From a bacterium (GTDB lineage: Bacteria > Patescibacteriota > Minisyncoccia > UBA6257 > GWB1-50-10): a stretch of 64,000 nt of DNA. Below the pieces are notes generated by a model. The model was given only the letters and a program-made list of their open reading frames with translations, had not been told where the DNA came from and did not search any database. Where the stretch lies: the NCBI GenBank assembly GCA_021801565.1, contig JAJYXV010000015.1, positions 91,168 through 155,167 on the forward strand. Direction: 5' to 3'. Numbering within the stretch: the first letter of the stretch is position 1; each line of letters starts with the position of its first letter. A program made the translations under genes and the position numbers. Shown here piece after piece: positions 1 to 64,000 of this stretch.

Positions 1-1076
1 AAGAAAAAAATGAGTTAAATCAACAACTTCCGCTTGAACTCAAAGTTGATCCAAAAACAAACCTGAATCCAAGGTATACACTTGAGTCATTTATTGTTGG
101 TTCGTCAAACGAGCTTGCATATGCGGCAATACAAGCGGTAATAAAAGATGTTGGAAAAAAATATAATCCTCTTTTTGTGTACGGTGGTGTTGGTCTTGGA
201 AAAACCCACCTTATTCAGGGAGCAGGAAACGAAATTATAAAACACTATCAAAAAAACATTGCGGTGTTATATGTAACATCGGAAAAATTTCTGAACGATG
301 TTGTCTCTGGAATCAGAAATAAAAGAATTGATGATATGAAAAAAAAATACAGAGACGTTGATGTTCTTATTATCGATGATATTCAATTTATCGGGGGAAA
401 AGCAACAACCGAACAAGAATTTTTTCATACATTCAATGCGCTTTATGAAAACAACAAACAAATTATTATTTCATCGGACAGGCCGCCATCTGCCATCCCC
501 ACACTTGAAGAGCGTTTGCGTTCACGGTTTGAGGGTGGGATGATCGCTGATATTAGCTATCCGGATTATGAGATGCGTCTTGCAATTTTGAAAACAAAAA
601 CACAAAAAAAAGGTGTTATTATTGAGGATAAAATACTTGAACACATCGCATCAAAAGTACAAAAAAACATAAGGGAGTTGGAGGGTGTGTTAAATAAGGT
701 GGTGTTTTATATACAACACAAAAATGGGATTGATGGTAAAAAGCTTGATGATATTATAAATGAAACCACACAAACAATATCAAAAAACATCACTGTGCAG
801 GAAATTATCAAGACAGTAGCTGATTTTTTTGAGGTTCCACAAGTTGATCTCACTGATAGAAGTAGAAAAAAGGAGGTTGTAGAACCCCGTCAAATTGCGA
901 TGTACCTTCTCCGAGATATATTAAAGCTTTCATATCCTCATATTGGAGAAAAGCTAGGAAAGAGAGATCACACCACCGCAATACACGCGTGTGAAAAAAT
1001 AGAAAAAGAAATAAATAAAAACCAGCAATTTAATCAAAAAATAATGCTTATAAAAGAACGATTGTATAAGTCGTAG
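1..1076 (+). CDS. dnaA: Chromosomal replication initiator DnaA, 5'-truncated by the window edge. The reading frame is open from nt 3 and the ORF-track start at 177 is internal.
   Basis: Upstream in-frame translation from nt 3 (..YTLESFIVGSSNELAYAA..) continues into the AAA+ Walker A (GGVGLGKTHL), sensor motifs and the C-terminal helix-turn-helix DNA-binding domain (QIAMYLLRD..TTAIHACEKI). Confidence 0.9.
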   Translation, partial: EKNELNQQLPLELKVDPKTNLNPRYTLESFIVGSSNELAYAAIQAVIKDVGKKYNPLFVYGGVGLGKTHLIQGAGNEIIKHYQKNIAVLYVTSEKFLNDVVSGIRNKRIDDMKKKYRDVDVLIIDDIQFIGGKATTEQEFFHTFNALYENNKQIIISSDRPPSAIPTLEERLRSRFEGGMIADISYPDYEMRLAILKTKTQKKGVIIEDKILEHIASKVQKNIRELEGVLNKVVFYIQHKNGIDGKKLDDIINETTQTISKNITVQEIIKTVADFFEVPQVDLTDRSRKKEVVEPRQIAMYLLRDILKLSYPHIGEKLGKRDHTTAIHACEKIEKEINKNQQFNQKIMLIKERLYKS

Positions 1077-1082
1077 AAAATC

Positions 1083-1223
1083 TGTGTATAAAAATTTATT
1101 AATGTGGGTTTTTTGTGTATAAAAACAAAAATAAATAAATAAATTTCCCGTACGAAAAATTTATCCACAGTAAGTTGTGTATAAAAAAACAATAGAGAGC
1201 GTTACATTATTGAGATATCCACA
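1083..1223. promoter_or_regulatory. Candidate oriC, a cluster of DnaA boxes in the dnaA-dnaN intergenic region.
   Basis: One perfect TTATCCACA (1161-1169). Three TGTGTATAA (1083-1091, 1114-1122, 1176-1184), each one mismatch from TGTGGATAA. ATATCCACA at 1215-1223. All embedded in very AT-rich DNA between dnaA and dnaN. Confidence 0.6.
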
Positions 1224-1282
1224 TATTCACACCCCTACTATTACTACTATTCTTATAATAAAAAATAATTGATAATAATAAT

Positions 1283-2398
1283 ATGAAACTTATTGTATTA
1301 AGAAATAAATTACTAGAAGCTCTTAGTGTGGTTGATCGCGCAGTCGGAGAAAACTCAAATCTCCCAATTTTAAAATGTGTATATATACGTACAGATGATA
1401 ATAAAATTATATTTACAACAACAAATTTAGAACTAGCAATTACACACGTTTCTTCTGGAAAAATAATAGAAAACGGCGAAGTTGCAATACCCCTTCACCT
1501 TTTTAACACTATTGTTAAAAACATAACATCTGAACGTATTACATTGGAATCAAAAGGAAAAAAGCTTTTTATTGAAACAGATAACTATGAAGCATTTGTG
1601 CAAACACAAGAAATAAAAGAATTTCCAATTATTCCATCAATTCATAACAAAAATCAAAGCTTACAAATAAATTCAAAAACACTCGTAGAAACAATTGAAG
1701 ATGTTATTGTTGCAACACAATATTCAGAAATACGACCAGAAATCAGTGGAATATTTATGGGGGTCGAGGAGTATGGTATAACTTATGCAGGAACAGATAG
1801 TTTTCGGCTCGCAGAGAAGAAAATAGATTCTGGAATAATAAAATCAACATTTATAGAATCGGTTAAATGTATTATTCCACTAAAAACATCAGAAGAAGTA
1901 TTAAAAATTCTTCATAATCAAGAAGAAGGAGATGTTTCTATTTTTATAGATCCAACACAAATATTATTTAAAACACAGAGTGTCGAGATAATATCACGCC
2001 TTATTGACGGAAATTTTCCCGACTATCAATCGATTATTCCAAAACAAACACAAGCAGAGGTAATTGTTCCACGGCAGGAATTTTTAAGCGCAATAAGACT
2101 TACTAGTTCGTTTTCTGGGAGGGGAAATGATATTACCCTCACTGTTGGAGAGAATAAAAAATATATTGAATTATTTTCATCGGATAATGCACTTGGAGAA
2201 AATAGATGTAAAGTACCAGTTCACTTAAAAGGGGAACGCTTTACTTTGGTATTTAATTGGAAATATTTATCCGACGGATTTAAGATATTTAAAAGCGACG
2301 AACTTATTATAGGAATGACAACCCCAGATAGGCCCGTGGTTATAAAAAACCAAACCGATCCATCGCTTATATATGTTGCAATGCCCATAAAAAATTAA
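1283..2398 (+). CDS. dnaN: DNA polymerase III beta subunit (sliding clamp).
   Basis: 371 aa. N-terminus MKLIVLRNKLLEALSVVDRAV is typical of the beta clamp. Canonical position directly after dnaA. Confidence 0.9.
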   Translation: MKLIVLRNKLLEALSVVDRAVGENSNLPILKCVYIRTDDNKIIFTTTNLELAITHVSSGKIIENGEVAIPLHLFNTIVKNITSERITLESKGKKLFIETDNYEAFVQTQEIKEFPIIPSIHNKNQSLQINSKTLVETIEDVIVATQYSEIRPEISGIFMGVEEYGITYAGTDSFRLAEKKIDSGIIKSTFIESVKCIIPLKTSEEVLKILHNQEEGDVSIFIDPTQILFKTQSVEIISRLIDGNFPDYQSIIPKQTQAEVIVPRQEFLSAIRLTSSFSGRGNDITLTVGENKKYIELFSSDNALGENRCKVPVHLKGERFTLVFNWKYLSDGFKIFKSDELIIGMTTPDRPVVIKNQTDPSLIYVAMPIKN

Positions 2399-2431
2399 CC
2401 CACCCTCACCACTTAAAAGGCGATACAGAAT

Positions 2432-4921
2432 CTATTTTTTATAAACAATAAATCGCGATTGAGTAACCGATCCAGATGAGTCGGTTACTTTTATCTCAAA
2501 AAGGTTTTGTGGGTCAAGTGTGGTATTGAAATAGTATTGATATTTATACACTACACCCTCTATATCAAAACCATTTATAAGACGATCGTTTATAAAAAGT
2601 TCAATTCTTTTCAGTTCTTTATTTTTTCCCGCCCGTATATTCGCTTGTATAATAAACGGAGAGGAAAGAAAATCGCCATTTTTTGGATAAGTAGTATTTA
2701 TTGTTGTTTTTTCATTCGTTTCGACCCCCGCACCACTTACGTTAGTGTTTTCGCGATCTGAAGAAAACGAAACATCTCCAGAAATTGATTGATTCCATAA
2801 ATAAGAATCGGGTATATGTGTATGTGCCCAATTTAATACCCCAGTTTCCCAGTTTTTAAACTGCGGATCATTCGCGGGATTTTCTGGTCTCGGGCCAAGG
2901 GGATTTTCTTTATCAATGTAATACAAAATTGAATGTATTTGTGGATATGTCTTTCCTTGGATTATTGGTTTCCATATATATTCCCCGTTTATCATTGGTT
3001 TTGGTGTATAAGGAATTGGGTCTGGTTTTGTAAATGTTTCTGGTTCGTATTTTTTTATAACATCTCGTAAAAACAAGTTCCAAATAGGAACCGCAGCGAG
3101 AATACTACTTCCTTGTCGTATCATGGGTGTGTTGTCGTTATTTCCGGCCCAAGCACCCACAACGAGAAATGGAGTATACCCAACAACCCACGCGTCTCTG
3201 TGGTCACCAGATGTTCCTGTTTTCAATGCCACATCGTACCCATCATAAACAGTGAGAGGAAGAGAACTTCCAAAAATTGGTGCACGGAGCTCTGGTGTTG
3301 AAAGAATTTGTGTAACAAGCCGTATTGACTGTGTGTCGTCAAACACCCTTTTTGTATTATCTGTATATTCTTCTAATACATTTCCCTCCGTGTCTTCTAT
3401 TTTTAAAATAAACACCTGTTCATGTCTCACCCCCTCTTGTGAAAGAGTTCCATATGTGTTTACAAGATCAATCAGTTTTACTTCTCCTCCGCCAAGAACC
3501 AAGGATAGACCGTATCTCCACGTTTCTTTAAGTGTGCTGATACCGAAATCATGAAGTGTTTTTAACGAATCATCCATTCCGGCGAGATATAATAATTTTA
3601 CAGCGGGAATGTTAAATGATTGTGCAAGGGCATTTTCAAGCGTGACGGGTCCGTGTTCTTTTTCATCGAAGTTTTGCGGACGATAACTTGTTTCTGGGGA
3701 ATCTCTTAAGTCAAATTCAGTATTCACATCAAAAAGGACTGTTTTGGGAGAATATCCCTTGTGAAATGCGGTGAGATATACAAATGGTTTTAGTGCGGAT
3801 CCTGGTTGTCTTAATCCTTGCGCCGCAACATTAAAATTTCCATCATTCTTTGTATCAAAGTAATCCCTAGAGCCCACCAAGGCCAAAACTTGACCTGTTT
3901 TTGGGTCTTCTGCAACCAACGCCGCATTGTTAGCGCCATACATTTTTTCGTTGTTTTTAGAGCCTTCTAGAACCGCTTTTTCGGCAGTTTCTTGCATATT
4001 CCAATCAAGCGTAGTGATAACCTTAAGACCACCGTTATTCACCAACTCCTCCCCATATTTATTTATGAGATAGTCCTTTACCATAAGAGAGAAATGAGGC
4101 GCTTTTATTGACCCCAAAGAGGGGGGAGAAAAAACTATTTCTTTCTTCTTTATTTTTTCTACGCTCTGTTTTTCTATAAAACCAAGTTCAGCCATTCTAT
4201 CTAAAACGTAATTTTTTCTATCAATTAAATCTTTTGTGTGAGATCCCCATGGAGAAAAATAACTCGGAGCTTTTAACATGCTTGCAAGTACAGCGGCCTC
4301 CTCTGGAGAAACGTTTCGAATTGATTTTCCAAAATATGTTTGACTTGCCGCCTCAACCCCATACGCGTTTGATCCATATGGTATTTGATTGAGGTAAAAA
4401 TAAAAAATTTGATCTTTCGAATATTTTGATTCGAGTTCTAGTGCGAGAACAAGTTCTTTTATTTTACGCGCGATTGTTTTTTCCGAGCTTAAAAAAATAT
4501 TTTTTGCCAATTGCTGAGTGATGGTTGATCCACCTTGCGCCACCTTTCCTTCCCGTAAATTTGTGTAGAGAGCCCTTAGAATTGCTTTCCAATCAAAGGC
4601 TGGTTGATTGTAAAAATCCGCATCTTCAGCTGCGAGCGTCGCCTTTTTTACCACATCGGGAATTTCTTCAAATGGAATAACAGTTCTTTTCTCCTCCCCG
4701 TGTATTTCATAAAGGACCACCCCGCCGGTTTTATCGTAAATCTTGGTTGATTGATTCGCTCTTCGAACATTAAATTGCTCCGGAGAGGGAAGGGTTTGTA
4801 TGAGAATTGCAACATATAAAGAACCAACAACCAGAAGCCCAAAAGATCCAAATATAAAAATAGACCAAAATGTTTTGGCAAACGATTTGTTTTTTGTTCC
4901 TACACGCCTTTTTTTGATCAT
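2432..4921 (-). CDS. Class A penicillin-binding protein (bifunctional glycosyltransferase/transpeptidase) with an extra C-terminal extension of about 200 aa.
   Basis: N-terminal TM helix. Transglycosylase motifs (GGSTITQQLAKN, RKIKE). Transpeptidase SALKPF (SxxK), SGD and KTGT motifs. Confidence 0.85.
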   Translation of the reverse strand: MIKKRRVGTKNKSFAKTFWSIFIFGSFGLLVVGSLYVAILIQTLPSPEQFNVRRANQSTKIYDKTGGVVLYEIHGEEKRTVIPFEEIPDVVKKATLAAEDADFYNQPAFDWKAILRALYTNLREGKVAQGGSTITQQLAKNIFLSSEKTIARKIKELVLALELESKYSKDQIFYFYLNQIPYGSNAYGVEAASQTYFGKSIRNVSPEEAAVLASMLKAPSYFSPWGSHTKDLIDRKNYVLDRMAELGFIEKQSVEKIKKKEIVFSPPSLGSIKAPHFSLMVKDYLINKYGEELVNNGGLKVITTLDWNMQETAEKAVLEGSKNNEKMYGANNAALVAEDPKTGQVLALVGSRDYFDTKNDGNFNVAAQGLRQPGSALKPFVYLTAFHKGYSPKTVLFDVNTEFDLRDSPETSYRPQNFDEKEHGPVTLENALAQSFNIPAVKLLYLAGMDDSLKTLHDFGISTLKETWRYGLSLVLGGGEVKLIDLVNTYGTLSQEGVRHEQVFILKIEDTEGNVLEEYTDNTKRVFDDTQSIRLVTQILSTPELRAPIFGSSLPLTVYDGYDVALKTGTSGDHRDAWVVGYTPFLVVGAWAGNNDNTPMIRQGSSILAAVPIWNLFLRDVIKKYEPETFTKPDPIPYTPKPMINGEYIWKPIIQGKTYPQIHSILYYIDKENPLGPRPENPANDPQFKNWETGVLNWAHTHIPDSYLWNQSISGDVSFSSDRENTNVSGAGVETNEKTTINTTYPKNGDFLSSPFIIQANIRAGKNKELKRIELFINDRLINGFDIEGVVYKYQYYFNTTLDPQNLFEIKVTDSSGSVTQSRFIVYKK

Positions 4922-4957
4922 ATTCTTACCTTCTCATTTTATAGTTTTTGTTTTGAT

Positions 4958-4995
4958 AATAACATCCCGCCCGCCAATTGGCGGGCGGGATGTTA
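4958..4995. repeat. Perfect 38-bp GC-cored palindrome (ATAACATCCCGCCCGCC AATT GGCGGGCGGGATGTTAT). Candidate bidirectional terminator or attenuator, and a member of the CCCGCC hairpin family.
   Basis: A 17-bp perfect stem with an AATT apex, followed by a T-run on the plus strand. Lies between the PBP start and the upstream acidic small ORF and ruvC. Confidence 0.6.
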
Positions 4996-5008
4996 TTTTG
5001 TTGTGTAT

Positions 5009-5155
5009 TTAATAATTTTCTTCCCCTTCTTCATCTCCGAGAAAATCTTTTGTCTCATCCTCTTTCTCTGTGTATTTTTCTTCATCTGTTGCGGCGTAGT
5101 CAACCTCTTCGTCATCTTCCTCTACAAAAATATCGGGGTCTGTCGTTTTTTTCAT
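5009..5155 (-). CDS. Candidate 48-aa highly acidic small protein (MKKTTDPDIFVEEDDEEVDYAATDEEKYTEKEDETKDFLGDEEGEENY).
   Basis: ATG..TAA ORF found by hand, below the 60-aa ORF-track cutoff. Same strand as, and between, ruvC and the PBP gene. Weak RBS. Confidence 0.25.
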   Translation of the reverse strand: MKKTTDPDIFVEEDDEEVDYAATDEEKYTEKEDETKDFLGDEEGEENY

Positions 5156-5335
5156 CTTCTTCAATAATTTTTAATTTATTCACGCTTAAACGACCTTTTA
5201 AAGCGTGTATAACGCATGCGGTAGGGATAATATAGCGACTATAAACAGAAGTCAACCCCGCTAGAAACAACTTATTTGTCTGGTTTTTTCACTTAAAAAC
5301 ATATTAATGATTTATGGGTGGGATTTCTGACGTGG

Positions 5336-5812
5336 TTAATATTTTTTTATGTAACACGCGGCGATAGCAATGGCAAGCGCATCTGTTGCATCATCGATAA
5401 TTTTTTTTGTGTTTATACTAAGAAGAGCTCCCACCATGTGTGCAACATGTTCTTTTGTTGCCCTTCCGTGTCCAGCAACAGATAATTTTATTTCCGGTGG
5501 AGAAAATTCTATATAAGGGACGCCGTGTTCTGTAATGGTTTTTAATATTACTCCCCGCGCCTGGCTTACCGAAAGCGCTGTTTTTTGATTTGTAGAAAAA
5601 TAAAGAGTTTCAATTCCGGCGATATCTGGTTTCCTTTTTTTTAAGATATTTTCTATTTCTTTTTCTAATACACACAAGCGCTCCCCGTCATTTTTATATT
5701 TTTTTTGTAATGGCAAAATACCACTTTCAATGTGTGTTAACACACCCCCGTGTTTCTTTATTATGCCGATTCCTATGCGAGTTGTTCCTGGATCGATTCC
5801 TAAAATAATCAT
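5336..5812 (-). CDS. ruvC: Holliday junction resolvase RuvC.
   Basis: 158 aa. MIILGIDPGTTRIGIGII N-terminus with the catalytic Asp. RNase H-like fold signature. Confidence 0.9.
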   Translation of the reverse strand: MIILGIDPGTTRIGIGIIKKHGGVLTHIESGILPLQKKYKNDGERLCVLEKEIENILKKRKPDIAGIETLYFSTNQKTALSVSQARGVILKTITEHGVPYIEFSPPEIKLSVAGHGRATKEHVAHMVGALLSINTKKIIDDATDALAIAIAACYIKKY

Positions 5813-5843
5813 AGTGTGAAGAATAATTTAAAAAACAAACACA

Positions 5844-7187
5844 CTAAGATATGTTTTTGAATATAGACGAATCGTCGTCTACGGAAATATTTTTTATTGG
5901 AAGGGTAAACCAAAACGTAGTACCTCGTCCGACGCGGGAATCAAACCCAACGTCTCCCCCGTGTCTTTTAATAATATTTTGTGTGATAAAAAGGCCAAGC
6001 CCGTTTCCGTTTGGTTCGATTTGTGCAGCGTTTGTTGCGCGGTAAAATTTTTTAAATATTTTTTCCCTCTCGTTTTCAGGAATACCAACCCCAGAGTCTT
6101 GAACAGATATTTTTATGACGTTTTCATTTTTTTCGAGCACAACAGAAACAAGTCCTTGTTCTGTATTATATTTCACCGCATTATCAATCAAATTAAAAAG
6201 CGCAAGACCTAGCCGATCCGGGTCGATGGTGATATATAACTCATTGATATTTTTATGGATAAACGTGATTTGTGAAGAGTGTTGACGAGCGAATGGGAGG
6301 ACTGCATCTATAACCCCCTTTATAAAAACAATAATATCTACACTCTTGAAGGAATACCCAAATTTTCCTTCTTCTATTTTTGCGACATCAAGAAGATCAT
6401 TTGTTATTTTTAACGTTCTTTCAGACACCCCAAATGCCTCAAGAGCGATTTTGTGTATTTCTGGCGATGAGTCTTCGGAGAATTTTAATATGTTTTCAAG
6501 TGCCCAGTTAAGTGCGGTAAGGGGGGTTCTTAGTTGGTGAGCGGCGGTATTGATAAATTCATTTTTACTTTGTAATATTGCTTGTTCTCGTGTTTCGTCT
6601 TTTATTAATTTAAGAAAACAAGAGATTTCTCCGTTTTTATCAATAATTCTATTTAGAACGGTGTAGAATTTTTTGTTTTGGTCATCGATAAAAATTTCCG
6701 TGATTTGTGGCCACGCATTGGTTTCAGAAAGTTGTGCGATCGAAGATGCGAGTGAGGGGAATATCACCTGTGTAAGAGACTTGAATTTTTCGATTTGACT
6801 GAGTTTTGGTTCAATGGTTTTTCCAATAATATCGTTTCTGGAAATGGAAAAAATCTCTTCTGCCGCAGGATTAAATTCCATCACCTTAAATTGAGGAGAA
6901 TAAATGACAAGACCGTCTTTTAAGTTTTCTATAATTGCCGATAATTTTCCCTGGTCGGATGAATCGTTGGTTGAACGTTTTGCGGAACCGGATCCCAATA
7001 CAACAACAAGCGTAACGGAGAAAAAAATCAGCGCCCACACAAGAAACAAGAGAAGTGGTTGGGTTTCAAGTAGCACATGAACAACTCCGACAATAATGGC
7101 AAAAAGAAAAAACAAAAACACAAAAACCGACATTTTTGTTCCGACGCCCCCCTTTGTTTTCCAGAAGGAAGAAAATATATTATTCAT
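5844..7187 (-). CDS. Sensor histidine kinase (TM, PAS-like region, HisKA, HATPase_c). No adjacent response regulator.
   Basis: H-box NTAAHQLRTPLTAL. N-box NLIDNAVKY. G-boxes DSGVGIP and GLGLFI. Two N-terminal TM helices. Confidence 0.8.
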   Translation of the reverse strand: MNNIFSSFWKTKGGVGTKMSVFVFLFFLFAIIVGVVHVLLETQPLLLFLVWALIFFSVTLVVVLGSGSAKRSTNDSSDQGKLSAIIENLKDGLVIYSPQFKVMEFNPAAEEIFSISRNDIIGKTIEPKLSQIEKFKSLTQVIFPSLASSIAQLSETNAWPQITEIFIDDQNKKFYTVLNRIIDKNGEISCFLKLIKDETREQAILQSKNEFINTAAHQLRTPLTALNWALENILKFSEDSSPEIHKIALEAFGVSERTLKITNDLLDVAKIEEGKFGYSFKSVDIIVFIKGVIDAVLPFARQHSSQITFIHKNINELYITIDPDRLGLALFNLIDNAVKYNTEQGLVSVVLEKNENVIKISVQDSGVGIPENEREKIFKKFYRATNAAQIEPNGNGLGLFITQNIIKRHGGDVGFDSRVGRGTTFWFTLPIKNISVDDDSSIFKNIS

Positions 7188-9576
7188 ATTTTTTCATATT
7201 TCCCCAATCTCTTCCCATCTTTACTTCTACTACAAGCGGGACCAAAAGAGACAGTGGGTGCTCCATAATGTCTCTTATTGGAGATATAATATTTTTTAGA
7301 ATATCATTATGAACTTCGAATATCAATTCATCGTGTATGGTGAGAATAAGACGCGCCGCGCTCCCGTATTTATTTGTGTCAATAAATTTTTGAGATGCAA
7401 TCATGGCGAGTTTCATTATATCAGCCCCTAAACTTTGTACGGGCATATTTATAGCCGCTCGTTCCATTTCAGAAATAATTTTTTTGTTCTGTATTCCTGT
7501 CGGAAATATCCTCATACGCCCCATCTCGTTTCTTATAACCCCCCCCATCCGTATTTCGGCCCGCATTTTTTCCTGCCATTCTCTCACTTTTGGAAAATCA
7601 AAGAAATATTCGTTAATGAAACGCCTCGCATCATCAAAAGAAAGACCACTTGTTGCAGAAAAAGCTCGTGGTCCCATACCGTACACAACCCCAAAGTTCA
7701 GTGTTTTTGCGATCCGCCGCAAATCCGGTCCGACCGCCGATTCTTCTATATTAAATATTTGTGCAGCGGTTGTATTGTGAATATCCTTTTTATTGAGAAA
7801 AGCAGATATCATTTTTTTGTCTTTTGAAATATGAGCGAGGAGTCGGAGTTCAAGTTGTGAATAATCGAACGAAACCAAGGAAAAACCATCCTCGGCGACA
7901 AATGCTCCACGCAATTCTTTTGACCATTTTGATTCTTGTGGAATGTTTTGGAGGTTTGGTTTTTCAGAAGAAAGTCGTCCTGTTGCTGTTCCTGTTTGCG
8001 AATATGTGGTGTGTATTCGATGGTGTTTGTCTGCTCGCACATATTCAAGAAGCGGAGAAACATATGTAGAGAGAATTTTCATGTTTTCTCTGTGTGCGAG
8101 AATATATTTAATTATTGGATGTTTGTCTTTGAGTCCAAAAAGCACCGACTCCGCTGTTGAGTTCATCCCTGTTTTTGTTTTGTGTTTTCCCCCCTCTTTT
8201 ATCTGGAGTTTTGAAAAAAGAATATCAGCAACTTGTCGCGGGGAATTAATATTAAACCGTTCCTTTGCAAACTCAAATATTTTTTCTTCTGTTTCTTCTA
8301 TCTCCTTTTTTATTTTTTTCTCGAGTTGGATAAGTGTATGTTCTTTACACAACACCCCACATAGTTCCATTTTTGCAAGAATAGGAATGAGTGGCATTTC
8401 TACTCCGTAAAAGATTTTTTCAAGTTTGTATTTTTTTATATTTTCACTTAATACACCATATAATTGATGGGTTATTTGGCCGGATGCGGTGGTTTTGAGA
8501 AACCTTTGTGATATATCGTCAATTGAAAACCTGCTCTTGTCTGGATCAAGAAGCCACGCTGCTACTTTTATATCAAAGACTTTATTGGGTGGAACCGAAT
8601 CATTTTTTTTCTGCTCTATCTCTTTTTTCCAATCATAGACAACTAGAATATTTTTATCAATTGTTATTGTCTTTTGTTTGTTGTCCTCCCCATTTTTTTC
8701 ATTATTTTTTTTATTTAATCCGAGTCTTTTTATGAGACTGTCAAATCCGAGATGATTGAAATATTTTTCAAGATCGTTTGTATTTGGTGCCACGTATCTT
8801 GTTTTGTCGAGCAATACATCCATTGGCACGTCTTTTTTTATGGTTGCAAGATCTTTAGAAAGAAGCGCCATTTTTTTATGTTCGGCTATTTTTTTGAATA
8901 ACGGATTTTTTTCATCAATTGATTTATATATATTTTCTACAGTTCCATATTTTGAAATAAGCTGAACCGCTGTTTTTGGACCAACATTAGGAATTCCGGG
9001 TATATTGTCTGACGGATCTCCGACAAGCCCCTTATAATCGGGAACATGCTCTACGGTGACGCCGAGGCGTTCAAACACTGCATTTTCATCATAAACCACA
9101 ACATCGTTTATCCCTCTTTTAAACGTTTCCACCTCCACTCGTCCATTTTTTACAAGCTGAAGCGTATCGAGATCTCCTGTGAGTATGGTGATAAACACAT
9201 CGCTTTCTTTGCTGAATTTTTCCGAGAACGTGCCGATAATATCATCGCCCTCGTATCCGGGAATTTCTGACACATATATGCCAAATTTTTTGAAAAGTTC
9301 CCGCGATTCTTTGAGTTGAGAAATAAGTTCATCTGGTGCTTTTGGGCGATGAGCCTTATATGCTTCATATTGTTCTTTTCGAAACGTTGGTTCCGGACGG
9401 TCAAACGCAGCGATTACATAATCTGGCGATTTTTCTTTTAGTACTTTGAGTAGTGTGCTGGCAACACCATAAAGCGCGCCTGTTGGTGTTCCATTTGGCG
9501 CAGTGAGGGGAGGAAGGGCATGAAACGATCGATGGATAAGCGAGTGGGCGTCAATAAGAAGAATTTTTTTTATCAT
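7180..9576 (-). CDS. polA: DNA polymerase I (5'-3' exonuclease plus polymerase domains, compact at 798 aa).
   Basis: N-terminal 5' nuclease (LLIDAHSLIHRSFHAL). Pol A motifs RRIAKTLNFGVVYGMG and HDELIFEV. Confidence 0.9.
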   Translation of the reverse strand: MIKKILLIDAHSLIHRSFHALPPLTAPNGTPTGALYGVASTLLKVLKEKSPDYVIAAFDRPEPTFRKEQYEAYKAHRPKAPDELISQLKESRELFKKFGIYVSEIPGYEGDDIIGTFSEKFSKESDVFITILTGDLDTLQLVKNGRVEVETFKRGINDVVVYDENAVFERLGVTVEHVPDYKGLVGDPSDNIPGIPNVGPKTAVQLISKYGTVENIYKSIDEKNPLFKKIAEHKKMALLSKDLATIKKDVPMDVLLDKTRYVAPNTNDLEKYFNHLGFDSLIKRLGLNKKNNEKNGEDNKQKTITIDKNILVVYDWKKEIEQKKNDSVPPNKVFDIKVAAWLLDPDKSRFSIDDISQRFLKTTASGQITHQLYGVLSENIKKYKLEKIFYGVEMPLIPILAKMELCGVLCKEHTLIQLEKKIKKEIEETEEKIFEFAKERFNINSPRQVADILFSKLQIKEGGKHKTKTGMNSTAESVLFGLKDKHPIIKYILAHRENMKILSTYVSPLLEYVRADKHHRIHTTYSQTGTATGRLSSEKPNLQNIPQESKWSKELRGAFVAEDGFSLVSFDYSQLELRLLAHISKDKKMISAFLNKKDIHNTTAAQIFNIEESAVGPDLRRIAKTLNFGVVYGMGPRAFSATSGLSFDDARRFINEYFFDFPKVREWQEKMRAEIRMGGVIRNEMGRMRIFPTGIQNKKIISEMERAAINMPVQSLGADIMKLAMIASQKFIDTNKYGSAARLILTIHDELIFEVHNDILKNIISPIRDIMEHPLSLLVPLVVEVKMGRDWGNMKKYE

Positions 9577-9581
9577 AGCTG

Positions 9582-10025
9582 TTATTTTTTAATTGTAATA
9601 TATCGCTCGTTCTTTTTTTGTCCATGTGTAAAGAAAACCCAGATTGCTTTTTTATTGATTGCTTTTTTTATAAGATCGGCCCACTCGATAACAACAATGT
9701 TTTCGTCATTTGATATCTCTTTTTCAAACCCCACACCAGATAGTTCACTTATTTTTTTTATGCGATATGCATCCATGTGTATGAATGATGAAAAATTATT
9801 TTTGTTAATTTTATATTTTTTTTGGATAAGAAACGTTGGGCTTGTAATTGTCGACCGCACCCCCAGTGTTTTTGCCAGACTTTTTACAAATGTTGTTTTT
9901 CCACTCCCTAATTCTCCTACGAGTCCTATCACCACCGTTTTTTTATGCATATCACGCAATATCTGAGAAATCAGACCTTGCGCTATTTTCTTTGTGTCGG
10001 TGGGAGAAAAAACGTGAAACTTCAT
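9582..10025 (-). CDS. tsaE: tRNA threonylcarbamoyladenosine biosynthesis protein TsaE.
   Basis: P-loop GELGSGKTTF and SPTF motif. About 147 aa. Confidence 0.8.
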   Translation of the reverse strand: MKFHVFSPTDTKKIAQGLISQILRDMHKKTVVIGLVGELGSGKTTFVKSLAKTLGVRSTITSPTFLIQKKYKINKNNFSSFIHMDAYRIKKISELSGVGFEKEISNDENIVVIEWADLIKKAINKKAIWVFFTHGQKKNERYITIKK

Positions 10026-10029
10026 TTAT

Positions 10030-11031
10030 TTAAACAAATCCGTGTTTTTCGAATGGGATATGAAGATGATCATATGCCGCCTTTGTGGCAACGCGTCCCA
10101 ATGAGGTTCTTTCCAAAAATCCAAGATTCATAAGAAATGGTTCATACACATCCTCGATTGTTCCCGTTTCTTCAGAAAGTGCTGCGGCCAGCGCCTTTAC
10201 TCCTACCGGGCCACCCCCAAATCTCTTTATGATGGTTTTTAAAAGTTCTCTATCAGTGTGTTCGAGTCCAAGTGAATCCACTTCAAGTAGTGATAATGTT
10301 TTTTCTACAACATATTCATCAATTGATCCGTTATGATATATTTCCGCATAATCACGCGCTCGCTTTAAAAGCCTATTTGCGGTTCGTGGAGTAAATCGCG
10401 ATGCGCGCGCAAGCATTGCAATTGCACCCGGGGTAATTTCTGTTTTTAAAATATATGCAGATTGTTTTATTATTTTTTCAATATCTTCGGTTCGATAATA
10501 ATCAAGTTTAATTGTTGCTCCAAAACGGGAACGAAGTGGGTTCGAAAGCACATTCACTTTTGTAGTTGCCGCGATTACTGTGAATGGTGGAAGATCGAGC
10601 GAAAACGTTCGTGCCGACGGTCCCTTTCCGACGATAAAGTGGAGTTTTCTACTTTCAAGCGCCGGATATAAAATTTCTTCAACGAGCTTGTTGATACGAT
10701 GTGCTTCGTCAATAAATAAAATTTCATGCGGTTCAATATTACTTAAAATTGCCGCTACATCTCCAGCTTTTTCAAGCGCAGGTCCCGTGGTTGATCTCAC
10801 CTGAACGCCCATTTCTTTTCCTATGAGGTATGCAAGAGTTGTTTTTCCCAAGCCCGCTTGTCCATAAAAAAGAAGATGATCACAACTTTCGCCCCTCTTT
10901 TTTGCCGCATCAATAATAAGACGCAAATTTGTTTTTGCCTTTTCTTGACCCACATATTCTGTCCATGTTCTCGGGCGCAACGCGAGATCAAATCCAGCGT
11001 CATCATTTTTTTCTTCCTTTTTTATTGCCAT
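10030..11031 (-). CDS. ruvB: Holliday junction branch-migration helicase RuvB.
   Basis: Walker A GQAGLGKTTLA. RuvB sensor and arginine-finger regions. Winged-helix C-terminus. The ATG at 11031 lies one codon inside the ORF-track GTG. Confidence 0.9.
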   Translation of the reverse strand: MAIKKEEKNDDAGFDLALRPRTWTEYVGQEKAKTNLRLIIDAAKKRGESCDHLLFYGQAGLGKTTLAYLIGKEMGVQVRSTTGPALEKAGDVAAILSNIEPHEILFIDEAHRINKLVEEILYPALESRKLHFIVGKGPSARTFSLDLPPFTVIAATTKVNVLSNPLRSRFGATIKLDYYRTEDIEKIIKQSAYILKTEITPGAIAMLARASRFTPRTANRLLKRARDYAEIYHNGSIDEYVVEKTLSLLEVDSLGLEHTDRELLKTIIKRFGGGPVGVKALAAALSEETGTIEDVYEPFLMNLGFLERTSLGRVATKAAYDHLHIPFEKHGFV

Positions 11032-11100
11032 CACAATTCATTTTACCGCACATGGGAGAAAATGTGTATTTTTTCTTCTAAAAGCGCGCTTTTTAATGAG

Positions 11101-11239
11101 GTTGACCCAGTAGTGAAAATTCGATATGTCGTTCCACGACACAGTTATATACTATTAAATTAAGACGGTTTGTGTTGGAAACGAATAGCAAAATTGAGCA
11201 CTTTCTCCCTATATAACCGAGTTTCTACTACCGGTTGAC
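11101..11239. repeat. Copy 1 of a perfect 139-bp inverted repeat. Its outer end is about 70 bp upstream of the ruvB start.
   Basis: The reverse complement is identical base-for-base to 15039-15177. Contains the palindrome TGTCG-TGGAA-CGACA (11127-11141). Both ends carry GTCAAC. Confidence 0.9.
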
Positions 11240-11293
11240 ATTTTTTTTGATATACGTATGATAGTCCCTAGTAAAGAGAAAGGAGATAGACAA

Positions 11294-11347
11294 ATGCTGT
11301 TTTTTATTAAAAACGCTGCTTTTCCGCCGCCTTTGGGTGGCTATTGA
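11294..11347 (+). CDS. Candidate 17-codon leader peptide MLFFIKNAAFPPPLGGY with a PPP stall-prone motif.
   Basis: Strong SD AAGGAG (11280-11285) 8 nt upstream of the ATG. The TGA stop (11345-11347) lies inside the -35 hexamer of the downstream promoter. Confidence 0.3.
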   Translation: MLFFIKNAAFPPPLGGY

Positions 11348-11372
11348 CAAATAAATATAAGTATGCTACAAT
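11344..11372 (+). promoter_or_regulatory. Near-consensus sigma70 promoter (TTGACA, 17 bp, TACAAT).
   Basis: TTGACA at 11344-11349, a 17-nt spacer, TACAAT at 11367-11372. The predicted transcription start is near 11379. Confidence 0.5.
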
Positions 11373-11378
11373 ACTAAC

Positions 11379-11556
11379 AGTATCCTGATAATAGACCTGT
11401 GGGTAAACGGATTTCTTCCCAGAAACTTTAGGACTATCTTGCTTTGGCTCGATAACTCCTCGGAAAAATCAGTCTTTTTCTGAAATATAATTTCGGAAAA
11501 TGTGTTTCACACGGCCTAACGGCTTTTTACCCACGGATCTATCATCAGGATTTTTT
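11379..11556 (+). ncRNA. Structured RNA of about 178 nt whose 5' and 3' ends form a closing helix of about 26 bp, followed by a U6 tract. 6S-RNA-like, or a cis-regulatory leader of the downstream transporter.
   Basis: 5' AUCCUGAUAAUAGACCUGUGGGUAAA pairs with 3' UUUUUACCCACGGAUCUAUCAUCAGGAU (two mismatches). Internal hairpins AGGACUAUC..GAUAACUCCU, GUGUUUCACAC and GCCUAACGGC. Ends UUUUUU, 21 nt before the next RBS. Confidence 0.45.
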
Positions 11557-11577
11557 AATAATTAAAGAGGAATACAA

Positions 11578-11853
11578 ATGGATGAGAAAACCATTTGGAG
11601 TATTTTGCTTATGTTTTGTTGGATTATTGTTTCTCTTGGTCAAATAAACCAAGGGATGAAGATTAAAAAAAACAAAAACATAGAAAATATTTCAATTTTC
11701 TTGCCAACAACAGTATTTATTGCACAGACAATTCTTTTTGTTAAAGGATTGTCTTATGGTGATTGGTCGCTAATTATTGGTGCTGTTGTGGTAAATATTG
11801 GTACTATGTTTAATGTTTTTAATTTTCTAAAAATTAAACCAATTCAGAAATAA
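11578..11853 (+). CDS. SemiSWEET-like (PQ-loop/MtN3 family) three-TM transporter, 91 aa, with GQ in place of the canonical PQ.
   Basis: Three predicted TM helices. SLGQ..KKNKNIENIS is aligned by eye to the SemiSWEET PQ..RDIS motif. Conserved Trp (GDWSL) and Asn (VVNIGTM) at the positions of the SemiSWEET binding-site W/N. Good RBS AAAGAGGA. Confidence 0.5.
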   Translation: MDEKTIWSILLMFCWIIVSLGQINQGMKIKKNKNIENISIFLPTTVFIAQTILFVKGLSYGDWSLIIGAVVVNIGTMFNVFNFLKIKPIQK

Positions 11854-11876
11854 GCGCCGCAGATTGCGGCGTTTTT
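11854..11876 (+). terminator. Rho-independent terminator after the transporter gene.
   Basis: GCGCCGCAGATTGCGGCG followed by TTTTT. Confidence 0.5.
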
Positions 11877-11916
11877 CTTTTCTCCCCAACCCCTAACCGT
11901 CTAACTATCTAACCGC

Positions 11917-13590
11917 CTATCCTTCCAGCCACTCAATCTTCCCCGCCAAACGTTCCACTTCAGCAATACTTGTTTTTCCTTTTAATACTTTTAAGAACCC
12001 ATCTTCCTGAAGCATCACCATTCCCTCTTTTTGTGCAACTTCTTTTAATTCGATTTCCGTTGGATTTTTATAAATTAATTCTTCTATTTTTTCTGAGATC
12101 GCAAAAAGTTCGAATATTGAAATGCGCCCCCTGTATCCAATTCCTGCGCAGGCCGGACATCCTTTTGGCCCGTAAATTGTGTACGTCTCATATTCTTTTT
12201 TATTCACGCGCGCTGGAAGTTTTTCTAAAAACTCCTTTATTTTTTCTTTTTGTCCGTCACTTGTTGTGACGGGTGTCTTACACTCGGGGCAAAGCACACG
12301 AACAAGACGTTGTGCAATGACGAGATTTAATGCCGGCCCAATAATTTGTGTTTTTGCGCCCAAGTCAATGAGGCGGGGGATTGCTCCTACCGCATCGTTT
12401 GTGTGGAGCGTTGAAAAGACCAGGTGTCCGGTAAGTGATGCATTCATCGCAATTTCAGCGGTTTCCTTGTCTCTAATTTCTCCCACAAGTACAATATCTG
12501 GATCTTGGCGCAAAATTGAACGAAGTCCGCTTGCAAACGTATAATTCGCATCGGCATCAACTTGTGTTTGTGAAATTCCTTCGAGGTGATATTCAATTGG
12601 GTCTTCAATGGTAATTATTTTTATTTCTGGGTCGGTAATATATTTTAAAAACGCATAGAGCGTGGTAGTTTTTCCGGATCCCGTCGGTCCCGTGTTTAAA
12701 ATAAGTCCGTTTGGTCTGTCGATCTCTTTTTTTATAATTTCGAGATCATCTGGCCGCCATCCCAACTCTTCAAGGTTTGCTTTTAAGGAGAGTGGATCAA
12801 GGAGACGAAGCACAAGTGTTTCGCCGTATTCGGAGGGGATGACGGAGGTTCTTACCTCGATATCGCGGTCACTTAGTTGTATGGTAAAGCGTCCGTCTTG
12901 CGCTTCATCATGGATATTTAATTTTAAATTTGAGAGAAGTTTTATGCGCGTGACAACTGATTTGTACACAAGGGGAGTGAATTCGGAAAAAATAGTGTGG
13001 AGAAGTCCATCAACACGGAGACGAAGCGAATTTTCGTTTTCACCCGGCTCGAGATGAATATCAGATGTTTTCATCGCCATTGCCCCCGCAAGAATAATTT
13101 CGAGAATCTGGGAGGTATACGGACTCTTGAAATTTTTTAATGCAGAAGTAAAATCGGCGAGGCTTTTTATTTGTGTTTGAAACTCTTTAATATGTGCCTC
13201 ATTAATTTCTACACTTCCAGAAATTTCTTTTGTGTCGGCTACGTATTGATAATACGACCACCCATGACGCAGTGATAACATTGAACAAATTGCAATATGA
13301 AGTTCGAATTTATTTTTTAAAGCGTCAATAAGAGTTTTCGATTCGGGGAGCGTCGGATTAAATGCGGCAACAAAAAGTTTTTTTTGGCTGATTTGGAAGG
13401 GGGCTACGAGCGCCTTTTTTGCATCTTCTTCTTTTATTATTTCAAGTGCCCTTAACTCAATTGGGGTTTTTGAACTAATAAGATCAAGATAAGGAAGACC
13501 AAGTTGTGTTGCCCTCCGTTTTGCATCATTTTCTTCTGCAGTTTTTCTTTGTTTTTGAAGTTGTTCCTGAAGTTTTTTTGCAAAAAGCAT
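11917..13590 (-). CDS. Type II secretion / type IV pilus assembly ATPase (GspE/PilB family).
   Basis: Walker A LNTGPTGSGKTT. Asp box and His box. C-terminal tetracysteine CPEC..CPAC. N1 and N2 domains present. Confidence 0.85.
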   Translation of the reverse strand: MLFAKKLQEQLQKQRKTAEENDAKRRATQLGLPYLDLISSKTPIELRALEIIKEEDAKKALVAPFQISQKKLFVAAFNPTLPESKTLIDALKNKFELHIAICSMLSLRHGWSYYQYVADTKEISGSVEINEAHIKEFQTQIKSLADFTSALKNFKSPYTSQILEIILAGAMAMKTSDIHLEPGENENSLRLRVDGLLHTIFSEFTPLVYKSVVTRIKLLSNLKLNIHDEAQDGRFTIQLSDRDIEVRTSVIPSEYGETLVLRLLDPLSLKANLEELGWRPDDLEIIKKEIDRPNGLILNTGPTGSGKTTTLYAFLKYITDPEIKIITIEDPIEYHLEGISQTQVDADANYTFASGLRSILRQDPDIVLVGEIRDKETAEIAMNASLTGHLVFSTLHTNDAVGAIPRLIDLGAKTQIIGPALNLVIAQRLVRVLCPECKTPVTTSDGQKEKIKEFLEKLPARVNKKEYETYTIYGPKGCPACAGIGYRGRISIFELFAISEKIEELIYKNPTEIELKEVAQKEGMVMLQEDGFLKVLKGKTSIAEVERLAGKIEWLEG

Positions 13591-13787
13591 TATTTCTATT
13601 TTACATCTTTTCTTTTTTTACGCATAGATAATCATTGATTGATCACAAGCGATGGGGGTTGTTGCTATTATGATCAAAAAATGAGATTTAGATTCCTAAA
13701 TATTCAAAACAAATGCCCGGTTTTTGCAAGAATTCATATTGAAAAATCCAGGATGTGTATTGTGGAATTTTGTTTTATAATAAACCC

Positions 13788-14600
13788 ATGCTTTTTTTCT
13801 TGTATGGGCCGGATTCGTATCGACGCAAAGAAAAACTAGAACACCTTATTTCTCCATATAAGGAAAAATATAAGAACGCCGACATACTTGAAATCGATAT
13901 GAGTGAGGACGAAAACGAGTGGGAGAGGGTGAGGGATTTTTTGGTTCAACCATCTATGTTTGTTGATTCAAAAGTCGCAGTGGTGCGGCACGCAACAATA
14001 ATTGAAGAACCGGGGTGGATGAACACGCTTCGGTCTCAATTGAAAACAACGAAGGTGTTTACATTCCTTTCTGAAGAAGAAGCACCGAAGAAAAACTTTG
14101 ACTTTCTTTTCTCATCGGCAGTACACAAAGTGGAATTTCAGGAACTAGACGGAAAAACACTTGAAAATTTCATAAAAAACAAATCAGAGAAATTACACAT
14201 CTCTCTTGAGGACGACGCATTACATCTTTTTGTCTTATTCATCCTTTCGTTTGAGAATAATCGCTCGTGGCGCGTTGTTCGTGAGCTTGAAAAATTATCT
14301 CTATTAGGACTTCCGTTGCCGATACAAAAAAAAGATCTTTTGAATTATATCAAAATACACACACATGAAGAATTGTTTTCACTTGCCCGAGATATTGTCT
14401 ACAACAAAGATATTCGTATACGCCTCTTTTCGCTTGAAAAAGTACTTTTACAAAACGAAGCGGTGGCACATTTTTTTAATCTTATATCAGCCCTTGTGAA
14501 AGGGCCTAAAGCGCTTTTATTCGCCGACTATGATGTTCTTGTAAAGAGCGGAAAAATTGGATATGAAGAGGCACTTTTTGAGTTTGCAATGAAAAAATAA
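13788..14600 (+). CDS. holA: DNA polymerase III delta subunit (HolA).
   Basis: MLFFLYGPDSYRRKEKLEHL N-terminus typical of HolA. About 270 aa. The ORF-track start at 13755 is probably an upstream extension. Confidence 0.75.
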   Translation: MLFFLYGPDSYRRKEKLEHLISPYKEKYKNADILEIDMSEDENEWERVRDFLVQPSMFVDSKVAVVRHATIIEEPGWMNTLRSQLKTTKVFTFLSEEEAPKKNFDFLFSSAVHKVEFQELDGKTLENFIKNKSEKLHISLEDDALHLFVLFILSFENNRSWRVVRELEKLSLLGLPLPIQKKDLLNYIKIHTHEELFSLARDIVYNKDIRIRLFSLEKVLLQNEAVAHFFNLISALVKGPKALLFADYDVLVKSGKIGYEEALFEFAMKK

Positions 14601-14747
14601 TCTCGCATCTTTTTGCGCGTATGGGTTTTGGTGGTAAATAGAATATGTTGAAATAGTACGTAAAATGATTTTTTTCCCATTATGAGAGCATAACAAAAAA
14701 GCCCACAAAAATTCTTTCGTGGACCTGATTTGTGAAAGGGTGCGGGG

Positions 14748-15005
14748 TTATTTTTTAATCTTTTTTGAAAGTCGCGATTTTATTCTATTCACCTTCCCGC
14801 GTTTTATAAGGCCTCTTTTTCCCATTTTATCAACTGTTTTATAAATTGTGGGAAGATATGATTCTGCCTCTTTTATTTGGTTTGTTGCAATGAGTTTTTT
14901 AAACTTTTTCACCGCCACCCTTATATTTGCTTTTTGTTCAATATTTCTCTTTCTGCGGCGAATATTTTGTCTCAGTGCTTTTTGTGCAGATGTTGTTTTT
15001 GGCAT
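14748..15005 (-). CDS. rpsT: 30S ribosomal protein bS20.
   Basis: MPKTTSAQKALRQNIRRRKRN.. is characteristic of bS20. 85 aa. Confidence 0.9.
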   Translation of the reverse strand: MPKTTSAQKALRQNIRRRKRNIEQKANIRVAVKKFKKLIATNQIKEAESYLPTIYKTVDKMGKRGLIKRGKVNRIKSRLSKKIKK

Positions 15006-15038
15006 AACGGTAGAATACTAAATCAAAGATTAGAAAAC

Positions 15039-15177
15039 GTCAACCGGTAGTAGAAACTCGGTTATATAGGGAGAAAGTGCTCAATTTTGCTATTCGTTTC
15101 CAACACAAACCGTCTTAATTTAATAGTATATAACTGTGTCGTGGAACGACATATCGAATTTTCACTACTGGGTCAAC
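15039..15177. repeat. Copy 2 of the perfect 139-bp inverted repeat. Its outer end is about 95 bp upstream of ruvA and its inner end is 33 bp upstream of the rpsT start.
   Basis: Identical to the reverse complement of 11101-11239. The palindrome TGTCGTGGAACGACA lies at 15137-15151. Confidence 0.9.
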
Positions 15178-15271
15178 TCAGTAATAATTCACTAACGGGC
15201 GAGCCGCTATCAAGTCAATCCAACATAAAAAAGATGCGGTGCGGTATTTTCGCTGGTATAATAGAGGTAAT

Positions 15272-15862
15272 ATGTTGTATACATTAAATGGACTCGTCAC
15301 TGAAAAGAAACAGAATTTTTTTGTTCTTGAGGTGGGGGGAATCGGATTTAAAATATTTGCGAATATTCATACACTTGAAAAAATTTCTATAGGGAACACA
15401 CCCATTCATTGTTTTTGTTTTCTCCATTCATCTGAGAATCAATTTGATGTGTTTGGCTTTCTTGACGAACCATCACTATCTTTCTTTGAATTATTAAATA
15501 CCGTTCCCGGGGTCGGGCCACGCACCGCACTAAATGTTCTCGATGTGGATTCCGTACAAAATATTACCGCCGCAATTCTTGAAAAAAGAATCGATCTTTT
15601 AACGCGCGCGTCTGGAATCGGGAAGAAAACAGCAGAAAGAATTGTGGTAGAACTTCAAAACAAGCTTCACGTACACGCCTCTTCATCACTTACAGAATCA
15701 ATGGATATAAATATTGAACTGGAGGAAGCGCTTACAAGTCTTGGATATCAACAAAAAGAGGCAAAACAAGCAATACAGACAGCACAAAAACTTTTTCGTG
15801 GAAACGAAACATTCGAAGATCGATTACGAAGCATTTTGAAGGGTATTGGTAAATCAAAATAA
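15272..15862 (+). CDS. ruvA: Holliday junction DNA helicase subunit RuvA.
   Basis: MLYTLNGLV.. OB-fold domain I. HhH motifs (PGVGPRTALNVL, ASGIGKKTAERIV). Domain III. Extended -10 TGgTATAAT and RBS AGAGG just upstream. Confidence 0.9.
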   Translation: MLYTLNGLVTEKKQNFFVLEVGGIGFKIFANIHTLEKISIGNTPIHCFCFLHSSENQFDVFGFLDEPSLSFFELLNTVPGVGPRTALNVLDVDSVQNITAAILEKRIDLLTRASGIGKKTAERIVVELQNKLHVHASSSLTESMDINIELEEALTSLGYQQKEAKQAIQTAQKLFRGNETFEDRLRSILKGIGKSK

Positions 15863-16003
15863 TTTTTATAAATCCCGTTCATAATAGTTTTTTCGAAAAT
15901 ATGAGTTATAAACTATGTTTGATTGTTGGAGAATCAAACAAAAAAGGACGACAGCACACGCGAAAAGCGCGAAGAAACACTCGTGTTTCCTACTAATAAC
16001 AGG

Positions 16004-17362
16004 ATGAAAATCACATTTTACGGCGGAGCAAGAACAGTAACCGGTGCAAATTATTTACTTGAATCCGGTGGAACGAAACTACTCATTGATTGTGGATTAC
16101 ATCAGGGGTCAAATTATTCGGAGGACCTTAATTTTGAACCGTTTCCATACAGTCCGAAAGAAATTAATGCGGTGTGTGTAACACACGCGCATATTGATCA
16201 CATTGGAAGAATTCCTCAATTGGTAAAACGAGGATTTTTGGGTTCTATTTATTCCACGCCCCCTACAATGGATATGGCGGAGGCGCTTCTTATTGATGCA
16301 GAACATATTCTTTCTGAAGAAGCGGAAAAAAGAGAGCTTCCGCCGATTTATGTAATAGGCGACATTGTGAAAACAATGGGATTGTGGAAAAAACAATTAT
16401 ATCATCAAAAATTTATAATTGGTCCATTTGAGGTTGAATTCTATGATGCGGGACACGTACTTGGTTCGAGTTCAATTGTGATTCGTGCCGATGGGAAAAC
16501 AATAGTGTTTTCCGGAGATTTAGGAAACACGCATAAACCATTTTTAAAACCGACAGAACCCATACAAGAATTGGTAGATTATGCGCTTATTGAATCGACC
16601 TACGGCGGAAGAATTCATGAAAAAATTAAAGAGAGAAAAAACGAACTTGAACGTGTTATACATGAAACAATACGAAAAAATGGGGTGCTATTAATTCCGG
16701 CATTTGCGCTTGAACGAACACAAGAGATGATTTTTGAATTAAATGAACTTGTTGAAAATAAAAAAATACCAAATATGCCGGTATTTGTTGATAGTCCGCT
16801 TGCGATCAAACTTACCGCTGTGTATGAAAAATATTGTCGCGATCCGTTGTATTTCAACAATGAAACGATTGATCACGTTAATAATGGGGACGAGATATTT
16901 GATTTTCCAGGACTTCGTTTTTCTCTTACGCAAGAAGAATCAAAAAGCATTTCAAGGGTCCCTGCACCAAAAGTAATTATTGCCGGCGCCGGAATGTCGC
17001 AGGGAGGAAGGGTGTTATACCATGAAAAACAATACCTTGGAGATGAACGCAATACGATATTATTTGTCGGGTTTCAGGCAAAGGGATCACTTGGAAGACT
17101 TCTTGTAGAAAAAAATCCATCAGTCATGATACAAGGAGAACGAATTCATGTCCGTGCGCATATAGAATTGATTGATGGATATTCAGCTCATGCCGATCAG
17201 GCACAACTTGTAAGGTGGATTTCTCTGATGAAAAATTCGATAAAAAAAACATTTATTGTACAAGGAGAAGAAAATGAATCTGAAGCACTTTCAAAAAAAA
17301 TAAAAGACGAATTTGGATGTGATACGCACATTCCTTCTTTTGGAGAGACAGTGGTGTTATAA
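16004..17362 (+). CDS. MBL-fold beta-CASP ribonuclease (CPSF73/Ysh1-like, COG1236-type).
   Basis: HxHxDH motif HAHIDHIG. Beta-CASP and C-terminal RMMBL-like region. Probable start at MKITFYGG. Confidence 0.75.
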   Translation: MKITFYGGARTVTGANYLLESGGTKLLIDCGLHQGSNYSEDLNFEPFPYSPKEINAVCVTHAHIDHIGRIPQLVKRGFLGSIYSTPPTMDMAEALLIDAEHILSEEAEKRELPPIYVIGDIVKTMGLWKKQLYHQKFIIGPFEVEFYDAGHVLGSSSIVIRADGKTIVFSGDLGNTHKPFLKPTEPIQELVDYALIESTYGGRIHEKIKERKNELERVIHETIRKNGVLLIPAFALERTQEMIFELNELVENKKIPNMPVFVDSPLAIKLTAVYEKYCRDPLYFNNETIDHVNNGDEIFDFPGLRFSLTQEESKSISRVPAPKVIIAGAGMSQGGRVLYHEKQYLGDERNTILFVGFQAKGSLGRLLVEKNPSVMIQGERIHVRAHIELIDGYSAHADQAQLVRWISLMKNSIKKTFIVQGEENESEALSKKIKDEFGCDTHIPSFGETVVL

Positions 17363-17381
17363 TTGGAATAAATAATATAAT

Positions 17382-18008
17382 ATGCCACGAAAAAAAATAA
17401 ATTTAGAAAACAATTGTAACGGCAATCACGGCTACCATCTCAAATATAAAATTTGTGTTTCTGGAGCTGCAGAAACGGGATGTTGTGCAGAGGGCACACA
17501 AGAAAAAGCCGAGGCGGTGGGAAGAGAAATTGCAAAAAGAGGGTTGGTGCTTGTTACTGGTGCAACCACAGGGACGCCATATTGGGCCGCAAAAGGAGCA
17601 AAATCAGAAGGGGGGATTGTAATTGGAATTTCACCCGCAGCATCAAAGGCTGCTCACATAAAAACATATCGTCTTCCGATAGATCATCATGATCTTATTA
17701 TTTATACCGGATTTAATTATGCGGGAAGAAATCTTCTTCTTATTCGTTCGGCGGACGCGATTATCACTATCTGCGGAAGAATAGGAACGTTAAATGAATT
17801 TACTATTGCGTTTGAAGATCAAAAACCAATTGGAGTGCTTGAGGGTACGGGAGGAATGGCTGATGGGTTAAGAAATATAGTTGAGAATGCACATCGTGGC
17901 CCCGGGAAAGTCGTATATTCTGAAGATCCGGTCGAGCTTCTTGATAAAGTGCTCGCAGTAATAAAAGAAGAGGAAGAAAAAAACGGAATAAAAGGCCGAG
18001 TACTTTAA
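17382..18008 (+). CDS. TIGR00725/LOG-like Rossmann-fold protein (SLOG family).
   Basis: VTGATTGTPYWAAKGA and ICGRIGTLNEF motifs, typical of the LOG/TIGR00725 family. Confidence 0.6.
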   Translation: MPRKKINLENNCNGNHGYHLKYKICVSGAAETGCCAEGTQEKAEAVGREIAKRGLVLVTGATTGTPYWAAKGAKSEGGIVIGISPAASKAAHIKTYRLPIDHHDLIIYTGFNYAGRNLLLIRSADAIITICGRIGTLNEFTIAFEDQKPIGVLEGTGGMADGLRNIVENAHRGPGKVVYSEDPVELLDKVLAVIKEEEEKNGIKGRVL

Positions 18009-18016
18009 ATAAACAC

Positions 18017-18283
18017 ATGCCCAAAAAGAATGCTGAGGAAAAACCAATTGGTGTAGTGACCCATTACTTTGGGGGGATTAATGTAGTAATAGTAAAATTT
18101 AATACCTCAATAAAAGTTGGGGAAACCATCCATTTTAGGGGTGCAACCACGGATTTTTCTGAGAAGATAAAATCAATGCAGTACGACCATAAAGACATAG
18201 AAGGAGCAAAAAAAGGACAAGAGGTGGGAATTAAGGTTGGTGATAAAGCAAGAGAGGGAGATGAGGTATTTTTAGAGAAATAG
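18017..18283 (+). CDS. Small conserved beta-barrel protein (EF-Tu domain-2-like).
   Basis: 88 aa. Alternating Gly/Val-rich strands (VGETIHFRGATTDF..GDKAREGDEVF). Confidence 0.35.
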   Translation: MPKKNAEEKPIGVVTHYFGGINVVIVKFNTSIKVGETIHFRGATTDFSEKIKSMQYDHKDIEGAKKGQEVGIKVGDKAREGDEVFLEK

Positions 18284-18295
18284 TTTAAGAGACAT

Positions 18296-19420
18296 ATGCA
18301 TAAACCCGCAATTCTTTCGGTGGGGTTGCTTGCTGGTACGATCATTGGTGCCGGCATTTTTTCACTTCCTTATCTTTTTTTTCGTGTCGGACTTGTTCCC
18401 AGCGTGCTCTATCTTTTGATGTTTAGTGGGATATATATTGCGTTCTATTTTATGTATTCATCACTTCTTCTTAAAGAATCCGAACCGCATGATTTTTTTA
18501 GACTAGCCAGAAAATATTTATCAAAACCATTTTCAAAACTTGCCTCGTTTCTTGCGATTGGAGAATTACTATTTGCGCTTGTGATATATCTCATTCTTGC
18601 GGAAAGGTTTTTAAATTTTAGTTTCGGAATAAATGGAATCTCCGCCGTGTTTTTGTTTTGGATACTAAGCTCCGTTTTTATATTTGTCCGTCTGAATTGG
18701 CTGGGGGTTATCGAGGTATTAAGCACTCTTTCTGTTATTACACTCATTATTTTTATTTTTTTTATAGGAGGAACGACAACAAATATTCCTAATATTTCTC
18801 TTTTTCCCCATATATTTGATTGGAAATTATTACTTCTCCCTTTTGGTCCCCTCCTTTTTTCATTTTCCGGGCGTTCTGCCATTTCAAAAATAGTCGAAGA
18901 ATATAGAAAAGCGAAAGATACGAATAGCCGGTTTTCGATTAAAAAATCTCTTGTGTGGGGAACTGTTATTCCTGCAATAGTGTATCTTTTCTTTGTTTTT
19001 AGTGTTTTTCGGCTCGGAGGAAACATTTCCGCAGACACATTAAGCGGGCTCACATTCCTCTCTCCGTTTGTATGTGGACTCCTTGGACTCCTTGGTCTCA
19101 TTGCTCTTTGGGATTCATATTTTATTATTGGGATAAACATAAAAGACATCCTTGTGTGGGATGCCTTATGGCCACGGTGGATTGGTATTAGTATTCCTCT
19201 TTTTCTTCCCTTAGCTCTCTATTTTCTCGGATTTAAAGACTTGCTTTTAGTGCTTGGTCTTGTTGGTGGTGTTTTTACTGCATGTGCCGGAATTTTTGTA
19301 ACACGCATGTGGCAAAACGCGTTTCCTCTCCATGGGTTCAAAAACCTCTCCCACGCGCTGTATATAGTTTTTTCCATCGCCGTTATATATGAGGTTTTAA
19401 ACATCGCGTTCAGTCTTTAA
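18296..19420 (+). CDS. Aromatic amino acid permease of the Mtr/TnaB/TyrP (HAAAP) family.
   Basis: The N-terminal GTIIGAGIFSLP motif closely matches the Mtr/TyrP signature. About 11 TM helices. 374 aa. Confidence 0.6.
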   Translation: MHKPAILSVGLLAGTIIGAGIFSLPYLFFRVGLVPSVLYLLMFSGIYIAFYFMYSSLLLKESEPHDFFRLARKYLSKPFSKLASFLAIGELLFALVIYLILAERFLNFSFGINGISAVFLFWILSSVFIFVRLNWLGVIEVLSTLSVITLIIFIFFIGGTTTNIPNISLFPHIFDWKLLLLPFGPLLFSFSGRSAISKIVEEYRKAKDTNSRFSIKKSLVWGTVIPAIVYLFFVFSVFRLGGNISADTLSGLTFLSPFVCGLLGLLGLIALWDSYFIIGINIKDILVWDALWPRWIGISIPLFLPLALYFLGFKDLLLVLGLVGGVFTACAGIFVTRMWQNAFPLHGFKNLSHALYIVFSIAVIYEVLNIAFSL

Positions 19421-19422
19421 AT

Positions 19423-20823
19423 ATGATAAAAAAGATTTCGAAAAACAGAAATATTTCTCGCATTATATTTTTTTTGTTTCTTTTTTCAATTCCATTTGGA
19501 ACGAAAAAATTTCTTATCTCTTTTACTGGAAACACAAGCGAGTTTGATGCGGCGTTTGTTTTCCTAAGCGATATCTTATTTTTTCTCGCATTTTTTCTTT
19601 TGAGCGAATCGTTTTTTGGAAGCGTGCAAAATGCATTAAAGAGTTTCTTTGTTTTTTTGAAAGAAGAGAAAAAAATAGCCGCCCCTCTTTTTCTTCTCTT
19701 TTTTGTTTCTTTCTTTTCCCTCTTTTTATCATCACACACATACATAAGCGCCTACTCCTTTCTTCGGCTTATATTCATAGGACTTCACTCATTATTTTTA
19801 TTTTTTGTTTTGAAAAAAAATATAATTTCAATAAATTTTTTCGCAGGCACGCTTGTTTCTGCTGCTGTTTTTCAGGCGCTCGTTGGATTTTTTCAATTTT
19901 TCTTTCAAAAAAGCGTGGGAATGTGGTTTTTGGGTGAGTCAATCATCAATGAGTTTTCTAAAAACGTTGCACGCTTTCCTGTTTTTGGCGTTCCGCTTCT
20001 CCGTGCATATGGCACGATGGCGCACGCAAACATACTTGCCGGGTTTCTCGCGTTGGGGCTTATCGCGTGTTTGTTTTTATGGATAAACAAAAAACAAGCG
20101 ACCTCCTCGTCCCTTAAAATTTTTCTAAAAGAGAGGCTACTTTTTCGTATAATCATCTCTATTTCCCTTTTTATAATTCTCGTCGGTATTGTACTTACGT
20201 TTTCGCGATCAGGATGGATTGTCTCTTTATGTGCAATAATGTTTTCATTGTTTGTTGGCACTCTTTATAAAAATACGCGACAACAAACAATTCATCTCAC
20301 CATCGTCATATGTGTATTGTTTCTTCTTCTTTTTATTTCGCTTGGATGGGCAATTTTCCCCCGCGTCACGCTTTCTCGCAGCGAGCCATCGGTGAATTAT
20401 CGAATGCTTTATAACAACATTGGGAGCGATATTGTACTGCAACAACCACTCGGTGTTGGAATTGGGAACCAAGTATTTTTTTCAAGGGAACATAATCTAT
20501 ACGAAAAATATGGCATTTATAATAGTATAGATTGGCAGCCAATTCACAACCTCTATCTTCTTATTGCTTCTGAGCTCGGAATATTAGGACTTCTTTCTTT
20601 TTTATATATTATTATTGTTGCAACCTCATTTTCTTTTAAGAAGCAGTTTTTTGTTTTTTTAAAATCTCCACCTCAATATTTTTGGTTTGGTGTTGTTCTT
20701 CTCTCATCACTTCTTATATTTGGTCTGTTTGATCATTTCCTTTGGACGCTCGAATCGGGAAGGTTGATGCTTTGGCTAGTTTTGGGAATAATGATGTGGG
20801 CAAGCAAGAAACCGTCCTCGTAG
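19423..20823 (+). CDS. O-antigen ligase (Wzy_C) family membrane protein.
   Basis: Multi-TM protein. LTFSRSGWI and HNLYLLIASELGILGL motifs typical of the O-antigen ligase domain. Confidence 0.7.
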   Translation: MIKKISKNRNISRIIFFLFLFSIPFGTKKFLISFTGNTSEFDAAFVFLSDILFFLAFFLLSESFFGSVQNALKSFFVFLKEEKKIAAPLFLLFFVSFFSLFLSSHTYISAYSFLRLIFIGLHSLFLFFVLKKNIISINFFAGTLVSAAVFQALVGFFQFFFQKSVGMWFLGESIINEFSKNVARFPVFGVPLLRAYGTMAHANILAGFLALGLIACLFLWINKKQATSSSLKIFLKERLLFRIIISISLFIILVGIVLTFSRSGWIVSLCAIMFSLFVGTLYKNTRQQTIHLTIVICVLFLLLFISLGWAIFPRVTLSRSEPSVNYRMLYNNIGSDIVLQQPLGVGIGNQVFFSREHNLYEKYGIYNSIDWQPIHNLYLLIASELGILGLLSFLYIIIVATSFSFKKQFFVFLKSPPQYFWFGVVLLSSLLIFGLFDHFLWTLESGRLMLWLVLGIMMWASKKPSS

Positions 20824-20885
20824 TTCAATGGATAGAACGCTGGCCTCCGAAGCTGGAAATAGAGGTTCAACTCCTCTCGAGGGCA
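20814..20885 (+). tRNA. tRNA-Arg (anticodon CCG). No CCA encoded.
   Basis: Acceptor GTCCTCG/CGAGGGC. D arm GTTC..GAAC. Anticodon loop CTCCGAA. T arm AGAGG-TTCAACT-CCTCT. Discriminator A. Overlaps the 3' end of the upstream CDS by 10 nt. Confidence 0.75.
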
Positions 20886-20993
20886 CAAAAAATCGCTGAT
20901 CGAATTTTATCAATACCCGTAGGAGGGCCAGCACCTCTGGTGGGAAAGCTTGGAAATTGTGGGTTTCATGTAATAACACATTGTAAGTACGCC

Positions 20994-21914
20994 ATGGAAT
21001 ATAAAAAAAAGATCAAAAAAAACATTTCGCTTAAAAAATATTCCACCCTCGGTATTGGAGGAATTGCCGAATTATTTTTTTTAGCGAAGAAGCCAGAAGA
21101 TATTATATCGGCAGTTTTATGGGCAAAAAAGAAAAAAGTTCCTGTAAAAATATTTGCTGGAGGAAGTAATGTGTTTTTTGAGAAGAAGAAAGTTGAGGGG
21201 TTGCTAATTTGTGCGCGTGGGGGAAAGATACTCAAGAAAGAACGTGGATACATTGTCGATTCGGGAGTATCACTTGATTTGGTCATAAAAAAATCACTTC
21301 GTGACGGCTATACCGGGCTTGAATCGCTTACGGCAATTCCCGGAACGATTGGGGGGGCCATATATGGAAACGCGGGAGCATACGGACACTCAATTTCCGA
21401 AGTGGTAAAAAGGGTTCAGATATTTAATGGAAAAAGGACACTCTGGGTGAGCGGTGCGGCATCTAAATTTGGATATCGGAACAGTATTTTTAAAAGGAGA
21501 AGTCTATACATATTAAGGGTGGAAATACTTCTCAAAAAAGACAAAAACGATGCAGCTGCCGATGTTTCAAAAAAAATAAGGGCAATACGGAATAAAAAAT
21601 ATCCCCCCACACTGAAGTGTCCCGGAAGCTTCTTTAAAAACATTTTTGTAAAAGACATATCACACAAGGCAAAAAAAATAATTGATAGTTCGAAAATTGT
21701 TGAAGGAAAAATTCCCGCGGGATATCTCCTTGAATCAGTTGGGGCAAAAGGAATGGTGGTGGGGGGCATGAGGGTTATGGACTATCACGGAAACCTTTTT
21801 GTGAACCAAAAAAATGCGACCACATATGATGTTAATAAAATTACTACAACGTTAAAAAAAAGAGTGAAGAGAAGGTTTGATATTGATCTTGAAGAGGAGG
21901 TGATGCGTTTTTAA
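20994..21914 (+). CDS. murB: UDP-N-acetylenolpyruvoylglucosamine reductase MurB.
   Basis: FAD-binding domain KKYSTLGIGG..IFAGGSNVFF. MurB C-terminal domain. The ORF-track start at 20742 runs through the tRNA and is rejected. Confidence 0.85.
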   Translation: MEYKKKIKKNISLKKYSTLGIGGIAELFFLAKKPEDIISAVLWAKKKKVPVKIFAGGSNVFFEKKKVEGLLICARGGKILKKERGYIVDSGVSLDLVIKKSLRDGYTGLESLTAIPGTIGGAIYGNAGAYGHSISEVVKRVQIFNGKRTLWVSGAASKFGYRNSIFKRRSLYILRVEILLKKDKNDAAADVSKKIRAIRNKKYPPTLKCPGSFFKNIFVKDISHKAKKIIDSSKIVEGKIPAGYLLESVGAKGMVVGGMRVMDYHGNLFVNQKNATTYDVNKITTTLKKRVKRRFDIDLEEEVMRF

Positions 21915-21932
21915 TTCCTGTATAATTGATAT

Positions 21933-22556
21933 ATGTCAAAAGAAGAACAGTTAAAAAAACTAGAAAATGAATTAGCCGAAGATATTTCACTTCCCCTTCG
22001 GGAATCAAATCTTGTATTTGGTGAAGGAGACATAAACTGCGACGTATTGTTTATTGGTGAGGCTCCAGGACAAAAAGAAGATGAATTACGACGTCCGTTT
22101 GTCGGAAGGGCTGGAAAGTTGCTCGACAAACTTATTGAGGCAATTGGATGGAAACGCGAGAATGTGTACATTACAAATATTGTAAAGCGCAGGCCACCGA
22201 TGAATAGAGATCCGCTTCCAGAAGAGATTGAAGCATACAAGCCATATCTTACAAGACAAATAGATGTTATTCATCCTAAGGTTATTGCGACACTTGGACG
22301 TTTTTCGATGAATTATTTTATTCCAACCGCAAAAATAACCCGAGACCAAGGAAAAATATTTAGGATCGGGGACGGAAAGCTTCTTGTCCCGCTTTTTCAT
22401 CCCGCTGCTGGATTGCGTTCTCCGGAAATGCTTAAAAAACTAACAGAAAGCTTTTACAAACTTCCATTGATTGTAAAAAAACACAGCGAATTAATAGAGA
22501 AAGAGCGCGCTCATGAAGAGGTTATAGAATCAACACAACAAGAAAAACTTTTATGA
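21933..22556 (+). CDS. Uracil-DNA glycosylase, family 4.
   Basis: GEGD..FIGEAPGQKED and RRPFVGRAGKLL motifs. HPAAG near the C-terminus. Confidence 0.85.
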   Translation: MSKEEQLKKLENELAEDISLPLRESNLVFGEGDINCDVLFIGEAPGQKEDELRRPFVGRAGKLLDKLIEAIGWKRENVYITNIVKRRPPMNRDPLPEEIEAYKPYLTRQIDVIHPKVIATLGRFSMNYFIPTAKITRDQGKIFRIGDGKLLVPLFHPAAGLRSPEMLKKLTESFYKLPLIVKKHSELIEKERAHEEVIESTQQEKLL

Positions 22557-22565
22557 TACAAAAGT

Positions 22566-22955
22566 GTGTTTTCTTCTTTTGTTGGGTATAATGAGGTATA
22601 TACCGAACATATGCATTTCACCGCACTATATCTTATAGAGAGATTTTTTTACAGAATATTAGAATTTTTAAGGCATTGGTATATAAAAAGTATTCGGATG
22701 TATTCAGATTTTATTGTTAGCCGCTTTGAATCAATGGATAGGGTGTTTGCTTGGAAAATTACCGCAAAAAATATTTTTAAACCACTTTATGGTGACTACT
22801 CGGTCACTGGATATGTCTTTGGGTTTCTATTTCGTGTTGTTCGCCTTTTAACGACAACGATACTATATACGTGTATATTTGTCATTGCACTACTTCTCTA
22901 TATTATATGGTTTCTTATTCCACCATTTCTCTTATACAAAACACTAAACTCATAG
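22566..22955 (+). CDS. Hypothetical membrane protein.
   Basis: 129-aa ORF with a hydrophobic C-terminal half. No recognisable motif. Confidence 0.35.
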   Translation: MFSSFVGYNEVYTEHMHFTALYLIERFFYRILEFLRHWYIKSIRMYSDFIVSRFESMDRVFAWKITAKNIFKPLYGDYSVTGYVFGFLFRVVRLLTTTILYTCIFVIALLLYIIWFLIPPFLLYKTLNS

Positions 22956-22959
22956 GCGC

Positions 22960-25452
22960 ATGAATATATATTTTAAAGAAGAACGCTTGTTTTTATCGGG
23001 AATTGGCGAAACCATTGTACGCCTAGTTTCATACGCCGCGTACATATTTCTCACATCTGTGTGTGTGCTTTTGTTTTTTTCAGACGTGGAATCGCTTCGT
23101 TGGTTTTCCCTTCTTTTGGGGATTTTTCTTTTCGACAGACTTCTTCATGCGAGAAAAGGAGAAAAAACAGTTTCAGAGATAGGGGAAAAAAAAGATCAGA
23201 ATGTTGCCCTTGTATGCACAACATCCACCCAACGGGTACTCGGATATGGTTTTCGTCGTTCAATTATGACAAACGAAGATCCCTATTGTGTTATGCTCTT
23301 AGAACTTGTAAAACGGAGAGATATACAAAAAGTCCTCGCTCGGCTTGATATTCGTTATACAGAGTTTGCAGAAAAGATTTCACAATATCTTACCTCGACA
23401 ACCAAAAGAGGAAAAGAAGAGTTTTACACGATTGTTTCTTCAATTGCGATTGAGGCATACAACAATGCGCGTGTGGTTCATGAAAAATATATAGAACCGA
23501 GGAATATATTTGCCGCGATCATATCGAGTGAATATCCGCCAATACAAAAAACACTAGATCTCTTTAATATTCTTCCTGGAGATGTGGCAGAAGCAATTAT
23601 TTTTGGACGATATACCCGTTTTCTTTCTGGAATTAAAACCCTTCCCTCATTTTTGGGTGGCCTCGTATATGAGTCGAGAATAATAAGAAAAAGAGTTATG
23701 AACCGAGCGTGGACATCGCGTCCCACCCCCTTCTTGGATCAGTATGGAAGCGACCTTACCGAACGAGTGCGGAGTGAAAAAATAGGTTTTTTGATTGGTC
23801 ATAGTAAAGAGTACGAAGAGATCCTTCGTGTTATTTCCCGGCCAGGAAAACCAAATGCACTTTTGGTGGGGGATCCTGGATCGGGAAAATCAACTATTGT
23901 TGCGCATCTTGCTTTTCAGATGGTAAAAGACAACGTGCCAAAAGTTTTATTTGATAAGCGCCTTATTTCTCTCAATATTTCGAAACTTGTTTCTGGCGCA
24001 ACACAAGAACAAATGACAGATCGAATGCAAAGAATAGTTCAAGATATATTAAACGCTGGGAATATTGTGCTTTTTATTCCAAATATTCACGATCTCTTTC
24101 GAACTACAAATACGCAGGCGATAAACGTGATGGATCTCCTACTGCCAATAATTGAAAGTCAAAACATTCCTGTTATTGGCGATACGTACCCGAAAGAATT
24201 TAAATCGTATATTGCGCCTCGGACAGATTTTTTAGATCAATTCGATGTAGTGCAAATCAATGAAATTTCTGAAGAAGAGGCAATGCGTTTTCTGGTGTAT
24301 CGAAGTATCTTTCTTGAGCATGATTTTAAGGTTTTTATTACGTTTAAAGCAATTAGAAAATCAGTTGAACTTGCACATAGATATTTTAGAAACAAACTTC
24401 TTCCTGGAAGCGCATCAGATCTTTTAAAAGAGGCAATTGTACAAGCAGAACGCTTGAAAGAGAAAATACTTACCCAGGATTTTGTTATTGACGTCGCAGA
24501 GAAACAAAGCAAAATTCCAATTCAGGGAGCATCAGGGTTGGAGGCTGAACAACTTCTCAATCTGGAAGAGACGATACATGAAAAACTGGTAAACCAAAAA
24601 ACAGCCGTGCGTGATGTTGCGCAAGCGCTTCGAGAATACCGGAGTGGACTTTCTCGCCAAGGAGGACCAATTGCAACGTTTTTATTTGTCGGTCCGACTG
24701 GTGTTGGAAAAACAGAACTTGCGAAGATACTTGCAAAAATACAATTTGGATCAAAAGATTCAATGCAACGTTTTGATATGTCCGAATATCAGGACAAACA
24801 AAGCATTTTTAGGCTTATTGGGACTCCAGACGGAACAAAAAGTGGGACGCTTACTGATGGGGTTATGCAAGAGCCATACAGTCTTGTTCTCCTTGATGAG
24901 TTTGAAAAAGCACATCCTGACGTGTTAAATATTTTTCTGCAAGTCTTTGATGATGGAAGATTGAGCGATAGTCTCGGAAGAACGGTAAGTTTTGAAAATA
25001 CTATTATCATTGCGACATCAAATGCGCATTCACAATTTATAAAGGAAGAGGTAGAAGCTGGAAAAACAATTGAAGAGGTTGGAGAGCAGTTAAAGAAAAA
25101 GCTTACTGATTATTTTAAGCCTGAACTTATTAACAGGTTTTCAGATATTGTTGTGTTTAGAAATCTGAGCAGAGAAGAGATAGAACAAATCACCGGATTA
25201 TTAGTAAAAGAAGTTTCTGAGCTTTTGCGCGAAGTGCACGGAATTACGCTTCAGGTTGAGAGGGGCGCAATACAGAAAATTGCCGAACTTGGGTATAGCC
25301 CCGTATTTGGTGCGCGTCCGCTCCGCCAGGTGATTTCAGAAAAAATTCGCGGAGTACTTGCCGAAAAAATACTTAAAAAAGAAATTGCGCGAGGAAATAC
25401 GGTCTCTTTGGATTATAAAGAAACTAATTTTGTGTTTCAGGTTACGGAATAG
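22960..25452 (+). CDS. Clp/Hsp100 family AAA+ ATPase (ClpC/ClpB-like, two nucleotide-binding domains) with an unusual hydrophobic N-terminal segment of about 60 aa.
   Basis: NBD1 Walker A GDPGSGKST. NBD2 Walker A GPTGVGKTELAK. Sensor-2 and ClpB_D2-small region. Confidence 0.85.
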   Translation: MNIYFKEERLFLSGIGETIVRLVSYAAYIFLTSVCVLLFFSDVESLRWFSLLLGIFLFDRLLHARKGEKTVSEIGEKKDQNVALVCTTSTQRVLGYGFRRSIMTNEDPYCVMLLELVKRRDIQKVLARLDIRYTEFAEKISQYLTSTTKRGKEEFYTIVSSIAIEAYNNARVVHEKYIEPRNIFAAIISSEYPPIQKTLDLFNILPGDVAEAIIFGRYTRFLSGIKTLPSFLGGLVYESRIIRKRVMNRAWTSRPTPFLDQYGSDLTERVRSEKIGFLIGHSKEYEEILRVISRPGKPNALLVGDPGSGKSTIVAHLAFQMVKDNVPKVLFDKRLISLNISKLVSGATQEQMTDRMQRIVQDILNAGNIVLFIPNIHDLFRTTNTQAINVMDLLLPIIESQNIPVIGDTYPKEFKSYIAPRTDFLDQFDVVQINEISEEEAMRFLVYRSIFLEHDFKVFITFKAIRKSVELAHRYFRNKLLPGSASDLLKEAIVQAERLKEKILTQDFVIDVAEKQSKIPIQGASGLEAEQLLNLEETIHEKLVNQKTAVRDVAQALREYRSGLSRQGGPIATFLFVGPTGVGKTELAKILAKIQFGSKDSMQRFDMSEYQDKQSIFRLIGTPDGTKSGTLTDGVMQEPYSLVLLDEFEKAHPDVLNIFLQVFDDGRLSDSLGRTVSFENTIIIATSNAHSQFIKEEVEAGKTIEEVGEQLKKKLTDYFKPELINRFSDIVVFRNLSREEIEQITGLLVKEVSELLREVHGITLQVERGAIQKIAELGYSPVFGARPLRQVISEKIRGVLAEKILKKEIARGNTVSLDYKETNFVFQVTE

Positions 25453-26138
25453 TGAATATAAAGAAATTTATGCATACATATTTTCATATTGATTTTGGAG
25501 GTTTTAAGTTAAATAAGGTAATAAAATACTTTGTTTTTTCTGATCTTATATTTTTAGGTGGGTGGGGGCTTATTGGTCCGATTTTTTCAATTTTTATACT
25601 TGAAAAAATCTCGGGAGCAACACTTGTTACGGTTGGTATAGTTTCGGCGATTTATTGGGTTGTAAAGTCGTTGGTGCAGATTCCTGTCGCTGTTTTTATA
25701 GATAAACGCGAAGGGGAAAAAGATGATTTTTATGTGCTTGTATTTAGTTTGTTGCTCGCGGGCTTTTCAGCAATGATGTTTTTGACAGTACATACCATCA
25801 CCGGATTATATTTAGTCCAATTTATTTATGCTGTCGCTATGGGATTTTATATTCCCTCATGGTCAGCAATTTTTTCTCGACACGCTGATAAAACCCACGC
25901 AGCATTCAATTGGTCACTGGATAGTACTATTGTTGGGTTTGCATATGGAACAACCGCTCTCATTGGTGGAGTTATTGGAAAAATATTCGGATTTCAGACA
26001 ATTTTTATTCTTGTGGGAATCCTATCATTTATCGGTGCATTTATGCTTCTTTCTGTTCCCCACCTTATTCTTCCAAAAATAATTTCAGAAAAAACAGAAA
26101 CATTTCGCGATCACACGCCAGCTAATTTAGGAAGATAA
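25452..26138 (+). CDS. Hypothetical six-TM membrane protein.
   Basis: 228-aa hydrophobic ORF. Its start overlaps the Clp stop. Confidence 0.4.
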   Translation: MNIKKFMHTYFHIDFGGFKLNKVIKYFVFSDLIFLGGWGLIGPIFSIFILEKISGATLVTVGIVSAIYWVVKSLVQIPVAVFIDKREGEKDDFYVLVFSLLLAGFSAMMFLTVHTITGLYLVQFIYAVAMGFYIPSWSAIFSRHADKTHAAFNWSLDSTIVGFAYGTTALIGGVIGKIFGFQTIFILVGILSFIGAFMLLSVPHLILPKIISEKTETFRDHTPANLGR

Positions 26139-26146
26139 TTATTTAT

Positions 26147-26650
26147 ATGACGAAAGAAATAAGTGCGGGGATGATTATTTATCGGATGACCAACGAAGGC
26201 CCAAAATTTTTGCTTTTGTATCATAGGGGAAGATATTGGAATTTTCCAAAAGGAAAATTAAATGAGGGAGAAAAAAACTTTCCCGCTGCGTTACGCGAAG
26301 TATATGAAGAAACCGGCATAGGGAAAAAAGACCTCCTTTTTATTGATTGGTTTAGAGTTCAGGATAAATTTACATTTATTAAAAATAAAGAGAAGGTATT
26401 TAAAACAGTAAGTTATTATCTTGCCGAGACGGATAAAATTACTATTCGTCTTCCTCCAGATCCGGAACAACAGGGATATGGATGGTTTCTCTATCGAGAT
26501 GCACTTCGTATGCTTATTCATCCGAATTTAAAAAAGAATTTAAAAAACGCACACGATCTCATTGTTCGAAAAAAGGGTTTATTGCGTCGTCAAACAGATT
26601 CTCCAAAAAAGGGCGTCAATATACGGGAACGTAGTGAGGGGGTTTTGTGA
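26147..26650 (+). CDS. NUDIX hydrolase.
   Basis: Nudix box GKLNEGEKNFPAALREVYEETGI (Gx5Ex7REUxEEXGU). Confidence 0.8.
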   Translation: MTKEISAGMIIYRMTNEGPKFLLLYHRGRYWNFPKGKLNEGEKNFPAALREVYEETGIGKKDLLFIDWFRVQDKFTFIKNKEKVFKTVSYYLAETDKITIRLPPDPEQQGYGWFLYRDALRMLIHPNLKKNLKNAHDLIVRKKGLLRRQTDSPKKGVNIRERSEGVL

Positions 26651-26750
26651 TCCATGGGGTGTTTTGAAAAGAGGAAAAATATTAAAAATAAGGATATAAA
26701 AATAAAAATCGATTTTAATAGATTTCTCTTTCTCCCATAGATATATAAAT

Positions 26751-26785
26751 AAAAAGTGGCCACCTTTCTAGAGTGGCCACTTTTT
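26751..26785. terminator. Bidirectional rho-independent terminator between the convergent NUDIX and rplT genes.
   Basis: AAAAAGTGGCCACC..GGTGGCCACTTTTT perfect hairpin with A/T runs on both sides. Confidence 0.6.
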
Positions 26786-27131
26786 ATTTGAGTGATTCTT
26801 CTGCAATTTTTTTGAATATTTCTGGGTGTTCTTGTGCGATTTGTGCAAGCACTTTTCGGTCTATTAAAATATTCTTTTTTCTTAATCCGCTCATTAGTGC
26901 GCTATATTTTGTTCCATTTAAGCGAGCACCGGCATTTATCTGCGTTTGCCACAATGATCGGTATTCCCTCTTCTTTTCTTTCCTTCCTTTAAACGATCGA
27001 GCGAGTCCGTGAAGTAGTGCTTCTTTTGCTGCGCGTTCTTTGCTTTTTCTTCCCCATCGATATCCTTTTGTTTTTTTGAGTAATCGCTCACGCTTTTTAT
27101 GAGCGATTGTCCCTCGTTTTACACGTGTCAT
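26784..27131 (-). CDS. rplT: 50S ribosomal protein bL20.
   Basis: MTRVKRGTIAHKKRERLLKKTKGYRWGRK.. The ATG overlaps the rpmI stop (ATGA). Confidence 0.9.
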   Translation of the reverse strand: MTRVKRGTIAHKKRERLLKKTKGYRWGRKSKERAAKEALLHGLARSFKGRKEKKREYRSLWQTQINAGARLNGTKYSALMSGLRKKNILIDRKVLAQIAQEHPEIFKKIAEESLK

Positions 27132-27298
27132 ACGTACATGATAATTTTATTTACTGCCATGGAAAGATCACGATTTTTCTTTTTTCTGCGATATTGCATA
27201 CTGCTTTTGTTGCTCCGCGAGTGCCCGAGCGTGGTCGCTCTGCGCCTCATCTTGCCGGTTCGTGTAATTTTTATCCGTTGTGTAATACTCTTTTTCAT
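27128..27298 (-). CDS. rpmI: 50S ribosomal protein bL35 (56 aa, below the ORF-track cutoff).
   Basis: Hand translation gives MKKSITQRIKITRTGKMRRRATTLGHSRSNKSSMQYRRKKKNRDLSMAVNKIIMYV. Classic infC-rpmI-rplT order. Confidence 0.8.
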   Translation of the reverse strand: MKKSITQRIKITRTGKMRRRATTLGHSRSNKSSMQYRRKKKNRDLSMAVNKIIMYV

Positions 27299-27403
27299 AC
27301 GTGCTTATGTGAGAAAAATTTTACGCTTTTTTGAAAATATTGCAACCCCGCACCCATTATTAACCTTAAAACCGCGAGAGCGGTTTTAATGGAATTTCAA
27401 GAA

Positions 27404-27892
27404 CTATTTTTTTGCTATTTGTACATTAAACCCCCTTCCTCCTTGTTTTGGATCTGTGGTGTTCTGATGGGGTTCTTTAATGAGCGTAAGAAATTCACGA
27501 AGTTTCTTAAGCGCCCACTCTTTATTTGCTTTTTCCCTTCCTTTTAAAAAAAGGTTAATTTCTACTTTGTGCCCCCCTCTTAAAAACTCGTCTGCTCTTG
27601 CTGCTTTTATTTGAAGATCATTTAGTGCTGCGCGGGGAGTAATGCGAATTTGTTTTAAGTCTGCGTTTTTCTGTGCCTGCTTTTGTTTTTTTAATTCTTT
27701 CTCTTTTTGATATCTAAATTTATCAAAGTCCATAATGCGCGCGACGGGCGGAATTGCGGTTGGTGCGATTTCAATGAGATCAAGGTTTTTCCCATATGCA
27801 AGAGCGAGAGCGTCGTCCCGTTTCATAACGTCAAGATTCTTTCCGTTTTCATCAATAACACGGAGCTCTGGGGCAGTTATTTGGTTGTTTAT
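27404..27892 (-). CDS. infC: Translation initiation factor IF-3, with a probable non-AUG (AUA or AUC) start upstream of the ORF-track ATG.
   Basis: The in-frame upstream sequence ..INNQITAPELRVIDENGKNLDV-MKRDDALALAYGKNLDLIEIAP.. is the conserved IF-3 N-domain. No ATG occurs between the upstream stop and that region. C-domain RITPRAALNDLQIKA.. Confidence 0.8.
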   Translation of the reverse strand: MNNQITAPELRVIDENGKNLDVMKRDDALALAYGKNLDLIEIAPTAIPPVARIMDFDKFRYQKEKELKKQKQAQKNADLKQIRITPRAALNDLQIKAARADEFLRGGHKVEINLFLKGREKANKEWALKKLREFLTLIKEPHQNTTDPKQGGRGFNVQIAKK

Positions 27893-28106
27893 TCTATTTT
27901 CGATGGTGTAATTATATCACAGATTTTTATCCATGGAAGCACAAAATCAGTTTTGATGTTTATGGTTTTTGCATACATGAATTTTACAAGAAAAATATGT
28001 AGGCAGATAAAAGTGTATTGGTTTATTCTTTTTAACTCGTGTATTGAAGAAAAACGAAGGTTATATGCTATTTCAAGAAAACCACGGGCGTAAGCCCGTG
28101 GATTTT

Positions 28107-28544
28107 TTATTCATAAGAATGACTATCTTCCTCTTCTAATTGTTCTTCGTAGGCGTCCTGTTCTTTTACTATTCCGTAAAATATAAGAATGATGCCAAGG
28201 ATAAGATAGAAAAGAAAAAGAAGAATTGCGAGAATTCCATTATCGGGTTTTGCGGCAACCCCAACAATAGCAAGAATTATATATACAACGGAAGTTATTA
28301 CAAATATCATTCCCATAAAAAACAAATATTCACCAAGGAACTCTAATCCGGGAATATCCTCAATAGAACTTTCGAGAATTTTCAAGCCGATGCCGAGAAG
28401 CATAACAGCAATAACACCCTCGATGAATGTAATCCATGGGGAATTAAACCCTATTACTTTTGTATGGTTTAGCCATGCAAAAATGATCAGATATGACGAG
28501 AAAATGTATCCAAATAGTCGAATAATAGTCCGTTTCATAAACAC
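28107..28544 (-). CDS. Hypothetical four-TM membrane protein with an acidic C-terminus.
   Basis: 145 aa. Hydrophobic helices and EEQLEEEDSHSYE tail. Confidence 0.4.
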   Translation of the reverse strand: MFMKRTIIRLFGYIFSSYLIIFAWLNHTKVIGFNSPWITFIEGVIAVMLLGIGLKILESSIEDIPGLEFLGEYLFFMGMIFVITSVVYIILAIVGVAAKPDNGILAILLFLFYLILGIILIFYGIVKEQDAYEEQLEEEDSHSYE

Positions 28545-28679
28545 CTCTTTTATTGTAATGAACTGCTTCTTTTTTTATACACCCATGAAAAAATTGCGTC
28601 AATTTTGACAGAGAGGATATACGGGAATATTATAATCTCAGTTTATTTGCTTACTAATAAAAAAGAATAAGAGGAAAAA

Positions 28680-28976
28680 ATGGACTCGGAGAATTCTACT
28701 GGTATAACGCTTTGTATGGATTGTGGGGTGGTTCCATCCGGGGTGCGTCATGACAAAAATCTTGTTCCGCCTTGCACGGTGGTATATGTTTGTAATAATT
28801 GTCTTGAAGAAAGAAGAAATTATTTCATTCAAAATAAAAAACCAAAAATTACAGGTCGGGAAATTGAACTCTGTGTTAGTTGTGGAAATGAAACGGAATA
28901 TACCTATGATACTGACATTAGCCTTCGGGAAAATTATATTGATGGGGTTGGTCAACATTGTGGAAAATGTGGTTAA
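28680..28976 (+). CDS. Double zinc-ribbon protein (four CxxC motifs).
   Basis: CMDCG, CNNC, CVSCG, CGKCG. RBS AAGAGGA. Followed by a terminator at 28978-29006. Confidence 0.5.
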   Translation: MDSENSTGITLCMDCGVVPSGVRHDKNLVPPCTVVYVCNNCLEERRNYFIQNKKPKITGREIELCVSCGNETEYTYDTDISLRENYIDGVGQHCGKCG

Positions 28977-28977
28977 A

Positions 28978-29006
28978 AATAAAATCCGCCAAAGCAGCGG
29001 ATTTTT
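28978..29006 (+). terminator. Rho-independent terminator.
   Basis: AAATCCGC-CAAAGCA-GCGGATTT followed by TTTTTT. Confidence 0.6.
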
Positions 29007-29094
29007 TGTAAGCCCTATTAGAAATTAGTCAAAACTAACCACGGCTCGTATAAGCAGAGACAACTCTAGGTTACAAGAAAAAACTTTAATACAG

Positions 29095-29411
29095 TGGAGG
29101 TGGAGAGATTGAACCCTCTTCCAAAAATTTATTCACACATATTCTACAAGCTTAGTTTTGAACGAAAGTTCAGAACAATGATGCCTTGCGTTATTTAACT
29201 CCGAGCGGAGCAAAGCAAATCCGTATTCAGAGCGGTTCTCATAATAACACCGGTGATCCTCTATGAGACATGAAGGGCCGATGCCGCGCTACGCGTAAGC
29301 GAGTGCGGGGACTGCGTTAAAATTGGCAGTTATAATTTGTTGAACAGTTGTCGAGATATTCAGCTCGGCCTGCTATGTATAAATATAATCTCTGTCGATA
29401 CGTGCACCCCC
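29095..29411 (-). ncRNA. ssrA: tmRNA (SsrA), adjacent to smpB. The tag reading frame is read by hand as A-NFNAVPALAYA.
   Basis: Minus strand 5' GGGGGUG..GUAUCGAC (tRNA-like D region). 3' GAGGGUUCAAUCUCUC-CACCUCC-A, a T arm plus an acceptor strand complementary to the 5' GGGGGUG. Internal ORF GCC AAT TTT AAC GCA GTC CCC GCA CTC GCT TAC GCG TAG at 29289-29327. Confidence 0.65.
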
Positions 29412-29471
29412 ATAATTAACACACAATGCATAACTATTAATTTTTAAAATAACTTTCGGTTTTTGTTGGCC

Positions 29472-29909
29472 TCACACATTCCTTCGTATTTCGCGCTCGG
29501 TTTCCCTTTTTTTGATTACTTCACGTTTATCATATTTTTTTTTGCTTCGTCCGAGCCCCAACTCAATCTTTATCTTTGCGTTCTTGTTATATATCTTTAT
29601 AGGCACAACAGTCAATCCTTTTTCTTTTGTACGTCCGACAAGATGCCGAATTTCTTTTTTATGAAGCAAGAGTTTCCGTGTTCGTTTTGAATCGTATCCC
29701 TCTGGTGTGTTTTGTGGCTGATATGGCGGAATATCGAGATTTACTATCCACATTTCGTTATTTCTTATGATTGCATAACTTCCGGTTGTATTCACGCGCC
29801 CACTCGCAATTGATTTTACTTCAAATCCTCTCAATTCAATACCAGCCTCAAATGTTTCGAGTATTTCATAATCAAACGCAGCCCTTTTGTTCATTGAAAA
29901 TGTTTTCAT
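29472..29909 (-). CDS. smpB: SsrA-binding protein SmpB.
   Basis: 145 aa. N-terminus FDYEILETFEAGIEL..GSYAI and basic C-tail, as in SmpB. Confidence 0.9.
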   Translation of the reverse strand: MKTFSMNKRAAFDYEILETFEAGIELRGFEVKSIASGRVNTTGSYAIIRNNEMWIVNLDIPPYQPQNTPEGYDSKRTRKLLLHKKEIRHLVGRTKEKGLTVVPIKIYNKNAKIKIELGLGRSKKKYDKREVIKKRETEREIRRNV

Positions 29910-29991
29910 CTAATATGTTTACGGTAACATAAAAATACGGAATATAAAGATTTGCCGAAGAATTTTTTTATTGTACAGTTAACATATAGAG

Positions 29992-31599
29992 ATGATAAAA
30001 GAGGAGATATTTGAATTAGTAAAAAATATAATTCCAGCCGGTACCCCGTTTGATGTGGAATTTCAAGAAGAAGGGAAGTTTGGCCACTATTCAACAAGTG
30101 TGGCATTTGCGCTTGCAAAAAAAGAAAAAAAATCTCCTGAGATTGTTGCAAAAGAAATTATTGAAACACTTCAAAAAAATGAACTATTTGAGAAGATTGA
30201 AATTGCCGCGGGGGGATTTATTAATTTTTGGGTTTCAAAAAAGACGTTATATGAAGAATTGAAAGACATATTGGAAAGAAAAAATACATATGGACAGAAT
30301 GAAAAAGGGAGGGAGAAGAAAATAAGAATTGAATATGTTTCAGCAAACCCAACGGGCCCGATTCATATTGGAAATGCTCGCGGAGGTCCTTACGGAGAAA
30401 GTCTTGCACGTGTGTACGAAGAAAGTGGGTATGAAGTGCTCCGCGAATATCTCCATAATGATGTGGGGGGACAAATTGAAAAATTAGGCGAAACACTGTG
30501 GTATTGGTATGAAAAAAAAGTTGGAAGAGAAACAGCGTTTCCGGAGGGTGGATATCAGGGAGAATACCTTGAAGAGGTAGTAACTGCGGCACTTAAAAAA
30601 TTTAAAAATAAAGAGGATATCACCATTCAAACACTTACAAAGTTTGGGCTTGATTATATATTCGAGAACAACATGAACGTTTTAAGAAGAATGGGAATTC
30701 TTTTTGATCTCATTCGAAAGGAGAGTGAACTTATTTCTTCCGGAAAGACACAAGAAGCGATCGATGTCACAAAGAGAATGGGTGCCACAAAAGAGCACGA
30801 AGGGGCGCTATGGTTCGTTCCCAGAGATGAATTTCTAGAGGATAGAGAAGCGGTTATTGTAAAAAGCAATGGAAAACCAACATATTTTGCCTCTGATATT
30901 GCATATCATAAGGAAAAATTTGAGTCAGGATATGATCTAGTGATTGATATATTCGGGAGTAATCACCACGGGCACGTGCCGAAACTTCAGGCGCTTACAA
31001 AATTGTTTCACTTTGATTCAGATGCATTTAAAGTACTCCTTTATCAATTTGTGCGGGTAAAGCGGGGAAGTGAGGTAATAAAAATGTCAAAACGTGCGGG
31101 GACATACGTGACTGCAGAGGAGCTTCTTGATGAAGTAGGAAAAGATAATATGATATTTTCCCTTCTTTCGAGTGCACCAACAACACACATTGATTTTGAT
31201 CTAGATGCAGTAAAGCAAAAATCAATGCAGAACCCCGTATATTATACGCAGTATGCATATGTGCGAGCAAAAAGCATTGGTGCGAAGACCGGGGTATTTG
31301 TATTGAATTCGGATACCAATCTTGAATTTCTCAGCACAGACGAAGATTTATTTCTTATAAGAAAACTAGCGCAATTTCCTGATATAATCGACGCATGCGT
31401 AAATGATTTTGAAGTACATCGACTCACGCGGTATGCGACTGAGCTGGCCCGGGCGTTTCATAATTTTTATGAAAAAGAACGCGTAATTGGGGAGGATGAA
31501 AAAGTGTTTCAAGCGAGAATTTTTCTTATTGAGGCGGTAAAAATAGTGTTTGAAAATCTCTTTAGAATTATTGGTATTAGTACTCCTGAAAGTATGTAA
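29992..31599 (+). CDS. argS: Arginine--tRNA ligase.
   Basis: HIGH-type motif PTGPIHIGNARG. KMSK(R) motif KMSKRAG. ArgS anticodon-binding C-terminus. Confidence 0.9.
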   Translation: MIKEEIFELVKNIIPAGTPFDVEFQEEGKFGHYSTSVAFALAKKEKKSPEIVAKEIIETLQKNELFEKIEIAAGGFINFWVSKKTLYEELKDILERKNTYGQNEKGREKKIRIEYVSANPTGPIHIGNARGGPYGESLARVYEESGYEVLREYLHNDVGGQIEKLGETLWYWYEKKVGRETAFPEGGYQGEYLEEVVTAALKKFKNKEDITIQTLTKFGLDYIFENNMNVLRRMGILFDLIRKESELISSGKTQEAIDVTKRMGATKEHEGALWFVPRDEFLEDREAVIVKSNGKPTYFASDIAYHKEKFESGYDLVIDIFGSNHHGHVPKLQALTKLFHFDSDAFKVLLYQFVRVKRGSEVIKMSKRAGTYVTAEELLDEVGKDNMIFSLLSSAPTTHIDFDLDAVKQKSMQNPVYYTQYAYVRAKSIGAKTGVFVLNSDTNLEFLSTDEDLFLIRKLAQFPDIIDACVNDFEVHRLTRYATELARAFHNFYEKERVIGEDEKVFQARIFLIEAVKIVFENLFRIIGISTPESM

Positions 31600-31629
31600 A
31601 AAATTTCCACATTAATGTGGAAATTTTTT
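31598..31629. terminator. Bidirectional terminator between argS and the convergent secreted-protein gene.
   Basis: AAAATTTCCACAT-TAA-TGTGGAAATTTTTT perfect hairpin. Confidence 0.6.
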
Positions 31630-31652
31630 ATAGCCTCCTAGTTTCTCAGTAT

Positions 31653-32057
31653 TCATGGAGTTATCGCTGGTGGTGCACGTCGCGCGCCCTTTTTCTTCAT
31701 TTCTCCATTTGGTGTGCCGGACTGTTCTTTATCATTTGTTATTTTTACTTTTTTAAGTGTAGCATTCACTTTATTTGTTTTCTTTTGCTTCGTTGTTTTT
31801 GCAAAAGGAATTGTTTTTTTAGTTCCCAGAGTAGTAGTTGTACTCTTTTTTCCCTTCTTTATTTTTTTTAATGTACTGTTTGTGTTTAGCGTTTTTTCTG
31901 CCGTCGCATTTATTTTTTCCAGTTTTATATTCGTTTCAGTTGGATCTCCTTGAGATGCATATGCGGGTGCAGAGAGCGTGACAAGACTTGCGGTAACAAA
32001 CGATATTCCTATTCCTAGCGCGATTTTATTTTTCATACATTCAGTTCTGTTTCTCAT
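31653..32057 (-). CDS. Secreted Lys/Thr-rich low-complexity protein (probable true start at MKNKIALG, signal peptide ..APAYA).
   Basis: Signal peptide followed by a K/T/N-rich repetitive sequence. Confidence 0.45.
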   Translation of the reverse strand: MRNRTECMKNKIALGIGISFVTASLVTLSAPAYASQGDPTETNIKLEKINATAEKTLNTNSTLKKIKKGKKSTTTTLGTKKTIPFAKTTKQKKTNKVNATLKKVKITNDKEQSGTPNGEMKKKGARRAPPAITP

Positions 32058-32106
32058 CGACCTTTCATTCTATGGTACGTGCCAAAATCTTATTTTCTTT
32101 CACCTA

Positions 32107-32817
32107 TTATTTCCTCATTCTTTGTGCTTTTTCTTTCCAATCGTTTATTTCTTCGGCGGAGAATGTACTATCTTCGTTTTTTGTGCCAAATATCTTTATT
32201 TTTCTATTCATTGTATCTGTTGCGACACCATTCCAAATAGTGCCTGACGTATATACCTCCCACACCCCCCCATTCCAGTCAGTGAGTTCAAATTTTCCTT
32301 CGTCTCTCTTTGTGATTTTTCCTGAAATGAGACCCCTTTCTGGATGAGACCAGATATCTTTTTTGTCGTATATAAAATCTTCATAAAAAGGGATGTTATT
32401 TGATGCAAGTTCATGAACTGTTTCTCCTACCCCTAAAAAATGTCCGATTCCTCCCAATGCAACACTCAGTAATATTGCACCCCCGATTATAAAATGCGGC
32501 ATATACCGATAACCTGTTTTTGTATTTTTGAATTCAATGTATATAACAAGAGAGAGAATAATAAGGAGAATAATCCAAAAATAAGGGAGACTTATTATTA
32601 AAAATTCAAAAAATGTTTTTCCCACCATTTCATACATTTCCCAGTCATGATCGGTAAGCGAAAAAAATATGACTCCCGATGCGGCACCGCCGATAAGCAC
32701 GGTACTTCCAAGAAGAACCCATAATCCGATATGTTCAACAACAAAAAGCCATTTTGGTTTTTTTGTTATCTCCCCGCTTTTTATTTTTTCGATGATATTT
32801 TTATCTATATCGTTCAT
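32107..32817 (-). CDS. Membrane protein, possible anti-sigma factor, translationally coupled to the upstream ECF sigma gene.
   Basis: Its start overlaps the sigma-gene stop by 4 nt. Multiple TM helices. Confidence 0.35.
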   Translation of the reverse strand: MNDIDKNIIEKIKSGEITKKPKWLFVVEHIGLWVLLGSTVLIGGAASGVIFFSLTDHDWEMYEMVGKTFFEFLIISLPYFWIILLIILSLVIYIEFKNTKTGYRYMPHFIIGGAILLSVALGGIGHFLGVGETVHELASNNIPFYEDFIYDKKDIWSHPERGLISGKITKRDEGKFELTDWNGGVWEVYTSGTIWNGVATDTMNRKIKIFGTKNEDSTFSAEEINDWKEKAQRMRK

Positions 32818-33434
32818 AGTTCTGTGTGTATGCTTTTTTCTACGACTATATTTTTAAATTTTTCTTTTGCTCGTTTAATAAGCACAGAAATCGTTCCAAT
32901 GGGCTTTTGGAGAATATCAGATATTTCTTCATAATCCCTTTCTTCTAAAAATCTTAATACTAGTACATCGCGATATTTTTTGTCGAGCGCGCCAAGTGCT
33001 TCCATGATATGTTCGTGTATTATTTTTTTATCAAGTTCTTTTTCTATATCGGTATCTGCAGCAATCTTTTCTGCGAGTGTTCCCTCTTCGTTTTCTTCTT
33101 GGTATGTAAATGACGAAAATGGAATTGTTTTTACTTTTCGTAGATAACTTATGGTTTCATTGTGCGCAATGCGGTATATCCATGAAGAAAATTTTAAAGA
33201 AGTATCGAAATCATTTAAATTTTTATATGCCTTGATAAATGTTTCTTGGAGTATTTCTTCCATGTCTTCATTGGAAAGAGAGCTAATTCTTTTTATATAT
33301 CGCGCGAGCTTTTGCTTATATCGATCAATAAGAAGTGCATACACATCGTCGCGTTTCAACGTTTCGAGAACAAGATCCTCATCCGCCTTTCCTTTATATA
33401 TTTCCGCATTCACTATTTTATGTAATACGTCCAT
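32814..33434 (-). CDS. ECF-type RNA polymerase sigma factor.
   Basis: Region 2 LQETFIKAYKNLNDFD..FSSWIYRIAHNETISYLRK. Region 4 ISDILQKPIGTISVLIKRAKEKF. Confidence 0.8.
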   Translation of the reverse strand: MDVLHKIVNAEIYKGKADEDLVLETLKRDDVYALLIDRYKQKLARYIKRISSLSNEDMEEILQETFIKAYKNLNDFDTSLKFSSWIYRIAHNETISYLRKVKTIPFSSFTYQEENEEGTLAEKIAADTDIEKELDKKIIHEHIMEALGALDKKYRDVLVLRFLEERDYEEISDILQKPIGTISVLIKRAKEKFKNIVVEKSIHTEL

Positions 33435-33538
33435 ATGCCACTATTTCTTTCGGTTTTATATATGCATTATTATACAAATACAGTAATAGTCCATATAAAT
33501 TTTGTAAAAATCCGTTTTTTTGTTTAAAATTGATAAAT

Positions 33539-36500
33539 ATGCTGAGACGAACAGATAAATTTTTACTTCCCGATATTGAGGAAAAAGTTCTTGATTTTTG
33601 GGATAAACATGATGTTTTTGCCCGTTCACTTACAAAAAATAAAGGAAAAAAATTCATTTTTTACGAAGGACCTCCGACCGCGAACGGAAAACCAGGAATT
33701 CATCATATACTTTCGCGTTCTTTTAAAGACGTGATATTGCGCTATAAAACAATGCGTGGATATGTCGTTCCAAGAAAGGGGGGGTGGGATGTTCATGGGT
33801 TGCCTGTCGAGCTCGAGGTGGAAAAACAACTTGGTTTTTCTTCGAAGAAAGAAATTGAAAAGTTTGGTATTGCTGAATTCAATCAGAAATGTAAAGAATC
33901 GGTTTGGAAATATAAAGATGAGTGGGAAAAGATTACTAGGCGAATGGGATTTTGGCTTGATCTGAAAAATCCATACATTCCATATCAGAATTCATATATA
34001 GAGACCTTGTGGTGGATTTTAAAATCAATTGGAGAAAAAAAATTACTTTACCAAGGACACAAAATTGTTCCATGGTGTGCGCGGTGTGGCACGGGGCTTT
34101 CTTCACATGAGTTGGCACTTGGTTATCGTGAGGTGGAAGAAAATTCTGTGTATATAAAATTTCATCTCTTGCCAAACCAAAAGTTCGGAAAATCGGGGAA
34201 ATATAAAACAAAAGAAAATGCCTATATATTATCTTGGACCACGACTCCTTGGACACTTCCTGGAAATGTCGCTCTTGCAGTCGGAAAAAATATAACCTAT
34301 GTAGGCGTGCGAATTGATGGTGAAAAAGATCTTTTTATTCTTGGTGAAGACACGGTAGATAAGGTTCTTGCTGGACATGCTATAGAAAAAGTTCACACTC
34401 TCACAGGAAGCGATCTTATTGGTCTAGAATATAAACCACTTTTTAATGTTTCTACGATAAAAAAAATAGATAAGAAAGAAAAGGCATATAAAGTTTACTC
34501 CGCGGATTTTGTAACCACCACAGACGGAACCGGCGTAGTGCACACCGCTGTTATGTATGGAGAAGATGATTATGTTTTGGGGAAACAAATCGGATTGCCG
34601 GAATATCACACAGTGAATGAACAGGGAAAGTTTGTTGAGGGGATTGAGGAACTTTCCGGATTATCTGCGAAAGACACGAAAACAGATGACAAAATATTTG
34701 AATTGTTAAAAAAGAAAAAATTTTTCCTTCGAACGGAGAAATATAAACACGAATATCCGTTTTGCTGGCGTTGTGATTCTCCGCTTCTCTACTATGCAAG
34801 AAGTTCGTGGTTTATTGCAATGAGTAAATTGAGAGATGTGCTTATTGCGGAGAATAAAAAAATAAATTGGGTTCCTGGACACTTGAGAGATGGAAGGTTT
34901 GGAGAATGGATACGTGAGGCGAAAGATTGGGCTATATCACGTGAGCGATACTGGGGCACACCACTTCCGGTCTGGAAATGTAGTTCTTGTGGATCAGAAA
35001 AAATCGTGGGAAGTATAGATGAATTCAAGGAGGCACTTGGAGGCGGAACAAACCGTTATGTTTTTATGCGGCACGGTCAGGCAGAGAACAACACAAAACA
35101 TTTGCTGAATTGTTGGCCCGAACCAGTAAAATTATCCCTTACCCTTCAAGGAAGAACACAGGTTGAAAAAACTGCACGTACGTTGAGAAAAGAAAAAATA
35201 GATATGATTTTTGCCTCAGACATAACACGAACGAAACAAACCGCGGAGATAGTAAAAGAAGTTATTGGATTTAAAGATAAAATTATGTTTGATGCGCGGC
35301 TCCGGGAGTTTGATTTTGGCGATTTTAACGGGAAAAAATATGAATTGTATCAGCCATATTATAGTTCTCGTTTGGAGAAATTCACGAAGCGGACGCCAAA
35401 TGGAGAAAATCATACCGACCTAAGAAGGCGTTTGTTTGAATTTCTTGTCGAAATAGAGAAGAAATACAAAAACAAAACAATTCTTGTAGTAACTCACGAT
35501 GGACCAGTCTATATGCTCCACTCAATTATAAATGGATGGTCGACAGAGGACCAATTGATTGAAAAAGAAAAAAGAGGGTATGACTATATTAAAAACGGAG
35601 GGATCGAAAGAGGAATTATGAAAAATGTTCCGCGTGATACCACGGGATCATTTGACCTTCATCGTCCGTTTATTGATGAGTTTCAATTCATTTGTAAAAA
35701 ATGCAAGGGAATAATGAAACGAGTTCCTGAGGTGGTTGATGTGTGGTTTGATTCTGGGGCAATGCCATTTGCACAATCACACTATCCATTTGAAGGGAAA
35801 AATAAACTTGCATATCCGGCCGATTATATTTCTGAAGGAATCGATCAAACACGCGGATGGTTTTATACACTCCTTGCGGTTGGGGTGCTTACGGGAAAAG
35901 GAACTCCGTTCAAAAATGTTATTTCTTCTGGTCTCATTCTTGATAAAAACGGACAAAAGATGTCGAAATCAAAAGGAAACATCGTTAATCCGTGGGATAT
36001 AATAAAGAAACACGGAATAGATGTGGCACGGTGGTATTTTTATACCACGAATCCACCAGGAGAATCAAAACGCTTCGACGAAATGGAACTCGGGAAAATA
36101 TCGCGCCAGCTTTTTCTACTCCTTTATAATTCATTTGTATTTTTTGATTTATACGGTGCAAAAATAAAAAACAAAACACTTCCTACCTCTCTTCCGCTTC
36201 TTGATAGGTGGATATTGGGAAGACTTACAGAGACAATCGAAAAAGTAACAAAGGGATTTGAAACATATGATATTGGAAGCGCGGGAAAGGCGATTGAATT
36301 GCTTGTTGACGATCTTTCGAGATGGTATATTCGTCGCTCAAGAAAGAGATTTCAAAAACCAGAAAACAAGAAAGATTATGAAACAGCAACCCGTGTTCTA
36401 GGGTTTGTACTTACTGAAATAAGCAAACTTATGGCGCCCTTCACTCCATTTTTTGCGGAGGCATTGTATCAATCACTTATTGGTAAAAAACTTTCTGTGC

Positions 36501-37054
36501 ATTTGGATGAGTGGCCAACCGCGAATAAAAAATTTATTGATAAAGATATGTTTACTCGCATGAACGAGGTGCGTACTATAGCAAGTCTTGCTCTTGCAAA
36601 ACGTGCAGAATTGGGAATTAAAGTACGTCAACCGCTTGCGTCAATTACGTTACCCGCAAAAACATCAGTGTTGAAAGGAGAGCATACGTATCTTGATATT
36701 TTGAAAGATGAGATAAATGTGAAAAATGTAATTTTCTCTAGCCAAACAAAAGAGCAGATGACGCTAGACACAGTAATTACACACGAATTAAAAGAAGAGG
36801 GATGGTTGAGAGAGCTTACGCGGGCTATCCAGGATTTGCGCCAGGATGCAAAACTACAACCGAAGGATATAATTGAGTTGTATATTGAAACATCGGAAGA
36901 ACTCAATTTTGTAGTAACAAAATGGAATAATGAACTGAAAAAATCGGTGAATGCAAAAAATATTCTGTTTTCTAAGCCGAAGGTATTTCATGCAGAAATA
37001 GAAACAAAAATTGATGAATGGCCGATAAAGTTTGCTATAAAGAAAAATAAATAA
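33539..37054 (+). CDS. ileS: Isoleucine--tRNA ligase (type 2) carrying a complete histidine-phosphatase (His_Phos_1/PGM-family) domain of about 200 aa inserted at about nt 35030-35660.
   Basis: HIGH region PTANGKPGIHH. Editing domain WTTTPWTLPGN. KMSKSKGN. Flanks of the insert are canonical IleS (..RERYWGTPLPVWKCSSCGS.. and ..DLHRPFIDEF..KCKGIMKRVPEVVDVWFDSGAMPF). The insert has RHG (VFMRHGQAENN), R (SDITRTKQTA), E (LREFDFGDFNG) and H (VVTHDGPVY). Confidence 0.85.
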   Translation: MLRRTDKFLLPDIEEKVLDFWDKHDVFARSLTKNKGKKFIFYEGPPTANGKPGIHHILSRSFKDVILRYKTMRGYVVPRKGGWDVHGLPVELEVEKQLGFSSKKEIEKFGIAEFNQKCKESVWKYKDEWEKITRRMGFWLDLKNPYIPYQNSYIETLWWILKSIGEKKLLYQGHKIVPWCARCGTGLSSHELALGYREVEENSVYIKFHLLPNQKFGKSGKYKTKENAYILSWTTTPWTLPGNVALAVGKNITYVGVRIDGEKDLFILGEDTVDKVLAGHAIEKVHTLTGSDLIGLEYKPLFNVSTIKKIDKKEKAYKVYSADFVTTTDGTGVVHTAVMYGEDDYVLGKQIGLPEYHTVNEQGKFVEGIEELSGLSAKDTKTDDKIFELLKKKKFFLRTEKYKHEYPFCWRCDSPLLYYARSSWFIAMSKLRDVLIAENKKINWVPGHLRDGRFGEWIREAKDWAISRERYWGTPLPVWKCSSCGSEKIVGSIDEFKEALGGGTNRYVFMRHGQAENNTKHLLNCWPEPVKLSLTLQGRTQVEKTARTLRKEKIDMIFASDITRTKQTAEIVKEVIGFKDKIMFDARLREFDFGDFNGKKYELYQPYYSSRLEKFTKRTPNGENHTDLRRRLFEFLVEIEKKYKNKTILVVTHDGPVYMLHSIINGWSTEDQLIEKEKRGYDYIKNGGIERGIMKNVPRDTTGSFDLHRPFIDEFQFICKKCKGIMKRVPEVVDVWFDSGAMPFAQSHYPFEGKNKLAYPADYISEGIDQTRGWFYTLLAVGVLTGKGTPFKNVISSGLILDKNGQKMSKSKGNIVNPWDIIKKHGIDVARWYFYTTNPPGESKRFDEMELGKISRQLFLLLYNSFVFFDLYGAKIKNKTLPTSLPLLDRWILGRLTETIEKVTKGFETYDIGSAGKAIELLVDDLSRWYIRRSRKRFQKPENKKDYETATRVLGFVLTEISKLMAPFTPFFAEALYQSLIGKKLSVHLDEWPTANKKFIDKDMFTRMNEVRTIASLALAKRAELGIKVRQPLASITLPAKTSVLKGEHTYLDILKDEINVKNVIFSSQTKEQMTLDTVITHELKEEGWLRELTRAIQDLRQDAKLQPKDIIELYIETSEELNFVVTKWNNELKKSVNAKNILFSKPKVFHAEIETKIDEWPIKFAIKKNK

Positions 37055-37062
37055 TATAAATT

Positions 37063-37716
37063 ATGTTTTTAGAGTCACCAATAACCGATGGAAAAAAATT
37101 AGATATAAACGAATTACGAGGGATCATAACAGAAATAGATAAAGAAGAAAGAGAAAATGCGGGAGAAAAAAAATTTTCAGCCGAAATGACAAAACGCGCG
37201 TTCGAGGCATTATGTGATGCATTTAAATCAGTGGGAGCGGAGGAGTTTGGGAATATTCAAGAGTTGTACAATAAAATTCCAAATAAGACGCTTGTGAGGC
37301 GTGAGGACCCAAAGAAACTATTCGATCTTATTGCAGATAAAAAAGATATTAACCTCAATTTTGATCAAGAAATTGTTGGAGAAAAAGGTGATGCATATGC
37401 AAATTGTGCAGAGTATATGGGTGGCAAGGGTTTGGTGAATGCATTTAATGAAGGGTGGAGCCATTTAGGTGGTGTTACTACGGTTATGGGTTTTGGGAAT
37501 GGTGATGATTATACAGTAGAAATTCCAGAAGATTCCATGGTAAAAATTGGAGATTTAGACAGACAATGCGTAAGAATCGTGAAGGGGACAATACATGACA
37601 AAAACGTAAAATTTGTCGTGATACGCGCCCCACAAAAATTTATCGACCCAGTTTCGACGGATTTAGAGAAAAAGAAATTTGTGTTCCGCGGGTATCTGTT
37701 TAACAACATAAACTAG
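37063..37716 (+). CDS. Hypothetical protein.
   Basis: 217-aa ORF with no recognisable motif. Confidence 0.4.
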   Translation: MFLESPITDGKKLDINELRGIITEIDKEERENAGEKKFSAEMTKRAFEALCDAFKSVGAEEFGNIQELYNKIPNKTLVRREDPKKLFDLIADKKDINLNFDQEIVGEKGDAYANCAEYMGGKGLVNAFNEGWSHLGGVTTVMGFGNGDDYTVEIPEDSMVKIGDLDRQCVRIVKGTIHDKNVKFVVIRAPQKFIDPVSTDLEKKKFVFRGYLFNNIN

Positions 37717-37769
37717 AACATAAAGAGCAAAACACAGAAAAAGGCGTCATAATAATGACGCCTCTATTT

Positions 37770-38327
37770 TCACATTTTTTTTACTGCAAGAACAAAATAC
37801 TCCAAGAACGTTTCAAATCCAAGTAATGTTCCTTCGGTGATATGTTCCACTTCATTTTCTGAAAGAGAAGTAGGATTTCCAGTTTTTTCACACACAATTC
37901 TTTCTATTATTTCTTTCCATGTGCTCCTCGCCCTTTCTAAAAATACATCCCACGATTCTTTTAAAAAGATTGGTGCTATCTTTTTGTATGCGCCAAAAAA
38001 CTCATTTTTTACAGATATATTATTCCTCTCTCCATTTTCTTTTTTTTGACACCGTACACACCTAATTGCACCGGGAATTGCTTTTAATCGTTCAGTTGGT
38101 ATTTCTTGGCGACAATTGATGCAAATCCCATAACACCCCGTATCTATTTGTCTCAGGGCGATAATCAGATTTGGAACCACATTGCGTATTTTGTGGTCCT
38201 CGTATGGCGACAGAACAGTTTTAGAAAAGAATGGTTTGTATTTTTCCAATCTTCTTTCAATTCGCTTTTTTTGTTGCGAAATAAACTCAGAATTTTTTTC
38301 TCTTTCGCCAATATTTTCAATGAACAC
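37770..38327 (-). CDS. DksA/TraR-family C4 zinc-finger protein.
   Basis: CYGICINCRQEIPTERLKAIPGAIRCVRC (Cx2Cx17Cx2C), typical of the DksA/TraR/YteA family. Confidence 0.55.
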   Translation of the reverse strand: MFIENIGEREKNSEFISQQKKRIERRLEKYKPFFSKTVLSPYEDHKIRNVVPNLIIALRQIDTGCYGICINCRQEIPTERLKAIPGAIRCVRCQKKENGERNNISVKNEFFGAYKKIAPIFLKESWDVFLERARSTWKEIIERIVCEKTGNPTSLSENEVEHITEGTLLGFETFLEYFVLAVKKM

Positions 38328-38380
38328 TCAACCTCCATTTTTTGTGAGTGTAGCTATTATAATATACTTATTATTTTATG

Positions 38381-39373
38381 TCAAATACTATGAATCAATC
38401 CAATTTTTTCTTTTATCTCCTGCATTTTTTTTGCTGCGATCATCTTTGCCTTTTTATTTCCTTTCTCAGTTTCCTTTAATATTCGAGAGAGTTTTTCCTT
38501 TAATTCGGTTTTTTTCTTTTGAAATGGGGCAAGTCCCTCAATCACTACTTCAGCGAGGTCCGATTTAAATTCTCCATATCTCTTCCCAATATATAATTTC
38601 TCGATTTGTTTTATGGTCTTTCCGCTGAATGCCGAATAAATAAGAAGAAGGTTTGAAATTGCGGGTTTCTCTTTTTCGCCGAATCGTACTTCGCTTCCCG
38701 AGTCGGTGACCGCACGCTTTATTTTTTTACGAATTACTTCGGGTTCGTCGTCCAAAAAGAGACATCCCTCGGGGCGTGATTTAGACATTTTCTTTTCTGG
38801 ATCATCCAAACTCATAAGGCGAGGGATCTCGGTATGAAGCGCCTGGGGCTCTATAAATGTTTTTCCAAATTTTGTATTGAATTTTCTCGCGAGTGTACGT
38901 GTTAGTTCCAGGTGTTGGTCCTGATCGTTTCCAACGGGAACGAATTTTGCATCATAAAGAAGAATATCAGAGGTCATAAGAACTGGATAATTAAAAAGTC
39001 CAACATTTACATTTTGTACTGCCGATTCAGACTTATCCTTAAATTGTGTCATACGCGACAATTCTCCAATCGGCGTTATTGTATTTAAAATCCATGCGAG
39101 TTCCGAGTGTTCCGATATTTCAGATTGTACGAATAGAGTAGATTTTTTTGAATCTAAACCCGCGGCGAGAAATGAGAGGAGAACATCGTCAATTTGTGCT
39201 CTTTTTTCTTTTGGATCAAAGTTTTCAGTGAGTGAATGAAGGTCTGCGACAAAGAAAAAACATTCATATTTTCCTGAATCTTGTAGTTCCACAAAATTTT
39301 TGAGCGCCCCGAGATAGTTTCCGATATGGAGTTTTCCCGTAGGTTGTATACCGGAAACAAGAATTGGATTCAT
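38381..39373 (-). CDS. trpS: Tryptophan--tRNA ligase.
   Basis: GIQPTGKLHIGNYLGA (HIGH) and KMSKS (KKMSKS). About 330 aa. Confidence 0.9.
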   Translation of the reverse strand: MNPILVSGIQPTGKLHIGNYLGALKNFVELQDSGKYECFFFVADLHSLTENFDPKEKRAQIDDVLLSFLAAGLDSKKSTLFVQSEISEHSELAWILNTITPIGELSRMTQFKDKSESAVQNVNVGLFNYPVLMTSDILLYDAKFVPVGNDQDQHLELTRTLARKFNTKFGKTFIEPQALHTEIPRLMSLDDPEKKMSKSRPEGCLFLDDEPEVIRKKIKRAVTDSGSEVRFGEKEKPAISNLLLIYSAFSGKTIKQIEKLYIGKRYGEFKSDLAEVVIEGLAPFQKKKTELKEKLSRILKETEKGNKKAKMIAAKKMQEIKEKIGLIHSI

Positions 39374-39570
39374 GATTTAATAGTAATAAGTAACGAGTAA
39401 TCAGTAAACCCCGTTAGAGGCCCGTGTATTGTATTCGATCTTTATGCCTGGTAATAAACCCATGGCGCCCATATATGTATAACAACTGAAGATTCATTCT
39501 CTAACGGGGTAAATAGTAGGGGATTTATAAAAAGAAGTGCCCTCCGGAGGAGGGCAACAAGAATGGAAGT

Positions 39571-39867
39571 TTAACACTGAACAATCCAAATAGCAGCCGA
39601 TTTAAGAAACACTATGAGGCTTGCGCCGGATAATATCAGAAATACATATGCGACCACGCCATCTGCTCCATTGCCATATATAGTATTTATTTGTTCGGCA
39701 TGTTTCATGGTAAGTACGAAAAATATTACGCATACTATAATTGAAACTCCGATATTGTCCCCATGTAGTATTGGAACACACCATCCGATTATTCCCGCAA
39801 TAATCGTTCCAATCACCGCAAGGAATATGTAGAAAATTGCGTCATTTTTACTTATCATTGTTTTCAT
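39571..39867 (-). CDS. Small hypothetical membrane protein (3 TM).
   Basis: 98-aa hydrophobic ORF followed by the hairpin terminator GCCCTCC-GGA-GGAGGGC. Confidence 0.35.
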   Translation of the reverse strand: MKTMISKNDAIFYIFLAVIGTIIAGIIGWCVPILHGDNIGVSIIVCVIFFVLTMKHAEQINTIYGNGADGVVAYVFLILSGASLIVFLKSAAIWIVQC

Positions 39868-39951
39868 TTTTCACCTTCTTTATTTATTGTTGTAAATTAT
39901 TTAACTCTATTTAAATTATACCATATAATATATATTTTTGTCAATATATAG

Positions 39952-39979
39952 AAAAACCCAGTAAAATACTGGGTTTTTT
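39952..39979. terminator. Bidirectional terminator downstream of the RNase J gene.
   Basis: AAAAACCCAGTAAAATACTGGGTTTTTT. Confidence 0.55.
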
Positions 39980-40049
39980 GCTGATTAATGCTGATTTTGC
40001 GGATCGATGCAGATGATGTTAATCCACTTTAAACTTCGCGTGTTTATCC

Positions 40050-41786
40050 CTATATCTCAATAATCACTGGTAAAATCATCGGTCTGCGCTGTGTTTTGGT
40101 ATATAAAAACTGCCCAATTTGGTCGCGCACTAGTGTTTTTACATAATCTGCGTCGAGTCCCTGGTTTTTCTGTTCTGGAATGCGCCCAATAATACCGCGG
40201 ATTTTTCTTCGGATGTCTTCCAAAAGATCCTGATTTTCTTTGAGGTAAATAAATCCGCGAGAAATAATATCCGGATTTTTTAGTATTCTTCCGTTTTCTT
40301 TGCTAAGCGTGGTGATAATAACCACCATTCCTTCTTGTGCAAGTGTTCTTCGGTCTCGGAGCACCACCTCTCCTACGTCACCGACACCGAGTCCGTCTAC
40401 CATAACATAATATGCCGGCACTTGTTCATTTGTAACGCGCACGCTCTCGCGGAGCATTTCCACCACCAATCCATTGTCGGCAAGAATTGTATTTTCCGGT
40501 TTCAGTTTTAATTCTTCCTGTGCAAGTTTTGCATTTCTCCATCGCATAAAATAATATCCGTGAATAGGAAGAAAGAACTTTGGTTTTACAAGACGCATCA
40601 CGGTTTTTAATTCTTCTTGTGGGGCATGTCCTGATGAGTGAATATCAAGCATTTTGTAGTGATAGATAACCGCTCCCTGGCGAGAAAGATTGTCTTTCAG
40701 TGTTTGAACACTTCGTTCGTTTCCCGGAACGACAGAAGAAGAAAGTACCACCGTATCATCCTTTCTGATTTTAATTTGTTTGTGTTCTCCGTTTGCAATA
40801 CGCATAAAACTTCCATTCGGCTCTCCCTGTGCTCCCGTACAGAGGATGAGTAGTTTGTCATCTCTGTAATTTTTTATATCTTCAAGTGGAATGATTGTTC
40901 CGCTTCTTACTTTTGCATACCCAAGTCGTTGGGCTATTTCAAAGTTTGTTTTCATTGAGCGTCCGCTTATTGCCACGTGCCGTCCAAGTCTGTCAGCAAT
41001 TTTTACAATTTCAGTTAAGCGATCAAGGAGGGAAGCGAATGTTCCAATAAGAATACGTCCTGTGGCTGTTTTGAATATTTTTTCAAGTTCTTGCTCTACA
41101 ACGCGCTCCGAAAGGGAAAATCCGGGGGTTTCTGCGCCAGTCGAATCAAGCATAAGTGTATGAATTCCTTCTCTTCCTACCATTTCCCATGTATTAAGTC
41201 CTAATGGTTTTCCACTTGCGTCATAGTCGAATTTAAATTCTCCCGGGTGAACGATATTTCCAATCGGAGTGCGGATAATCATTCCGGTGCCGTCGGGAAT
41301 ATTATGTACCACATTGAAAAATGTGACTGCGAAATTCTTTGAGATTTGTTTTGTTTCTCCTCCGGTGATAATTTCGAATATTGGTTTTGGAGCGTTTTTA
41401 AATTCTTCTTGTCGCTTCATTATGATTTCTTTGGAAAGACGCGTAGTGTAAATTGTTGGATTCCCTATTTTTTCCAACACATGAGGGAGTGCGCCGATAT
41501 GGTCATAATGTCCGTGTGTGATAATAAGACCTTTTATGTTCTGTTTCCGCTCTTCGAGATATGCGGTGTTTGGAATAATATAATCGATCCCGGGAGTTTC
41601 TTCTTCTGGGAATTGTAATCCCGCATCAATAACAAGGATCTCGTCCTTATATTCAAGAAGCATCATGTTTCGACCAATTTCTTCAAGCCCGCCAAGCGGA
41701 ATGAAGCGGAGAGAATCTTTTGATGTGTGGCTCCCATGATCTCTCATGGGCGCTCTCCTTACCACTCTTTTTGTGTTTTTTATCAT
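40050..41786 (-). CDS. rnj: Ribonuclease J (MBL, beta-CASP, C-terminal domain).
   Basis: HGHYDHIGALP motif. Beta-CASP region. About 578 aa with a basic N-terminal extension. Confidence 0.85.
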   Translation of the reverse strand: MIKNTKRVVRRAPMRDHGSHTSKDSLRFIPLGGLEEIGRNMMLLEYKDEILVIDAGLQFPEEETPGIDYIIPNTAYLEERKQNIKGLIITHGHYDHIGALPHVLEKIGNPTIYTTRLSKEIIMKRQEEFKNAPKPIFEIITGGETKQISKNFAVTFFNVVHNIPDGTGMIIRTPIGNIVHPGEFKFDYDASGKPLGLNTWEMVGREGIHTLMLDSTGAETPGFSLSERVVEQELEKIFKTATGRILIGTFASLLDRLTEIVKIADRLGRHVAISGRSMKTNFEIAQRLGYAKVRSGTIIPLEDIKNYRDDKLLILCTGAQGEPNGSFMRIANGEHKQIKIRKDDTVVLSSSVVPGNERSVQTLKDNLSRQGAVIYHYKMLDIHSSGHAPQEELKTVMRLVKPKFFLPIHGYYFMRWRNAKLAQEELKLKPENTILADNGLVVEMLRESVRVTNEQVPAYYVMVDGLGVGDVGEVVLRDRRTLAQEGMVVIITTLSKENGRILKNPDIISRGFIYLKENQDLLEDIRRKIRGIIGRIPEQKNQGLDADYVKTLVRDQIGQFLYTKTQRRPMILPVIIEI

Positions 41787-41836
41787 ATAAAATATGTTTT
41801 TAGATAAATACGCTAATATTAAATTATTTATCTTTG

Positions 41837-41920
41837 TGCTGAGGGGGAGACTTGAACTCCCACGAGGTTGCCCTCTCCAGGCCCTGAACCTGGTGCGTCT
41901 GCCAATTTCGCCACCTCAGC
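41837..41920 (-). tRNA. tRNA-Leu (anticodon CAG), type II with a long variable arm. No CCA encoded.
   Basis: Minus strand GCTGAGG..CCAGG-TTCAGGG-CCTGG-AGAGGGCAACCTCGT-GGGAG-TTCAAGT-CTCCC-CCTCAGC-A, 84 nt. Confidence 0.85.
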
Positions 41921-41932
41921 AATTATGTGGCA

Positions 41933-42844
41933 TTATTTTTCAAATTCCCTTTTGAACAAATCAATGTATGGAGTGTGTTGCGGAGACATTCCCTTTTTTT
42001 CCGCAATTTTTTTTGTAATCAATATAATTTGTGTGAACGCATTAAAGAATATATCTTTATTTTTTGTTCCATTAAGATTTATCACTATTGGAGACATATT
42101 TCTTTTTTTAAAAAATGCAACAAGCGCTTTTATTTTTTCCTTGTCTTTTTGTGTTATTTTTTTGGAAACCAGAAACAAAGGAATAAACAATTGTGGCATT
42201 TGGCTCACCCCCTCTATCTCATTGTGTGCAATTTCTGGGACCATACCTGAAAATGCTGGAATTTTTGCGGTTTCATTAAAAAATACCTTCCACATGAGCC
42301 CCAATGGAGCTAATGATTTATCTGTATAAATAAGAGGAATACGTGTCCCAATTTTTTTTACGATATCACCACCGTGTCCCGATGGCTCTTTTTTCTTCGG
42401 AAGCATATTAACTTTTCTAAGAGGAAAACAATAAGAGAGGAGAGTGATGACAGTGTGTAGATTATATATCAAACCCTCACGCGGTGTCAAATTATATGTT
42501 TCGAATGTGCCGAATGGAAGTTTGTGCTTTCTTGCAATTTGTTCTTCTCGTCCGCCAGAAGTTACGACAGCGATATTCTTTTTTTTCTTTATTGCCTCGC
42601 GAAGCGCGGCTATTGTTTCGTGTGTATTTCCAGAAAACGACGAAAAAACAAACAACGGTTTTTTTGCTTCAAAATGGGGAAGCGTATAGTCTTTTGAAAC
42701 AAATACGGGAACGGTTAATCCGACATCGTCTTTTATAAATTTTAGTATGTCTCCCACAAGTCCTGATCCTCCCATACCGACAATCACCACCGCATCAAAT
42801 TTTCCTCTTTTTATTCTCTCTTCATTTATAATTTGACACACCAT
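41933..42844 (-). CDS. SIS-domain bifunctional phosphoglucose/phosphomannose isomerase family protein.
   Basis: VGMGGSG and SFSGNTHET motifs of the SIS domain. About 300 aa, like archaeal-type PGI/PMI. Confidence 0.55.
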   Translation of the reverse strand: MVCQIINEERIKRGKFDAVVIVGMGGSGLVGDILKFIKDDVGLTVPVFVSKDYTLPHFEAKKPLFVFSSFSGNTHETIAALREAIKKKKNIAVVTSGGREEQIARKHKLPFGTFETYNLTPREGLIYNLHTVITLLSYCFPLRKVNMLPKKKEPSGHGGDIVKKIGTRIPLIYTDKSLAPLGLMWKVFFNETAKIPAFSGMVPEIAHNEIEGVSQMPQLFIPLFLVSKKITQKDKEKIKALVAFFKKRNMSPIVINLNGTKNKDIFFNAFTQIILITKKIAEKKGMSPQHTPYIDLFKREFEK

Positions 42845-42850
42845 AATTGT

Positions 42851-44455
42851 TTATTCCAATATGCGAGCTTTTGTGACATACCACTTTTCTATATTAAGAA
42901 AACGATCGCGTGGATTTGAAATAGAAAGCGTTGGATCCTCTTCGTAAATAACTCCGCCGAGTTCCGAAGTGTGAATATACATATAGGGAACGGTATAAAG
43001 AAATATTGCTGGGTTATCTTTTTTTATTTCTCCTTCAGCATTTTTCAAAAGATCTTCTTGTTGGGGCGTATCTTTTGTTTGGCGGATAGTGTCGATAAGA
43101 AGATCGAGTTTTTGGTTTTTGTAAAAAGAGAGATTAAGTCCTGGGTACATTCGTTCGGAAGAATGCCAGAACGGAAAGAGATCCCTTTTGTTTTCAAGTA
43201 TATTTCCAAAAAGGAGCACTTCATATTCATTTGTTTTTATTACTTTTTCGACGATATCTTTTGGTTCCACCGTGCGTATAGTGACACTTTCTATCCCTTC
43301 TAAATTCATCCATTGTTTTTTTATTTCCTCTGCGGTTTTTTCGAGAAAATCTATTTTCGGAACAGTGAGAGAAATATTTATTCCTTTTAACTTTGCTTTT
43401 TTAAGAAGCGCACGCGCATCTTCAATATTTTGAGGGGGTGATTCGCGTTCTAAAAGCGGACCGCTTATTGCTTCTGCGTGGCCATTAGGAAACACAGATG
43501 AAAGTATTTCGTTTCTATCTGTTGATAAAGAAAGCGCTTTTCGCAGTGAATCGTTTTTTAATAATTCACTTGTGCTGAGATTGAAGAAAAGAGCATAATA
43601 ACGAGACATTGGAATGTCTGTTATTTTTATTTGAGGTGAAGCTATGGTTTTTGTTTCAATAATTCCGACACTTCCGAATCCATCGATTTCTCTCAAGCGA
43701 AATGCTTTTAATAAATTTTCTTCATTTTCGTAAAATCGAAAAATAAATTTTTGGATAAATGGCTGTGTTCCGTGATATGTTTCGTTTTTTATCAGCTCAT
43801 ATTCAGTAATAAATCCGTCCTTTCGCTGTGAAAACGTTTTGAAACGGTATGGTCCGCTGCCGATCGGTTCAAGATTATATGATGAAAGATGAATATTTTG
43901 TGCGGGAATGCTTCCGAAAATATGCTTTGGAATAATGGGAAGTTTTTTTAATGTTTCGTCGAAAAACGAATAAGGAACAGGAAGCGCAAGCCTCACTTGC
44001 AATTCGCTCATTCGTTCTGCAATAACCCCCTCTACAGTATTTGAAAGGGGAGACTGATTTCCGAGTTCTTGTGCGGCACGTATAGTAAATACCACATCAT
44101 CACTCAAAAGTGGCTTTGCATCATCCCATGTAAGTCCTTCTTTGAGATTTAAGATAAATACACGTCCATTGTCTTCTGTGGTGTATGTATCGATGATGTC
44201 TGAAATTTTTGGGTAAATAAGAGCGCTTATATCCTGATCTGTCGGGTTTCCGGAGATAATCGGGTTTACTGCAATTGGTTGCCCCACAATCCCTTCTCTG
44301 TATAGTCCCCCCCGAACAGGAACGAGTGTACTATTTTCATCTATCGCTGTGGTGATGCGTGCGATGCTTGCAATAAGGAAAAGAGCAACAAAACACATGA
44401 GTATTTTAAACTCCCTTTTGGTAAGCGATGCAAATACGTTTTTTAAGAAAATCAT
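42851..44455 (-). CDS. ABC-transporter substrate-binding protein, family 5 (peptide/nickel type).
   Basis: N-terminal TM/signal anchor. About 530 aa with family-5 SBP architecture. Moderate confidence. Confidence 0.5.
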   Translation of the reverse strand: MIFLKNVFASLTKREFKILMCFVALFLIASIARITTAIDENSTLVPVRGGLYREGIVGQPIAVNPIISGNPTDQDISALIYPKISDIIDTYTTEDNGRVFILNLKEGLTWDDAKPLLSDDVVFTIRAAQELGNQSPLSNTVEGVIAERMSELQVRLALPVPYSFFDETLKKLPIIPKHIFGSIPAQNIHLSSYNLEPIGSGPYRFKTFSQRKDGFITEYELIKNETYHGTQPFIQKFIFRFYENEENLLKAFRLREIDGFGSVGIIETKTIASPQIKITDIPMSRYYALFFNLSTSELLKNDSLRKALSLSTDRNEILSSVFPNGHAEAISGPLLERESPPQNIEDARALLKKAKLKGINISLTVPKIDFLEKTAEEIKKQWMNLEGIESVTIRTVEPKDIVEKVIKTNEYEVLLFGNILENKRDLFPFWHSSERMYPGLNLSFYKNQKLDLLIDTIRQTKDTPQQEDLLKNAEGEIKKDNPAIFLYTVPYMYIHTSELGGVIYEEDPTLSISNPRDRFLNIEKWYVTKARILE

Positions 44456-44519
44456 TGAGATAACTAAAAAATCAAAATTCGGTCATTAGAGAGGACGGAG
44501 TATGTAATAAAAGCTTGTA

Positions 44520-44735
44520 TTAGACCGTGATAAGTTTGAGAATGGCCAGTGCCACAAAAATAATTCCGCACACCACTGTCGCCCAAAAAATTCCTTTCTC
44601 TAATCCGCGGCGAGTTTGATATGATGCATCAGCCCCTCCCCCCCCAAGTACCCCAGACAGTCCGCTTGACCGCTCTTGAAGAAGAATAAGGACAATAAGA
44701 ACAATTGAAATTATTACTTCAGCGATGTTTAACAT
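44520..44735 (-). CDS. secG: Preprotein translocase subunit SecG.
   Basis: 71 aa, two TM helices. LLQERSSGLSGVLGGGG motif. Confidence 0.8.
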   Translation of the reverse strand: MLNIAEVIISIVLIVLILLQERSSGLSGVLGGGGADASYQTRRGLEKGIFWATVVCGIIFVALAILKLITV

Positions 44736-44740
44736 ATTAT

Positions 44741-45109
44741 TTAATCCCCTTTATATAAAAATTTTCCACTTGTTGAGATAATAAAATTCACAAATCCAAC
44801 CAGCAATGAAGCGTAAAGAAGTGGAATATACCCCTGTATTGTAAGTGGCTGACTGAATATGTCAAGAATGAATAATGTTGCCGCGTTTACTACGATAATA
44901 AATAATCCGAGCGTGAGTACAATAAGCGGACCGAGGACGAGTTTCAATATGGGGCGGATAAACGTATTGATAATAGAAAGAATGGTGCCCGCAATAATGA
45001 GATCAAGAAATCCTCCAGAAAAATTAAATCCCGTAATAAAGTATGCAGCCGCATAAAGCGCGATAGAATTTGAAAATATAGAAAAAATGAGTTTCCAGAT
45101 AATTTTCAT
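44741..45109 (-). CDS. DUF360 / phage-holin-4-like four-TM membrane protein (YvlD-like).
   Basis: 122 aa, four TM helices, pattern like YvlD/DUF360. Confidence 0.45.
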   Translation of the reverse strand: MKIIWKLIFSIFSNSIALYAAAYFITGFNFSGGFLDLIIAGTILSIINTFIRPILKLVLGPLIVLTLGLFIIVVNAATLFILDIFSQPLTIQGYIPLLYASLLVGFVNFIISTSGKFLYKGD

Positions 45110-45127
45110 ATATTAATTATATCTGTT

Positions 45128-46678
45128 TTATGTTAATTGTTCGAGAAGGCTTTGTCCCGTCATTTCCTTTGGTTTTTGAATTCCCATAAGCATAAGAATT
45201 GTCGGAGCGACATCGGAAAGAAGTCCTATAACTGGGGGTCGCGATGGTTTTGGAGATGTGTTTTGTTTTTGGAATTCCTTTCCAATGAGGTAAAAGGGGA
45301 CTGGGTTTGCGTCATGCTTTGTTTCTGGCTGTCCGGTTTGCGTACTAATAAGTGTTTCCGCATTTCCATGATCTGAAGTAATAATAAGAATGTGATTTTG
45401 TGCGAGTGTTGCATTAATGAGTCGTTCCATTTCAACGTTGATCACGCGGACCGCTTGTACTGTGGCATCAAAATCTCCGGTGTGGGCGATAATATCTGGA
45501 TTTGCATAATTTACGAGTATGAAATCAAATCCTCCTTCATTCAATGCGACGATTACTCTATCGGTAATCGCACTTGCCATCATTTCTGGATGCTCTTCAT
45601 AATGAGCTACATTTTTTGATGGAATAAGAACGCGATATTCGTTCGGATATGGTTTTTCCTGAAGTCCATTGAAGAAATAGGTTACGTGTGCATATTTTTC
45701 CGTTTCCGCGATACGTAATTGTACTCGTCCAGCGTCAGAGATAACTTTTCCAAGCGGATTGATAATATCTTCTCTTTTAAATGCAACTGGCACAGAAAAG
45801 TCATCTCGATATTCTATCATTGTGGTAATAAGGAGATTTTGGAATTTTTTTGTCTGAAATATTGAAAACTCTGGATTTACAAATGCCTCGACAATTTGTC
45901 TCATGCGATCTTCTCTAAAGTTAAAAAAAAGAATTGAATCCCCGTCTTTAATTGGGTTCACTTTTTCAATGATGGTTGGTTCTATATATTCATCATTGAG
46001 CTTTTTCCTGTATATTTCCTCTATTGCGTTCTGCGCGTTTGTAATACGAACGGTTTCTGGGTGTACCAACATGTTATATGTTTTTTCCGTTCGATCCCAG
46101 TGTTTGTCTCTGTCCATGGCATAATATCTTCCTATGAGTGTGGCGATTGTTCCTATACCATATTTTTTTATTTCTTTTTCTAATTTTTCTATGTATGTTG
46201 TAATAAGTTGTGGTGCGCTATCTCTCCCATCACTGATAATATGTATACACACACGTGGACACCCCTCTCTTTTTGCCATATCAAGAAGTGCTATAAGATG
46301 TGTAAATGCTGAATGAACAACTCCCTCACCAACGAGGCCAATCAAATGAAGCGTGCCGTTGTTTTTTTTTGCATGTGCGAACGAGTTTTTTAAAACTTCA
46401 TTTTTAAAAAAAGTTCCCTCTTCTATTGCGAGCGTGATCCTTGGATAGTGCTGATAAAATACCCTTCCTGCCCCGATGGTAAGATGTCCAATTTCGCTGT
46501 TTCCTTCTTCATCCCATGGCATTCCAATTGAAATGCCAGATGCTTGAAGCGCACCATACGGAAAGTTCTCTTCGATAAATTTGAACGTGTTTAGTTGTGC
46601 CTGATGAATTGGGTTTGATTCGTCTGCCCTTCCAAATCCCCACCCATCAAGAATAACAAGTGTACAAATACGCTTCAT
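45128..46678 (-). CDS. gpmI: 2,3-bisphosphoglycerate-independent phosphoglycerate mutase.
   Basis: N-terminus LVILDGWGFG.. and metal-binding Ser/His/Asp motifs of iPGM. 516 aa. Confidence 0.9.
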   Translation of the reverse strand: MKRICTLVILDGWGFGRADESNPIHQAQLNTFKFIEENFPYGALQASGISIGMPWDEEGNSEIGHLTIGAGRVFYQHYPRITLAIEEGTFFKNEVLKNSFAHAKKNNGTLHLIGLVGEGVVHSAFTHLIALLDMAKREGCPRVCIHIISDGRDSAPQLITTYIEKLEKEIKKYGIGTIATLIGRYYAMDRDKHWDRTEKTYNMLVHPETVRITNAQNAIEEIYRKKLNDEYIEPTIIEKVNPIKDGDSILFFNFREDRMRQIVEAFVNPEFSIFQTKKFQNLLITTMIEYRDDFSVPVAFKREDIINPLGKVISDAGRVQLRIAETEKYAHVTYFFNGLQEKPYPNEYRVLIPSKNVAHYEEHPEMMASAITDRVIVALNEGGFDFILVNYANPDIIAHTGDFDATVQAVRVINVEMERLINATLAQNHILIITSDHGNAETLISTQTGQPETKHDANPVPFYLIGKEFQKQNTSPKPSRPPVIGLLSDVAPTILMLMGIQKPKEMTGQSLLEQLT

Positions 46679-46783
46679 ATTATATGTATTGTACGTCTTT
46701 TGACATCAATGGGGAAGGAGATATAAAATAAATATTGAAAGAGAAAACGTCGATGTATATAAAACTTTCAATTTTTTCGTATT

Positions 46784-48304
46784 ATGAACCCCAACATATT
46801 GTTGGCGGCTGGTTTTGTTTTAGGAATCGTTCTTGGCTATTTCGCACGCATTTGGATAGCTCTCCGCAAGAGAGGTTCATTAGAATCTAGAGCACAAGAG
46901 CAGCTTGAAACTGCAAAATCAGAGGCCAAAGAGACCGTGTTAGCCGCAAACGAAAAAGCAGCGGCTATTATTGCAGACGCGCAAAAAGAAGAGCGCGAAC
47001 GAAAACAAGATCTTCGAAAACTTGAAGATCATTTACTGAAAAAAGAGGCACTTCTCGAGCGTCAACACGCAGAATCAGAGACTCTTACTACAAGAAAAAG
47101 AGAAGAACTTGATCGGTTGAAAAATATAGAAAATGAAGTAAAAGCGAGTCGTGAAAAGGTGGTGCAAGAGCTTGAGCGAGTTGCGGGAATGTCAAAAGAG
47201 GAAGCACGAAGCCAAATGATAAAAGAACTTGAGCGAGATTCGCATAAGGAACTTGCTGAAAAAATCGTGGCACTTGAACGGGAAAGGAAAAACGAAATTG
47301 AAGCAAAAAGTACCGAGATTATTACTTCGGTGATTCAGCGATATGCGCGTAACTGTATTGGAGATGTAACCACAAGCGTAGTAAATCTCCCCAATGAAGA
47401 TATAAAAGGAAAAGTAATCGGTCGGGAGGGAAGAAATATTCGTACCTTTGAACGCCTTACGGGAGTCGAACTTATTGTTGATGAAACCCCAGAGAGTATC
47501 CTTATTTCGTCATTTGATCCACTACGGAGGGAACTTGCAAAAATAGCGCTTGAAAAACTAATTAAAGATGGACGTATACAGCCTGCAAAAATTGAAGAGA
47601 AAGTAGAAGAAGCGCGATTAGAACTTGAAGATCATATAAAAAAAGTAGGCGAAGAAGCGGCGTTTGAAGTTGGTATCCTTGATCTACCGAAAGAAATTGT
47701 CTATTTACTTGGGCGTTTGAATTATCGAACGAGTTACGGGCAGAATGTGTTGAATCATTCGATTGAAATGACGCATATTGCGGGGATGATGGCGTCAGAG
47801 TTACATCTAAAAGTTGATGTTACAAAAAAAGCAGCACTTCTCCATGATATTGGAAAAGCAGTTGACCACGAGGTAGAGGGAAGTCATGTGGATATAGGAA
47901 GAAAACTTCTCAAGAAATATGGAATTCATGAAGATGTGATTAAAGCAATGGAGTCCCATCATGATGAGTATCCATATTCATCTCCGGAATCGCATTTAGT
48001 GGCAACCGCTGATATTATTTCTGCTGCGCGTCCAGGTGCGCGTAGAGATACACTCGAAAAGTATCTGAAAAGACTTGAAGATATTGAACGGGTGGTAAAA
48101 AGTTTTGAGGGGATTAACCAAGCATATGCGGTATCTGCCGGAAGAGAGGTGAGAGTGTTTGTAACTCCTGAAAAAATTGATGATTTTGGCGCATTGCAAC
48201 TCGCAAAACAGGTTGCGGCAAAAATTCAATCAGAGGTGCAATACCCCGGAGAGGTAAAAGTGGTTGTAATTCGTGAAGTGAAGGCGGTAGAATATGCCAA
48301 GTAA
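46784..48304 (+). CDS. rny: Ribonuclease Y.
   Basis: N-terminal TM helix, coiled coil, KH domain (GREGRNIRTFERLTGVELIVDE), HD domain (HSIEMTHIAG..LLHDIGKA). Confidence 0.9.
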   Translation: MNPNILLAAGFVLGIVLGYFARIWIALRKRGSLESRAQEQLETAKSEAKETVLAANEKAAAIIADAQKEERERKQDLRKLEDHLLKKEALLERQHAESETLTTRKREELDRLKNIENEVKASREKVVQELERVAGMSKEEARSQMIKELERDSHKELAEKIVALERERKNEIEAKSTEIITSVIQRYARNCIGDVTTSVVNLPNEDIKGKVIGREGRNIRTFERLTGVELIVDETPESILISSFDPLRRELAKIALEKLIKDGRIQPAKIEEKVEEARLELEDHIKKVGEEAAFEVGILDLPKEIVYLLGRLNYRTSYGQNVLNHSIEMTHIAGMMASELHLKVDVTKKAALLHDIGKAVDHEVEGSHVDIGRKLLKKYGIHEDVIKAMESHHDEYPYSSPESHLVATADIISAARPGARRDTLEKYLKRLEDIERVVKSFEGINQAYAVSAGREVRVFVTPEKIDDFGALQLAKQVAAKIQSEVQYPGEVKVVVIREVKAVEYAK

Positions 48305-48501
48305 TAGAAAACTGACAGAAAAGAGGCAACAAAGAGCATAACTTTTATTCTGTTATTTTAAGATAATAGAAAATCAGATGTGGACAGAGTGTGGGTAAAA
48401 ATATAGAAAAAACCTAATGAATTTGGTATACTGTATATACAGTTAAAAAGGTCGATTTTGCGCAAAATACACCTTTATATTAGGTACCAAAATATAAATT
48501 T

Positions 48502-48777
48502 ATGAAAAAAGACGGACTTGTTGAGGCAGTAATGAAATCCGCGGGGATTGAAACAAAAAAACAAGCACAGCTTATAGTTGAAACAATCTTCGATACCATT
48601 GTAAAAACAATGAGCCGCGGAGAAGAAGTTGCAATCACTGGATTTGGAACCTTCCGAGTTGCAAAAAGAGCAGCTCGCATGGGAGTAAATCCAAAGACTG
48701 GCGAGAAAATACAAATTAAGGCTTCCACAAAACCAAAATTCAGAGCAGGAAAGGTTTTAAAAGAAGCAGTATTATAG
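48502..48777 (+). CDS. hup: DNA-binding protein HU.
   Basis: 91 aa. GFGTFRVAKRAARMGVNPKTGEKIQI arm motif. Confidence 0.9.
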   Translation: MKKDGLVEAVMKSAGIETKKQAQLIVETIFDTIVKTMSRGEEVAITGFGTFRVAKRAARMGVNPKTGEKIQIKASTKPKFRAGKVLKEAVL

Positions 48778-48796
48778 TAAAAATCTATCGAGTAAT

Positions 48797-48832
48797 AAAA
48801 AATCCCTCCGATATTCGTCGGAGGGATTTTTT
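48797..48832. terminator. Rho-independent terminator after hup.
   Basis: AAAAATCCCTCCG-ATATTCG-TCGGAGGGATTTTTT. Confidence 0.6.
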
Positions 48833-49718
48833 AGAGTAACTTCCTCACTACATTACTCATATCAATAAAGATTTGATAAATATTTTTTACTTTAGTAAAA
48901 GATTCTTTTACCAAGTCTTTTATTGATAATTGGGGGTTTTTTTCCACCTCATCTGTTACTGTTGAGGTTGCGGTACTTGTTGCCTCTTCTGTTGCGTTCA
49001 TTAGTATTTTCTCATCTTTGCTTTCTGGTAATTGCAAAATTTTTGTTGTAGAGAAAAGGAGAACCGCTTTGTCGTTTAATTCTTGAGCGTCTTTTAGCAA
49101 CACCTCGGTTTTTGAGAACATTTTTTCTAATTCTGCTGTTTTTATTCTCGCTTTTTTCAATTTTTCAATATCAACGCGTATTTTCTCTGCTCTTTTTTTT
49201 GTTATATCAAGCGCTTGTTTCTGCTGTTCAATGAGAAAATAATCATTGATTTCATCCGCTGTGGGAGTATATTCTTTCTCGCGCCACTCTTTAAATGATT
49301 CTGCTTTTGTTTTTATTTCTGGGAGTGTGAGAGAGGCTTCATTTTCTTTTATAAAATTTTTCTCTGAATCATAATATTCGAGCGCATCGTCAAGATTTTT
49401 CATCATTCTGTTTTTCCACTCGATTGTTGATGTTCCTACTTTTTTAGAATCGATGTCAAAGAGTTTTATTTTTAAATCTTTTGTTTCTGCAATGGAAAAG
49501 TCGATAACTTTTTTGAATGTCTCAATACGAAATGCAATGTCGTTTGGATTTTCTTCATCCTTTGCATTAATAAGCGTGGTGACGCTTTCTTTTACGTCTT
49601 CAAGTGCTTTTTTTGTCGTATCAGACTGAGCATGTGCCGGCGTGTAGAAGTATATTCCGGACAAAAGCGAAAAAAGTATAAAAAGTGAAATGGTACGCAT
49701 ATGTTTAAAAAATGACAC
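48831..49718 (-). CDS. Secreted coiled-coil protein (signal peptide ..TPAHA).
   Basis: Signal peptide followed by a K/E-rich coiled-coil sequence. Its start overlaps the upstream gene. Confidence 0.4.
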   Translation of the reverse strand: MSFFKHMRTISLFILFSLLSGIYFYTPAHAQSDTTKKALEDVKESVTTLINAKDEENPNDIAFRIETFKKVIDFSIAETKDLKIKLFDIDSKKVGTSTIEWKNRMMKNLDDALEYYDSEKNFIKENEASLTLPEIKTKAESFKEWREKEYTPTADEINDYFLIEQQKQALDITKKRAEKIRVDIEKLKKARIKTAELEKMFSKTEVLLKDAQELNDKAVLLFSTTKILQLPESKDEKILMNATEEATSTATSTVTDEVEKNPQLSIKDLVKESFTKVKNIYQIFIDMSNVVRKLL

Positions 49719-50172
49719 TATTTAAAAGTTTATCGATATTTTCGGTATTTTTATTTTCAATATTTAGATCCTGTGATTCTGATTTGAGTGTATTTGGATT
49801 CAAATGACTTGCCTTTGCGTCTTTTATTTCGGTGATTGCTGCCATAATCATGGAATCGGCATTTTGTTGATAAGACAGTTCTTTTAAGTGAATATTAATT
49901 GAAAGAGCATTTACCTCCTGATTTAATGTTTCGGTGTCTTTTAATGAAGAAACCGTGGGGGTCGGAGAAAGGACTGAAACAAGCACAAAAAGCGCAATGG
50001 CGAATGCAAGAGATCCAATTGCTATAGGCTTTCGTATAAACGAAATAAACGTATCTATATAAGAGATGTGTTGTTTTTGTGACAGAATAGACAAACGAAC
50101 CCTTGCTGCGAAATGCGGGTCTGGCGAGATTTGTCTAAGCCGTTCTAATTGTTTGTGTATTTCGTGATTCAT
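49705..50172 (-). CDS. Single-pass membrane protein, possible anti-sigma factor, coupled to the upstream ECF sigma gene.
   Basis: Overlaps the sigma gene by 38 nt. One central TM helix. Confidence 0.35.
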   Translation of the reverse strand: MNHEIHKQLERLRQISPDPHFAARVRLSILSQKQHISYIDTFISFIRKPIAIGSLAFAIALFVLVSVLSPTPTVSSLKDTETLNQEVNALSINIHLKELSYQQNADSMIMAAITEIKDAKASHLNPNTLKSESQDLNIENKNTENIDKLLNSVIF

Positions 50173-50698
50173 TTATTATTTTTTTTATTTGTTTTAGAGC
50201 CCTATGTTGTATTACACGTATTGCCCCCTCTGTTTTGTGAAGTGTTTCGGCGATTTCTTTGTTTGATAGTTCATCAACAAACTTCATAATAAGTATACTT
50301 TGTTCATCCGGTTTTAATTGAGTGAGTGCGTGCCGTATTTGGATCAACTCCATCCCGCGATCTAATTCATTTTCTAGATCGGGGAGGTGGGCAAATGAAT
50401 CTTCTGAAACGAGTTCAATGTCGATGCTCGGTTTTTGTGTTCGGTAAAAGTCAATAACAGCATTGTGCGCAATTTTATAGAGCCAACTCGAAAAAGGATT
50501 TCCTTGAAAGCGATATGTCCGTATATTTTGCCATGCACTCAAAAATACCTGATGGGTAAGATCTTCGGCGTCTGTCTTTTTTGAAACTTTCAAGAGTATA
50601 AAACGATATATTTTTGGAAGATATGTATCGTAAAGAATTCCAAACGCTTCAGACTCTCCTGATTGTGCTTTTTGAATGAGTGTTATTTCCTCTTTCAT
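50135..50698 (-). CDS. ECF-type RNA polymerase sigma factor.
   Basis: Region 2 LTHQVFLSAWQNIRTYRFQGNPFSSWLYKIAHNAVIDFYR. Region 4 IAETLHKTEGAIRVIQHRALKQI. Confidence 0.8.
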   Translation of the reverse strand: MKEEITLIQKAQSGESEAFGILYDTYLPKIYRFILLKVSKKTDAEDLTHQVFLSAWQNIRTYRFQGNPFSSWLYKIAHNAVIDFYRTQKPSIDIELVSEDSFAHLPDLENELDRGMELIQIRHALTQLKPDEQSILIMKFVDELSNKEIAETLHKTEGAIRVIQHRALKQIKKIINESRNTQTIRTA

Positions 50699-50754
50699 AC
50701 CTATAACGATTTATAGCCCCTTTTGTTTCTGAAACGCTGTAACGTTACAAATTC

Positions 50755-50791
50755 TGGAGCGGAATACGGGAATCGAACCCGTGCCTTCACC
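50755..50791 (-). pseudogene. 3' half of a tRNA-Gly (anticodon-stem 3' strand through CCA), an exact duplicate of positions 39-76 of the adjacent intact tRNA-Gly.
   Basis: TGGAGCGGAATACGGGAATCGAACCCGTGCCTTCACC is identical to 50810-50846. Confidence 0.7.
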
Positions 50792-50809
50792 AAAGTTACA
50801 AAAATCTGA

Positions 50810-50883
50810 TGGAGCGGAATACGGGAATCGAACCCGTGCCTTCACCTTGGAAGGGTGACGTACAACCACTATACGAATCCCGC
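50810..50883 (-). tRNA. tRNA-Gly (anticodon TCC), CCA encoded.
   Basis: Minus strand GCGGGAT-TC-GTA..TAC-G-TCACC-CTTCCAA-GGTGA-AGGC-ACGGG-TTCGATT-CCCGT-ATTCCGC-T-CCA. Flanked by the 12-bp inverted repeats GTTACAAAAATC / GATTTTTGTAAC. Confidence 0.85.
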
Positions 50884-50906
50884 AGGTGAAGATTTTTGTA
50901 ACATTT

Positions 50907-50983
50907 TTGGAAGCCCGCCTGCCGCCTGCCTGTCGGCAGACAGGGCGGGCAGGGGTGACGTACAACCACTATACGAATCCCGC
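50907..50983 (-). pseudogene. 5' part of a second tRNA-Gly copy (positions 1-38) whose anticodon loop is interrupted between positions 32 and 33 by a 40-nt GC-rich hairpin.
   Basis: GCGGGATTCGTATAGTGGTTGTACGTCACC-C-[CTGCCCGCCCTGTCTGCCGACAGGCAGGCGGCAGGCGGGC]-TTCCAA. The first 32 nt are identical to the intact tRNA-Gly. Confidence 0.65.
50913..50952. repeat. GC-rich imperfect hairpin (copy A of the CCCGCCTGCC..CTGCCTG family).
   Basis: About 75 % GC in an AT-rich genome. Apex CCTGTC-GGCA-GACAGG. Outer stem GCCCGCC/GGCGGGC. Confidence 0.6.
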
Positions 50984-51210
50984 CACTCATACAATTTTGC
51001 ACAAAAGGTAAATATTCTGCAAGTATATAAAAGTAGCGCACCCCCAAACCCTATGATATGATGTATTTCACACATATCTCGCAATGGGAGTTCAATCGCT
51101 TGAAATTTGCCAGTAAAATTGAGATGAGGGGATTGCTGATGAAAATTAGTCTGTATAATAAAAAGGTGAGATTGATGTATAAATAGTTATTAAGTTTCTA
51201 CTACTTAAGT

Positions 51211-51819
51211 ATGAGTTTTATTGATCAACAAAAGAAGCTTATTCGACTCACTGGGATTTCCATTGTGGTTATTATCGTTGCATTGGGAATTATCTATATT
51301 ACTTCAATTCGTTCTTCACAAGATATACCGGAGCGTTTTGTTGAGGCAAGAAAAAATGCAGCATCTGTGAGTGAAGATATAGTTCGTCTTACAAGTGATA
51401 CGAATGAAAAAATTGCACAAATTAATGTGCTTGAAATAAAAGGGAAGGCAGAAGAAGCGCTTTTACTTATTCAAAGCGCTCGGGCATCGAATGAGGCAGC
51501 GTATGGAAAAGCATTTGATCTCTCTCAAAATTTAAAAACACTTGCCGAGTCGCTTGCTGATATTCATTCCCCGAGGGAACAACAAATTGCATATGAAGCG
51601 GTCGCGGTAGAACTTTCTTTGGTAAGCGAATTTATCTCTTACACGCAAGCACTGAACACTTTTTTGAGTAATCTTGCTTCACTCATTTCAAACAACACAC
51701 TTCAGAATCAAAATATTGTTCGTTCGAATATAAGCACAGTGAACGAGAAAACTTCGCTTATTAACAATCTTAACACCCAATTCATTGAGAAAATGAAGAC
51801 GTTTGATTCATCATTTTAG
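51211..51819 (+). CDS. Hypothetical membrane-anchored coiled-coil protein.
   Basis: N-terminal TM helix followed by a long helical, Ala/Glu/Leu-rich sequence. Confidence 0.4.
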   Translation: MSFIDQQKKLIRLTGISIVVIIVALGIIYITSIRSSQDIPERFVEARKNAASVSEDIVRLTSDTNEKIAQINVLEIKGKAEEALLLIQSARASNEAAYGKAFDLSQNLKTLAESLADIHSPREQQIAYEAVAVELSLVSEFISYTQALNTFLSNLASLISNNTLQNQNIVRSNISTVNEKTSLINNLNTQFIEKMKTFDSSF

Positions 51820-51893
51820 TATAGTGAACGTTCCATACAGGTAATTTTGCTTCCTTGGTAATACAATGGTTTTTTTTATATATAATGATATCT

Positions 51894-52352
51894 ATGGAAA
51901 TAGAAAGACGATTTAGGATTGTTTCTCCGATTCCAAAAGAAATATTTTCAGAAAAAGAAATGTTTCATATTAAGCAAGGATATGGAAAAAAAATCCGCGT
52001 GCGGAAGAGAGGGGAAAAATGCTTTATGACAATTAAAGAAGGAAAGGGTCTTGTAAGAAAAGAATGGGAGGTTGAAATTCCGGAATGGGTGTTCCGAAAA
52101 ATTTGGTCGGGAACAGAAGGAAGGCAATTAGAAAAAGATCGATATGTGATTCCGTATCATAATCACTCAATTGAATTTGATGTGTATAAAGGATCGCTTG
52201 CGCCGCTTATGATTCTTGAGTGCGAATTTGTGGATGAGGAAGACGCAAAACAGTTTGTATTGCCGGAATGGGCGAAAGATGCGATTGAGGTAACGAATGA
52301 TGATCGATATTCCAATCGTTCACTCGCGACGTACGGGTTGCCAAAGAGTTAA
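51894..52352 (+). CDS. CYTH-domain (triphosphate tunnel metalloenzyme) protein.
   Basis: MEIERRFRIV.. with an ExExK-type N-terminus and alternating acidic/basic beta-strand pattern typical of CYTH. Confidence 0.6.
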   Translation: MEIERRFRIVSPIPKEIFSEKEMFHIKQGYGKKIRVRKRGEKCFMTIKEGKGLVRKEWEVEIPEWVFRKIWSGTEGRQLEKDRYVIPYHNHSIEFDVYKGSLAPLMILECEFVDEEDAKQFVLPEWAKDAIEVTNDDRYSNRSLATYGLPKS

Positions 52353-52419
52353 TATAAGAAGTATTCTATAATAAGAAAAGGAAATATTTTGTTCTTTTAT
52401 AAATTAAAGAGGATGTGTT

Positions 52420-52581
52420 ATGAAGCTAGATTTTAATCTTTATTATTTCTGTAAGCTAGAGAAAAAATCAGCAACAATTGAAAAGATAAGACGGTTTTGT
52501 AGTAAAAGGGACTGCCCACATTTGGGGGTACGAAAACGAAAGAATAAGTTTCACCAAAAAAAGAACAACAAAGAGCTTTAA
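52420..52581 (+). CDS. Candidate 53-aa basic Cys-containing small protein (MKLDFNLYYFCKLEKKSATIEKIRRFCSKRDCPHLGVRKRKNKFHQKKNNKEL).
   Basis: Good RBS AAAGAGGA 6 nt upstream. Own terminator ATTACGC-N9-GCGTAAT-TTTT at 52585-52617. Below the ORF-track cutoff. Confidence 0.35.
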   Translation: MKLDFNLYYFCKLEKKSATIEKIRRFCSKRDCPHLGVRKRKNKFHQKKNNKEL

Positions 52582-52655
52582 ATAAAAAATTACGCTGTGA
52601 TATGGCGTAATTTTTATATCTTATATGTGTCTATTGGGTTGTCGCTTAGATATGA

Positions 52656-53735
52656 CTAGGAAGCAAAAAATCTACTGAATGGATGTTTTTTCATTTCCGT
52701 ATGTTTATAGATAAATTTTATATCGTTGTAGAGTACCTTGAGTCCTAATGGAAACGAGCCAAGACAGTTATGTCCCAGAGGTTCTGTGTCTATTTCAATA
52801 TCGTGGCGGATTGCCCGTATTTTTTTATTTATTGCGATGACATTTTCTGGACAAAATATATGATCGTATTTTGCCTGAACAATTCTTGTGTGTTTTGGAA
52901 GGTTTTTAAATTTTTTTTCATAAGCCCCAGGAGAAAGTATTTTTAAAATTTCACGAAGATCTTTTTCTTCTATTTTTCCTCTTATCTTTTCAGCTATCCT
53001 TGTTGTGCCGACACCCTCCATAAGTGCTTTATGAAAGTCATCTGCGAGGAGATGAAAAATTCCGAAGTCGAAAAGTGATGGATTCCCCATGGCGGCAACG
53101 GATGAATAACACGTTCCCATACTAAAGGAGAATATTCCCACCTCTTCAAATCCAAGTTCGTTTTTTAGAATCCATGCAAGTTGTTGTATATCGAAGATAT
53201 TTTTTTGGAAACGCGAGACCATACTTCCAATATCTGGTCCCACGCTTTCATAATCAATTGATTCTTTAATTCCCCACGAAGTCTTGCGATTTGAGGGGAT
53301 GAATAAAAACGTGCTTACTGGTAAGAGTCGTCTTCTTATAAATGAAATAAGCGCTTCGTATTCTTTAGGAATGCCATTCCAATGCATCACTGTGATAAGT
53401 GCCACTTTTTTTCCTGGTCCACTTTTCTGTATTGAATATTTACACGACACCTTCTCTTTCTCGTTTATCACGGATGGGAAAATCATATATTTTCTTTTCC
53501 AATGTATTTCCGTTTTTTCGAGTGGTGCAGCGATGTGTCTTTGAAGATTGGAAAACCAATGATGCGAATATCTTTTCAAAAAATCGAGCGAATCTTCACC
53601 ATCTCTTTTTCTTTTCAGGTGATGTGTTCCAAGACAAAAATCAGGAACGTGCGAATGAAGTTTTTGATGAGATCTGCTCTCTCTTAGTTCTATATTCTTT
53701 ATCCGTTTTGGATTGTCTTTGAATATAAAAATCAT
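52656..53735 (-). CDS. Hypothetical protein, possibly an alpha/beta-hydrolase-like enzyme.
   Basis: 359 aa from the ATG at 53735. The ORF-track start at 53783 overlaps tRNA-Pro. No decisive motif. Confidence 0.4.
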   Translation of the reverse strand: MIFIFKDNPKRIKNIELRESRSHQKLHSHVPDFCLGTHHLKRKRDGEDSLDFLKRYSHHWFSNLQRHIAAPLEKTEIHWKRKYMIFPSVINEKEKVSCKYSIQKSGPGKKVALITVMHWNGIPKEYEALISFIRRRLLPVSTFLFIPSNRKTSWGIKESIDYESVGPDIGSMVSRFQKNIFDIQQLAWILKNELGFEEVGIFSFSMGTCYSSVAAMGNPSLFDFGIFHLLADDFHKALMEGVGTTRIAEKIRGKIEEKDLREILKILSPGAYEKKFKNLPKHTRIVQAKYDHIFCPENVIAINKKIRAIRHDIEIDTEPLGHNCLGSFPLGLKVLYNDIKFIYKHTEMKKHPFSRFFAS

Positions 53736-53740
53736 TATGG

Positions 53741-53814
53741 TGGTCGGAGAGCCGGGAATCGAACCCGGACTATATGCTCCCAAAGCATACGTACTACCAC
53801 TATACTACTCTCCG
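53741..53814 (-). tRNA. tRNA-Pro (anticodon TGG), CCA encoded.
   Basis: Minus strand CGGAGAG..TATGC-TTTGGGA-GCATA-TAGTC-CGGGTTCGATTCCCGG-CTCTCCG-A-CCA. Confidence 0.85.
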
Positions 53815-53863
53815 TTTAGACAGTTATTAGTGTACGGCATTTTCTCAAAAAATAAAGGGTTTA

Positions 53864-56131
53864 TTACTCTCGATGTATTTGTGAAGTAAATAGTTTTACT
53901 GCATTTTTAAGATCTGGATATAAAGAAAGTTCTGGGTCTTTTTTTATTATCTCCTCCGCCGATTTTCGCGCATCTTTCATGAGCTGTGGATTTTGGAGTG
54001 CTTTCATTGCGAGATCGGGCATTCCCGTTTGTCCTTCTCCCAAAAATTCTCCGGGGCCACGGAATTTCAGATCTTTTTCTGCGAGCTCAAGTCCATTTTT
54101 CGCCTCGACGATTGAGGTGAGACGTTTTTTCACATCTTCCGAAGACGAATCAGTAAATAAGAAACAATATGATTGATGTTCACCGCGCCCGACACGCCCC
54201 TTGAATTGATAGAGTTGCGCGAGACCAAATCGCTCAGATCCCTCAATCATCATAATTGAAGCGTTTGGCACATCGACGCCCACCTCAATCACGGACGTTG
54301 AAATAAGAATGTTTATTTCGTTTTTGACAAACAAATTCATTATTTTTGCTTTTTCTTCTCCCGACATTTTTCCGTGGAGCATAGCGACACGTAAATCAGG
54401 AAATATTTTTTTTGAGAGTTTCTCATACTCCTCTTTCACTGATTTTATATTTAGTTCTTCCAGTTCTTTTGTTGTAAGTTTTTGGTCTTCCGTCTTTGGT
54501 TCTATTCTCGGGCACACCACAAACGCTTGCCTACCCTTTTTTATTTCACTTCGAATAAAGGTATATGCTTTCGTGCGTTCTTCGGGTGGCACCGCGCTCG
54601 TAATAATAACCTTTCTGTTTTTTGGAAGCTCGGTGATAAGCGAAAGATCAAGATCACTAAAGAATGTGAGCGAAAGTGTACGCGGAATCGGAGTTGCAGA
54701 CATACTTAAGAAGTGTGGAATATATTCTTTTCGCTTGGTAAGTTCGGCGCGTTGACGCACGCCAAATCGATGTTGTTCATCAATAATAACAAGCCCAAGT
54801 GAGGGAAATGTAATTTTTCTTTCCTTTTTTGTCTTTGACGTCGCAATAAGGGCGTGGGTGCCAATCACTATATTTACTTTTCCACCCTCAATTTCCTTTT
54901 TAAGTGATGGTTTTTTCAAATCGGTTTCCAGTCCATGTCCATATGAGAGTTTTGATTCATTTCCGGTAAGAAGCGCAACCCCTTCTTCATGATCGGGAAA
55001 GAATTTAATGATGGTCTGATAATGTTGTCGGGCGAGTATTTCTGTTGGCGCCATAAGTGCGGTTTGATATCCCTTATGTGCGGTGCATATTGCCGCGAGT
55101 GCCGCGATGATTGTTTTTCCCGAACCCACGTCTCCCTGGAGGAGGCGATTCATTGGGGTTGGTTTATTTAAATCCTGTATGATTTCCCAAAGTGTCTGTT
55201 TTTGTGATGGAGTGAGTTCAAAAGGAAGTATTTCCAAAAATGCTTTTATCATCGAAACATCGATATCAAGTGCGGGCGCCTTTTCTCTTGTAAGTCTCGC
55301 GCGTTCACCAAGAAGATGAAGTTGAAGGAGAAATAATTCTTCAAAATTAAATCGTCTGCGCGCTTCCATTGCATCGTCAAGTGTTTCTGGAAAATGAATT
55401 ATATTGAGCGCCTCGGAAAGTGAAAGGAGATTTTGTTGCTTTACGATTTTTTGCGGGAGCGATTCTTTTGGTTTTTCGATTGCTTTCAAAAGTGGTTGGA
55501 TAAGATAACGTATGCCTTTTGAGGTGAGTCCTTTTGTTTCCGGATAAATCGGCACAATACGCCCCGTGTGTTTTGTTTCTTTATCCTGAAATGTCATCAC
55601 TTCATATCCTGGATTTGAAAAATATAATTCTCCCTCGCGTGATTCGCTTACTTTTCCAGAGAAATTTGCCGTTTTGCCGGGTGCAAGAATATTTTTGATG
55701 TAGGTTTGATTGAACCACACCGCGCGTATTTCTCCGGTCTCGTCTTCAAGTTTTGCCTCAATAATAAACATGCGCTTGTGCCATGCGCGGCGCACGTTTA
55801 TTTTTTTCACGAGCGCTTGAATAGTGCATTCCTCGCGAGGAATAAGATCGGAAATTTTTGTGATATTCGAAAAATCTTCGTATCGTGTTGGGAAATGCCA
55901 GAGCAAATCCCTTACCGTCTCAATGTGCAGTTTATTTAGTTTTTGAACAAATCGCGGTCCGATGCCGTGAATCGAAGAGAGAGGAGATGATAGTTGAATA
56001 TGATTTATCCCACCCATAATCAAGATTTCCGCCATATTATACTCGATTTTTGATGATTTTTCCATTGTATATTTGACTTTTTCATATATACGTGCTATAA
56101 TTAAAACAGTATCAATTAATAATTTATTCAT
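53864..56131 (-). CDS. recG: ATP-dependent DNA helicase RecG.
   Basis: N-terminal wedge domain. Helicase motifs I (GDVGSGKT), II (DEQH), VI. RecG-specific C-terminus. Confidence 0.9.
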   Translation of the reverse strand: MNKLLIDTVLIIARIYEKVKYTMEKSSKIEYNMAEILIMGGINHIQLSSPLSSIHGIGPRFVQKLNKLHIETVRDLLWHFPTRYEDFSNITKISDLIPREECTIQALVKKINVRRAWHKRMFIIEAKLEDETGEIRAVWFNQTYIKNILAPGKTANFSGKVSESREGELYFSNPGYEVMTFQDKETKHTGRIVPIYPETKGLTSKGIRYLIQPLLKAIEKPKESLPQKIVKQQNLLSLSEALNIIHFPETLDDAMEARRRFNFEELFLLQLHLLGERARLTREKAPALDIDVSMIKAFLEILPFELTPSQKQTLWEIIQDLNKPTPMNRLLQGDVGSGKTIIAALAAICTAHKGYQTALMAPTEILARQHYQTIIKFFPDHEEGVALLTGNESKLSYGHGLETDLKKPSLKKEIEGGKVNIVIGTHALIATSKTKKERKITFPSLGLVIIDEQHRFGVRQRAELTKRKEYIPHFLSMSATPIPRTLSLTFFSDLDLSLITELPKNRKVIITSAVPPEERTKAYTFIRSEIKKGRQAFVVCPRIEPKTEDQKLTTKELEELNIKSVKEEYEKLSKKIFPDLRVAMLHGKMSGEEKAKIMNLFVKNEINILISTSVIEVGVDVPNASIMMIEGSERFGLAQLYQFKGRVGRGEHQSYCFLFTDSSSEDVKKRLTSIVEAKNGLELAEKDLKFRGPGEFLGEGQTGMPDLAMKALQNPQLMKDARKSAEEIIKKDPELSLYPDLKNAVKLFTSQIHRE

Positions 56132-56149
56132 AATATAAGGAATTTTGAA

Positions 56150-57004
56150 ATGAAAAAGATGATTGCTATCTTTGTAGTTTTATTTCTCCAGTCTTTGAAC
56201 TTGTATGCTCAAAATTACAGTTCCAAAAAACTCTCAGATACCTCAGTTGTTATTCTGTCCGAATCTGAAAAAACTGATACCCTTTATGAAAAAAACGGGA
56301 TAGTAAAAATTGTACAAACGACTACAAAAATTCCAGTTGCTACAATAATGTTCCCAGAGAATCTTGATTACTACCACGCCTACTCTCTTTTTTATGACTA
56401 CAAAAGAATGGGAAAATCAGATTCTTCGAGAATATCCAATTGGGACACGGTAGTATATCATCCTGAGTACGGATATTTTATGAAAACGGAAAAATCTTCA
56501 TCTAAATACGCATATTTAGATGAAAAAGAAATGAGGGTTTTTGTTAAAGAATTTTCTCAAGAAAAAACTCTCTTGTCGCCAGGATTGTGTTTATTTGCTC
56601 CGACCTTCGTTTTATTTCTATTTTTTGGTTCTTTTTTTTCAAAGGCGTATAAAAAAAGAGAAGAACTTAGATTCGGAGACGGAAGAAATATAAAATTCTG
56701 GACTTATGTATGTTCAACCTTCTCCCTTTTATTAGTTGTTGTTGTTATTTCTGGTTTGATTCTTGGAGCAAAAACAGATGTTTTTTTTGGGATCGTTGTC
56801 TCCGCTGTTATGCTTTTTTTCTTATCGTTTGATTACGAGGATAGAACATTTACACTTCTTCTTGTTCTATTTTGCGCTTGTGGTGCGGGGATTTTTGCTG
56901 GTATTCCAAAATCCATAGGGCTATTCTTTATAACCATCTTTGTGATGGTTATGGCAAACATTGTGGGTAGAATAATACCCACCCCAAAATTTCTTTTGAA
57001 ATAA
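56150..57004 (+). CDS. Hypothetical membrane protein with an N-terminal signal peptide.
   Basis: Signal peptide and several C-terminal TM helices. Confidence 0.4.
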   Translation: MKKMIAIFVVLFLQSLNLYAQNYSSKKLSDTSVVILSESEKTDTLYEKNGIVKIVQTTTKIPVATIMFPENLDYYHAYSLFYDYKRMGKSDSSRISNWDTVVYHPEYGYFMKTEKSSSKYAYLDEKEMRVFVKEFSQEKTLLSPGLCLFAPTFVLFLFFGSFFSKAYKKREELRFGDGRNIKFWTYVCSTFSLLLVVVVISGLILGAKTDVFFGIVVSAVMLFFLSFDYEDRTFTLLLVLFCACGAGIFAGIPKSIGLFFITIFVMVMANIVGRIIPTPKFLLK

Positions 57005-57082
57005 TAAAAAATCCCACCTCATTATTTGGTGGGATTTTTCTTTGGAAATTTTTGATAGTTTTCCAGATAATATAAGTTTTGT

Positions 57083-57826
57083 TTGTGTTACACTATTTGT
57101 ATGCATTACGAAAAATATATCAAAAAATTGAAGGAGGTTTGTATTAAAAATGGTATAAAACTACAGAAAATTGGTGATGTTGGAAAAAAGAAAGAGTATC
57201 CAATGTTTAAAATTGTTTTGGGAAATTCAAGAAAAAAAACAGTGTGTTTTTCTGGCGGAATTCACGGAGAAGAACCCGCTGGTCCGTGGGCAATACTCGA
57301 ATTTATGAAACATTATAATTCGAAAAGATATAAGGATACAAAAATTATTTTATTTCCCGTGGCAAATCCATACGGATTTGACAGGGGAATTCGCCGCAAT
57401 TTTTTGAACAAGGATTTAAACGGACATTTTTGTAAGAGTGTTTTATCGGGAGAAAATAAGGTGCTCTACAATGCTGTAAAGAATGAAAATATTTTCTTTT
57501 TTCATGCGCTTCACGAGGACGAGGGATTTAAAAAGTTTTATCTTTATAATTTTGAAAAAAAACCCGAGAAAATTTACCGCGATATTATTCTGCTTGCGAA
57601 AAAATATTTTCCAATTGATACAAGAAAACGTATTTACAATGATCCCGCAAAAAACGGACTTATTATCAATCGTCCAGACGGATCATTTGAAGACAAGATG
57701 TTTCGAGATGGAGTTCCATATTCAATGTGCACCGAAACCCCGGAAGCACATCCACTTCGTAAAAGAATCGAATTAAATGTAAAAATAATGAATGTTGTAT
57801 TAGATTTTACAAAAAAATCAAAATAG
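57083..57826 (+). CDS. Succinylglutamate desuccinylase/aspartoacylase-like (M14-like) zinc hydrolase.
   Basis: GGIHGEEPAG and NPYGFDRGIRRNFLNKDLNGHF motifs. Confidence 0.55.
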   Translation: MCYTICMHYEKYIKKLKEVCIKNGIKLQKIGDVGKKKEYPMFKIVLGNSRKKTVCFSGGIHGEEPAGPWAILEFMKHYNSKRYKDTKIILFPVANPYGFDRGIRRNFLNKDLNGHFCKSVLSGENKVLYNAVKNENIFFFHALHEDEGFKKFYLYNFEKKPEKIYRDIILLAKKYFPIDTRKRIYNDPAKNGLIINRPDGSFEDKMFRDGVPYSMCTETPEAHPLRKRIELNVKIMNVVLDFTKKSK

Positions 57827-57874
57827 CATTCCTGTTTCAAATTAAAAATTCGCATAGTGTGCGGATTTTTTTTG

Positions 57875-57947
57875 TGCCCCCACTAGGACTTGAACCTAGA
57901 ACCTTCGCCTTAAGAGGGCGCAGCTCTACCAATTGAGCTATAGGGGC
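57875..57947 (-). tRNA. tRNA-Lys (anticodon CTT). No CCA encoded.
   Basis: Minus strand GCCCCTA-TA-GCTC-AATTGGTA-GAGC-T-GCGCC-CTCTTAA-GGCGA-AGGTT-CTAGG-TTCAAGT-CCTAG-TGGGGGC-A. One G-A mismatch in the anticodon stem. Confidence 0.8.
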
Positions 57948-58007
57948 GTATAACAATGATAAATTTTAAATTTTAAATTTCAAGTGGGAGAAAGAAATTT
58001 TGTCTAT

Positions 58008-58550
58008 TTATATAACCCACAAAATAAAGAGAATAAGTGCAAATATAAATTCTTGTTTTGAAAAATATTTAATTGGTCCATGAAGATTTACCCCGTTAGA
58101 ATCGGAGTGCCTCATGGTTTGCTGTTGGGGCAAACGTCGACCAACCTTAGAAAGCATAGTGTTTAATATGTTGTGTGGGTTTCTAACGGGGTTTATTTTT
58201 TTCCAAGGGAAAAACGGATAGAAATCTGCATCATCAAGCGCATCAAAAAGGAGGTGACACGCGTATCCGAGAGAGAATGAAAGCGCGAAATCAAAATTAA
58301 TAAAAAATAAAATAAAACAGATTGGAATAAATGCGAATATACTATGGAGAAAATTTCTTTGATATCCGAGCGTGTCTTCTTTGTCTGAAATAATTTTTAA
58401 CAGTCTCCATGGTTTTAACAAAAGTCCGTGTTTTGCGTACACCGCCAGATGATCAAGGTCTATGAGTGTCGCGCCGATAAGCGCGGGGACATAGTTTCCG
58501 GTTATTTTTCCAATGAGAAGTCCGCCAATAATATGTGTAGGAATAAACAT
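58008..58550 (-). CDS. DUF457 membrane-bound metal-dependent hydrolase-like protein (YdjM-like).
   Basis: N-terminus MFIPTHIIGGLLIG..LIDLDHL characteristic of DUF457. Confidence 0.55.
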   Translation of the reverse strand: MFIPTHIIGGLLIGKITGNYVPALIGATLIDLDHLAVYAKHGLLLKPWRLLKIISDKEDTLGYQRNFLHSIFAFIPICFILFFINFDFALSFSLGYACHLLFDALDDADFYPFFPWKKINPVRNPHNILNTMLSKVGRRLPQQQTMRHSDSNGVNLHGPIKYFSKQEFIFALILFILWVI

Positions 58551-59423
58551 CTATTCGCTTATTCCAGAAAGGAAAATGATACTGAGAATAGTAACTACAA
58601 TTCCAACATATTGGTGCCACTTCAATTTTTCTTTATTTATAAAAAGTCCAAGCAACACCGTGATTACAATATAACTTTCACTGATGGTGGTGGCGATAGT
58701 GATTGGAATAAGTGTTGTCGACATAGCAAACAGAACCCATGCAAGGTTGTCTAAAATAGAAACACTGATAATCGGAATTGGATTTTTACGAATATCTTCT
58801 ATGAGTTCATGAAGTATTTTGTGTCGCGCGAGATAAATAAAACACACGAAGGTAAAAAGGAGACTGGTGAACCATATAGTAAGGAGCGGCGATGTTTGTT
58901 GACTTCCTACGCCAATTAAAAAATTAAAGAGCCCCATACCAATTGCGCCAACACTGGCAAATATAACTCCTTTCTCGATATTAATTCGACGATGATAGTG
59001 GAGGTGTGTATGGTGTTTTGTGATGACAAGGATAATTCCGACGAACGTTGTGAATGAAAGGAGTAGTTGTGGAAGTGAAATTATCTCTCCCCAAATGAGT
59101 GTTGAAAGACCGATAGTGATGGGAAGTTCAATACCGAGTACGGGTTCGACAATTGCAAGTTTTCCTCGTCGAAGCGATTCAAATTCAAAGAGGGCGGTAA
59201 AAAGGACAATGAGTCCAGCGAGAAAAAGAACCGCAAGGTGTTTTGGTTCCCGCAAAAGTCCGCCGAGTTCACTCACAATAAATGGAAAGATAACAATAAT
59301 ACCCGATATACCGATAAAAAAGAGGGATTTCCAGATACCGACAATGCGGCTTGATTTCTGTATAAAAAAATCGCCAAATCCCCAACATAACAACGCTCCA
59401 AATGCGAATAAAATTCCTTCCAT
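58551..59423 (-). CDS. EamA/DMT-family transporter (10 TM).
   Basis: Two EamA-like repeats of five TM helices each. 290 aa. Confidence 0.6.
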   Translation of the reverse strand: MEGILFAFGALLCWGFGDFFIQKSSRIVGIWKSLFFIGISGIIVIFPFIVSELGGLLREPKHLAVLFLAGLIVLFTALFEFESLRRGKLAIVEPVLGIELPITIGLSTLIWGEIISLPQLLLSFTTFVGIILVITKHHTHLHYHRRINIEKGVIFASVGAIGMGLFNFLIGVGSQQTSPLLTIWFTSLLFTFVCFIYLARHKILHELIEDIRKNPIPIISVSILDNLAWVLFAMSTTLIPITIATTISESYIVITVLLGLFINKEKLKWHQYVGIVVTILSIIFLSGISE

Positions 59424-59428
59424 TTTTA

Positions 59429-59503
59429 TGGTGCGCCCGGAGGGATTCGAACCCCCAACGACTGCTTCGAAGGCAGTTATGATATCCGTTTCACTACGGG
59501 CGC
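59429..59503 (-). tRNA. tRNA-Arg (anticodon TCG), CCA encoded.
   Basis: Minus strand GCGCCCG-TA-GTGA..TCAT-A-ACTGC-CTTCGAA-GCAGT-CGTT-GGGGG-TTCGAAT-CCCTC-CGGGCGC-A-CCA. Confidence 0.85.
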
Positions 59504-59583
59504 AACATTATCATTCTAATGTGATTTGTATTAAATTATCAAATTTGTTAATTTCTTGATTTCTGCCGTAAAATGAATATGAG

Positions 59584-61152
59584 ATGAAAGAGTTTTTAAT
59601 TCCAGAAGAAATACAAGAAATAGCGGAAACGCTTACACGAAATGGATATGAAGCATATCTCGTTGGGGGATGTGTGCGTGATCTTTTGATTGGTAATTCA
59701 CTAACCGGCGGACCGAAGGATTGGGACATTACCACAAATGCACATCCAAAAGAAATACAAAAACTTTTTTCCACCTTCGCGGGTGCTACGGCGGACAAGC
59801 CCGCAACCGTGTATGAAAATGATTTTGGGACGGTGGGAATAAAAACAAGATCAGAGGATTCTACATTAAAAGTTGTTGAGGTGACCACGTTTCGTATTGA
59901 GGGGACATATTCAGATAAGCGCCACCCGGATGAAATAAAATTTGCAAAAACAATTGAAGAAGATTTATCACGAAGAGATTTTACGGTGAATGCGATGGCG
60001 CTTTCGTTAACTAATAACCCACAACAAACAATTCACAATAAGAGAAAAGAAAATGTTGTCGGTAGTAAGTTGTCGGTTGTTGGTCTACTTATTGATCCAT
60101 ATAGAGGACAGGAAGATTTGAAGGATAAAATTATCCGCACGGTGGGAGATGCAGAAAAGCGATTTAATGAAGATGCGCTTCGGTTGTTGCGTGCAGTGCG
60201 TCTTTCCGCACAGCTCGGATTCGAAATAGAACAAGAAACACAAAAAGTAATAAAGAAAAATGCGCCACTGTTAAAGCATATCGCCGAAGAACGAATTCGC
60301 GACGAGTTCCAAAAACTTATTATGACTCCGCGCGCCGCTGAAGGAATGTTTATGCTTCAAAAGTTCGATTTGCTTGAGTATATTATTCCCGAACTTTTGG
60401 AAGGAGTTGGGTGCAAACAAAACAAACACCACGTCTACACAGTATTTGAACATAACGTGCGGGCACTTGAATATGCAACAGAAAAAAATTATTCACTTGA
60501 GGTGCGTCTAGCGTCGCTTTTACATGATGTTGGAAAACCACGGACAAAAAGTGGGAGCGGAGAAAGTGCAACATTTTATAATCATGAAATGGTTGGTGCG
60601 CGAATGGCCAAAGATGTGCTTGATCGACTTCGATTTCCCCGCGATCTCGTACAGAAAGTGCGCCATCTCATCCGTTACCACATGTTCTACTATAATGTGG
60701 GAGAAGTAAGCGAGGCTGGGGTGCGGCGATTTATCGCACGCATCGGAGTTGAAAATATAGATGATATTTTGAGTGTGCGTGAGGCTGATCGTGTTGGTTC
60801 AAAAGTACCAAAGGCATTTCCCTACAAACTCCGTCATCTTCTTTTTATGATTGACAAGGTGCGTCACGATCCGGTGCATCCAAAAATGCTCGCGGTAAAA
60901 GGCGATGATATTATGAGATTTTTAAATATTCCAGCTGGTCCGCGCATAGGCGATATATTATTTGTACTTCTCGAGGAGGTGTTAGATGATCCATCAAAAA
61001 ACACAAAGGAGTATCTTAAGGAAAAAGTAAAAGAGCTTGGGGTGCTTTCTCTTGTTGAATTAAGAAAACTTGCAGATGAGGGGAGAAAAAAAAGAGACTC
61101 GATTGAAGAGGGGGTTGAAAATGACATAAAAAAACGCTATTTTGTGAAATAG
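59584..61152 (+). CDS. cca: CCA-adding tRNA nucleotidyltransferase with a C-terminal HD domain.
   Basis: Head motif GGCVRDLLIG..DWDI. RRDFTVNAM. HD domain HHVYTVFEHN..LLHDVGK. Confidence 0.85.
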   Translation: MKEFLIPEEIQEIAETLTRNGYEAYLVGGCVRDLLIGNSLTGGPKDWDITTNAHPKEIQKLFSTFAGATADKPATVYENDFGTVGIKTRSEDSTLKVVEVTTFRIEGTYSDKRHPDEIKFAKTIEEDLSRRDFTVNAMALSLTNNPQQTIHNKRKENVVGSKLSVVGLLIDPYRGQEDLKDKIIRTVGDAEKRFNEDALRLLRAVRLSAQLGFEIEQETQKVIKKNAPLLKHIAEERIRDEFQKLIMTPRAAEGMFMLQKFDLLEYIIPELLEGVGCKQNKHHVYTVFEHNVRALEYATEKNYSLEVRLASLLHDVGKPRTKSGSGESATFYNHEMVGARMAKDVLDRLRFPRDLVQKVRHLIRYHMFYYNVGEVSEAGVRRFIARIGVENIDDILSVREADRVGSKVPKAFPYKLRHLLFMIDKVRHDPVHPKMLAVKGDDIMRFLNIPAGPRIGDILFVLLEEVLDDPSKNTKEYLKEKVKELGVLSLVELRKLADEGRKKRDSIEEGVENDIKKRYFVK

Positions 61153-61155
61153 GCA

Positions 61156-61563
61156 ATGAATAAGTTTTTCGAGAAAAAGATTTGGAGAGCGCTCGCAGTC
61201 ACATGGGGAACACTCTATCTCGTATTGATTACGTTGGATTTTTTCTTTGCGAACAAATATGAGTATATACTTGGCTCGTTCGGAACGCTCTATATCGCGG
61301 TTCTGAGTATTTTTGTGGGGAGTAAGGAATTCGACCGCTGGCATGACAGTCACCCGGGAAAACGTCATGGAGAATTTTTTGTTATTGCGTTCAGTATTAT
61401 CCTCGTCGTGTTCTTTGTTTCATCTTTTTTTCTTGGACCGGAATATAAAGTGGGTACCGATATAATTGCGACGTATATTGCAATTCTTTCCGTTTATGTA
61501 TTGAGTCAGAAATCGAAAGAATTATACGGTGCGCATCGCGAAGATCAGAAACATTTGTTATAG
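61156..61563 (+). CDS. Hypothetical four-TM membrane protein.
   Basis: 135-aa hydrophobic ORF. Confidence 0.35.
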   Translation: MNKFFEKKIWRALAVTWGTLYLVLITLDFFFANKYEYILGSFGTLYIAVLSIFVGSKEFDRWHDSHPGKRHGEFFVIAFSIILVVFFVSSFFLGPEYKVGTDIIATYIAILSVYVLSQKSKELYGAHREDQKHLL

Positions 61564-61656
61564 TGTCTCAACGCGGGGTGGAGTCAAAAAGAAAAACATG
61601 TTTTCTATGTGATAAATATGACGGCAGTACACACGTTTTGGGGTTGAATATTTTGT

Positions 61657-61727
61657 CGGGGCGGAGTATGTCGGTAGTACGCACGCTTCGGGTGCGTGTA
61701 GACCGAGTTCAATTCTCGGCGCCCCGA
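61657..61727 (+). tRNA. tRNA-Pro (anticodon CGG). No CCA encoded. Flanked directly by 13-bp inverted repeats.
   Basis: CGGGGCG-GA-GTATGTCGGTAGTAC-G-CACGC-TTCGGGT-GCGTG-TAGA-CCGAG-TTCAATT-CTCGG-CGCCCCG-A. Flanks TTGAATATTTTGT (61644-61656) and ACAAAATATTCAA (61727-61739). Confidence 0.8.
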
Positions 61728-61796
61728 CAAAATATTCAACGGGAATGTTGGGGACATTCCCTGGAAATTTATAAAAAATTTATATAGACAGGGTTC

Positions 61797-61845
61797 CCCG
61801 CCTGCCCTGCCTGCCGTCAGGCGGGCGTCGGGCAGGAATTCCCTG
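61797..61845. repeat. GC-rich imperfect hairpin (copy B of the CCCGCCTGCC..CTGCCTG family), about 65 nt downstream of tRNA-Pro(CGG).
   Basis: CCCCGCCTGCCCTGCCTGCCGTCAGGCGGGCGTCGGGCAGG-AATTC-CCTGC.. shares the 5' arm motif with 50913-50952. Confidence 0.5.
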
Positions 61846-61906
61846 CTTGCCCGTCCGTAGCTTTAGCGAAGGCGGGTAGCCCGATAAAATAACATTACCA
61901 ATAAAC

Positions 61907-61930
61907 AAAAAACTCCCACATGGGAGTTTT
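61907..61930 (+). terminator. Rho-independent terminator closing the tRNA-Pro(CGG)/GC-hairpin transcription unit.
   Basis: AACTCCCA-CA-TGGGAGTTTT. Confidence 0.55.
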
Positions 61931-61972
61931 CAACTTTGTTTTACTGTTTCAAAAAAATTATAATTTATACAT

Positions 61973-62668
61973 ATGATTCTTAAAATTGCCCATCGTGGAG
62001 CATCTGCATACAAGCCGGAGGATACCATTATTGCGTTTCAAAAAGCGCTTGAAATGAAAGCGGATGCACTTGGAATTGATGTACACGTATGTAAAAGCGG
62101 AGAGGTGGTGGTAATACACGACAGGACGTTGAGGCGGATAACAAATGGAAAAGGACACGTGCGCGACAAGACGCTCACTGAACTAAAACAGCTTATTGTG
62201 GAGGGGAGTGCACACATAGCGACACTTGAAGAAACAATTAATTTTGTTGATAGAAAGATGAAGTTAGACATTGAATTGAAGGAAAGGGGATGTGCAGAAC
62301 CCACATATAGAATTGTTAAAAATGCAATTGAAAAACACGGATGGCTGTATGACAATTTTTTCATTTCATCGTTTATTCGTTCAGAACTTAAAACCATGAA
62401 ACTATTGGACAATAAAATCCAATTAAGTGTTTTGTTTAACTGGTTGCTTCAATTTGGTGTGTTTCGGTTTGCAAAGAAAATTGGTGCCTATTCGATTAAT
62501 CCATCACTTTTGGTTACGAACAAAAAACTTGTGGATTATGCACATAAAGAGGGGATGAAAGTTTTTGTATGGACAGTGAACAAGGAAAAAGATATCACAC
62601 AAATGAAAAGGATTGGTGTTGATGGTATCTTTTCTGATTTTCCTGATAGATTAAAAAAAGTATTGTAA
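61973..62668 (+). CDS. Glycerophosphodiester phosphodiesterase (GDPD family).
   Basis: N-terminus IAHRGAS..PE-T..AF and VHVCKSGEVVVIHD motifs of GDPD. Confidence 0.85.
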   Translation: MILKIAHRGASAYKPEDTIIAFQKALEMKADALGIDVHVCKSGEVVVIHDRTLRRITNGKGHVRDKTLTELKQLIVEGSAHIATLEETINFVDRKMKLDIELKERGCAEPTYRIVKNAIEKHGWLYDNFFISSFIRSELKTMKLLDNKIQLSVLFNWLLQFGVFRFAKKIGAYSINPSLLVTNKKLVDYAHKEGMKVFVWTVNKEKDITQMKRIGVDGIFSDFPDRLKKVL

Positions 62669-62930
62669 AACATAACATTTTACCGTTCCCGGTATGTGGG
62701 TGTCGGTGGGCTTGCCGGAAAATAAGTGAAGAGATAGAGTGATGCTAGCCCTCTAATAAAATTGGGAAAAGATTCCTGTAACGAGGAATGATAGCTGCAC
62801 GTATTTATATTGATGTGTGTGCACCGCGGTCAGTGAGAGCAGAATTCTTATCGTTTGGCTGATAAGAAAGTTAGTTTCCGCATTTGTGTGTACGCTGTTA
62901 AACCCAAAGCCTTTTAGAGATCAGAAACAC

Positions 62931-62956
62931 AAGAGCATCAATGATGCTCTTTTTTG
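62931..62956 (+). terminator. Rho-independent terminator.
   Basis: AAGAGCATCA-ATG-ATGCTCTTTTTT. Confidence 0.55.
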
Positions 62957-63137
62957 TTGAAAAAAAATTTTACGGGCGTAAAATAAAAATATATTTATAA
63001 AATTCTGTCAGAAATTCTGCCCGCAGCAGACGGGTGCGACCACGAAAATTTACTCAACTCAACACATATGAACATCAGTCGAATAATAATTATGAATCAT
63101 AGACCATATCGTTTATTCGCGGTCTACTTCTAACGGA

Positions 63138-64000
63138 ATGAAACTTGAGGGGAAAACGTGTTTGATTTTATATAATACACAGGGAAGCGCTGGTTCTACA
63201 TCATCAGTAATTAATGATGATAGTTTTGATTCACTTGCCGAATCGCGCGATGAGGTACAAATTATAAAAAAGTTTTTAAGAGAATTTGGACTCACGGTGC
63301 GCGTGATGGGGATTCAACGAATTAACGCGCGCATTATTTCAAAAATAGAAGACGTGAATCCCGACTTTGTATTTAACCTGTGTGAATCGCTTTATGAGCG
63401 GAGCCAGACCGAGATGTATGTAGCGGGAATGCTTGAACTACTTCGTATTCCTTATACGGGTAATCCTCCTTTTGCACTCGGGTTAGCGCTCAACAAAATG
63501 AAATGCAAACAAATTTTTGATTCCGCCGGAATTCCAACTCCGTCATCAATTGTGGTTCCTGTTGGTGAAACGCCGAATGTTGAAAACCTCACTCCGCCCT
63601 ATATTGTGAAGCCGGTGCGAGAAGATGGGAGCGCCGGCATTACAAAGGATTCCGTGGTAGAGACACAAGGGGAAGTGGAAAAATTAATTGCGATTATTCA
63701 CAAAGAATATAATCAACCCGCAGTCGTTGAAGAATTTATTGAGGGAAGAGAATTCACTGTTGCGGTGGTCGGCAATCCACCACGCGTTTTGGGAATCGGA
63801 GAGATTAATTTTTCGACCGTTCCAAAAAAAGAACCCAAAATTATTTCATATAAGACAAAATGGGATGCAGAAAAACCACTCGATACAATTTTTCCGGCAG
63901 ACATTGATGCCTCACTTAAAAATCGTATTGAAAAATATGCACTCAAGGCGTTCCAGGCGATTGGATGCAGAGATTATGTGCGGATTGATATACGCGTAAG
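63138..64000 (+). CDS. D-alanine--D-alanine ligase-like ATP-grasp enzyme, 3'-truncated by the window edge. Not in the ORF track because no stop lies inside the window.
   Basis: Hand translation MKLEGKTCLILYNTQGS.. contains YIVKPVREDGSAGI and EEFIEGREFTVAVVGN, both typical of Ddl-family ATP-grasp proteins. Confidence 0.65.
   Translation, partial: MKLEGKTCLILYNTQGSAGSTSSVINDDSFDSLAESRDEVQIIKKFLREFGLTVRVMGIQRINARIISKIEDVNPDFVFNLCESLYERSQTEMYVAGMLELLRIPYTGNPPFALGLALNKMKCKQIFDSAGIPTPSSIVVPVGETPNVENLTPPYIVKPVREDGSAGITKDSVVETQGEVEKLIAIIHKEYNQPAVVEEFIEGREFTVAVVGNPPRVLGIGEINFSTVPKKEPKIISYKTKWDAEKPLDTIFPADIDASLKNRIEKYALKAFQAIGCRDYVRIDIRV

What the first reader, a model, noticed from the sequence alone, without database searches (positions are those of the whole stretch)
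4958..61845. Family of GC-rich 'CCCGCC' hairpins in AT-rich DNA (three copies)
Three short, roughly 75 % GC hairpins stand out against the AT-rich background. The first is 4958-4995, a perfect 38-bp palindrome with a CCCGCCCGCC-AATT-GGCGGGCGGG core. The second is 50913-50952, CCCGCCTGCCGCCTGCCTGTC-GG-CAGACAGGGCGGGCAGG, inserted in a tRNA-Gly anticodon loop. The third is 61797-61845, CCCCGCCTGCCCTGCCTGCCGTCAGGCGGGCGTCGGGCAGG-AATTC-CCTG.., downstream of tRNA-Pro. The last two share the 5' arm CCCGCCTGCC-CTGCCTG almost exactly and all three share the CCCGCC arm and an AT apex. They are intergenic, and two are tied to tRNA loci. They behave like REP/BIME-type or MITE-like palindromic units, or like a recognition hairpin for an RNA- or DNA-binding protein. 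Their presence inside a tRNA gene shows they are, or were, mobile.
Basis: seen in the sequence. Interest (0 to 1): 0.5.

Follow-up and report, generated by a model that had tools for sequence, protein, structure and literature searches.

The report
GC hairpin repeats inside broken tRNA genes
Two of the three hairpins are copies of a small mobile GC-rich palindrome sitting inside the wrecks of old tRNA genes that were invaded by replacement tRNA genes in a Patescibacteria genome, while the third is an ordinary conserved transcription terminator.

Summary
All three hairpins exist, but they are not one family. Site 1 (4958-4997) is a vertically inherited terminator-type hairpin. It is kept at the same place in relatives, with four compensatory base-pair changes, and it is no more similar to the others than chance allows.

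Sites 2 (50914-50952) and 3 (61797-61836) are homologous (0 of 2000 shuffles reach their alignment score). They belong to a ~40-nt GC-rich palindromic repeat. Copies that are 38/40 and 39/40 identical occur at other sites in other Patescibacteria contigs, and 11 metagenome contigs carry its 23-nt core.

In the window both copies lie inside disrupted "outer" tRNA genes. Site 2 is in the anticodon loop of an outer tRNA-Gly, which also carries a complete inner tRNA-Gly flanked by a 13-bp inverted repeat. Site 3 is in the T-loop of a shattered ancestral tRNA-Pro(CGG), whose anticodon loop carries a replacement tRNA-Pro. A close relative (L010) has plain, uninterrupted genes at both loci. GIY-YIG nuclease genes sit inside similarly broken tRNA genes 1 kb beyond the window and in a Jorgensenbacteria contig.

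Best reading: these are DNA-level passenger repeats in tRNA-gene wreckage left by tRNA gene replacement. The insertion mechanism is inferred, not shown.

The parts
4958..4997 (-). Site 1. A perfect 40-bp palindrome (18-bp stem, AATT loop), 11 nt after the stop of a 48-aa acidic ORF (5155..5009, minus strand) and 36 nt before the start of the PBP1 gene (4921). It is a conserved terminator-type hairpin and NOT a member of the repeat family.
   Evidence: terminator-like on both strands. Searches show orthologous hairpins in L074 and L075; 96% of cells paired and 4 of 17 pairs changed on both sides; no similarity to sites 2 or 3 beyond chance.
50953..50983 (-). Outer tRNA-Gly(UCC), 5' half (acceptor, D arm, 5' strand of the anticodon stem, C32). 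A 31-nt exact direct repeat of the inner gene.
   Evidence: (repeat D2). The flanks are the same as those of the plain gene in L010.
50914..50952 (-). Site 2. An H repeat copy of 39 nt (tRNA-sense strand: CTGCCCGCCCTGTCTGCCGACAGGCAGGCGGCAGGCGGG), inserted at position 32/33 of the anticodon loop of the outer tRNA-Gly.
   Evidence: It is absent from L010. L009 and L077 carry a different family member at the same position.
50907..50913 (-). The rest of the outer anticodon loop, CTTCCAA.
50884..50906 (-). Left arm (S1) of the inverted repeat around the inner tRNA-Gly: AAATGTTACAAAAATCT + TCACCT.
   Evidence: (inverted repeat I1). There is a compensatory change relative to L009.
50810..50883 (-). 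Inner, complete tRNA-Gly(UCC) with encoded CCA. This is the functional copy.
   Evidence: ARAGORN. (Rfam tRNA, 64.3 bits).
50792..50809 (-). Right arm (S2) of the inverted repeat: TC + AGATTTTTGTAAC + TTT.
50755..50791 (-). Outer tRNA-Gly, 3' half (3' strand of the anticodon stem through CCA). A 37-nt exact direct repeat of the inner gene.
   Evidence: (repeat D1). Logan k=31 contigs stop exactly at this repeat.
61617..61643 (+). Remnant of the ancestral (outer) tRNA-Pro(CGG): D loop to anticodon loop, TATGACGGCAGTACACACGTTTTGGGG. The 5' acceptor strand is lost.
   Evidence: It matches the plain L010 gene at 22 of 27 positions.
61644..61740 (+). Inner replacement tRNA-Pro(CGG) (61657-61728) with 13-nt inverted-repeat arms that extend the acceptor stem to 21 bp. 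The arms are TTGAATATTTTGT and ACAAAATATTCAA.
   Evidence: inverted repeat I1, 100% complementary. L077 has a compensatory A:T to G:C change. The acceptor and T stems differ from the outer/L010 type.
61741..61784 (+). A small hairpin (GGGAATGT-TGGG-GACATTCCC, one G-G mismatch next to the loop) plus AT-rich filler, which replaces the 3' strand of the outer anticodon stem.
61785..61796 (+). Outer tRNA-Pro(CGG) remnant: variable loop, 5' strand of the T stem, TTC of the T loop (TAGACAGGGTTC). 12 of 12 identical to L010.
61797..61836 (-). Site 3. An H repeat copy of 40 nt (minus strand: CCTGCCCGACGCCCGCCTGACGGCAGGCAGGGCAGGCGGG), inserted in the T loop of the outer tRNA-Pro(CGG).
   Evidence: It is 38/40 identical to the L009 tRNA-Gly copy and 39/40 identical to the L064 copy.
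61837..61846 (+). Outer tRNA-Pro remnant: AATT of the T loop, 3' strand of the T stem, first acceptor base (AATTCCCTGC). 10 of 10 identical to L010.
61847..61877 (+). A second GC-rich insert (H2), TTGCCCGTCCGTAGCTTTAGCGAAGGCGGGT, in the acceptor 3' strand. It is similar to the leader of tRNA-Gly(GCC) in L064, by my reading of the two sequences.
61878..61884 (+). Outer tRNA-Pro remnant: the end of the acceptor strand plus the discriminator (AGCCCGA). 7 of 7 identical to L010.
61909..61930 (+). An ordinary intrinsic terminator after the tRNA-Pro locus.

Best explanation
Sites 2 and 3 are copies of a ~40-nt GC-rich imperfect palindrome, called H here. Its consensus is CCTGCC-n-G-n-CGCC-n-GCCTGACGGCAGGCAGGGCAGGC-n-GG. 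H is a non-coding, DNA-level repeat dispersed in Patescibacteria and other uncultured genomes.

In this genome both copies sit in DNA that is no longer under selection as a tRNA: the outer shells of nested tRNA genes. At each locus a complete replacement tRNA, bracketed by a 13-bp inverted repeat, was inserted into the anticodon loop of the resident gene for the same amino acid. The resident gene became two flanking fragments, and these fragments then collected GC hairpins in or next to their former loops.

Shown:
- homology of the copies;
- presence/absence between close relatives;
- the nested architecture;
- the ancestral identity of the outer fragments.

Inferred:
- H spreads by copy-and-paste during recombination or break repair, or by an enzyme supplied in trans, not by a gene of its own.
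- The breaks are linked to GIY-YIG nucleases found inside similarly broken tRNA genes.
- H has no sequence-specific role beyond forming a very stable hairpin. At site 2 it would be part of the 5' leader that is removed from the functional tRNA-Gly.

Site 1 is a separate, vertically inherited intrinsic-terminator-type hairpin of the small acidic ORF.
For: Homology of the copies:
- Site 2 against site 3 scores 40; no shuffle of 2000 reaches that. Site 3 against L009 is 38/40 identical, and against L064 39/40.
- The 23-mer core is found in 11 metagenome contigs with 36-62% GC.
- Further copies turned up in the local census, and the family aligns as a whole.

Mobility at the DNA level:
- L010 (RecG 93% identical) has plain tRNA-Gly and tRNA-Pro(CGG) genes with the same flanks.
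- L009 and L077 carry a different H variant at the same tRNA-Gly position.
- L063 and L067 share a locus but differ in arm length. L061 and L066 share a locus but have the hairpin in opposite orientation.
- The copies that are not next to tRNAs lie between ORFs.

Nested genes:
- Exact 31-nt and 37-nt direct repeats and a 13-bp inverted repeat surround the inner tRNA-Gly. The minimum-energy fold is a tRNA inside a tRNA.
- The tRNA-Pro(CGG) remnants match L010 at 29 of 29 positions across the two inserts.
- There is a replacement series for tRNA-Pro(TGG): L010 has the plain old type, L009/L077 have the new type nested in the old, and the window has the plain new type in the same flanks.
- The flanking stems show compensatory changes.

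Independent assemblies agree (L001, L002, L009, L077).

GIY-YIG genes lie inside broken tRNA genes at the tRNA-Ala locus of this genome and at the tRNA-Lys locus of L039.

Site 1.
Against: - No transposase or recombinase for H was identified.
- No target-site duplication is visible.
- There are only 2 copies in ~82 kb of this genome.
- The window's tRNA-Gly and tRNA-Pro(CGG) loci contain no nuclease gene.
- One GIY-YIG homologue (P0263) sits in a context with no tRNA, so the link to tRNAs is not exclusive.
- The core of H is highly conserved in sequence, including the TGAC loop, across contigs of very different GC content. That could point to a protein-binding or RNA function rather than neutrality.
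- The outer tRNA-Gly halves are 100% identical to the inner gene in both lineages, although the two lineages differ from each other at 2 positions. This needs either gene conversion or selection on the outer copy.
- Whether hairpins prefer tRNA loops cannot be settled. By my reading of the sequences about 6 of 10 insertions lie in loops, against roughly 36% of a tRNA's length being loop. No tool tested this.
Confidence: 0.6

Rival explanations
1. The H hairpins and the stems around the inner tRNAs are selected RNA modules of the pre-tRNA transcript. They would act as folding insulators that stop identical inner and outer halves from mispairing, as processing or stability elements, or as binding sites for a protein. 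On this view they are kept because they work, not because they are selfish.
For: The stems flanking the inner tRNAs show compensatory changes. Site 2 folds best on the transcribed, tRNA-sense strand, where it has G-U pairs. The H core and loop are strongly conserved across diverse contigs. The outer tRNA-Gly halves stay identical to the inner gene.
Against: H orientation is not fixed relative to neighbouring genes or to the tRNA strand: site 3 is antisense to tRNA-Pro, and L061 and L066 are flipped relative to each other. RNAalifold finds no pair with changes on both sides in H. H lies in remnants that cannot fold as tRNAs, since the outer tRNA-Pro has lost its 5' acceptor strand. Close relatives do without H.
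Confidence: 0.15
2. The partial tRNA repeats are attL/attR scars of integrase-driven elements that targeted the anticodon loop or T loop and were later almost entirely deleted. The GC hairpins would be leftover element ends.
For: The direct repeats start in the anticodon loop or the T loop and run to the 3' end of the tRNA. These are the classic integrase sublocations (established knowledge, not tested here). Such repeats are seen in the window, in L016, L015 and L064, and as a third fragment in L009.
Against: Only 18 nt lie between the two 3' halves. The 5' half is duplicated as well, which 3'-end-restoring integration does not produce. The sequences on the two sides of the inner tRNA pair with each other and co-vary. 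No integrase is present in any of these loci.
Confidence: 0.12
3. H and the inner cassette are introns of a still-functional outer tRNA and are removed at the RNA level.
For: The inserts lie in the anticodon loop. Position 35/36 is used in L009 tRNA-Pro(TGG) and in the tRNA-Ala fragment. That is the position reported for group I introns in Patescibacteria (PMC13011429). The outer tRNA-Gly is otherwise intact.
Against: No group I intron or any other family matches in Rfam, even at E = 10. The inserts are far too short for a ribozyme. No bulge-helix-bulge motif appears in the fold. Release of the inner tRNA by ordinary processing would cut the outer one. The outer tRNA-Pro(CGG) lacks its 5' acceptor strand.
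Confidence: 0.04
4. The three hairpins are unrelated GC-rich terminators whose similarity is compositional, or the nested tRNAs are assembly artefacts.
For: Site 1 really is a terminator-type hairpin unrelated to the others. The repeats are about k-mer length and break Logan contigs.
Against: Shuffle tests exclude chance for sites 2 and 3. Sites 2 and 3 have no T tract and are not called as terminators. The same architecture, with sequence differences, is found in independent assemblies from different studies.
Confidence: 0.03

Closest known systems
REP/BIME elements of Proteobacteria (mobilised by RAYT transposases)
   Same: Short (20-40 nt), GC-rich, imperfect palindromes. Extragenic. Dispersed. 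Variable between strains.
   Different: H has no GTAG-type conserved head. No RAYT was seen: none among the window's neighbour genes scanned against Pfam and none among the precomputed Pfam hits on the called genes of this genome's fetched loci. Density is very low (2 copies in ~82 kb). The arms are built from a variable number of sub-repeats. H lies inside tRNA-gene remnants.
Mitochondrial GC clusters of yeasts and repetitive hairpin-forming or double-hairpin elements of sponge and fungal mtDNA (PMC4478555, PMC2800124; found, abstracts only read)
   Same: Small GC-rich palindromic hairpins that invade an AT-rich, compact genome. They have no coding capacity and are polymorphic between close relatives. 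The L009 T-loop inserts are literally double hairpins.
   Different: Those are organellar elements; this is a free-living or episymbiotic bacterial lineage. There is no sequence similarity. The mechanism is unknown in both cases.
Free-standing homing endonuclease cassettes (for example T4 Seg/Mob; SegB acts in the T4 tRNA gene region, PMC2988022 and PMC13096335, seen)
   Same: Small GIY-YIG genes lie next to or inside tRNA genes. tRNA alleles are replaced between close relatives with conserved flanks.
   Different: No nuclease gene lies at the two window loci. Cleavage specificity is untested. The nested tRNA-in-tRNA product is not a known outcome of homing.
tRNA introns (bacterial group I introns including position 35/36 in Patescibacteria, PMC13011429; archaeal bulge-helix-bulge introns at non-canonical positions, the latter from my own knowledge)
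   Same: Insertions in the anticodon loop (35/36, 32/33, 38/39) and in the T loop.
   Different: There is no ribozyme (Rfam negative) and no bulge-helix-bulge motif. The insert contains a whole tRNA. The outer genes decay.
Intrinsic (rho-independent) terminators
   Same: Site 1 only: a GC stem followed by a T-rich tail, right after an ORF, with its structure conserved in relatives.
   Different: Sites 2 and 3 lack the T tract.

Membership tests
REP/BIME | 20-40 nt GC-rich imperfect palindrome in extragenic DNA | tested here: met
REP/BIME | Conserved 5' tetranucleotide (GTAG-type) recognised by RAYT | tested here: not met
   The consensus starts with CCTGCC.
REP/BIME | Tens to hundreds of copies per genome and a RAYT gene in the genome | not testable with these tools
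   Only ~82 kb of the genome could be read. It holds 2 copies. No Y1 transposase appears among the window's neighbour genes scanned against Pfam or in the precomputed Pfam hits on the called genes of the fetched loci.
MITE | Terminal inverted repeats plus a target-site duplication | tested here: not met
   The whole element is one inverted repeat. No consistent duplication appears at the insertion sites in the window, L009 or L064. One possible TCGTAAA repeat at L068 is unconfirmed.
MITE | A related autonomous element with the same ends | not tested
   No candidate was seen in the fetched loci. A genome-wide search was not possible.
Intrinsic terminator (site 1) | GC-rich stem-loop followed by a T-rich tail, immediately after a gene | tested here: met
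   The stem spans 4958-4997, with tail TTGTTGTGTA on the plus strand and ATGTTATTAT on the minus strand. It begins 11 nt after the stop of the 48-aa ORF.
Intrinsic terminator (site 1) | Structure conserved in orthologous position | tested here: met
   96% of cells paired, 4 pairs changed on both sides, slid controls 43-59% paired.
Intrinsic terminator (sites 2 and 3) | T tract after the stem | tested here: not met
   Searches report no terminator-like site at either element.
Group I intron in a tRNA | Match to the group I ribozyme model, size above ~200 nt | tested here: not met
   Rfam at E up to 10 gives only tRNA plus chance hits. The inserts are 39-115 nt.
Integrase att-site duplication in a tRNA gene | Direct repeat of the tRNA 3' part, starting in the anticodon loop or T loop | tested here: met
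Integrase att-site duplication in a tRNA gene | An integrated element with an integrase gene between the repeats | tested here: not met
   The two repeats are separated by 18 nt at tRNA-Gly. No integrase is found in the loci.
Homing-endonuclease cassette | A nuclease gene inside or beside the interrupted target gene | tested here: inconclusive
   Present at tRNA-Ala of this genome (L084 13034-13300) and at tRNA-Lys of L039, where it is frameshifted (PF01541, E = 6e-16). Absent at the window's tRNA-Gly and tRNA-Pro(CGG) loci. Homologue P0263 is not next to a tRNA.
Homing-endonuclease cassette | Cleavage of the uninterrupted allele and immunity of the invaded allele | not testable with these tools
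   This needs biochemistry.

The most novel reading that the evidence does not exclude
Patescibacteria harbour a self-propagating tRNA replacement cassette. It consists of a complete tRNA gene bracketed by a short inverted repeat, sometimes accompanied by a GIY-YIG nuclease gene. It invades the anticodon loop of the resident gene for the same tRNA and takes over its function. The old gene is left as two fragments, which are then disabled or stabilised by GC-rich palindromes. Repeated rounds give onion-like layers and rapid, horizontally driven turnover of tRNA alleles: old type, then nested, then new type, as seen for tRNA-Pro(TGG). The new allele appearing with an encoded CCA in otherwise unchanged flanks would also fit an RNA-mediated step.
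Probability: 0.25. Interest if true: 0.8.

Novelty: new variant of a known kind. Interest (0 to 1): 0.6.

Why it matters
If the reading holds, it has four consequences.

- Compact, AT-rich Patescibacteria genomes carry small GC-rich palindromic repeats comparable to mitochondrial GC clusters.
- tRNA genes in this lineage turn over by an unusual route. A replacement gene is inserted into the anticodon loop of the resident gene and leaves a nested tRNA-in-tRNA. I found no report of this in the literature searches.
- There are practical effects. Such loci break short-read assemblies. They create tRNA pseudogene fragments that annotation tools ignore. They may also confuse tRNA-based inference of missing or intron-containing tRNAs in candidate phyla.
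- The association with GIY-YIG genes gives a testable handle on how essential RNA genes can be invaded without killing the host.

Tried and rejected
- Rfam at gathering threshold on the window, and at E up to 10 on both loci and four related loci, gave only tRNAs, the tmRNA and chance hits.
- Two scans of viral contigs for the H core found nothing.
- RNAalifold on 11 H copies found no pair changed on both sides. A correlated variation I noticed (alignment columns 23 and 57 of A4) does not fit a continuous helix, so I do not claim it as covariation.
- I looked for a target-site duplication and for common terminal sequences among the three inverted-repeat pairs that flank inner tRNAs. Neither was convincing: the arms are AT-rich and unrelated in the outside-to-inside direction.
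- By my own count the preference of hairpins for tRNA loops is not significant (about 6 of 10 insertions in loops, with roughly 36% of a tRNA's length being loop).
- Promoter scans near the loci gave counts at shuffle level.
- Short Logan contigs carrying RecG homologues (L082, L083) end inside or before the tRNA and added nothing.
- The GIY-YIG homologue P0263, looked up in 10 places, always lies in one context (after a YqeY-domain gene) with no tRNA. The nuclease family is therefore not tRNA-specific.
- The ~130-220-nt elements that follow tRNAs in L015, L016 and L064 and end in a copy of the tRNA 3' end were not resolved.

Full report
**Source.** The window is a 37.5% GC bacterial chromosome segment. 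It carries a tmRNA gene, dnaN, ruvC, recG, RNase Y and RNase J. It is identical to contig DAIBZE010000013.1 of MAG GCA_027423585.1 wherever I compared them. The relatives found with RecG are labelled Patescibacteria, Parcubacteria or Jorgensenbacteria.

**Observation.** All three hairpins are present.
- Site 1 is a perfect 40-bp palindrome at 4958-4997. It folds at -36 kcal/mol, z about -8.5 to -10.4.
- Site 2 is 39 nt, 50914-50952.
- Site 3 has a 40-nt core at 61797-61836, followed by a second GC insert.
- CCCGCCTGCC with up to one mismatch occurs 7 times against 0.76 expected, always within these sites. The bare hexamer CCCGCC is not enriched.
- Sites 2 and 3 align with a score of 40, which none of 2000 dinucleotide shuffles reaches. 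Site 1 against either one scores 15-16, which about 10% of shuffles reach.

**Site 1 is something else.** It lies on the minus strand, 11 nt after the stop of a 48-aa acidic ORF (5155..5009). That ORF has a conserved promoter-like TTGACT-17-TATTAT upstream. The hairpin is 36 nt before the PBP1 gene start. In relatives whose RuvC is 76-78% identical, a hairpin sits at the orthologous position with compensatory changes:
- window: CCCGCCCGCC-AATT-GGCGGGCGGG
- L074: CCCACCCGCC-GACC-AGCGGGTGGG
- L075: CCCACCCGTT-TATA-AACGGGTGGG

On the three-sequence alignment 96% of cells pair and 4 of 17 pairs change on both sides. With the partner columns slid by 1-3 positions only 43-59% pair. The simple scanner calls it terminator-like on both strands. 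It is therefore a vertically inherited, structure-selected hairpin, most simply the terminator of the small ORF. Two relatives' contigs stop at or near it, a typical assembly effect of palindromes.

**Sites 2 and 3 belong to a real repeat family (H).**
- The hairpin in the same tRNA-Gly position of L009 and L077 differs from site 2. It is 38/40 identical to the reverse complement of site 3.
- A copy in L064, a different Patescibacteria-like contig full of tRNA genes, is 39/40 identical to site 3.
- The shared 23-mer occurs in 11 metagenome contigs with 36-62% GC.
- In those contigs the arms are built from variable numbers of sub-repeats, (GCCTGCCTGAC)n ... (AGGGCAGGC)n. The same locus can carry different arm lengths (L063 and L067) or the element in opposite orientation (L061 and L066).
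- The copies that are not next to tRNAs lie between ORFs.
- The consensus is CCTGCC-n-G-n-CGCC-n-GCCTGACGGCAGGCAGGGCAGGC-n-GG.
- RNAalifold finds no compensatory pairs in H. Orientation is not tied to the transcribed strand, since site 3 is antisense to tRNA-Pro.
- H has no T tract and is not called as a terminator.
- No Rfam family matches, and no viral contig carries it.
- I found 2 copies in about 82 kb of this genome.

**What the hairpins are sitting in: tRNA-Gly.** Read on the minus strand, 50983..50755 consists of the following, in order:
1. a 5' half of tRNA-Gly(UCC), 31 nt;
2. H;
3. the anticodon loop CTTCCAA;
4. an inverted-repeat arm;
5. a complete tRNA-Gly(UCC) (64.3 bits in Rfam);
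6. the other inverted-repeat arm;
7. a 3' half of tRNA-Gly, 37 nt.

The two halves are exact repeats of the inner gene. The minimum-energy fold of the 241-nt stretch is a tRNA nested in the anticodon region of a tRNA, at -100.4 kcal/mol and z = -4.8. L010 (RecG 93% identical) has one plain tRNA-Gly between the same flanks. The window allele therefore equals the ancestral gene plus two insertions: H at position 32/33, and a 115-nt cassette (arm, tRNA, arm) at position 38/39. L009 and L077 share the architecture. They carry a compensatory change in the 13-bp stem (GTTAC/GTAAC becomes CATTAC/GTAATG). They also carry a further 3' fragment whose T loop is interrupted by a double hairpin. Logan k=31 contigs end exactly at the first fully repeated k-mer. 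The architecture recurs in independent assemblies, so I do not consider it an artefact.

**What the hairpins are sitting in: tRNA-Pro(CGG).** L010 has a plain gene directly upstream of the GDPD gene. In the window that gene is shattered into pieces:
1. the D loop to anticodon loop survives at 61617-61643 (22 of 27 identical to L010), but the 5' acceptor strand is gone;
2. next comes a complete tRNA-Pro(CGG) whose acceptor stem is extended to 21 bp by perfect inverted repeats (61643-61663 / 61720-61740);
3. then a small hairpin and AT-rich filler;
4. then TAGACAGGGTTC | H | AATTCCCTGC | 31-nt GC insert | AGCCCGA. These 29 tRNA-derived bases are identical to L010.

Site 3 is thus an insertion in the T loop of the dead ancestral gene. 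The inner gene has different acceptor and T stems (CGGGGCG and CCGAG, against CGGGCTG and CAGGG), so it is a distinct allele and not a simple duplicate. L077 has the same inner gene with a compensatory A:T to G:C change in the extended stem. L077 has lost the outer 3' part and with it this H copy.

**A replacement series.** For tRNA-Pro(TGG), four states are seen:
- L010 has the old allele.
- L009 and L077 have the new allele nested at about position 35/36 of the old one, whose T loop carries a double hairpin.
- L011 (RecG 66% identical) has the new allele with a decayed outer 5' half.
- The window has the new allele alone, with encoded CCA, between flanks that align with those of L010.

The new allele is identical in genomes whose RecG is only 66% identical. 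This suggests horizontal spread.

**Further broken or layered tRNA loci.** These include tRNA-Lys in L009 and L077, which has a D-loop hairpin TCCGCCCAAGGCGGA. They also include three loci in L064, where H or the TCCGCC hairpin interrupts 3'-end copies of tRNA-Ser and tRNA-Arg.

**Link to nucleases.** One kilobase beyond the window, in the same contig, the tRNA-Ala(CGC) locus is layered. It holds an old 5' fragment, then a 17-nt fragment identical to the functional gene that stops inside the anticodon. An intact 88-aa GIY-YIG gene follows, then a second 5' fragment with a GC hairpin and an AT hairpin, then the functional tRNA. In L039 (Jorgensenbacteria) a frameshifted GIY-YIG gene (PF01541, E = 6e-16) lies between an inner tRNA-Lys and an outer 3' piece. 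The pair is bracketed by a ~38-nt direct repeat that contains a 16-nt perfect palindrome. A homologue elsewhere appears, by my reading of the sequence, to be inserted near the 3' end of a YqeY-domain gene with no tRNA nearby. The nuclease family is therefore mobile but not tRNA-specific.

**Interpretation.**

Shown:
- Sites 2 and 3 are homologous.
- The family is dispersed and polymorphic.
- Both window copies lie in disrupted ancestral tRNA genes whose function has passed to an inserted inner copy.
- Site 1 is unrelated.

Inferred:
- H is a DNA-level passenger repeat. It is copied into dispensable DNA during recombination or break repair, or by an enzyme supplied in trans.
- The breaks and the replacement cassettes are connected with GIY-YIG nucleases.
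- At site 2, H is transcribed as part of the leader of the functional tRNA-Gly and discarded.

The main uncertainty is whether the strong sequence conservation of H, and the perfect identity of outer and inner tRNA-Gly halves, reflect function rather than recency or gene conversion.

**Literature.** Searches found group I introns in Patescibacteria tRNA genes, including at position 35/36 (PMC13011429). They found nothing on short hairpin insertions or nested tRNA genes. The nearest analogues are mitochondrial GC clusters and hairpin elements (PMC4478555, PMC2800124) and free-standing homing endonucleases in phage tRNA regions.

Noticed in passing
window 53741-53814 (minus strand), compared with L010 12249-12320 and L009 3949-4166: tRNA-Pro(TGG) in the window is a different allele (CGGAGAG..., with encoded CCA) from the one in L010 (CGGGCTG..., no CCA), although the flanking DNA aligns base for base. 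L009 and L077 have the window allele nested inside the L010 allele. This looks like a precise replacement of the gene body. The added CCA could hint at an RNA intermediate.
   Followed up: partly
L084 12890-13525 (same contig as the window; equivalent to window coordinates 64862-65497, just past the window end): A layered tRNA-Ala(CGC) locus: two generations of 5' fragments, an intact 88-aa GIY-YIG gene inserted after a fragment that stops inside the anticodon, a GC hairpin (TCCCGC...GCGGGA) and a 17-bp AT hairpin, then the functional tRNA.
   Followed up: partly
L009 485-499, 4115-4145, 6135-6165; L077 9234, 12761, 14781; L064 1641, 3788: A second hairpin family, TCCGCC-nnn-GGCGGA, often followed by a second small hairpin to make a double hairpin. 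It is found in the D loop or T loop of broken tRNA-Lys, tRNA-Pro and tRNA-Gly copies. It is absent from the window.
   Followed up: partly
window 61847-61877 and L064 5614-5650: By my reading of the two sequences, the 31-nt GC insert after site 3 (TTGCCCGTCCGTAGCTTTAGCGAAGGCGGGT, followed by AGCCCGA) resembles the leader plus first bases of tRNA-Gly(GCC) in L064 (TTGCCCGCCGAAGCTCTTTAGCGAAGGCGGGTATGG). This suggests patchwork copying between tRNA loci.
   Followed up: no
L015 128-345 and 8500-8662; L016 1811-2000; L064 3830-3990 and 5760-5906: Non-coding elements of about 130-220 nt follow tRNA genes. Each begins with an antisense-like copy of that tRNA's T arm and ends with a direct copy of its last 16-23 nt. 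The two L064 copies share a stem-loop with a compensatory change. In L015 the elements are bordered by 27-nt tandem repeats (AATTCGACTTCGCTCATGGTCTACGAC). No Rfam match.
   Followed up: partly
L039 355-850: A Jorgensenbacteria tRNA-Lys locus. A ~38-nt direct repeat containing the perfect palindrome TCCGTCAGCTGACGGA brackets an inner tRNA-Lys plus a frameshifted GIY-YIG gene.
   Followed up: partly
window 5009-5155 (minus strand): A conserved 48-49-aa, very acidic small ORF with its own promoter-like site (5255-5227) and terminator (site 1), lying between ruvC and the PBP1 gene. It has no Pfam family on record in the relatives.
   Followed up: no
L077 5600-5700 (minus strand): Upstream of the nested tRNA-Pro(CGG) there is an older partial layer: GATTTGGGG + TAGTGTTATTTTGT + CGGGGTGGAGT, followed by a hairpin. 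This is an onion-like stacking of successive insertions.
   Followed up: no
L085 1-6750 (up to ~9 kb upstream of window position 1): Genes of a type IV secretion or conjugation-like system (PrgI, TraC, TraG-like ATPase, T4SS pilin) lie directly beside rnpA-yidC-dnaA-dnaN, that is, next to the presumed replication origin region.
   Followed up: no
L087 1480-1900: By my reading of the sequence, a GIY-YIG homologue (P0263) appears to be inserted near the 3' end of a YqeY-domain gene, bracketed by AT-rich inverted repeats (CGATTATAAAATTTTA / TAAAATTTTATAATCG). What looks like the remaining C-terminal coding sequence is still readable downstream.
   Followed up: no

Follow-up and report, generated by a model that had tools for sequence, protein, structure and literature searches.

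Paired MITE copies at promoter -35 boxes as the probable source of a perfect 139-bp inverted repeat near ruvB and ruvA in a Patescibacteria genome

The perfect inverted repeat described here, found in the 64-kb window (the whole stretch of 64,000 nucleotides that was analysed), very probably represents two copies of a small non-autonomous DNA transposon (MITE), each inserted at the -35 box of a promoter. As such, the two arms belong to a new MITE family in a Patescibacteria genome, of a kind of element that is already known; in a full-text literature search of incomplete coverage, no account of MITEs from CPR/Patescibacteria came up. Recent MITE transposition explains the perfect inverted repeat and removes both readings put forward in the initial annotation, namely a module co-regulating the Holliday-junction genes ruvA and ruvB and a phase switch.

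The repeat itself is well established (Table 1). Direct reading and a script both identified 11101-11239 and 15039-15177 as exact reverse complements over 139 nt, as initially described, and an automated repeat search returned slightly longer arms of 144 nt at 99% identity (11101-11244 and 15034-15177). A 56-nt piece of the arm has exactly two matches in the window and none in 100 shuffles. The distances given earlier were also correct, with copy 1 lying 69 bp from the ruvB ATG (11031) and copy 2 lying 94 bp from the ruvA ATG (15272) and 33 bp from the rpsT ATG (15005), and the GTTGAC/GTCAAC termini and the palindrome are present as claimed. The weak likeness reported for the outer flanks (TTAATGAG versus TTACTGAG) is real, as nhmmer stretches the similarity to 11094-11246 against 15183-15032; comparison with relatives, however, shows each flank to be ancestral at its own locus, and the duplicated stretch is precisely the element with its target-site duplications (TSDs). 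Arm sequence and junctions are identical in nine contigs from NCBI, ENA and Logan assemblies, and the repeat occurs in at least seven independent assemblies. The same junctions across so many independent assemblies exclude the assembly artefact that the initial annotation had considered. Short-k assemblies end exactly at both arms, giving contigs of 3,799 and 3,859 bp that correspond to the inner segment, because of the length of the repeat relative to the k-mer size. The origin region with dnaA/dnaN is about 11-15 kb away from the inverted pair.

Table 1. Coordinates of the putative MITE copies, predicted promoters and associated features in the window
Feature	Position	Strand	Remarks
Putative MITE copy 1 with both TSDs	11101..11239	+	Orthologous copy in L191, empty site in L192
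Copy 1 TSDs, GTTGAC	11101-11106 and 11234-11239	+	
Copy 1 left TIR, CCAGTAGTGAAAATTCGAT	11107-11125	+	
Copy 1 right TIR	11216-11233	+	
Copy 1 subterminal hairpin, TGTCGT-TCC-ACGACA	11127-11141	+	Followed by an AT-rich core
Putative MITE copy 2	15039..15177	-	Exact reverse complement of copy 1
Copy 2 TSDs	15172-15177 and 15039-15044		ruvA side and rpsT side, respectively; the latter doubles as the rpsT promoter's -35
Copy 2 hairpin	15137-15151		
Predicted promoter P1, TTGACA-16-TATGAT	11235..11262	+	-35 in right-hand TSD of copy 1, -10 outside repeat
Predicted rpsT promoter, TTGACG-17-TAGTAT	15015..15043	-	-35 in right-hand TSD of copy 2, -10 outside repeat
Predicted ruvB own promoter, TACACA-17-TAAAAT	11040..11068	-	32 bp outside copy 1
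Predicted ruvA own -10 box, TATAAT	15257..15262	+	9 nt before ATG, 80 bp outside copy 2
Possible remnant of element right end, TTTCTAGCGGGGTTGAC	5251..5275	-	Likeness judged by eye
Bracketed segment	11240..15038		3,799 bp: small ORF, ncRNA, SemiSWEET, pilB-like ATPase, holA, rpsT

Each arm consists of a 127-bp unit bounded by imperfect terminal inverted repeats (TIRs) of about 19 bp (CCGGTAGTGAAAATTCAAT-type) and flanked on both sides by the 6-bp direct repeat GTTGAC. Paired TIRs are present in all members of the family, comprising the two copies in the window, one in the relative L191, two in L109 and one in the distant organism L123, with 17 of 19 positions matching in L191 (CCGGTAGTGAAAATTCAAT / CCGGTAGTAGAAATTCAAT), 16 of 19 in L123, approximately 20 of 24 in L109 and approximately 14 of 19 in the window, where the TIRs are degraded. 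All members share a left/right TIR asymmetry (GTGAAAA versus GTAGAAA) and a unit size of 124-129 bp without TSDs, and the unit is non-coding, with no ORF of its own and no gene called inside it in any assembly. Pairing of its TIRs gives the unit a long hairpin fold, which is slightly better on the plus strand owing to G-U pairs (z = -2.9 versus -1.9). The subterminal palindrome TGTCGTGGAACGACA found in both arms has no further copy in the window, including upstream of ruvC, recG and polA. In the L109 member a different palindrome stands in its place, with arms altered by three compensatory pair substitutions, which favours a hairpin over a sequence-specific operator. A conserved GTAG/CTAC motif is located near the element ends.

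Insertion polymorphism among relatives provides a view of how these copies arose. The direct repeats have a fixed length of 6 bp, reading GTTGAC in the two window copies, L191 and L109 and ATGGAT in L123, where the member sits at an unrelated locus, and empty sites carry a single hexamer. The site upstream of ruvB, in the divergent ruvB/ncRNA spacer, is occupied in the window and in L191, the rpsT/ruvA spacer in the window only, and the site downstream of ruvC in L109 only. The orthologous L191 copy has the form GTCAAC-element-GTCAAC and is 82% identical to copy 1, in line with the 79-84% of the neighbouring genes, whereas copies 1 and 2 are 100% identical. L192 has an empty ruvB-side site with a single GTCAAC, and L109, the closest relative, likewise has no element upstream of ruvB. 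The rpsT-ruvA spacers of L191, L192, L107, L101 and L104 contain no element and a single (G)TTGAC -35, and copy 2, and with it the inverted pair, is absent from all relatives examined. Common descent with the copy of a relative marks copy 1 as old, and copy 2 is recent, given its absence from all relatives and its complete identity to copy 1; the initial reading of perfect identity as a sign of recent duplication is upheld. Downstream of ruvC, at a site matching 5251..5275 of the window, L109 carries 2.1 tandem units sharing a TSD, which lie at a contig end and could partly be an assembly loop. Two copies are visible in the 64 kb of the window and at least two, in tandem, in L109, and only five or six instances of the family are known in total. 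A MITE had been named in the initial annotation as the explanation that would speak against regulation, and the members at other loci, the TIRs, the TSDs and the empty sites bear it out.

The position of the two copies relative to promoters suggests how insertion could have been accommodated. In both, GTTGAC forms the -35 box of a predicted inward-facing promoter, such that the -35 boxes sit within the arms and the -10 boxes within the bracketed segment. P1, predicted to drive the unit of the small ORF and hairpin, is conserved in L101 (TTGACA-16-TATTAT), L191 and L192, and the rpsT promoter is kept, without the element, in L104, L101, L107, L191 and L192. We infer a transposition mechanism and target preference in which copy 2 was recently inserted into the divergent rpsT/ruvA spacer, 3.8 kb from copy 1, a trans-acting transposase presumably having mobilised it. 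The 6-bp target would be the -35 hexamer region (G)TTGAC, belonging to P1 for copy 1 and to the rpsT promoter for copy 2. Once this target is duplicated, a -35 would still stand whole and properly spaced from the -10, so that insertion would be tolerated even in very short intergenic regions. The element would be held in a fixed orientation relative to its non-palindromic target and, with the two target promoters pointing towards one another, the copies would come to lie mutually inverted, with a ruv gene as the outer neighbour of each by chance. The shared orientation relative to ruvA and ruvB that was initially pointed out is indeed present, but it is a by-product: the element is oriented as are the GTTGAC -35 boxes of the promoters that face away from ruvB and ruvA.

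It is possible, although we propose it only tentatively, that the family is target-specific for the -35 hexamer GTTGAC, inserting in fixed orientation and always regenerating a working -35. Three or four independent insertions lie in GTTGAC in one orientation (P1, the rpsT promoter, the promoter downstream of ruvC and the tandem re-insertion), and random insertion cannot explain such repeated use of one hexamer. As an alternative, the shared target could reflect selection for survivors in which the promoter was preserved. At the window counterpart of the ruvC-downstream site, the candidate remnant forms the -35 region of a promoter (TTGACT-16-TATATT). The coincidence of TSDs with -35 boxes would show how genomes almost without spare intergenic space tolerate mobile DNA. 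If the family is target-specific, this 'promoter-safe' strategy would allow mobile DNA to survive in the extremely compact spacers of Patescibacteria genomes and would seed recombination substrates such as the 139-bp inverted pair around rpsT-holA-pilB. The comparisons also document rapid turnover in the spacers around rpsT, ruvA, ruvB and ruvC, and the element accounts for the contig breaks that recur in this lineage's MAGs and flags a possible misassembly or inversion hotspot.

The same copy 2 structure would also be produced by non-transpositional copying through GTTGAC microhomology, in which template switching or recombination carried a copy of the 139-bp tract from the ruvB spacer to the rpsT/ruvA spacer and gene conversion kept the two identical. 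The two sites are merely 3.8 kb apart, identity ends at GTTGAC motifs on both sides, and the inner motifs pre-exist as -35 boxes at both loci. Searches for a source of transposition are compatible with such copying: no transposase occurs among the genes listed at 4.7-25 kb of the window or the 20 large ORFs at 25-63 kb, a paired-TIR search of up to 2.5 kb across 2.2 Mb of loci found no autonomous IS with matching TIRs, and the element had zero matches in viral contigs. We nevertheless regard local duplication as unlikely, as the TIR-bearing unit is also found at other loci and, with an ATGGAT repeat, in a distant organism, the filled site of L191 and the empty site of L192 fit transposition, and template switching needs GTTGAC at both recipient ends where relatives have one.

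The initial annotation further raised the possibility that the 3.8-kb ncRNA-SemiSWEET-pilB-holA-rpsT segment is phase-variable; on this reading the inverted repeats serve to switch its orientation. Perfect inverted identity over 139 bp suffices for RecA-dependent recombination, and some assemblies break at the arms, but the breaks follow from repeat length relative to k-mer size, and all nine junction-resolving contigs, from at least seven samples, show only the ruvB-IR-sORF and rpsT-IR-ruvA junctions. No recombinase is present among the Pfam-annotated neighbouring genes, the repeat pair is missing in relatives, and after inversion each -10 box would again be paired with an identical -35 box, leaving the expression state unchanged because the -35 boxes lie inside the arms and the -10 boxes inside the segment. 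A switching function is accordingly quite improbable, although the pair could incidentally support RecA-mediated, promoter-neutral inversion of the segment.

We consider it very improbable that the palindrome is an operator, for instance SOS-like, co-regulating ruvB and ruvA after their operon was split. The ruvAB operon of E. coli is SOS-regulated, and both genes do have one identical sequence ahead of them, oriented alike relative to each. The split is, however, far older than the repeat, as all relatives examined have the ancestral order ruvA(-)/rpsT holA ... pilB ruvB(+), and the divergent arrangement occurs without the repeat down to approximately 60-70% RuvB identity. The repeat as a cause of the split, or as compensation for it, was likewise rejected, since relatives share the gene order without copy 2 or the repeat pair. 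Both genes keep conserved predicted promoter elements outside the repeat, and these are also present in relatives without it: the ruvB promoter is conserved in L101, L021, L109, L191 and L192, and a TCACTG(A/G)TATAAT-type box precedes ruvA in L101, L104, L107, L191 and L192. The geometry also differs between the genes, with 69 bp versus 94 bp from repeat to start codon and palindrome centres that precede the -10 box by approximately 90 bp for ruvB and 115 bp for ruvA. Neither in position, in recurrence nor in conservation among relatives does the palindrome resemble a shared LexA/SOS-type operator, and the covarying arms in L109 point away from one. It is hardly credible that the repeat is an artefact or that each arm is a gene for a small structured RNA, as the long hairpin and its slightly better plus-strand folding are set against a stem that is simply the TIR pair, the lack of any Rfam match to the unit even at E <= 10, the lack of a promoter placed to transcribe the whole unit, and the assembly-independent junctions.

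The MITE family proposed here can be compared with several known systems. Invertons (fim, hin, Bacteroides-type) also have inverted repeats bracketing a DNA segment, but theirs are roughly 10-30 bp compared with 139 bp here, and the window has neither an adjacent recombinase nor a reorientable promoter and is observed in a single orientation. REP/REPIN sequences, mobilised by RAYT, and IS200/IS605-derived PATEs lack a TIR-plus-TSD architecture. The window element resembles them in being hairpin-forming and intergenic, in its GTAG/CTAC near the ends and in a pentanucleotide-like TTGAC target reminiscent of IS200/IS605 target choice; it differs in that no RAYT or TnpA was seen and in the clean 6-bp TSD of unrelated sequence in L123, which would favour a DDE-type element. 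IS elements can supply a -35 box, giving hybrid promoters derived from the IS end or TSD, and here too the element boundary coincides with a -35 hexamer 16-17 bp from a resident -10, but this -35 pre-existed, as element-free relatives show, and was merely regenerated, with no new promoter formed. The Correia elements (CREE) of Neisseria are intergenic, approximately 100-150 bp long and bounded by TIRs; their ends can contribute promoter hexamers, and they form hairpins in transcripts. They duplicate TA, carry IHF sites and number in the hundreds. The window element is similar in size, TIRs, gene-adjacent position, end promoter hexamers and hairpin, whereas its TSD is 6 bp, its -35 is provided by the duplicated target and not by the element end, its copy number is apparently low and it is not known to share sequence similarity with them. 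Unlike other bacterial MITEs, the family comes without a cognate IS or transposase in our searches, has been seen in very few copies and is, in the window lineage, strongly biased to the hexamer GTTGAC coinciding with promoter -35 boxes. With those MITEs it shares its length of approximately 125-130 bp, non-coding character, TIRs of about 19 bp, fixed 6-bp TSD, a variable, AT-rich core between conserved ends, insertions present in one genome and missing from a close relative, and copies inserted in tandem or nested.

The inverted repeat is exactly as the initial annotation described it: copy 1 (11101-11239, on the ruvB side) and copy 2 (15039-15177, in the rpsT–ruvA spacer) form a perfect 139-nt reverse complement when both strands are read and compared by script, with the first mismatch at 11240 (A) against 15038 (G). 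Repeat-finding returned arms of 144 nt at 99% identity (11101-11244 and 15034-15177), and a 56-nt piece of the repeat is found at exactly two places in the window and in none of 100 shuffles. Genes were mapped from ORFs and the Pfam labels carried by identical public contigs, and promoters were predicted by a consensus scan together with alignments with relatives. No tRNA or tmRNA remnant that could act as an attachment site was found near the arms, and the small ORF beside copy 1 was rejected as a repeat component because it lies outside the repeat.

Features of the window around the two repeat copies and elsewhere (promoters are predicted; L-numbers denote loci from relatives)
Feature	Position	Strand	Remarks
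dnaA (apparent, partial), then dnaN	1-2400		synteny with L191/L192 (PBP, dnaN, dnaA, rnpA)
Promoter downstream of ruvC	5243-5300	-	CGGGGTTGAC-16-TATATT; fronts 51-aa acidic ORF
polA		-	next to tsaE
tsaE		-	between polA and ruvB
ruvB	10030-11031	-	outer neighbour of copy 1
ruvB promoter	11068-11040		TACACA-17-TAAAAT; 32 bp beyond copy 1; conserved in L101, L021, L109, L191, L192
P1	11235-11262	+	TTGACA-16-TATGAT; reads into bracketed segment; conserved in L101, L191, L192
Small ORF (17 codons)	11295-11348	+	after copy 1, downstream of P1; AAAGGAG Shine-Dalgarno
Strong promoter and structured RNA	11344-11556	+	after small ORF; near-consensus TTGACA-17-TACAAT, TG before -10
SemiSWEET	11578-11853	+	between ncRNA and pilB
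T2SS-E/PilB-like ATPase (pilB)	11917-13590	-
holA		+	between PilB-like ATPase and rpsT
rpsT	14748-15005	-	inner neighbour of copy 2
rpsT promoter	15043-15015	-	TTGACG-17-TAGTAT; reads into bracketed segment
ruvA -10 box	15257-15262		TATAAT; 9 nt before ATG, 80 bp beyond copy 2; also in L101, L104, L107, L191, L192
ruvA	15272-15862	+	outer neighbour of copy 2
beta-CASP RNase		+	after ruvA
ECF-type sigma factor (Sigma70_r2/r4), then 236-aa protein without Pfam match	32107-33434	-	second protein possibly an anti-sigma factor
ORFs of 200-375 aa without Pfam match	37063-37716, 48831-49718, 51211-51819, 52656-53783, 56150-57004

Comparison with relatives was decisive for what the repeated unit is. 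It carries imperfect terminal inverted repeats (TIRs) with GTTGAC in direct orientation at its start and end, and folds as a long RNA hairpin on the + strand (-32.8 kcal/mol, z = -2.9) and on the other strand (-32.0 kcal/mol, z = -1.9), with no match to a known RNA family at gathering thresholds or at E <= 10. In L191 (RuvB 91% identical) an orthologous copy upstream of ruvB is 82% identical (115/140) and retains the same palindrome, clean TIRs (CCGGTAGTGAAAATTCAAT / CCGGTAGTAGAAATTCAAT) and GTCAAC on both sides, and L192, 85% identical to L191 in DNA, presents the empty site with a single GTCAAC (...AAAGAAAT GTCAAC CCCAATAAAATCC...). The closest relative, L109 (RuvB 92%), has no element upstream of ruvB, where the ncRNA promoter lies only ~70 bp away, and carries 2.1 tandem 135-bp units, mutually 100% identical, immediately after ruvC, where the contig ends. 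Their overall identity to the window unit is 57%, with the ends in common (GGTTGACCCCGTGAGTGAAAGTTCAATATG ... ATTGAACTTCTACTACGGGGTTGAC); their palindrome reads TGCCAC-TTC-GTGGCA in place of TGTCGT-TCC-ACGACA, and since three of the six pairs are altered on both sides, the hairpin rather than the sequence is conserved. The more distant L123 (RuvB only 54%) holds a family member 124 bp long, bounded by TIRs CCGGTAGTGAGAATTCGAA / TTCGAATTTCTACTACCGG and with ATGGAT at both flanks, an unambiguous 6-bp target-site duplication (TSD) whose sequence is unrelated.

When 2.2 Mb of locus sequence was searched for paired TIRs, only the instances in the window, L191, L109 and L123 were recovered, the remainder being at noise level (4+4 mismatches). 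Neither the window genes nor that search yielded a transposase or autonomous partner; exact and degenerate element patterns had no matches in viral contigs, and a 28-mer of the element had none in JGI metagenomes. At the ruvB-side site of L101, an insert that has only GTTGAC duplicates, terminal CCNGT and a hairpin fold (z = -2.8) in common with the family, at 34-45% identity, is left unclassified between a diverged family member and a different hairpin element. Taken together, the TIRs, the fixed-length TSD, the small non-coding nature of the unit and the filled and empty sites at different loci in close relatives are what characterises a MITE, a small non-coding mobile element. The best explanation of the repeat, which we consider likely, is a MITE that duplicated recently and inserted at the -35 hexamers of promoters. 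Separately, the window's promoter downstream of ruvC follows TTTCTAGCGGGG, a sequence similar to the right end of the MITE. The spacer on the upstream side of this promoter bears no relation to its counterparts in L109, L191 and L192, and the site may hold a decayed third copy at the position of L109's tandem units.

The relationship between element and promoter accounts for the geometry of the pair. The inner end of each arm forms the -35 of P1 or of the rpsT promoter, and both -10 boxes lie outside the repeat. Every relative examined keeps the rpsT promoter with its (G)TTGAC and lacks the element there; insertion regenerates the -35 at its original spacing and thus leaves the rpsT and P1 core promoters intact, with sequence further upstream shifted by 133 bp. 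In every GTTGAC case the right end of the element (...CTACTACCGG) abuts the functional -35 box of a predicted promoter, and the copies are inverted because P1 and the rpsT promoter point towards one another from opposite ends of the 3.8-kb segment, with each element in the same orientation to its target. ruvB and ruvA are no more than the divergent partners of P1 and the rpsT promoter, and the ruv association, including ruvC in L109, is also a sampling effect since all loci were obtained centred on ruv genes. GTTGAC is the TSD at three independent sites (P1, the rpsT promoter and the ruvC-downstream promoter) and in the tandem re-insertion, and only 14 GTTGAC sites occur in the window, four of them TSDs of the copies. 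Enrichment of GGTTGAC as a general promoter motif was rejected (6 observed, 4.9 expected). The bias reflects either a transposase preference or the survival of only promoter-preserving insertions in compact genomes; the ATGGAT duplication in L123 shows that the preference has exceptions within the family.

The two copies differ in age. Copy 1 is as similar to the L191 copy (82%) as the flanking genes are (79-84%), which dates the ruvB-side copy to before these lineages separated. The rpsT–ruvA spacers of L191, L192, L107, L101 and L104 lack copy 2, yet it is 100% identical to copy 1, which makes it a recent copy of copy 1 and upholds the recent duplication first proposed. Homogenisation by gene conversion could conceivably also account for their identity. 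The identical tract comprises exactly the element and both TSDs, and the outer flanks (TTAATGAG / TTACTGAG), which resemble each other, are each ancestral at their own locus (L192 TTTTATTGGG/GTTGAC; L101 GATTACT/GTTGAC). Judged from these tract limits and flanks, transposition fits better than a larger segmental duplication. The rpsT–ruvA spacer is also a variation hotspot among close relatives, with lengths of 100 bp in L107 (1581-1680), 104-124 bp in L192 and L191 and 266 bp in the window including the MITE, a 320-aa ORF with 177-bp internal repeats in L101 (8882-9844), and ~1 kb of repeats with a GIY-YIG fragment in L104 (2060-2960).

Recombination between the arms is mechanistically possible, and the initial annotation had suggested a phase-invertible segment. 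The exact rpsT and SemiSWEET proteins each occur on 18 contigs (NCBI MAGs, ENA MEGAHIT and Logan assemblies); long k141 contigs span both arms in the window's arrangement, and assemblies at lower k are interrupted at both arms, where the resulting contigs (3,799 and 3,859 bp) equal the inner segment. All nine contigs resolving at least one junction contain only ruvB–repeat–small ORF and rpsT–repeat–ruvA junctions, and none holds the inverted isomer. They are 100% identical to the window over the arms and the 40-bp flanks tested, and are therefore uninformative on divergence. Inversion would moreover put identical -35 boxes back in front of the same -10 boxes, rendering both isomers equivalent in promoter architecture, so that phase inversion is unsupported. 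A module co-regulating ruvA and ruvB likewise finds no support: the element lies, at differing distances, upstream of each gene's own promoter, which is outside the repeat, the consensus scan found no shared outward promoter, and a regulon search with the palindrome returned only the two element copies and one chance-level match with two mismatches.

RuvB-centred loci from species-representative genomes and JGI metagenomes, together with RuvA- and RuvC-centred loci, place the repeat in a Patescibacteria/CPR lineage whose neighbours are labelled Paceibacterota, Jorgensenbacteria, Wolfebacteria and similar. Gene order is constant in relatives at 60-92% RuvB identity (L022-L025, L101, L110, L114, L191, L192), namely RNase(-) ruvA(-) / rpsT(+) holA(-) ... 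pilB(+) ruvB(+) tsaE polA, and relatives across this range, including those at ~70%, have no long inverted repeat. On this gene order the separation of ruvA from ruvB is ancestral and unconnected with the repeat, and an origin of the repeat through inversion of a ruvAB operon is rejected. An assembly artefact, raised earlier as an alternative, is ruled out by identical junctions across the NCBI, ENA and Logan assemblies.

The bracketed segment has features of its own. The structured RNA (~175 nt) has a long closing stem (ATCCTGATAATAGACCTGTGGGTAAA ... TTTACCCACGGATCTATCATCAGGAT); every relative examined keeps it in the pilB–ruvB interval, and it is 97% identical between L191 and L192, against 85% for its flanks; RNAalifold on seven sequences gave 41 pairs, 14 with compensatory changes, and Rfam gave no match even at E <= 10, which makes it a candidate new ncRNA family. 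The 17-codon ORF (MLFFIKNAAFPPPLGGY), kept in L191 (MLFFTKNAGFLPPHKGY) and L192, ends in a TGA that falls within the ncRNA promoter's -35 box, and a conserved hairpin (GCTGTTTTTT..AAAAACGC) overlaps the ORF; its start codon is lost in L101 (ACG), the entire ~105-bp block is absent in L109, and it may encode a proline-rich leader peptide. SemiSWEET is specific to the window's lineage and is not at that position in L101, L104, L107, L191 or L192; the pilB–ncRNA spacers of L191 and L192 hold small unannotated ORFs (68 and 152 aa), and an ORF of 143-144 aa adjoins holA in L101, L104 and L107. Given the dnaA/dnaN synteny reading, the repeat pair would sit only ~11-15 kb from the probable replication origin.

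A second, unrelated family of TIR-bearing inserts is represented in L191 (4649-4815; CCCGCACCTTTTTG ... CAAAAAGGTGCGGG), where it separates the MITE from the ruvB promoter. L104 (1482-1736) has a similar inverted pair, perfect over 20 nt (ATCCCGCACCTTTTCACAAT / ATTGTGAAAAGGTGCGGGAT), between holA and rpsT, and the window carries GGTGCGGG at the matching holA–rpsT position (~14735-14759). Several MITE-like families may reside in these small genomes. On the best explanation of the repeat pair, the MITE described here is of a known kind but forms a new family, and the relationship between its target site and the promoters it adjoins is of moderate interest.

Follow-up and report, generated by a model that had tools for sequence, protein, structure and literature searches.

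A conserved, structured small RNA gene next to pilB in Paceibacteria, apparently of an uncatalogued family

Genomes of the CPR/Patescibacteria measure about 1 Mb and carry very few regulators. In the 64,000-nucleotide stretch of DNA analysed here (hereafter, the window), a preliminary description had flagged a discrete structured RNA behind a strong promoter and offered two readings of it, namely a 6S-like RNA, or a riboswitch or attenuating leader of the small transporter-like gene that follows. Here we ask what this locus encodes. Comparative analysis indicates that the flagged region is a real, conserved and structured small RNA (sRNA) gene, apparently of an uncatalogued family. Its membership in the 6S family is not supported, and the riboswitch or leader reading fails because the family as a whole has no gene downstream that the sRNA could control. 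On balance, we favour the view that the locus is a stand-alone sRNA gene of a family absent from Rfam 15, whose product probably binds a protein and works in trans, in high abundance and shielded from exonucleases.

We began from the features of the window itself (Table 1). A window scan placed ahead of the sRNA gene a promoter with 11 of 12 consensus matches and a TG extension, bearing out the textbook promoter (TTGACA, 17 bp, TACAAT) of the preliminary description. From the predicted ends, the sRNA is ~175–177 nt long, and our two covariance models of the family, R1 and R2, match the window at 11378–11556 with 134 and 125 bits, respectively. The transcript had been described as closed by a 26-bp end-to-end helix with two mismatches. 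This helix, P1, is present, and 3 of the 26 positions in its arms break the inverted repeat, namely the two mismatches (A·C and C·A) and one G·U pair; shuffles of the window contained no such inverted-repeat match. Interior hairpins, including GUGUUUCACAC, were likewise recovered, and the complete RNA folds with a minimum free energy of −60.7 kcal/mol against −34.3 ± 3.7 kcal/mol for dinucleotide shuffles (z = −7.2; none of 200 shuffles folds as well). The U6 tract is also where it had been seen, at 11552–11557, but the spacing of 21 nt reported for it reaches the ATG at 11578 and not the ribosome-binding site (RBS). P1 followed at once by U6 has the form of an intrinsic terminator, that is, a hairpin and then a U run, although a stem that encloses ~120 nt is atypical of one. 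Thus, as far as sequence predicts, the locus combines a consensus promoter of its own with paired ends and a terminator, as expected of the discrete structured RNA that had been proposed, and it shares with 6S RNA an independent transcript of ~150–200 nt with paired ends. The reverse strand of the locus folds about equally well as a single sequence. Because both strands fold similarly well in the window sequence, assignment of the strand needed comparison with homologues.

Table 1 Features of the sRNA locus and the adjoining gene in the window.
Feature	Position	Strand	Basis or remark
sRNA promoter: −35 TTGACA, 17-nt spacer, extended −10 TGcTACAAT	11344–11372	+	boxes TTGACA 11344–11349, TACAAT 11367–11372
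sRNA transcript (predicted)	11378–11557	+	5′ end predicted from −10 box; 3′ end = U tract
P1, 5′ strand; outer part sequence-variable, inner CCUGUGGGU(A) conserved	11382–11407	+	pairs with 11526–11551
P2, 5′ strand; A/U-rich, one bulged C	11410–11419	+	single-sequence fold and alignments
Asymmetric internal loop, 5′ side; conserved YAG start	11420–11429	+	alignments
P3 hairpin; invariant GGA...UCC base, UNCG-type loop, invariant CGGCU	11430–11460	+	alignments
P2, 3′ strand (GGAAAAAUC)	11462–11470	+	fold and alignments
Variable 3′ domain; local hairpins 11476–11500, 11502–11512 and 11513–11524	11476–11524	+	window fold
P1, 3′ strand	11526–11551	+	inverted repeat and alignments
U6 tract; with P1, predicted intrinsic terminator of the sRNA	11552–11557	+	sequence
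orf91; 91 aa, three transmembrane segments, weakly SemiSWEET-like	11578–11853	+	RBS present, own promoter not found
Bidirectional terminator common to orf91 and convergent pilB	11852–11874		window scan

Since the downstream gene, orf91, is nearly an orphan, the genes neighbouring the locus were used as bait for relatives. RuvB relatives were taken from GTDB representative genomes, which yielded five close Patescibacteria loci (L009–L013, the five closest complete ones). The sRNA was found in all five, in four by nhmmer and in the fifth by eye, in the same position and relative strand as in the window. Subsequently, a core pattern derived from the P3 hairpin was scanned against metagenome contigs and returned at least 120 loci, of which ~45 were confirmed as full-length by R1 and R2; ~70 of the loci listed are chance matches that lack covariance-model support. 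In viral contigs, the same pattern gave five matches, none of them confirmed by the covariance model. To remove the bias of pattern-based sampling, we chose eight PilB homologues on protein similarity alone (63–92% identity). The sRNA was present in 8 of 8 PilB-chosen loci that reach the site, which derive from seven of the PilB homologues and include metagenome-assembled genomes (MAGs) of Jorgensenbacteria and Brennerbacteria. Loci chosen by RuvB or PilB homology only make up the unbiased set (n = 13). Including these 13, there are at least 55 distinct homologues from Patescibacteria metagenomes and MAGs, most of which come from the P3-pattern scan, so that the apparent conservation of P3 among them is inflated. 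More distantly, a MAG of Moraniibacteriota (L029) carries a full-length, diverged copy upstream of ruvB (45.7 bits), and one of Kerfeldbacteria (L047) has a probable copy. On this sampling, the family is conserved across Paceibacteria, that is, Jorgensen-, Wolfe- and Brennerbacteria and their relatives.

The homologues, which in alignment A4 (n = 46) are 107–187 nt long (median 151), individually fold into a common plan that runs from P1 through a linker, P2, an internal loop and P3 to a variable 3′ domain. P1 spans ~17–26 bp and joins the 5′ and 3′ ends of the RNA, and a linker of 3–5 nt separates it from P2, an A/U-rich helix of ~10 bp that often contains a central mismatch. The internal loop has 5–11 nt on its 5′ side, starting with YAG, and UC on its 3′ side, while P3 is capped by a loop of the UNCG type. 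The 3′ domain contains from zero to three hairpins depending on the homologue and is unalignable. In the unbiased set, sequence conservation is found in the inner part of P1 (ccUGuGGg/cCCaC.ga, also written CCUGUGGGC/GCCCACAG), which includes a C·A mismatch in 10 of 13 sequences, and in P3, where the GGA/UCC at the base and CGGCU are conserved; the full P3 motif is not universal there, as L217, L218 and L220 deviate from it. Conserved unpaired segments are only 2–5 nt long. Two further candidate elements were discarded. Pairing of the loop YUAG with the CUAA/UAAAC that follows P2 shows no covariation, given that CCAG variants occur without a CUGG partner, and the two segments lie at opposite ends of P2. 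The other, a hammerhead-like CUGAUGA in L011, lacks conservation.

A check for covariation in related genomes had been called for, and the helices pass it. In A4, 92.1% of cells are paired, compared with 72.4% in shuffles and 36–53% in slid controls, and double changes occur at 34 of 44 pairs. The alignment restricted to synteny-chosen sequences (A6, n = 13) gave nearly the same values, with 91.8% of cells paired compared with 75.1% in shuffles and 42–50% in slid controls, and with both sides changed at 30 of 44 pairs. By helix, compensatory changes in A4 affect all 22 pairs of P1, in which 96% of cells are paired, and 8 of 10 pairs of P2. P2 was missed by MAFFT with RNAalifold alone owing to misalignment and was recovered with a hand-specified structure and model-based realignment. 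Furthermore, G·U pairs are frequent and conserved in the alignment, and reverse-strand matches to the model score ~90 bits lower. Since G·U pairs are abundant and the reverse strand scores lower, we assigned the sRNA to the plus strand of the window.

The promoter is conserved along with the structure. TTGACA occurs in 13 of 13 synteny-chosen copies, and 12 of these have a TGnTAnnnT extended −10 element at the right spacing; among the 55 distinct homologues, 47 have an upstream TTGACW and 41 the full extended −10 consensus. From the promoter spacing, a sigma-70-type extended −10 promoter would start the RNA 2–4 nt before P1. At the other end, 32 of 55 homologues have at least four U directly after P1. 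Those examined among the rest carry, a few bases further on, a separate canonical terminator, which is often bidirectional with flanking A and U runs (for example, L010, L011, L029, L094, L153, L196, L218 and L221). Transcription is thus predicted to end at P1 plus its U run or, where the U run is missing, at this separate terminator.

The genomic setting is conserved as well. In nearly every locus the gene order is polA–tsaE–ruvB(−)/RNA(+)/pilB(−)...holA, rpsT, ruvA, such that the sRNA gene is divergent from ruvB and convergent with pilB; the latter is the next gene in most of the roughly 50 loci whose context was checked. This arrangement raises the possibility that the sRNA acts mainly in cis at the pilB junction, either as a bidirectional terminator or insulator or as a convergent antisense RNA that tunes pilB, through read-through or by pairing with its 3′ end, and shields ruvB from antisense transcription. 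In line with such a role, the 3′ end of the sRNA usually lies 0–60 nt from the pilB stop codon and in some loci overlaps the gene (by 44 nt in L220), and pilB is retained as the neighbour where ruvB has moved away (L120, L123, L153, L170 and L204). In many copies, moreover, P1 is preceded by an A-rich stretch and followed by a U run, and the separate terminators of copies that lack the U run lie between A and U runs. However, with so small a gap, tight linkage to pilB would be expected under neutrality as well, the U runs seen on the pilB strand are short and do not recur consistently, and a terminator needs neither a consensus promoter of its own nor a P2/P3 arm with invariant nucleotides and compensatory changes. 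We therefore regard a mainly cis-acting role as unlikely. The flanks of P1 are compatible with a secondary role as a bidirectional terminator, which on the sequence evidence cannot account for the sRNA promoter or for the conservation of P2 and P3. Because ruvB and pilB are part of a generally conserved gene order, these neighbours say little about sRNA function.

A structure bounded by 26-bp terminal inverted repeats around ~120 bp could also be a DNA-level element, such as a MITE, another mobile inverted repeat or a recombination site, that yields no RNA at all, and an unrelated repeat family of 144 nt does adjoin the locus. Against this, the element is present once in the 64-kb window and is syntenic across species whose RuvB proteins are only 50–70% identical; its G·U pairs impose a strand asymmetry, its ends lack target-site duplications, and viral contigs contain no copies. 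A purely DNA-level element is therefore extremely unlikely.

The adjoining repeat is an inverted repeat of 144 nt (window 11101–11244 on the plus strand and 15034–15177 on the minus strand) with arms that are 99% identical and a TTGAC box at the start and end of each. One arm lies between ruvB and the sRNA region and the other between ruvA and rpsT, so that together they bracket a 3.8-kb segment with the sRNA, orf91, pilB, holA and rpsT. Both copies occur at matching sites in L134, where they are ~70–80% alike and show compensatory changes in predicted hairpins, two weak tandem copies are found elsewhere in L096, and several assemblies break at the repeat. It appears to be a small family of structured repeats, either REP/MITE-like or a second RNA, that has apparently undergone recent gene conversion in the genome of the window. 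At 11235–11262 (+) lies a second strong promoter (TTGACA/16/TATGAT), which is followed by an RBS and a 17-codon ORF, MLFFIKNAAFPPPLGGY (11295–11348), whose stop codon shares bases with the −35 box of the sRNA promoter. A similar small ORF, MLFFTKNAAFLPPYKGY, is present in L134, and the whole module is missing from L096. Because most differences between the two ORFs are non-synonymous, the 17-codon ORF may not be translated.

If the sRNA were a riboswitch or attenuating leader, as had been suggested for the SemiSWEET-like transporter gene behind it, a dependent gene would be expected downstream. An ORF equipped with an RBS does begin ~20 nt past the 3′ end of the sRNA in the window and its closest relatives, and it lacks a promoter of its own, implying that read-through must feed it; in the window, the scan found no promoter between that of the sRNA and the ATG of orf91, and since no own promoter was seen, orf91 is likely transcribed by read-through of P1/U6. 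However, only the closest relatives of the window (PilB at least 88% identical) have a gene between the sRNA and pilB. Elsewhere in the family, no co-directional gene follows, and the convergent pilB comes next. Even among the closest relatives, the ORFs in this slot are mutually unrelated, comprising orf91 (91 aa) in the window, a 36-aa peptide with a single transmembrane segment in L134 and L214, a 158-aa membrane protein in L096 and a 131-aa soluble protein in L213. In addition, the 17–26 bp of P1, paired throughout the family, would be far too stable for ligand gating, no conserved alternative (terminator/antiterminator) pairing was seen, and no riboswitch model in Rfam 15 matches the sRNA or 19 homologous loci. 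A riboswitch or attenuating leader is accordingly very unlikely, and orf91 appears to be a recent, lineage-specific add-on, separate from the function of the sRNA family.

For orf91 itself, a word-indexed protein search returned only the self-match, and a full HMMER search found six homologues of 89–177 aa; we take orf91 to be a real but rare protein. No Pfam match was obtained. SemiSWEET_2 of NCBIfam matches with E = 0.0076 and 16 bits against a cut-off of 80 bits, and the three best PDB matches of a seven-sequence profile are all SemiSWEET structures (4x5m, 4rng and 4qnc), with E = 0.1–0.7. The proposed SemiSWEET likeness thus finds coherent support from profiles and structures, all of it weak, and none from Pfam. 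The conserved 36-aa hydrophobic peptide in the same slot, MKRF(L/F)NPS..F(L)TL.LIMAVS.AGTVL...ETL. (L134, reverse complement, 627–737; L214, ~4310–4450, minus strand), resembles type I toxins or small membrane peptides in size and shape.

We compared the locus with all 4227 models of Rfam 15 at gathering and permissive thresholds, using the window, the sRNA alone and homologous loci. Whether the window was searched at the gathering score, the sRNA by itself at E ≤ 10 or 19 diverse homologous loci at E ≤ 1, no model matched the sRNA, and the permissive matches were at chance level and fell outside or antisense to the sRNA. The search with 6S and riboswitch models that the preliminary description had recommended was therefore negative. 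For 6S in particular (RF00013), no match appeared at the gathering score in the window, at E ≤ 10 in slices of 501 and 189 nt and in L013, or at E ≤ 1 in the 19 homologous loci.

The architecture departs from that of 6S RNA as well. 6S RNA is a rod-like fold in which a large central bubble, with ~10 nt or more unpaired on both strands, separates two irregular helices. The sRNA resembles 6S RNA (RF00013, ssrS) in being a stand-alone transcript of ~150–190 nt with paired ends, a housekeeping promoter and a single copy (one per genome for 6S RNA, one in the 64-kb window here). It differs in having neither a covariance-model match nor a large central bubble: its closing helix is long and nearly perfect, and this helix opens into a multi-branch junction with only 3–5 unpaired nucleotides on the 5′ strand, a covarying P2 helix and a variable 3′ domain. 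The 6S-like architecture proposed for the locus is thus not borne out.

A functional analogue of 6S RNA is a separate matter. Such an RNA would imitate an open promoter to which the housekeeping RNA polymerase holoenzyme binds, its A/U-rich P2 and junction standing in for the melted region. Its size, its paired ends, its strong housekeeping-type promoter and its single-copy gene, universal in its clade as sampled, would all suit this role, and 6S RNA and the CPR were not mentioned together in any paper that our literature search turned up. The same features that set it apart from the family nevertheless count against the analogy: the absence of an RF00013 match in the sRNA or the 19 homologues, a short junction strand beside a covarying helix in place of a bubble, a nearly perfect P1 duplex of 17–26 bp where 6S helices are irregular, and a 3′ domain that ranges from zero to three hairpins. 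We consider a functional 6S analogue quite improbable.

Other known RNAs offer partial parallels. We take the plan of the sRNA to recall bacterial Y RNAs (YrlA-type, with the partner Ro/Rsr), in which a long stem pairs the ends, contains a sequence-conserved stretch and a conserved non-canonical position, and closes a variable multi-branch module; by this analogy, the architecture suggests that a protein may recognize the stem. Unlike Y RNAs, the sRNA has no rsr/TROVE gene nearby, its neighbours being ruvB, pilB, tsaE, polA, holA and rpsT, and it has neither a Y RNA match in Rfam nor a tRNA-like module. With orphan structured sRNAs known from comparative genomics, such as the Bacteroidales-1, Chloroflexi-1 and raiA-type motifs, it shares an intergenic position, strong covariation support and restriction to a single lineage. 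It differs from them in matching none of the 4227 Rfam 15 families, in its unusually long closing helix and in its invariant promoter. The processing stems of rRNA precursors, which are RNase III substrates, similarly form a perfect duplex of >20 bp from the flanks of a stable RNA, with a variable outer part. In contrast to those, the RNA enclosed by P1 is not an rRNA (no 5S match), and by this analogy P1 may be an RNase III processing stem. Comparisons with the 5S rRNA topology, SRP helix 8 and K-turns were dropped because the conserved sequences are absent and Rfam gave no match. A literature search on CPR/Patescibacteria found no conserved non-coding RNA described apart from universal RNAs (such as tRNA and tmRNA).

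Taken together, these comparisons lead us to favour the stand-alone, trans-acting sRNA, for which we propose the following outline. P1 would pair the ends and close a junction that carries the P2/loop/P3 arm and the variable 3′ domain, and would thereby seal both ends of the RNA against exonuclease. In trans, the RNA would, by exclusion, bind a protein partner; we infer this because no conserved unpaired segment is long enough to serve as an antisense seed and because helix sequence is conserved. Where the sRNA gene and pilB meet head-on, P1 could double as a terminator or insulator, and in the species of the window, read-through of P1/U6 would be the only visible route to orf91 transcription. 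A more specific version, to which we assign only a low probability, casts the sRNA as the RNA subunit or regulator of a ribonucleoprotein essential in Paceibacteria, for example the clade's 6S replacement that regulates RNA polymerase globally, or a ribosome- or RNase-associated RNA peculiar to these bacteria with their reduced genomes.

Since it was found in every related genome of the unbiased sample, keeps a near-consensus promoter and shows compensatory changes in its helices, the sRNA is likely abundant and important. The covariance model, the defined gene and its fixed position can serve metatranscriptomic, pull-down and phylogenetic-profiling work on organisms that are otherwise difficult to study. 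Two annotations that the locus invites, as 6S RNA and as the riboswitch of a sugar-transporter-like gene, are corrected here.

Elsewhere in the window, the tmRNA gene (29092–29411, minus strand; 100 bits with Rfam) and six tRNA genes are all ordinary. The region 50755–50983 (minus strand) contains tRNA-Gly(UCC) at 50810–50883, flanked by two exact partial copies of itself, one of the 5′ 31 nt (100 nt upstream) and one of the 3′ 37 nt (55 nt downstream); the upstream half-copy runs into CUGCC and a GC-rich hairpin. These partial copies could represent a disrupted or nested second tRNA-Gly gene, or integration scars. Finally, the promoter of rpsT (14748–15005, minus strand), TTGACG/17/TAGTAT, leaves ~5 nt to the ATG, and there is no RBS; for these reasons, the S20 mRNA may be leaderless.
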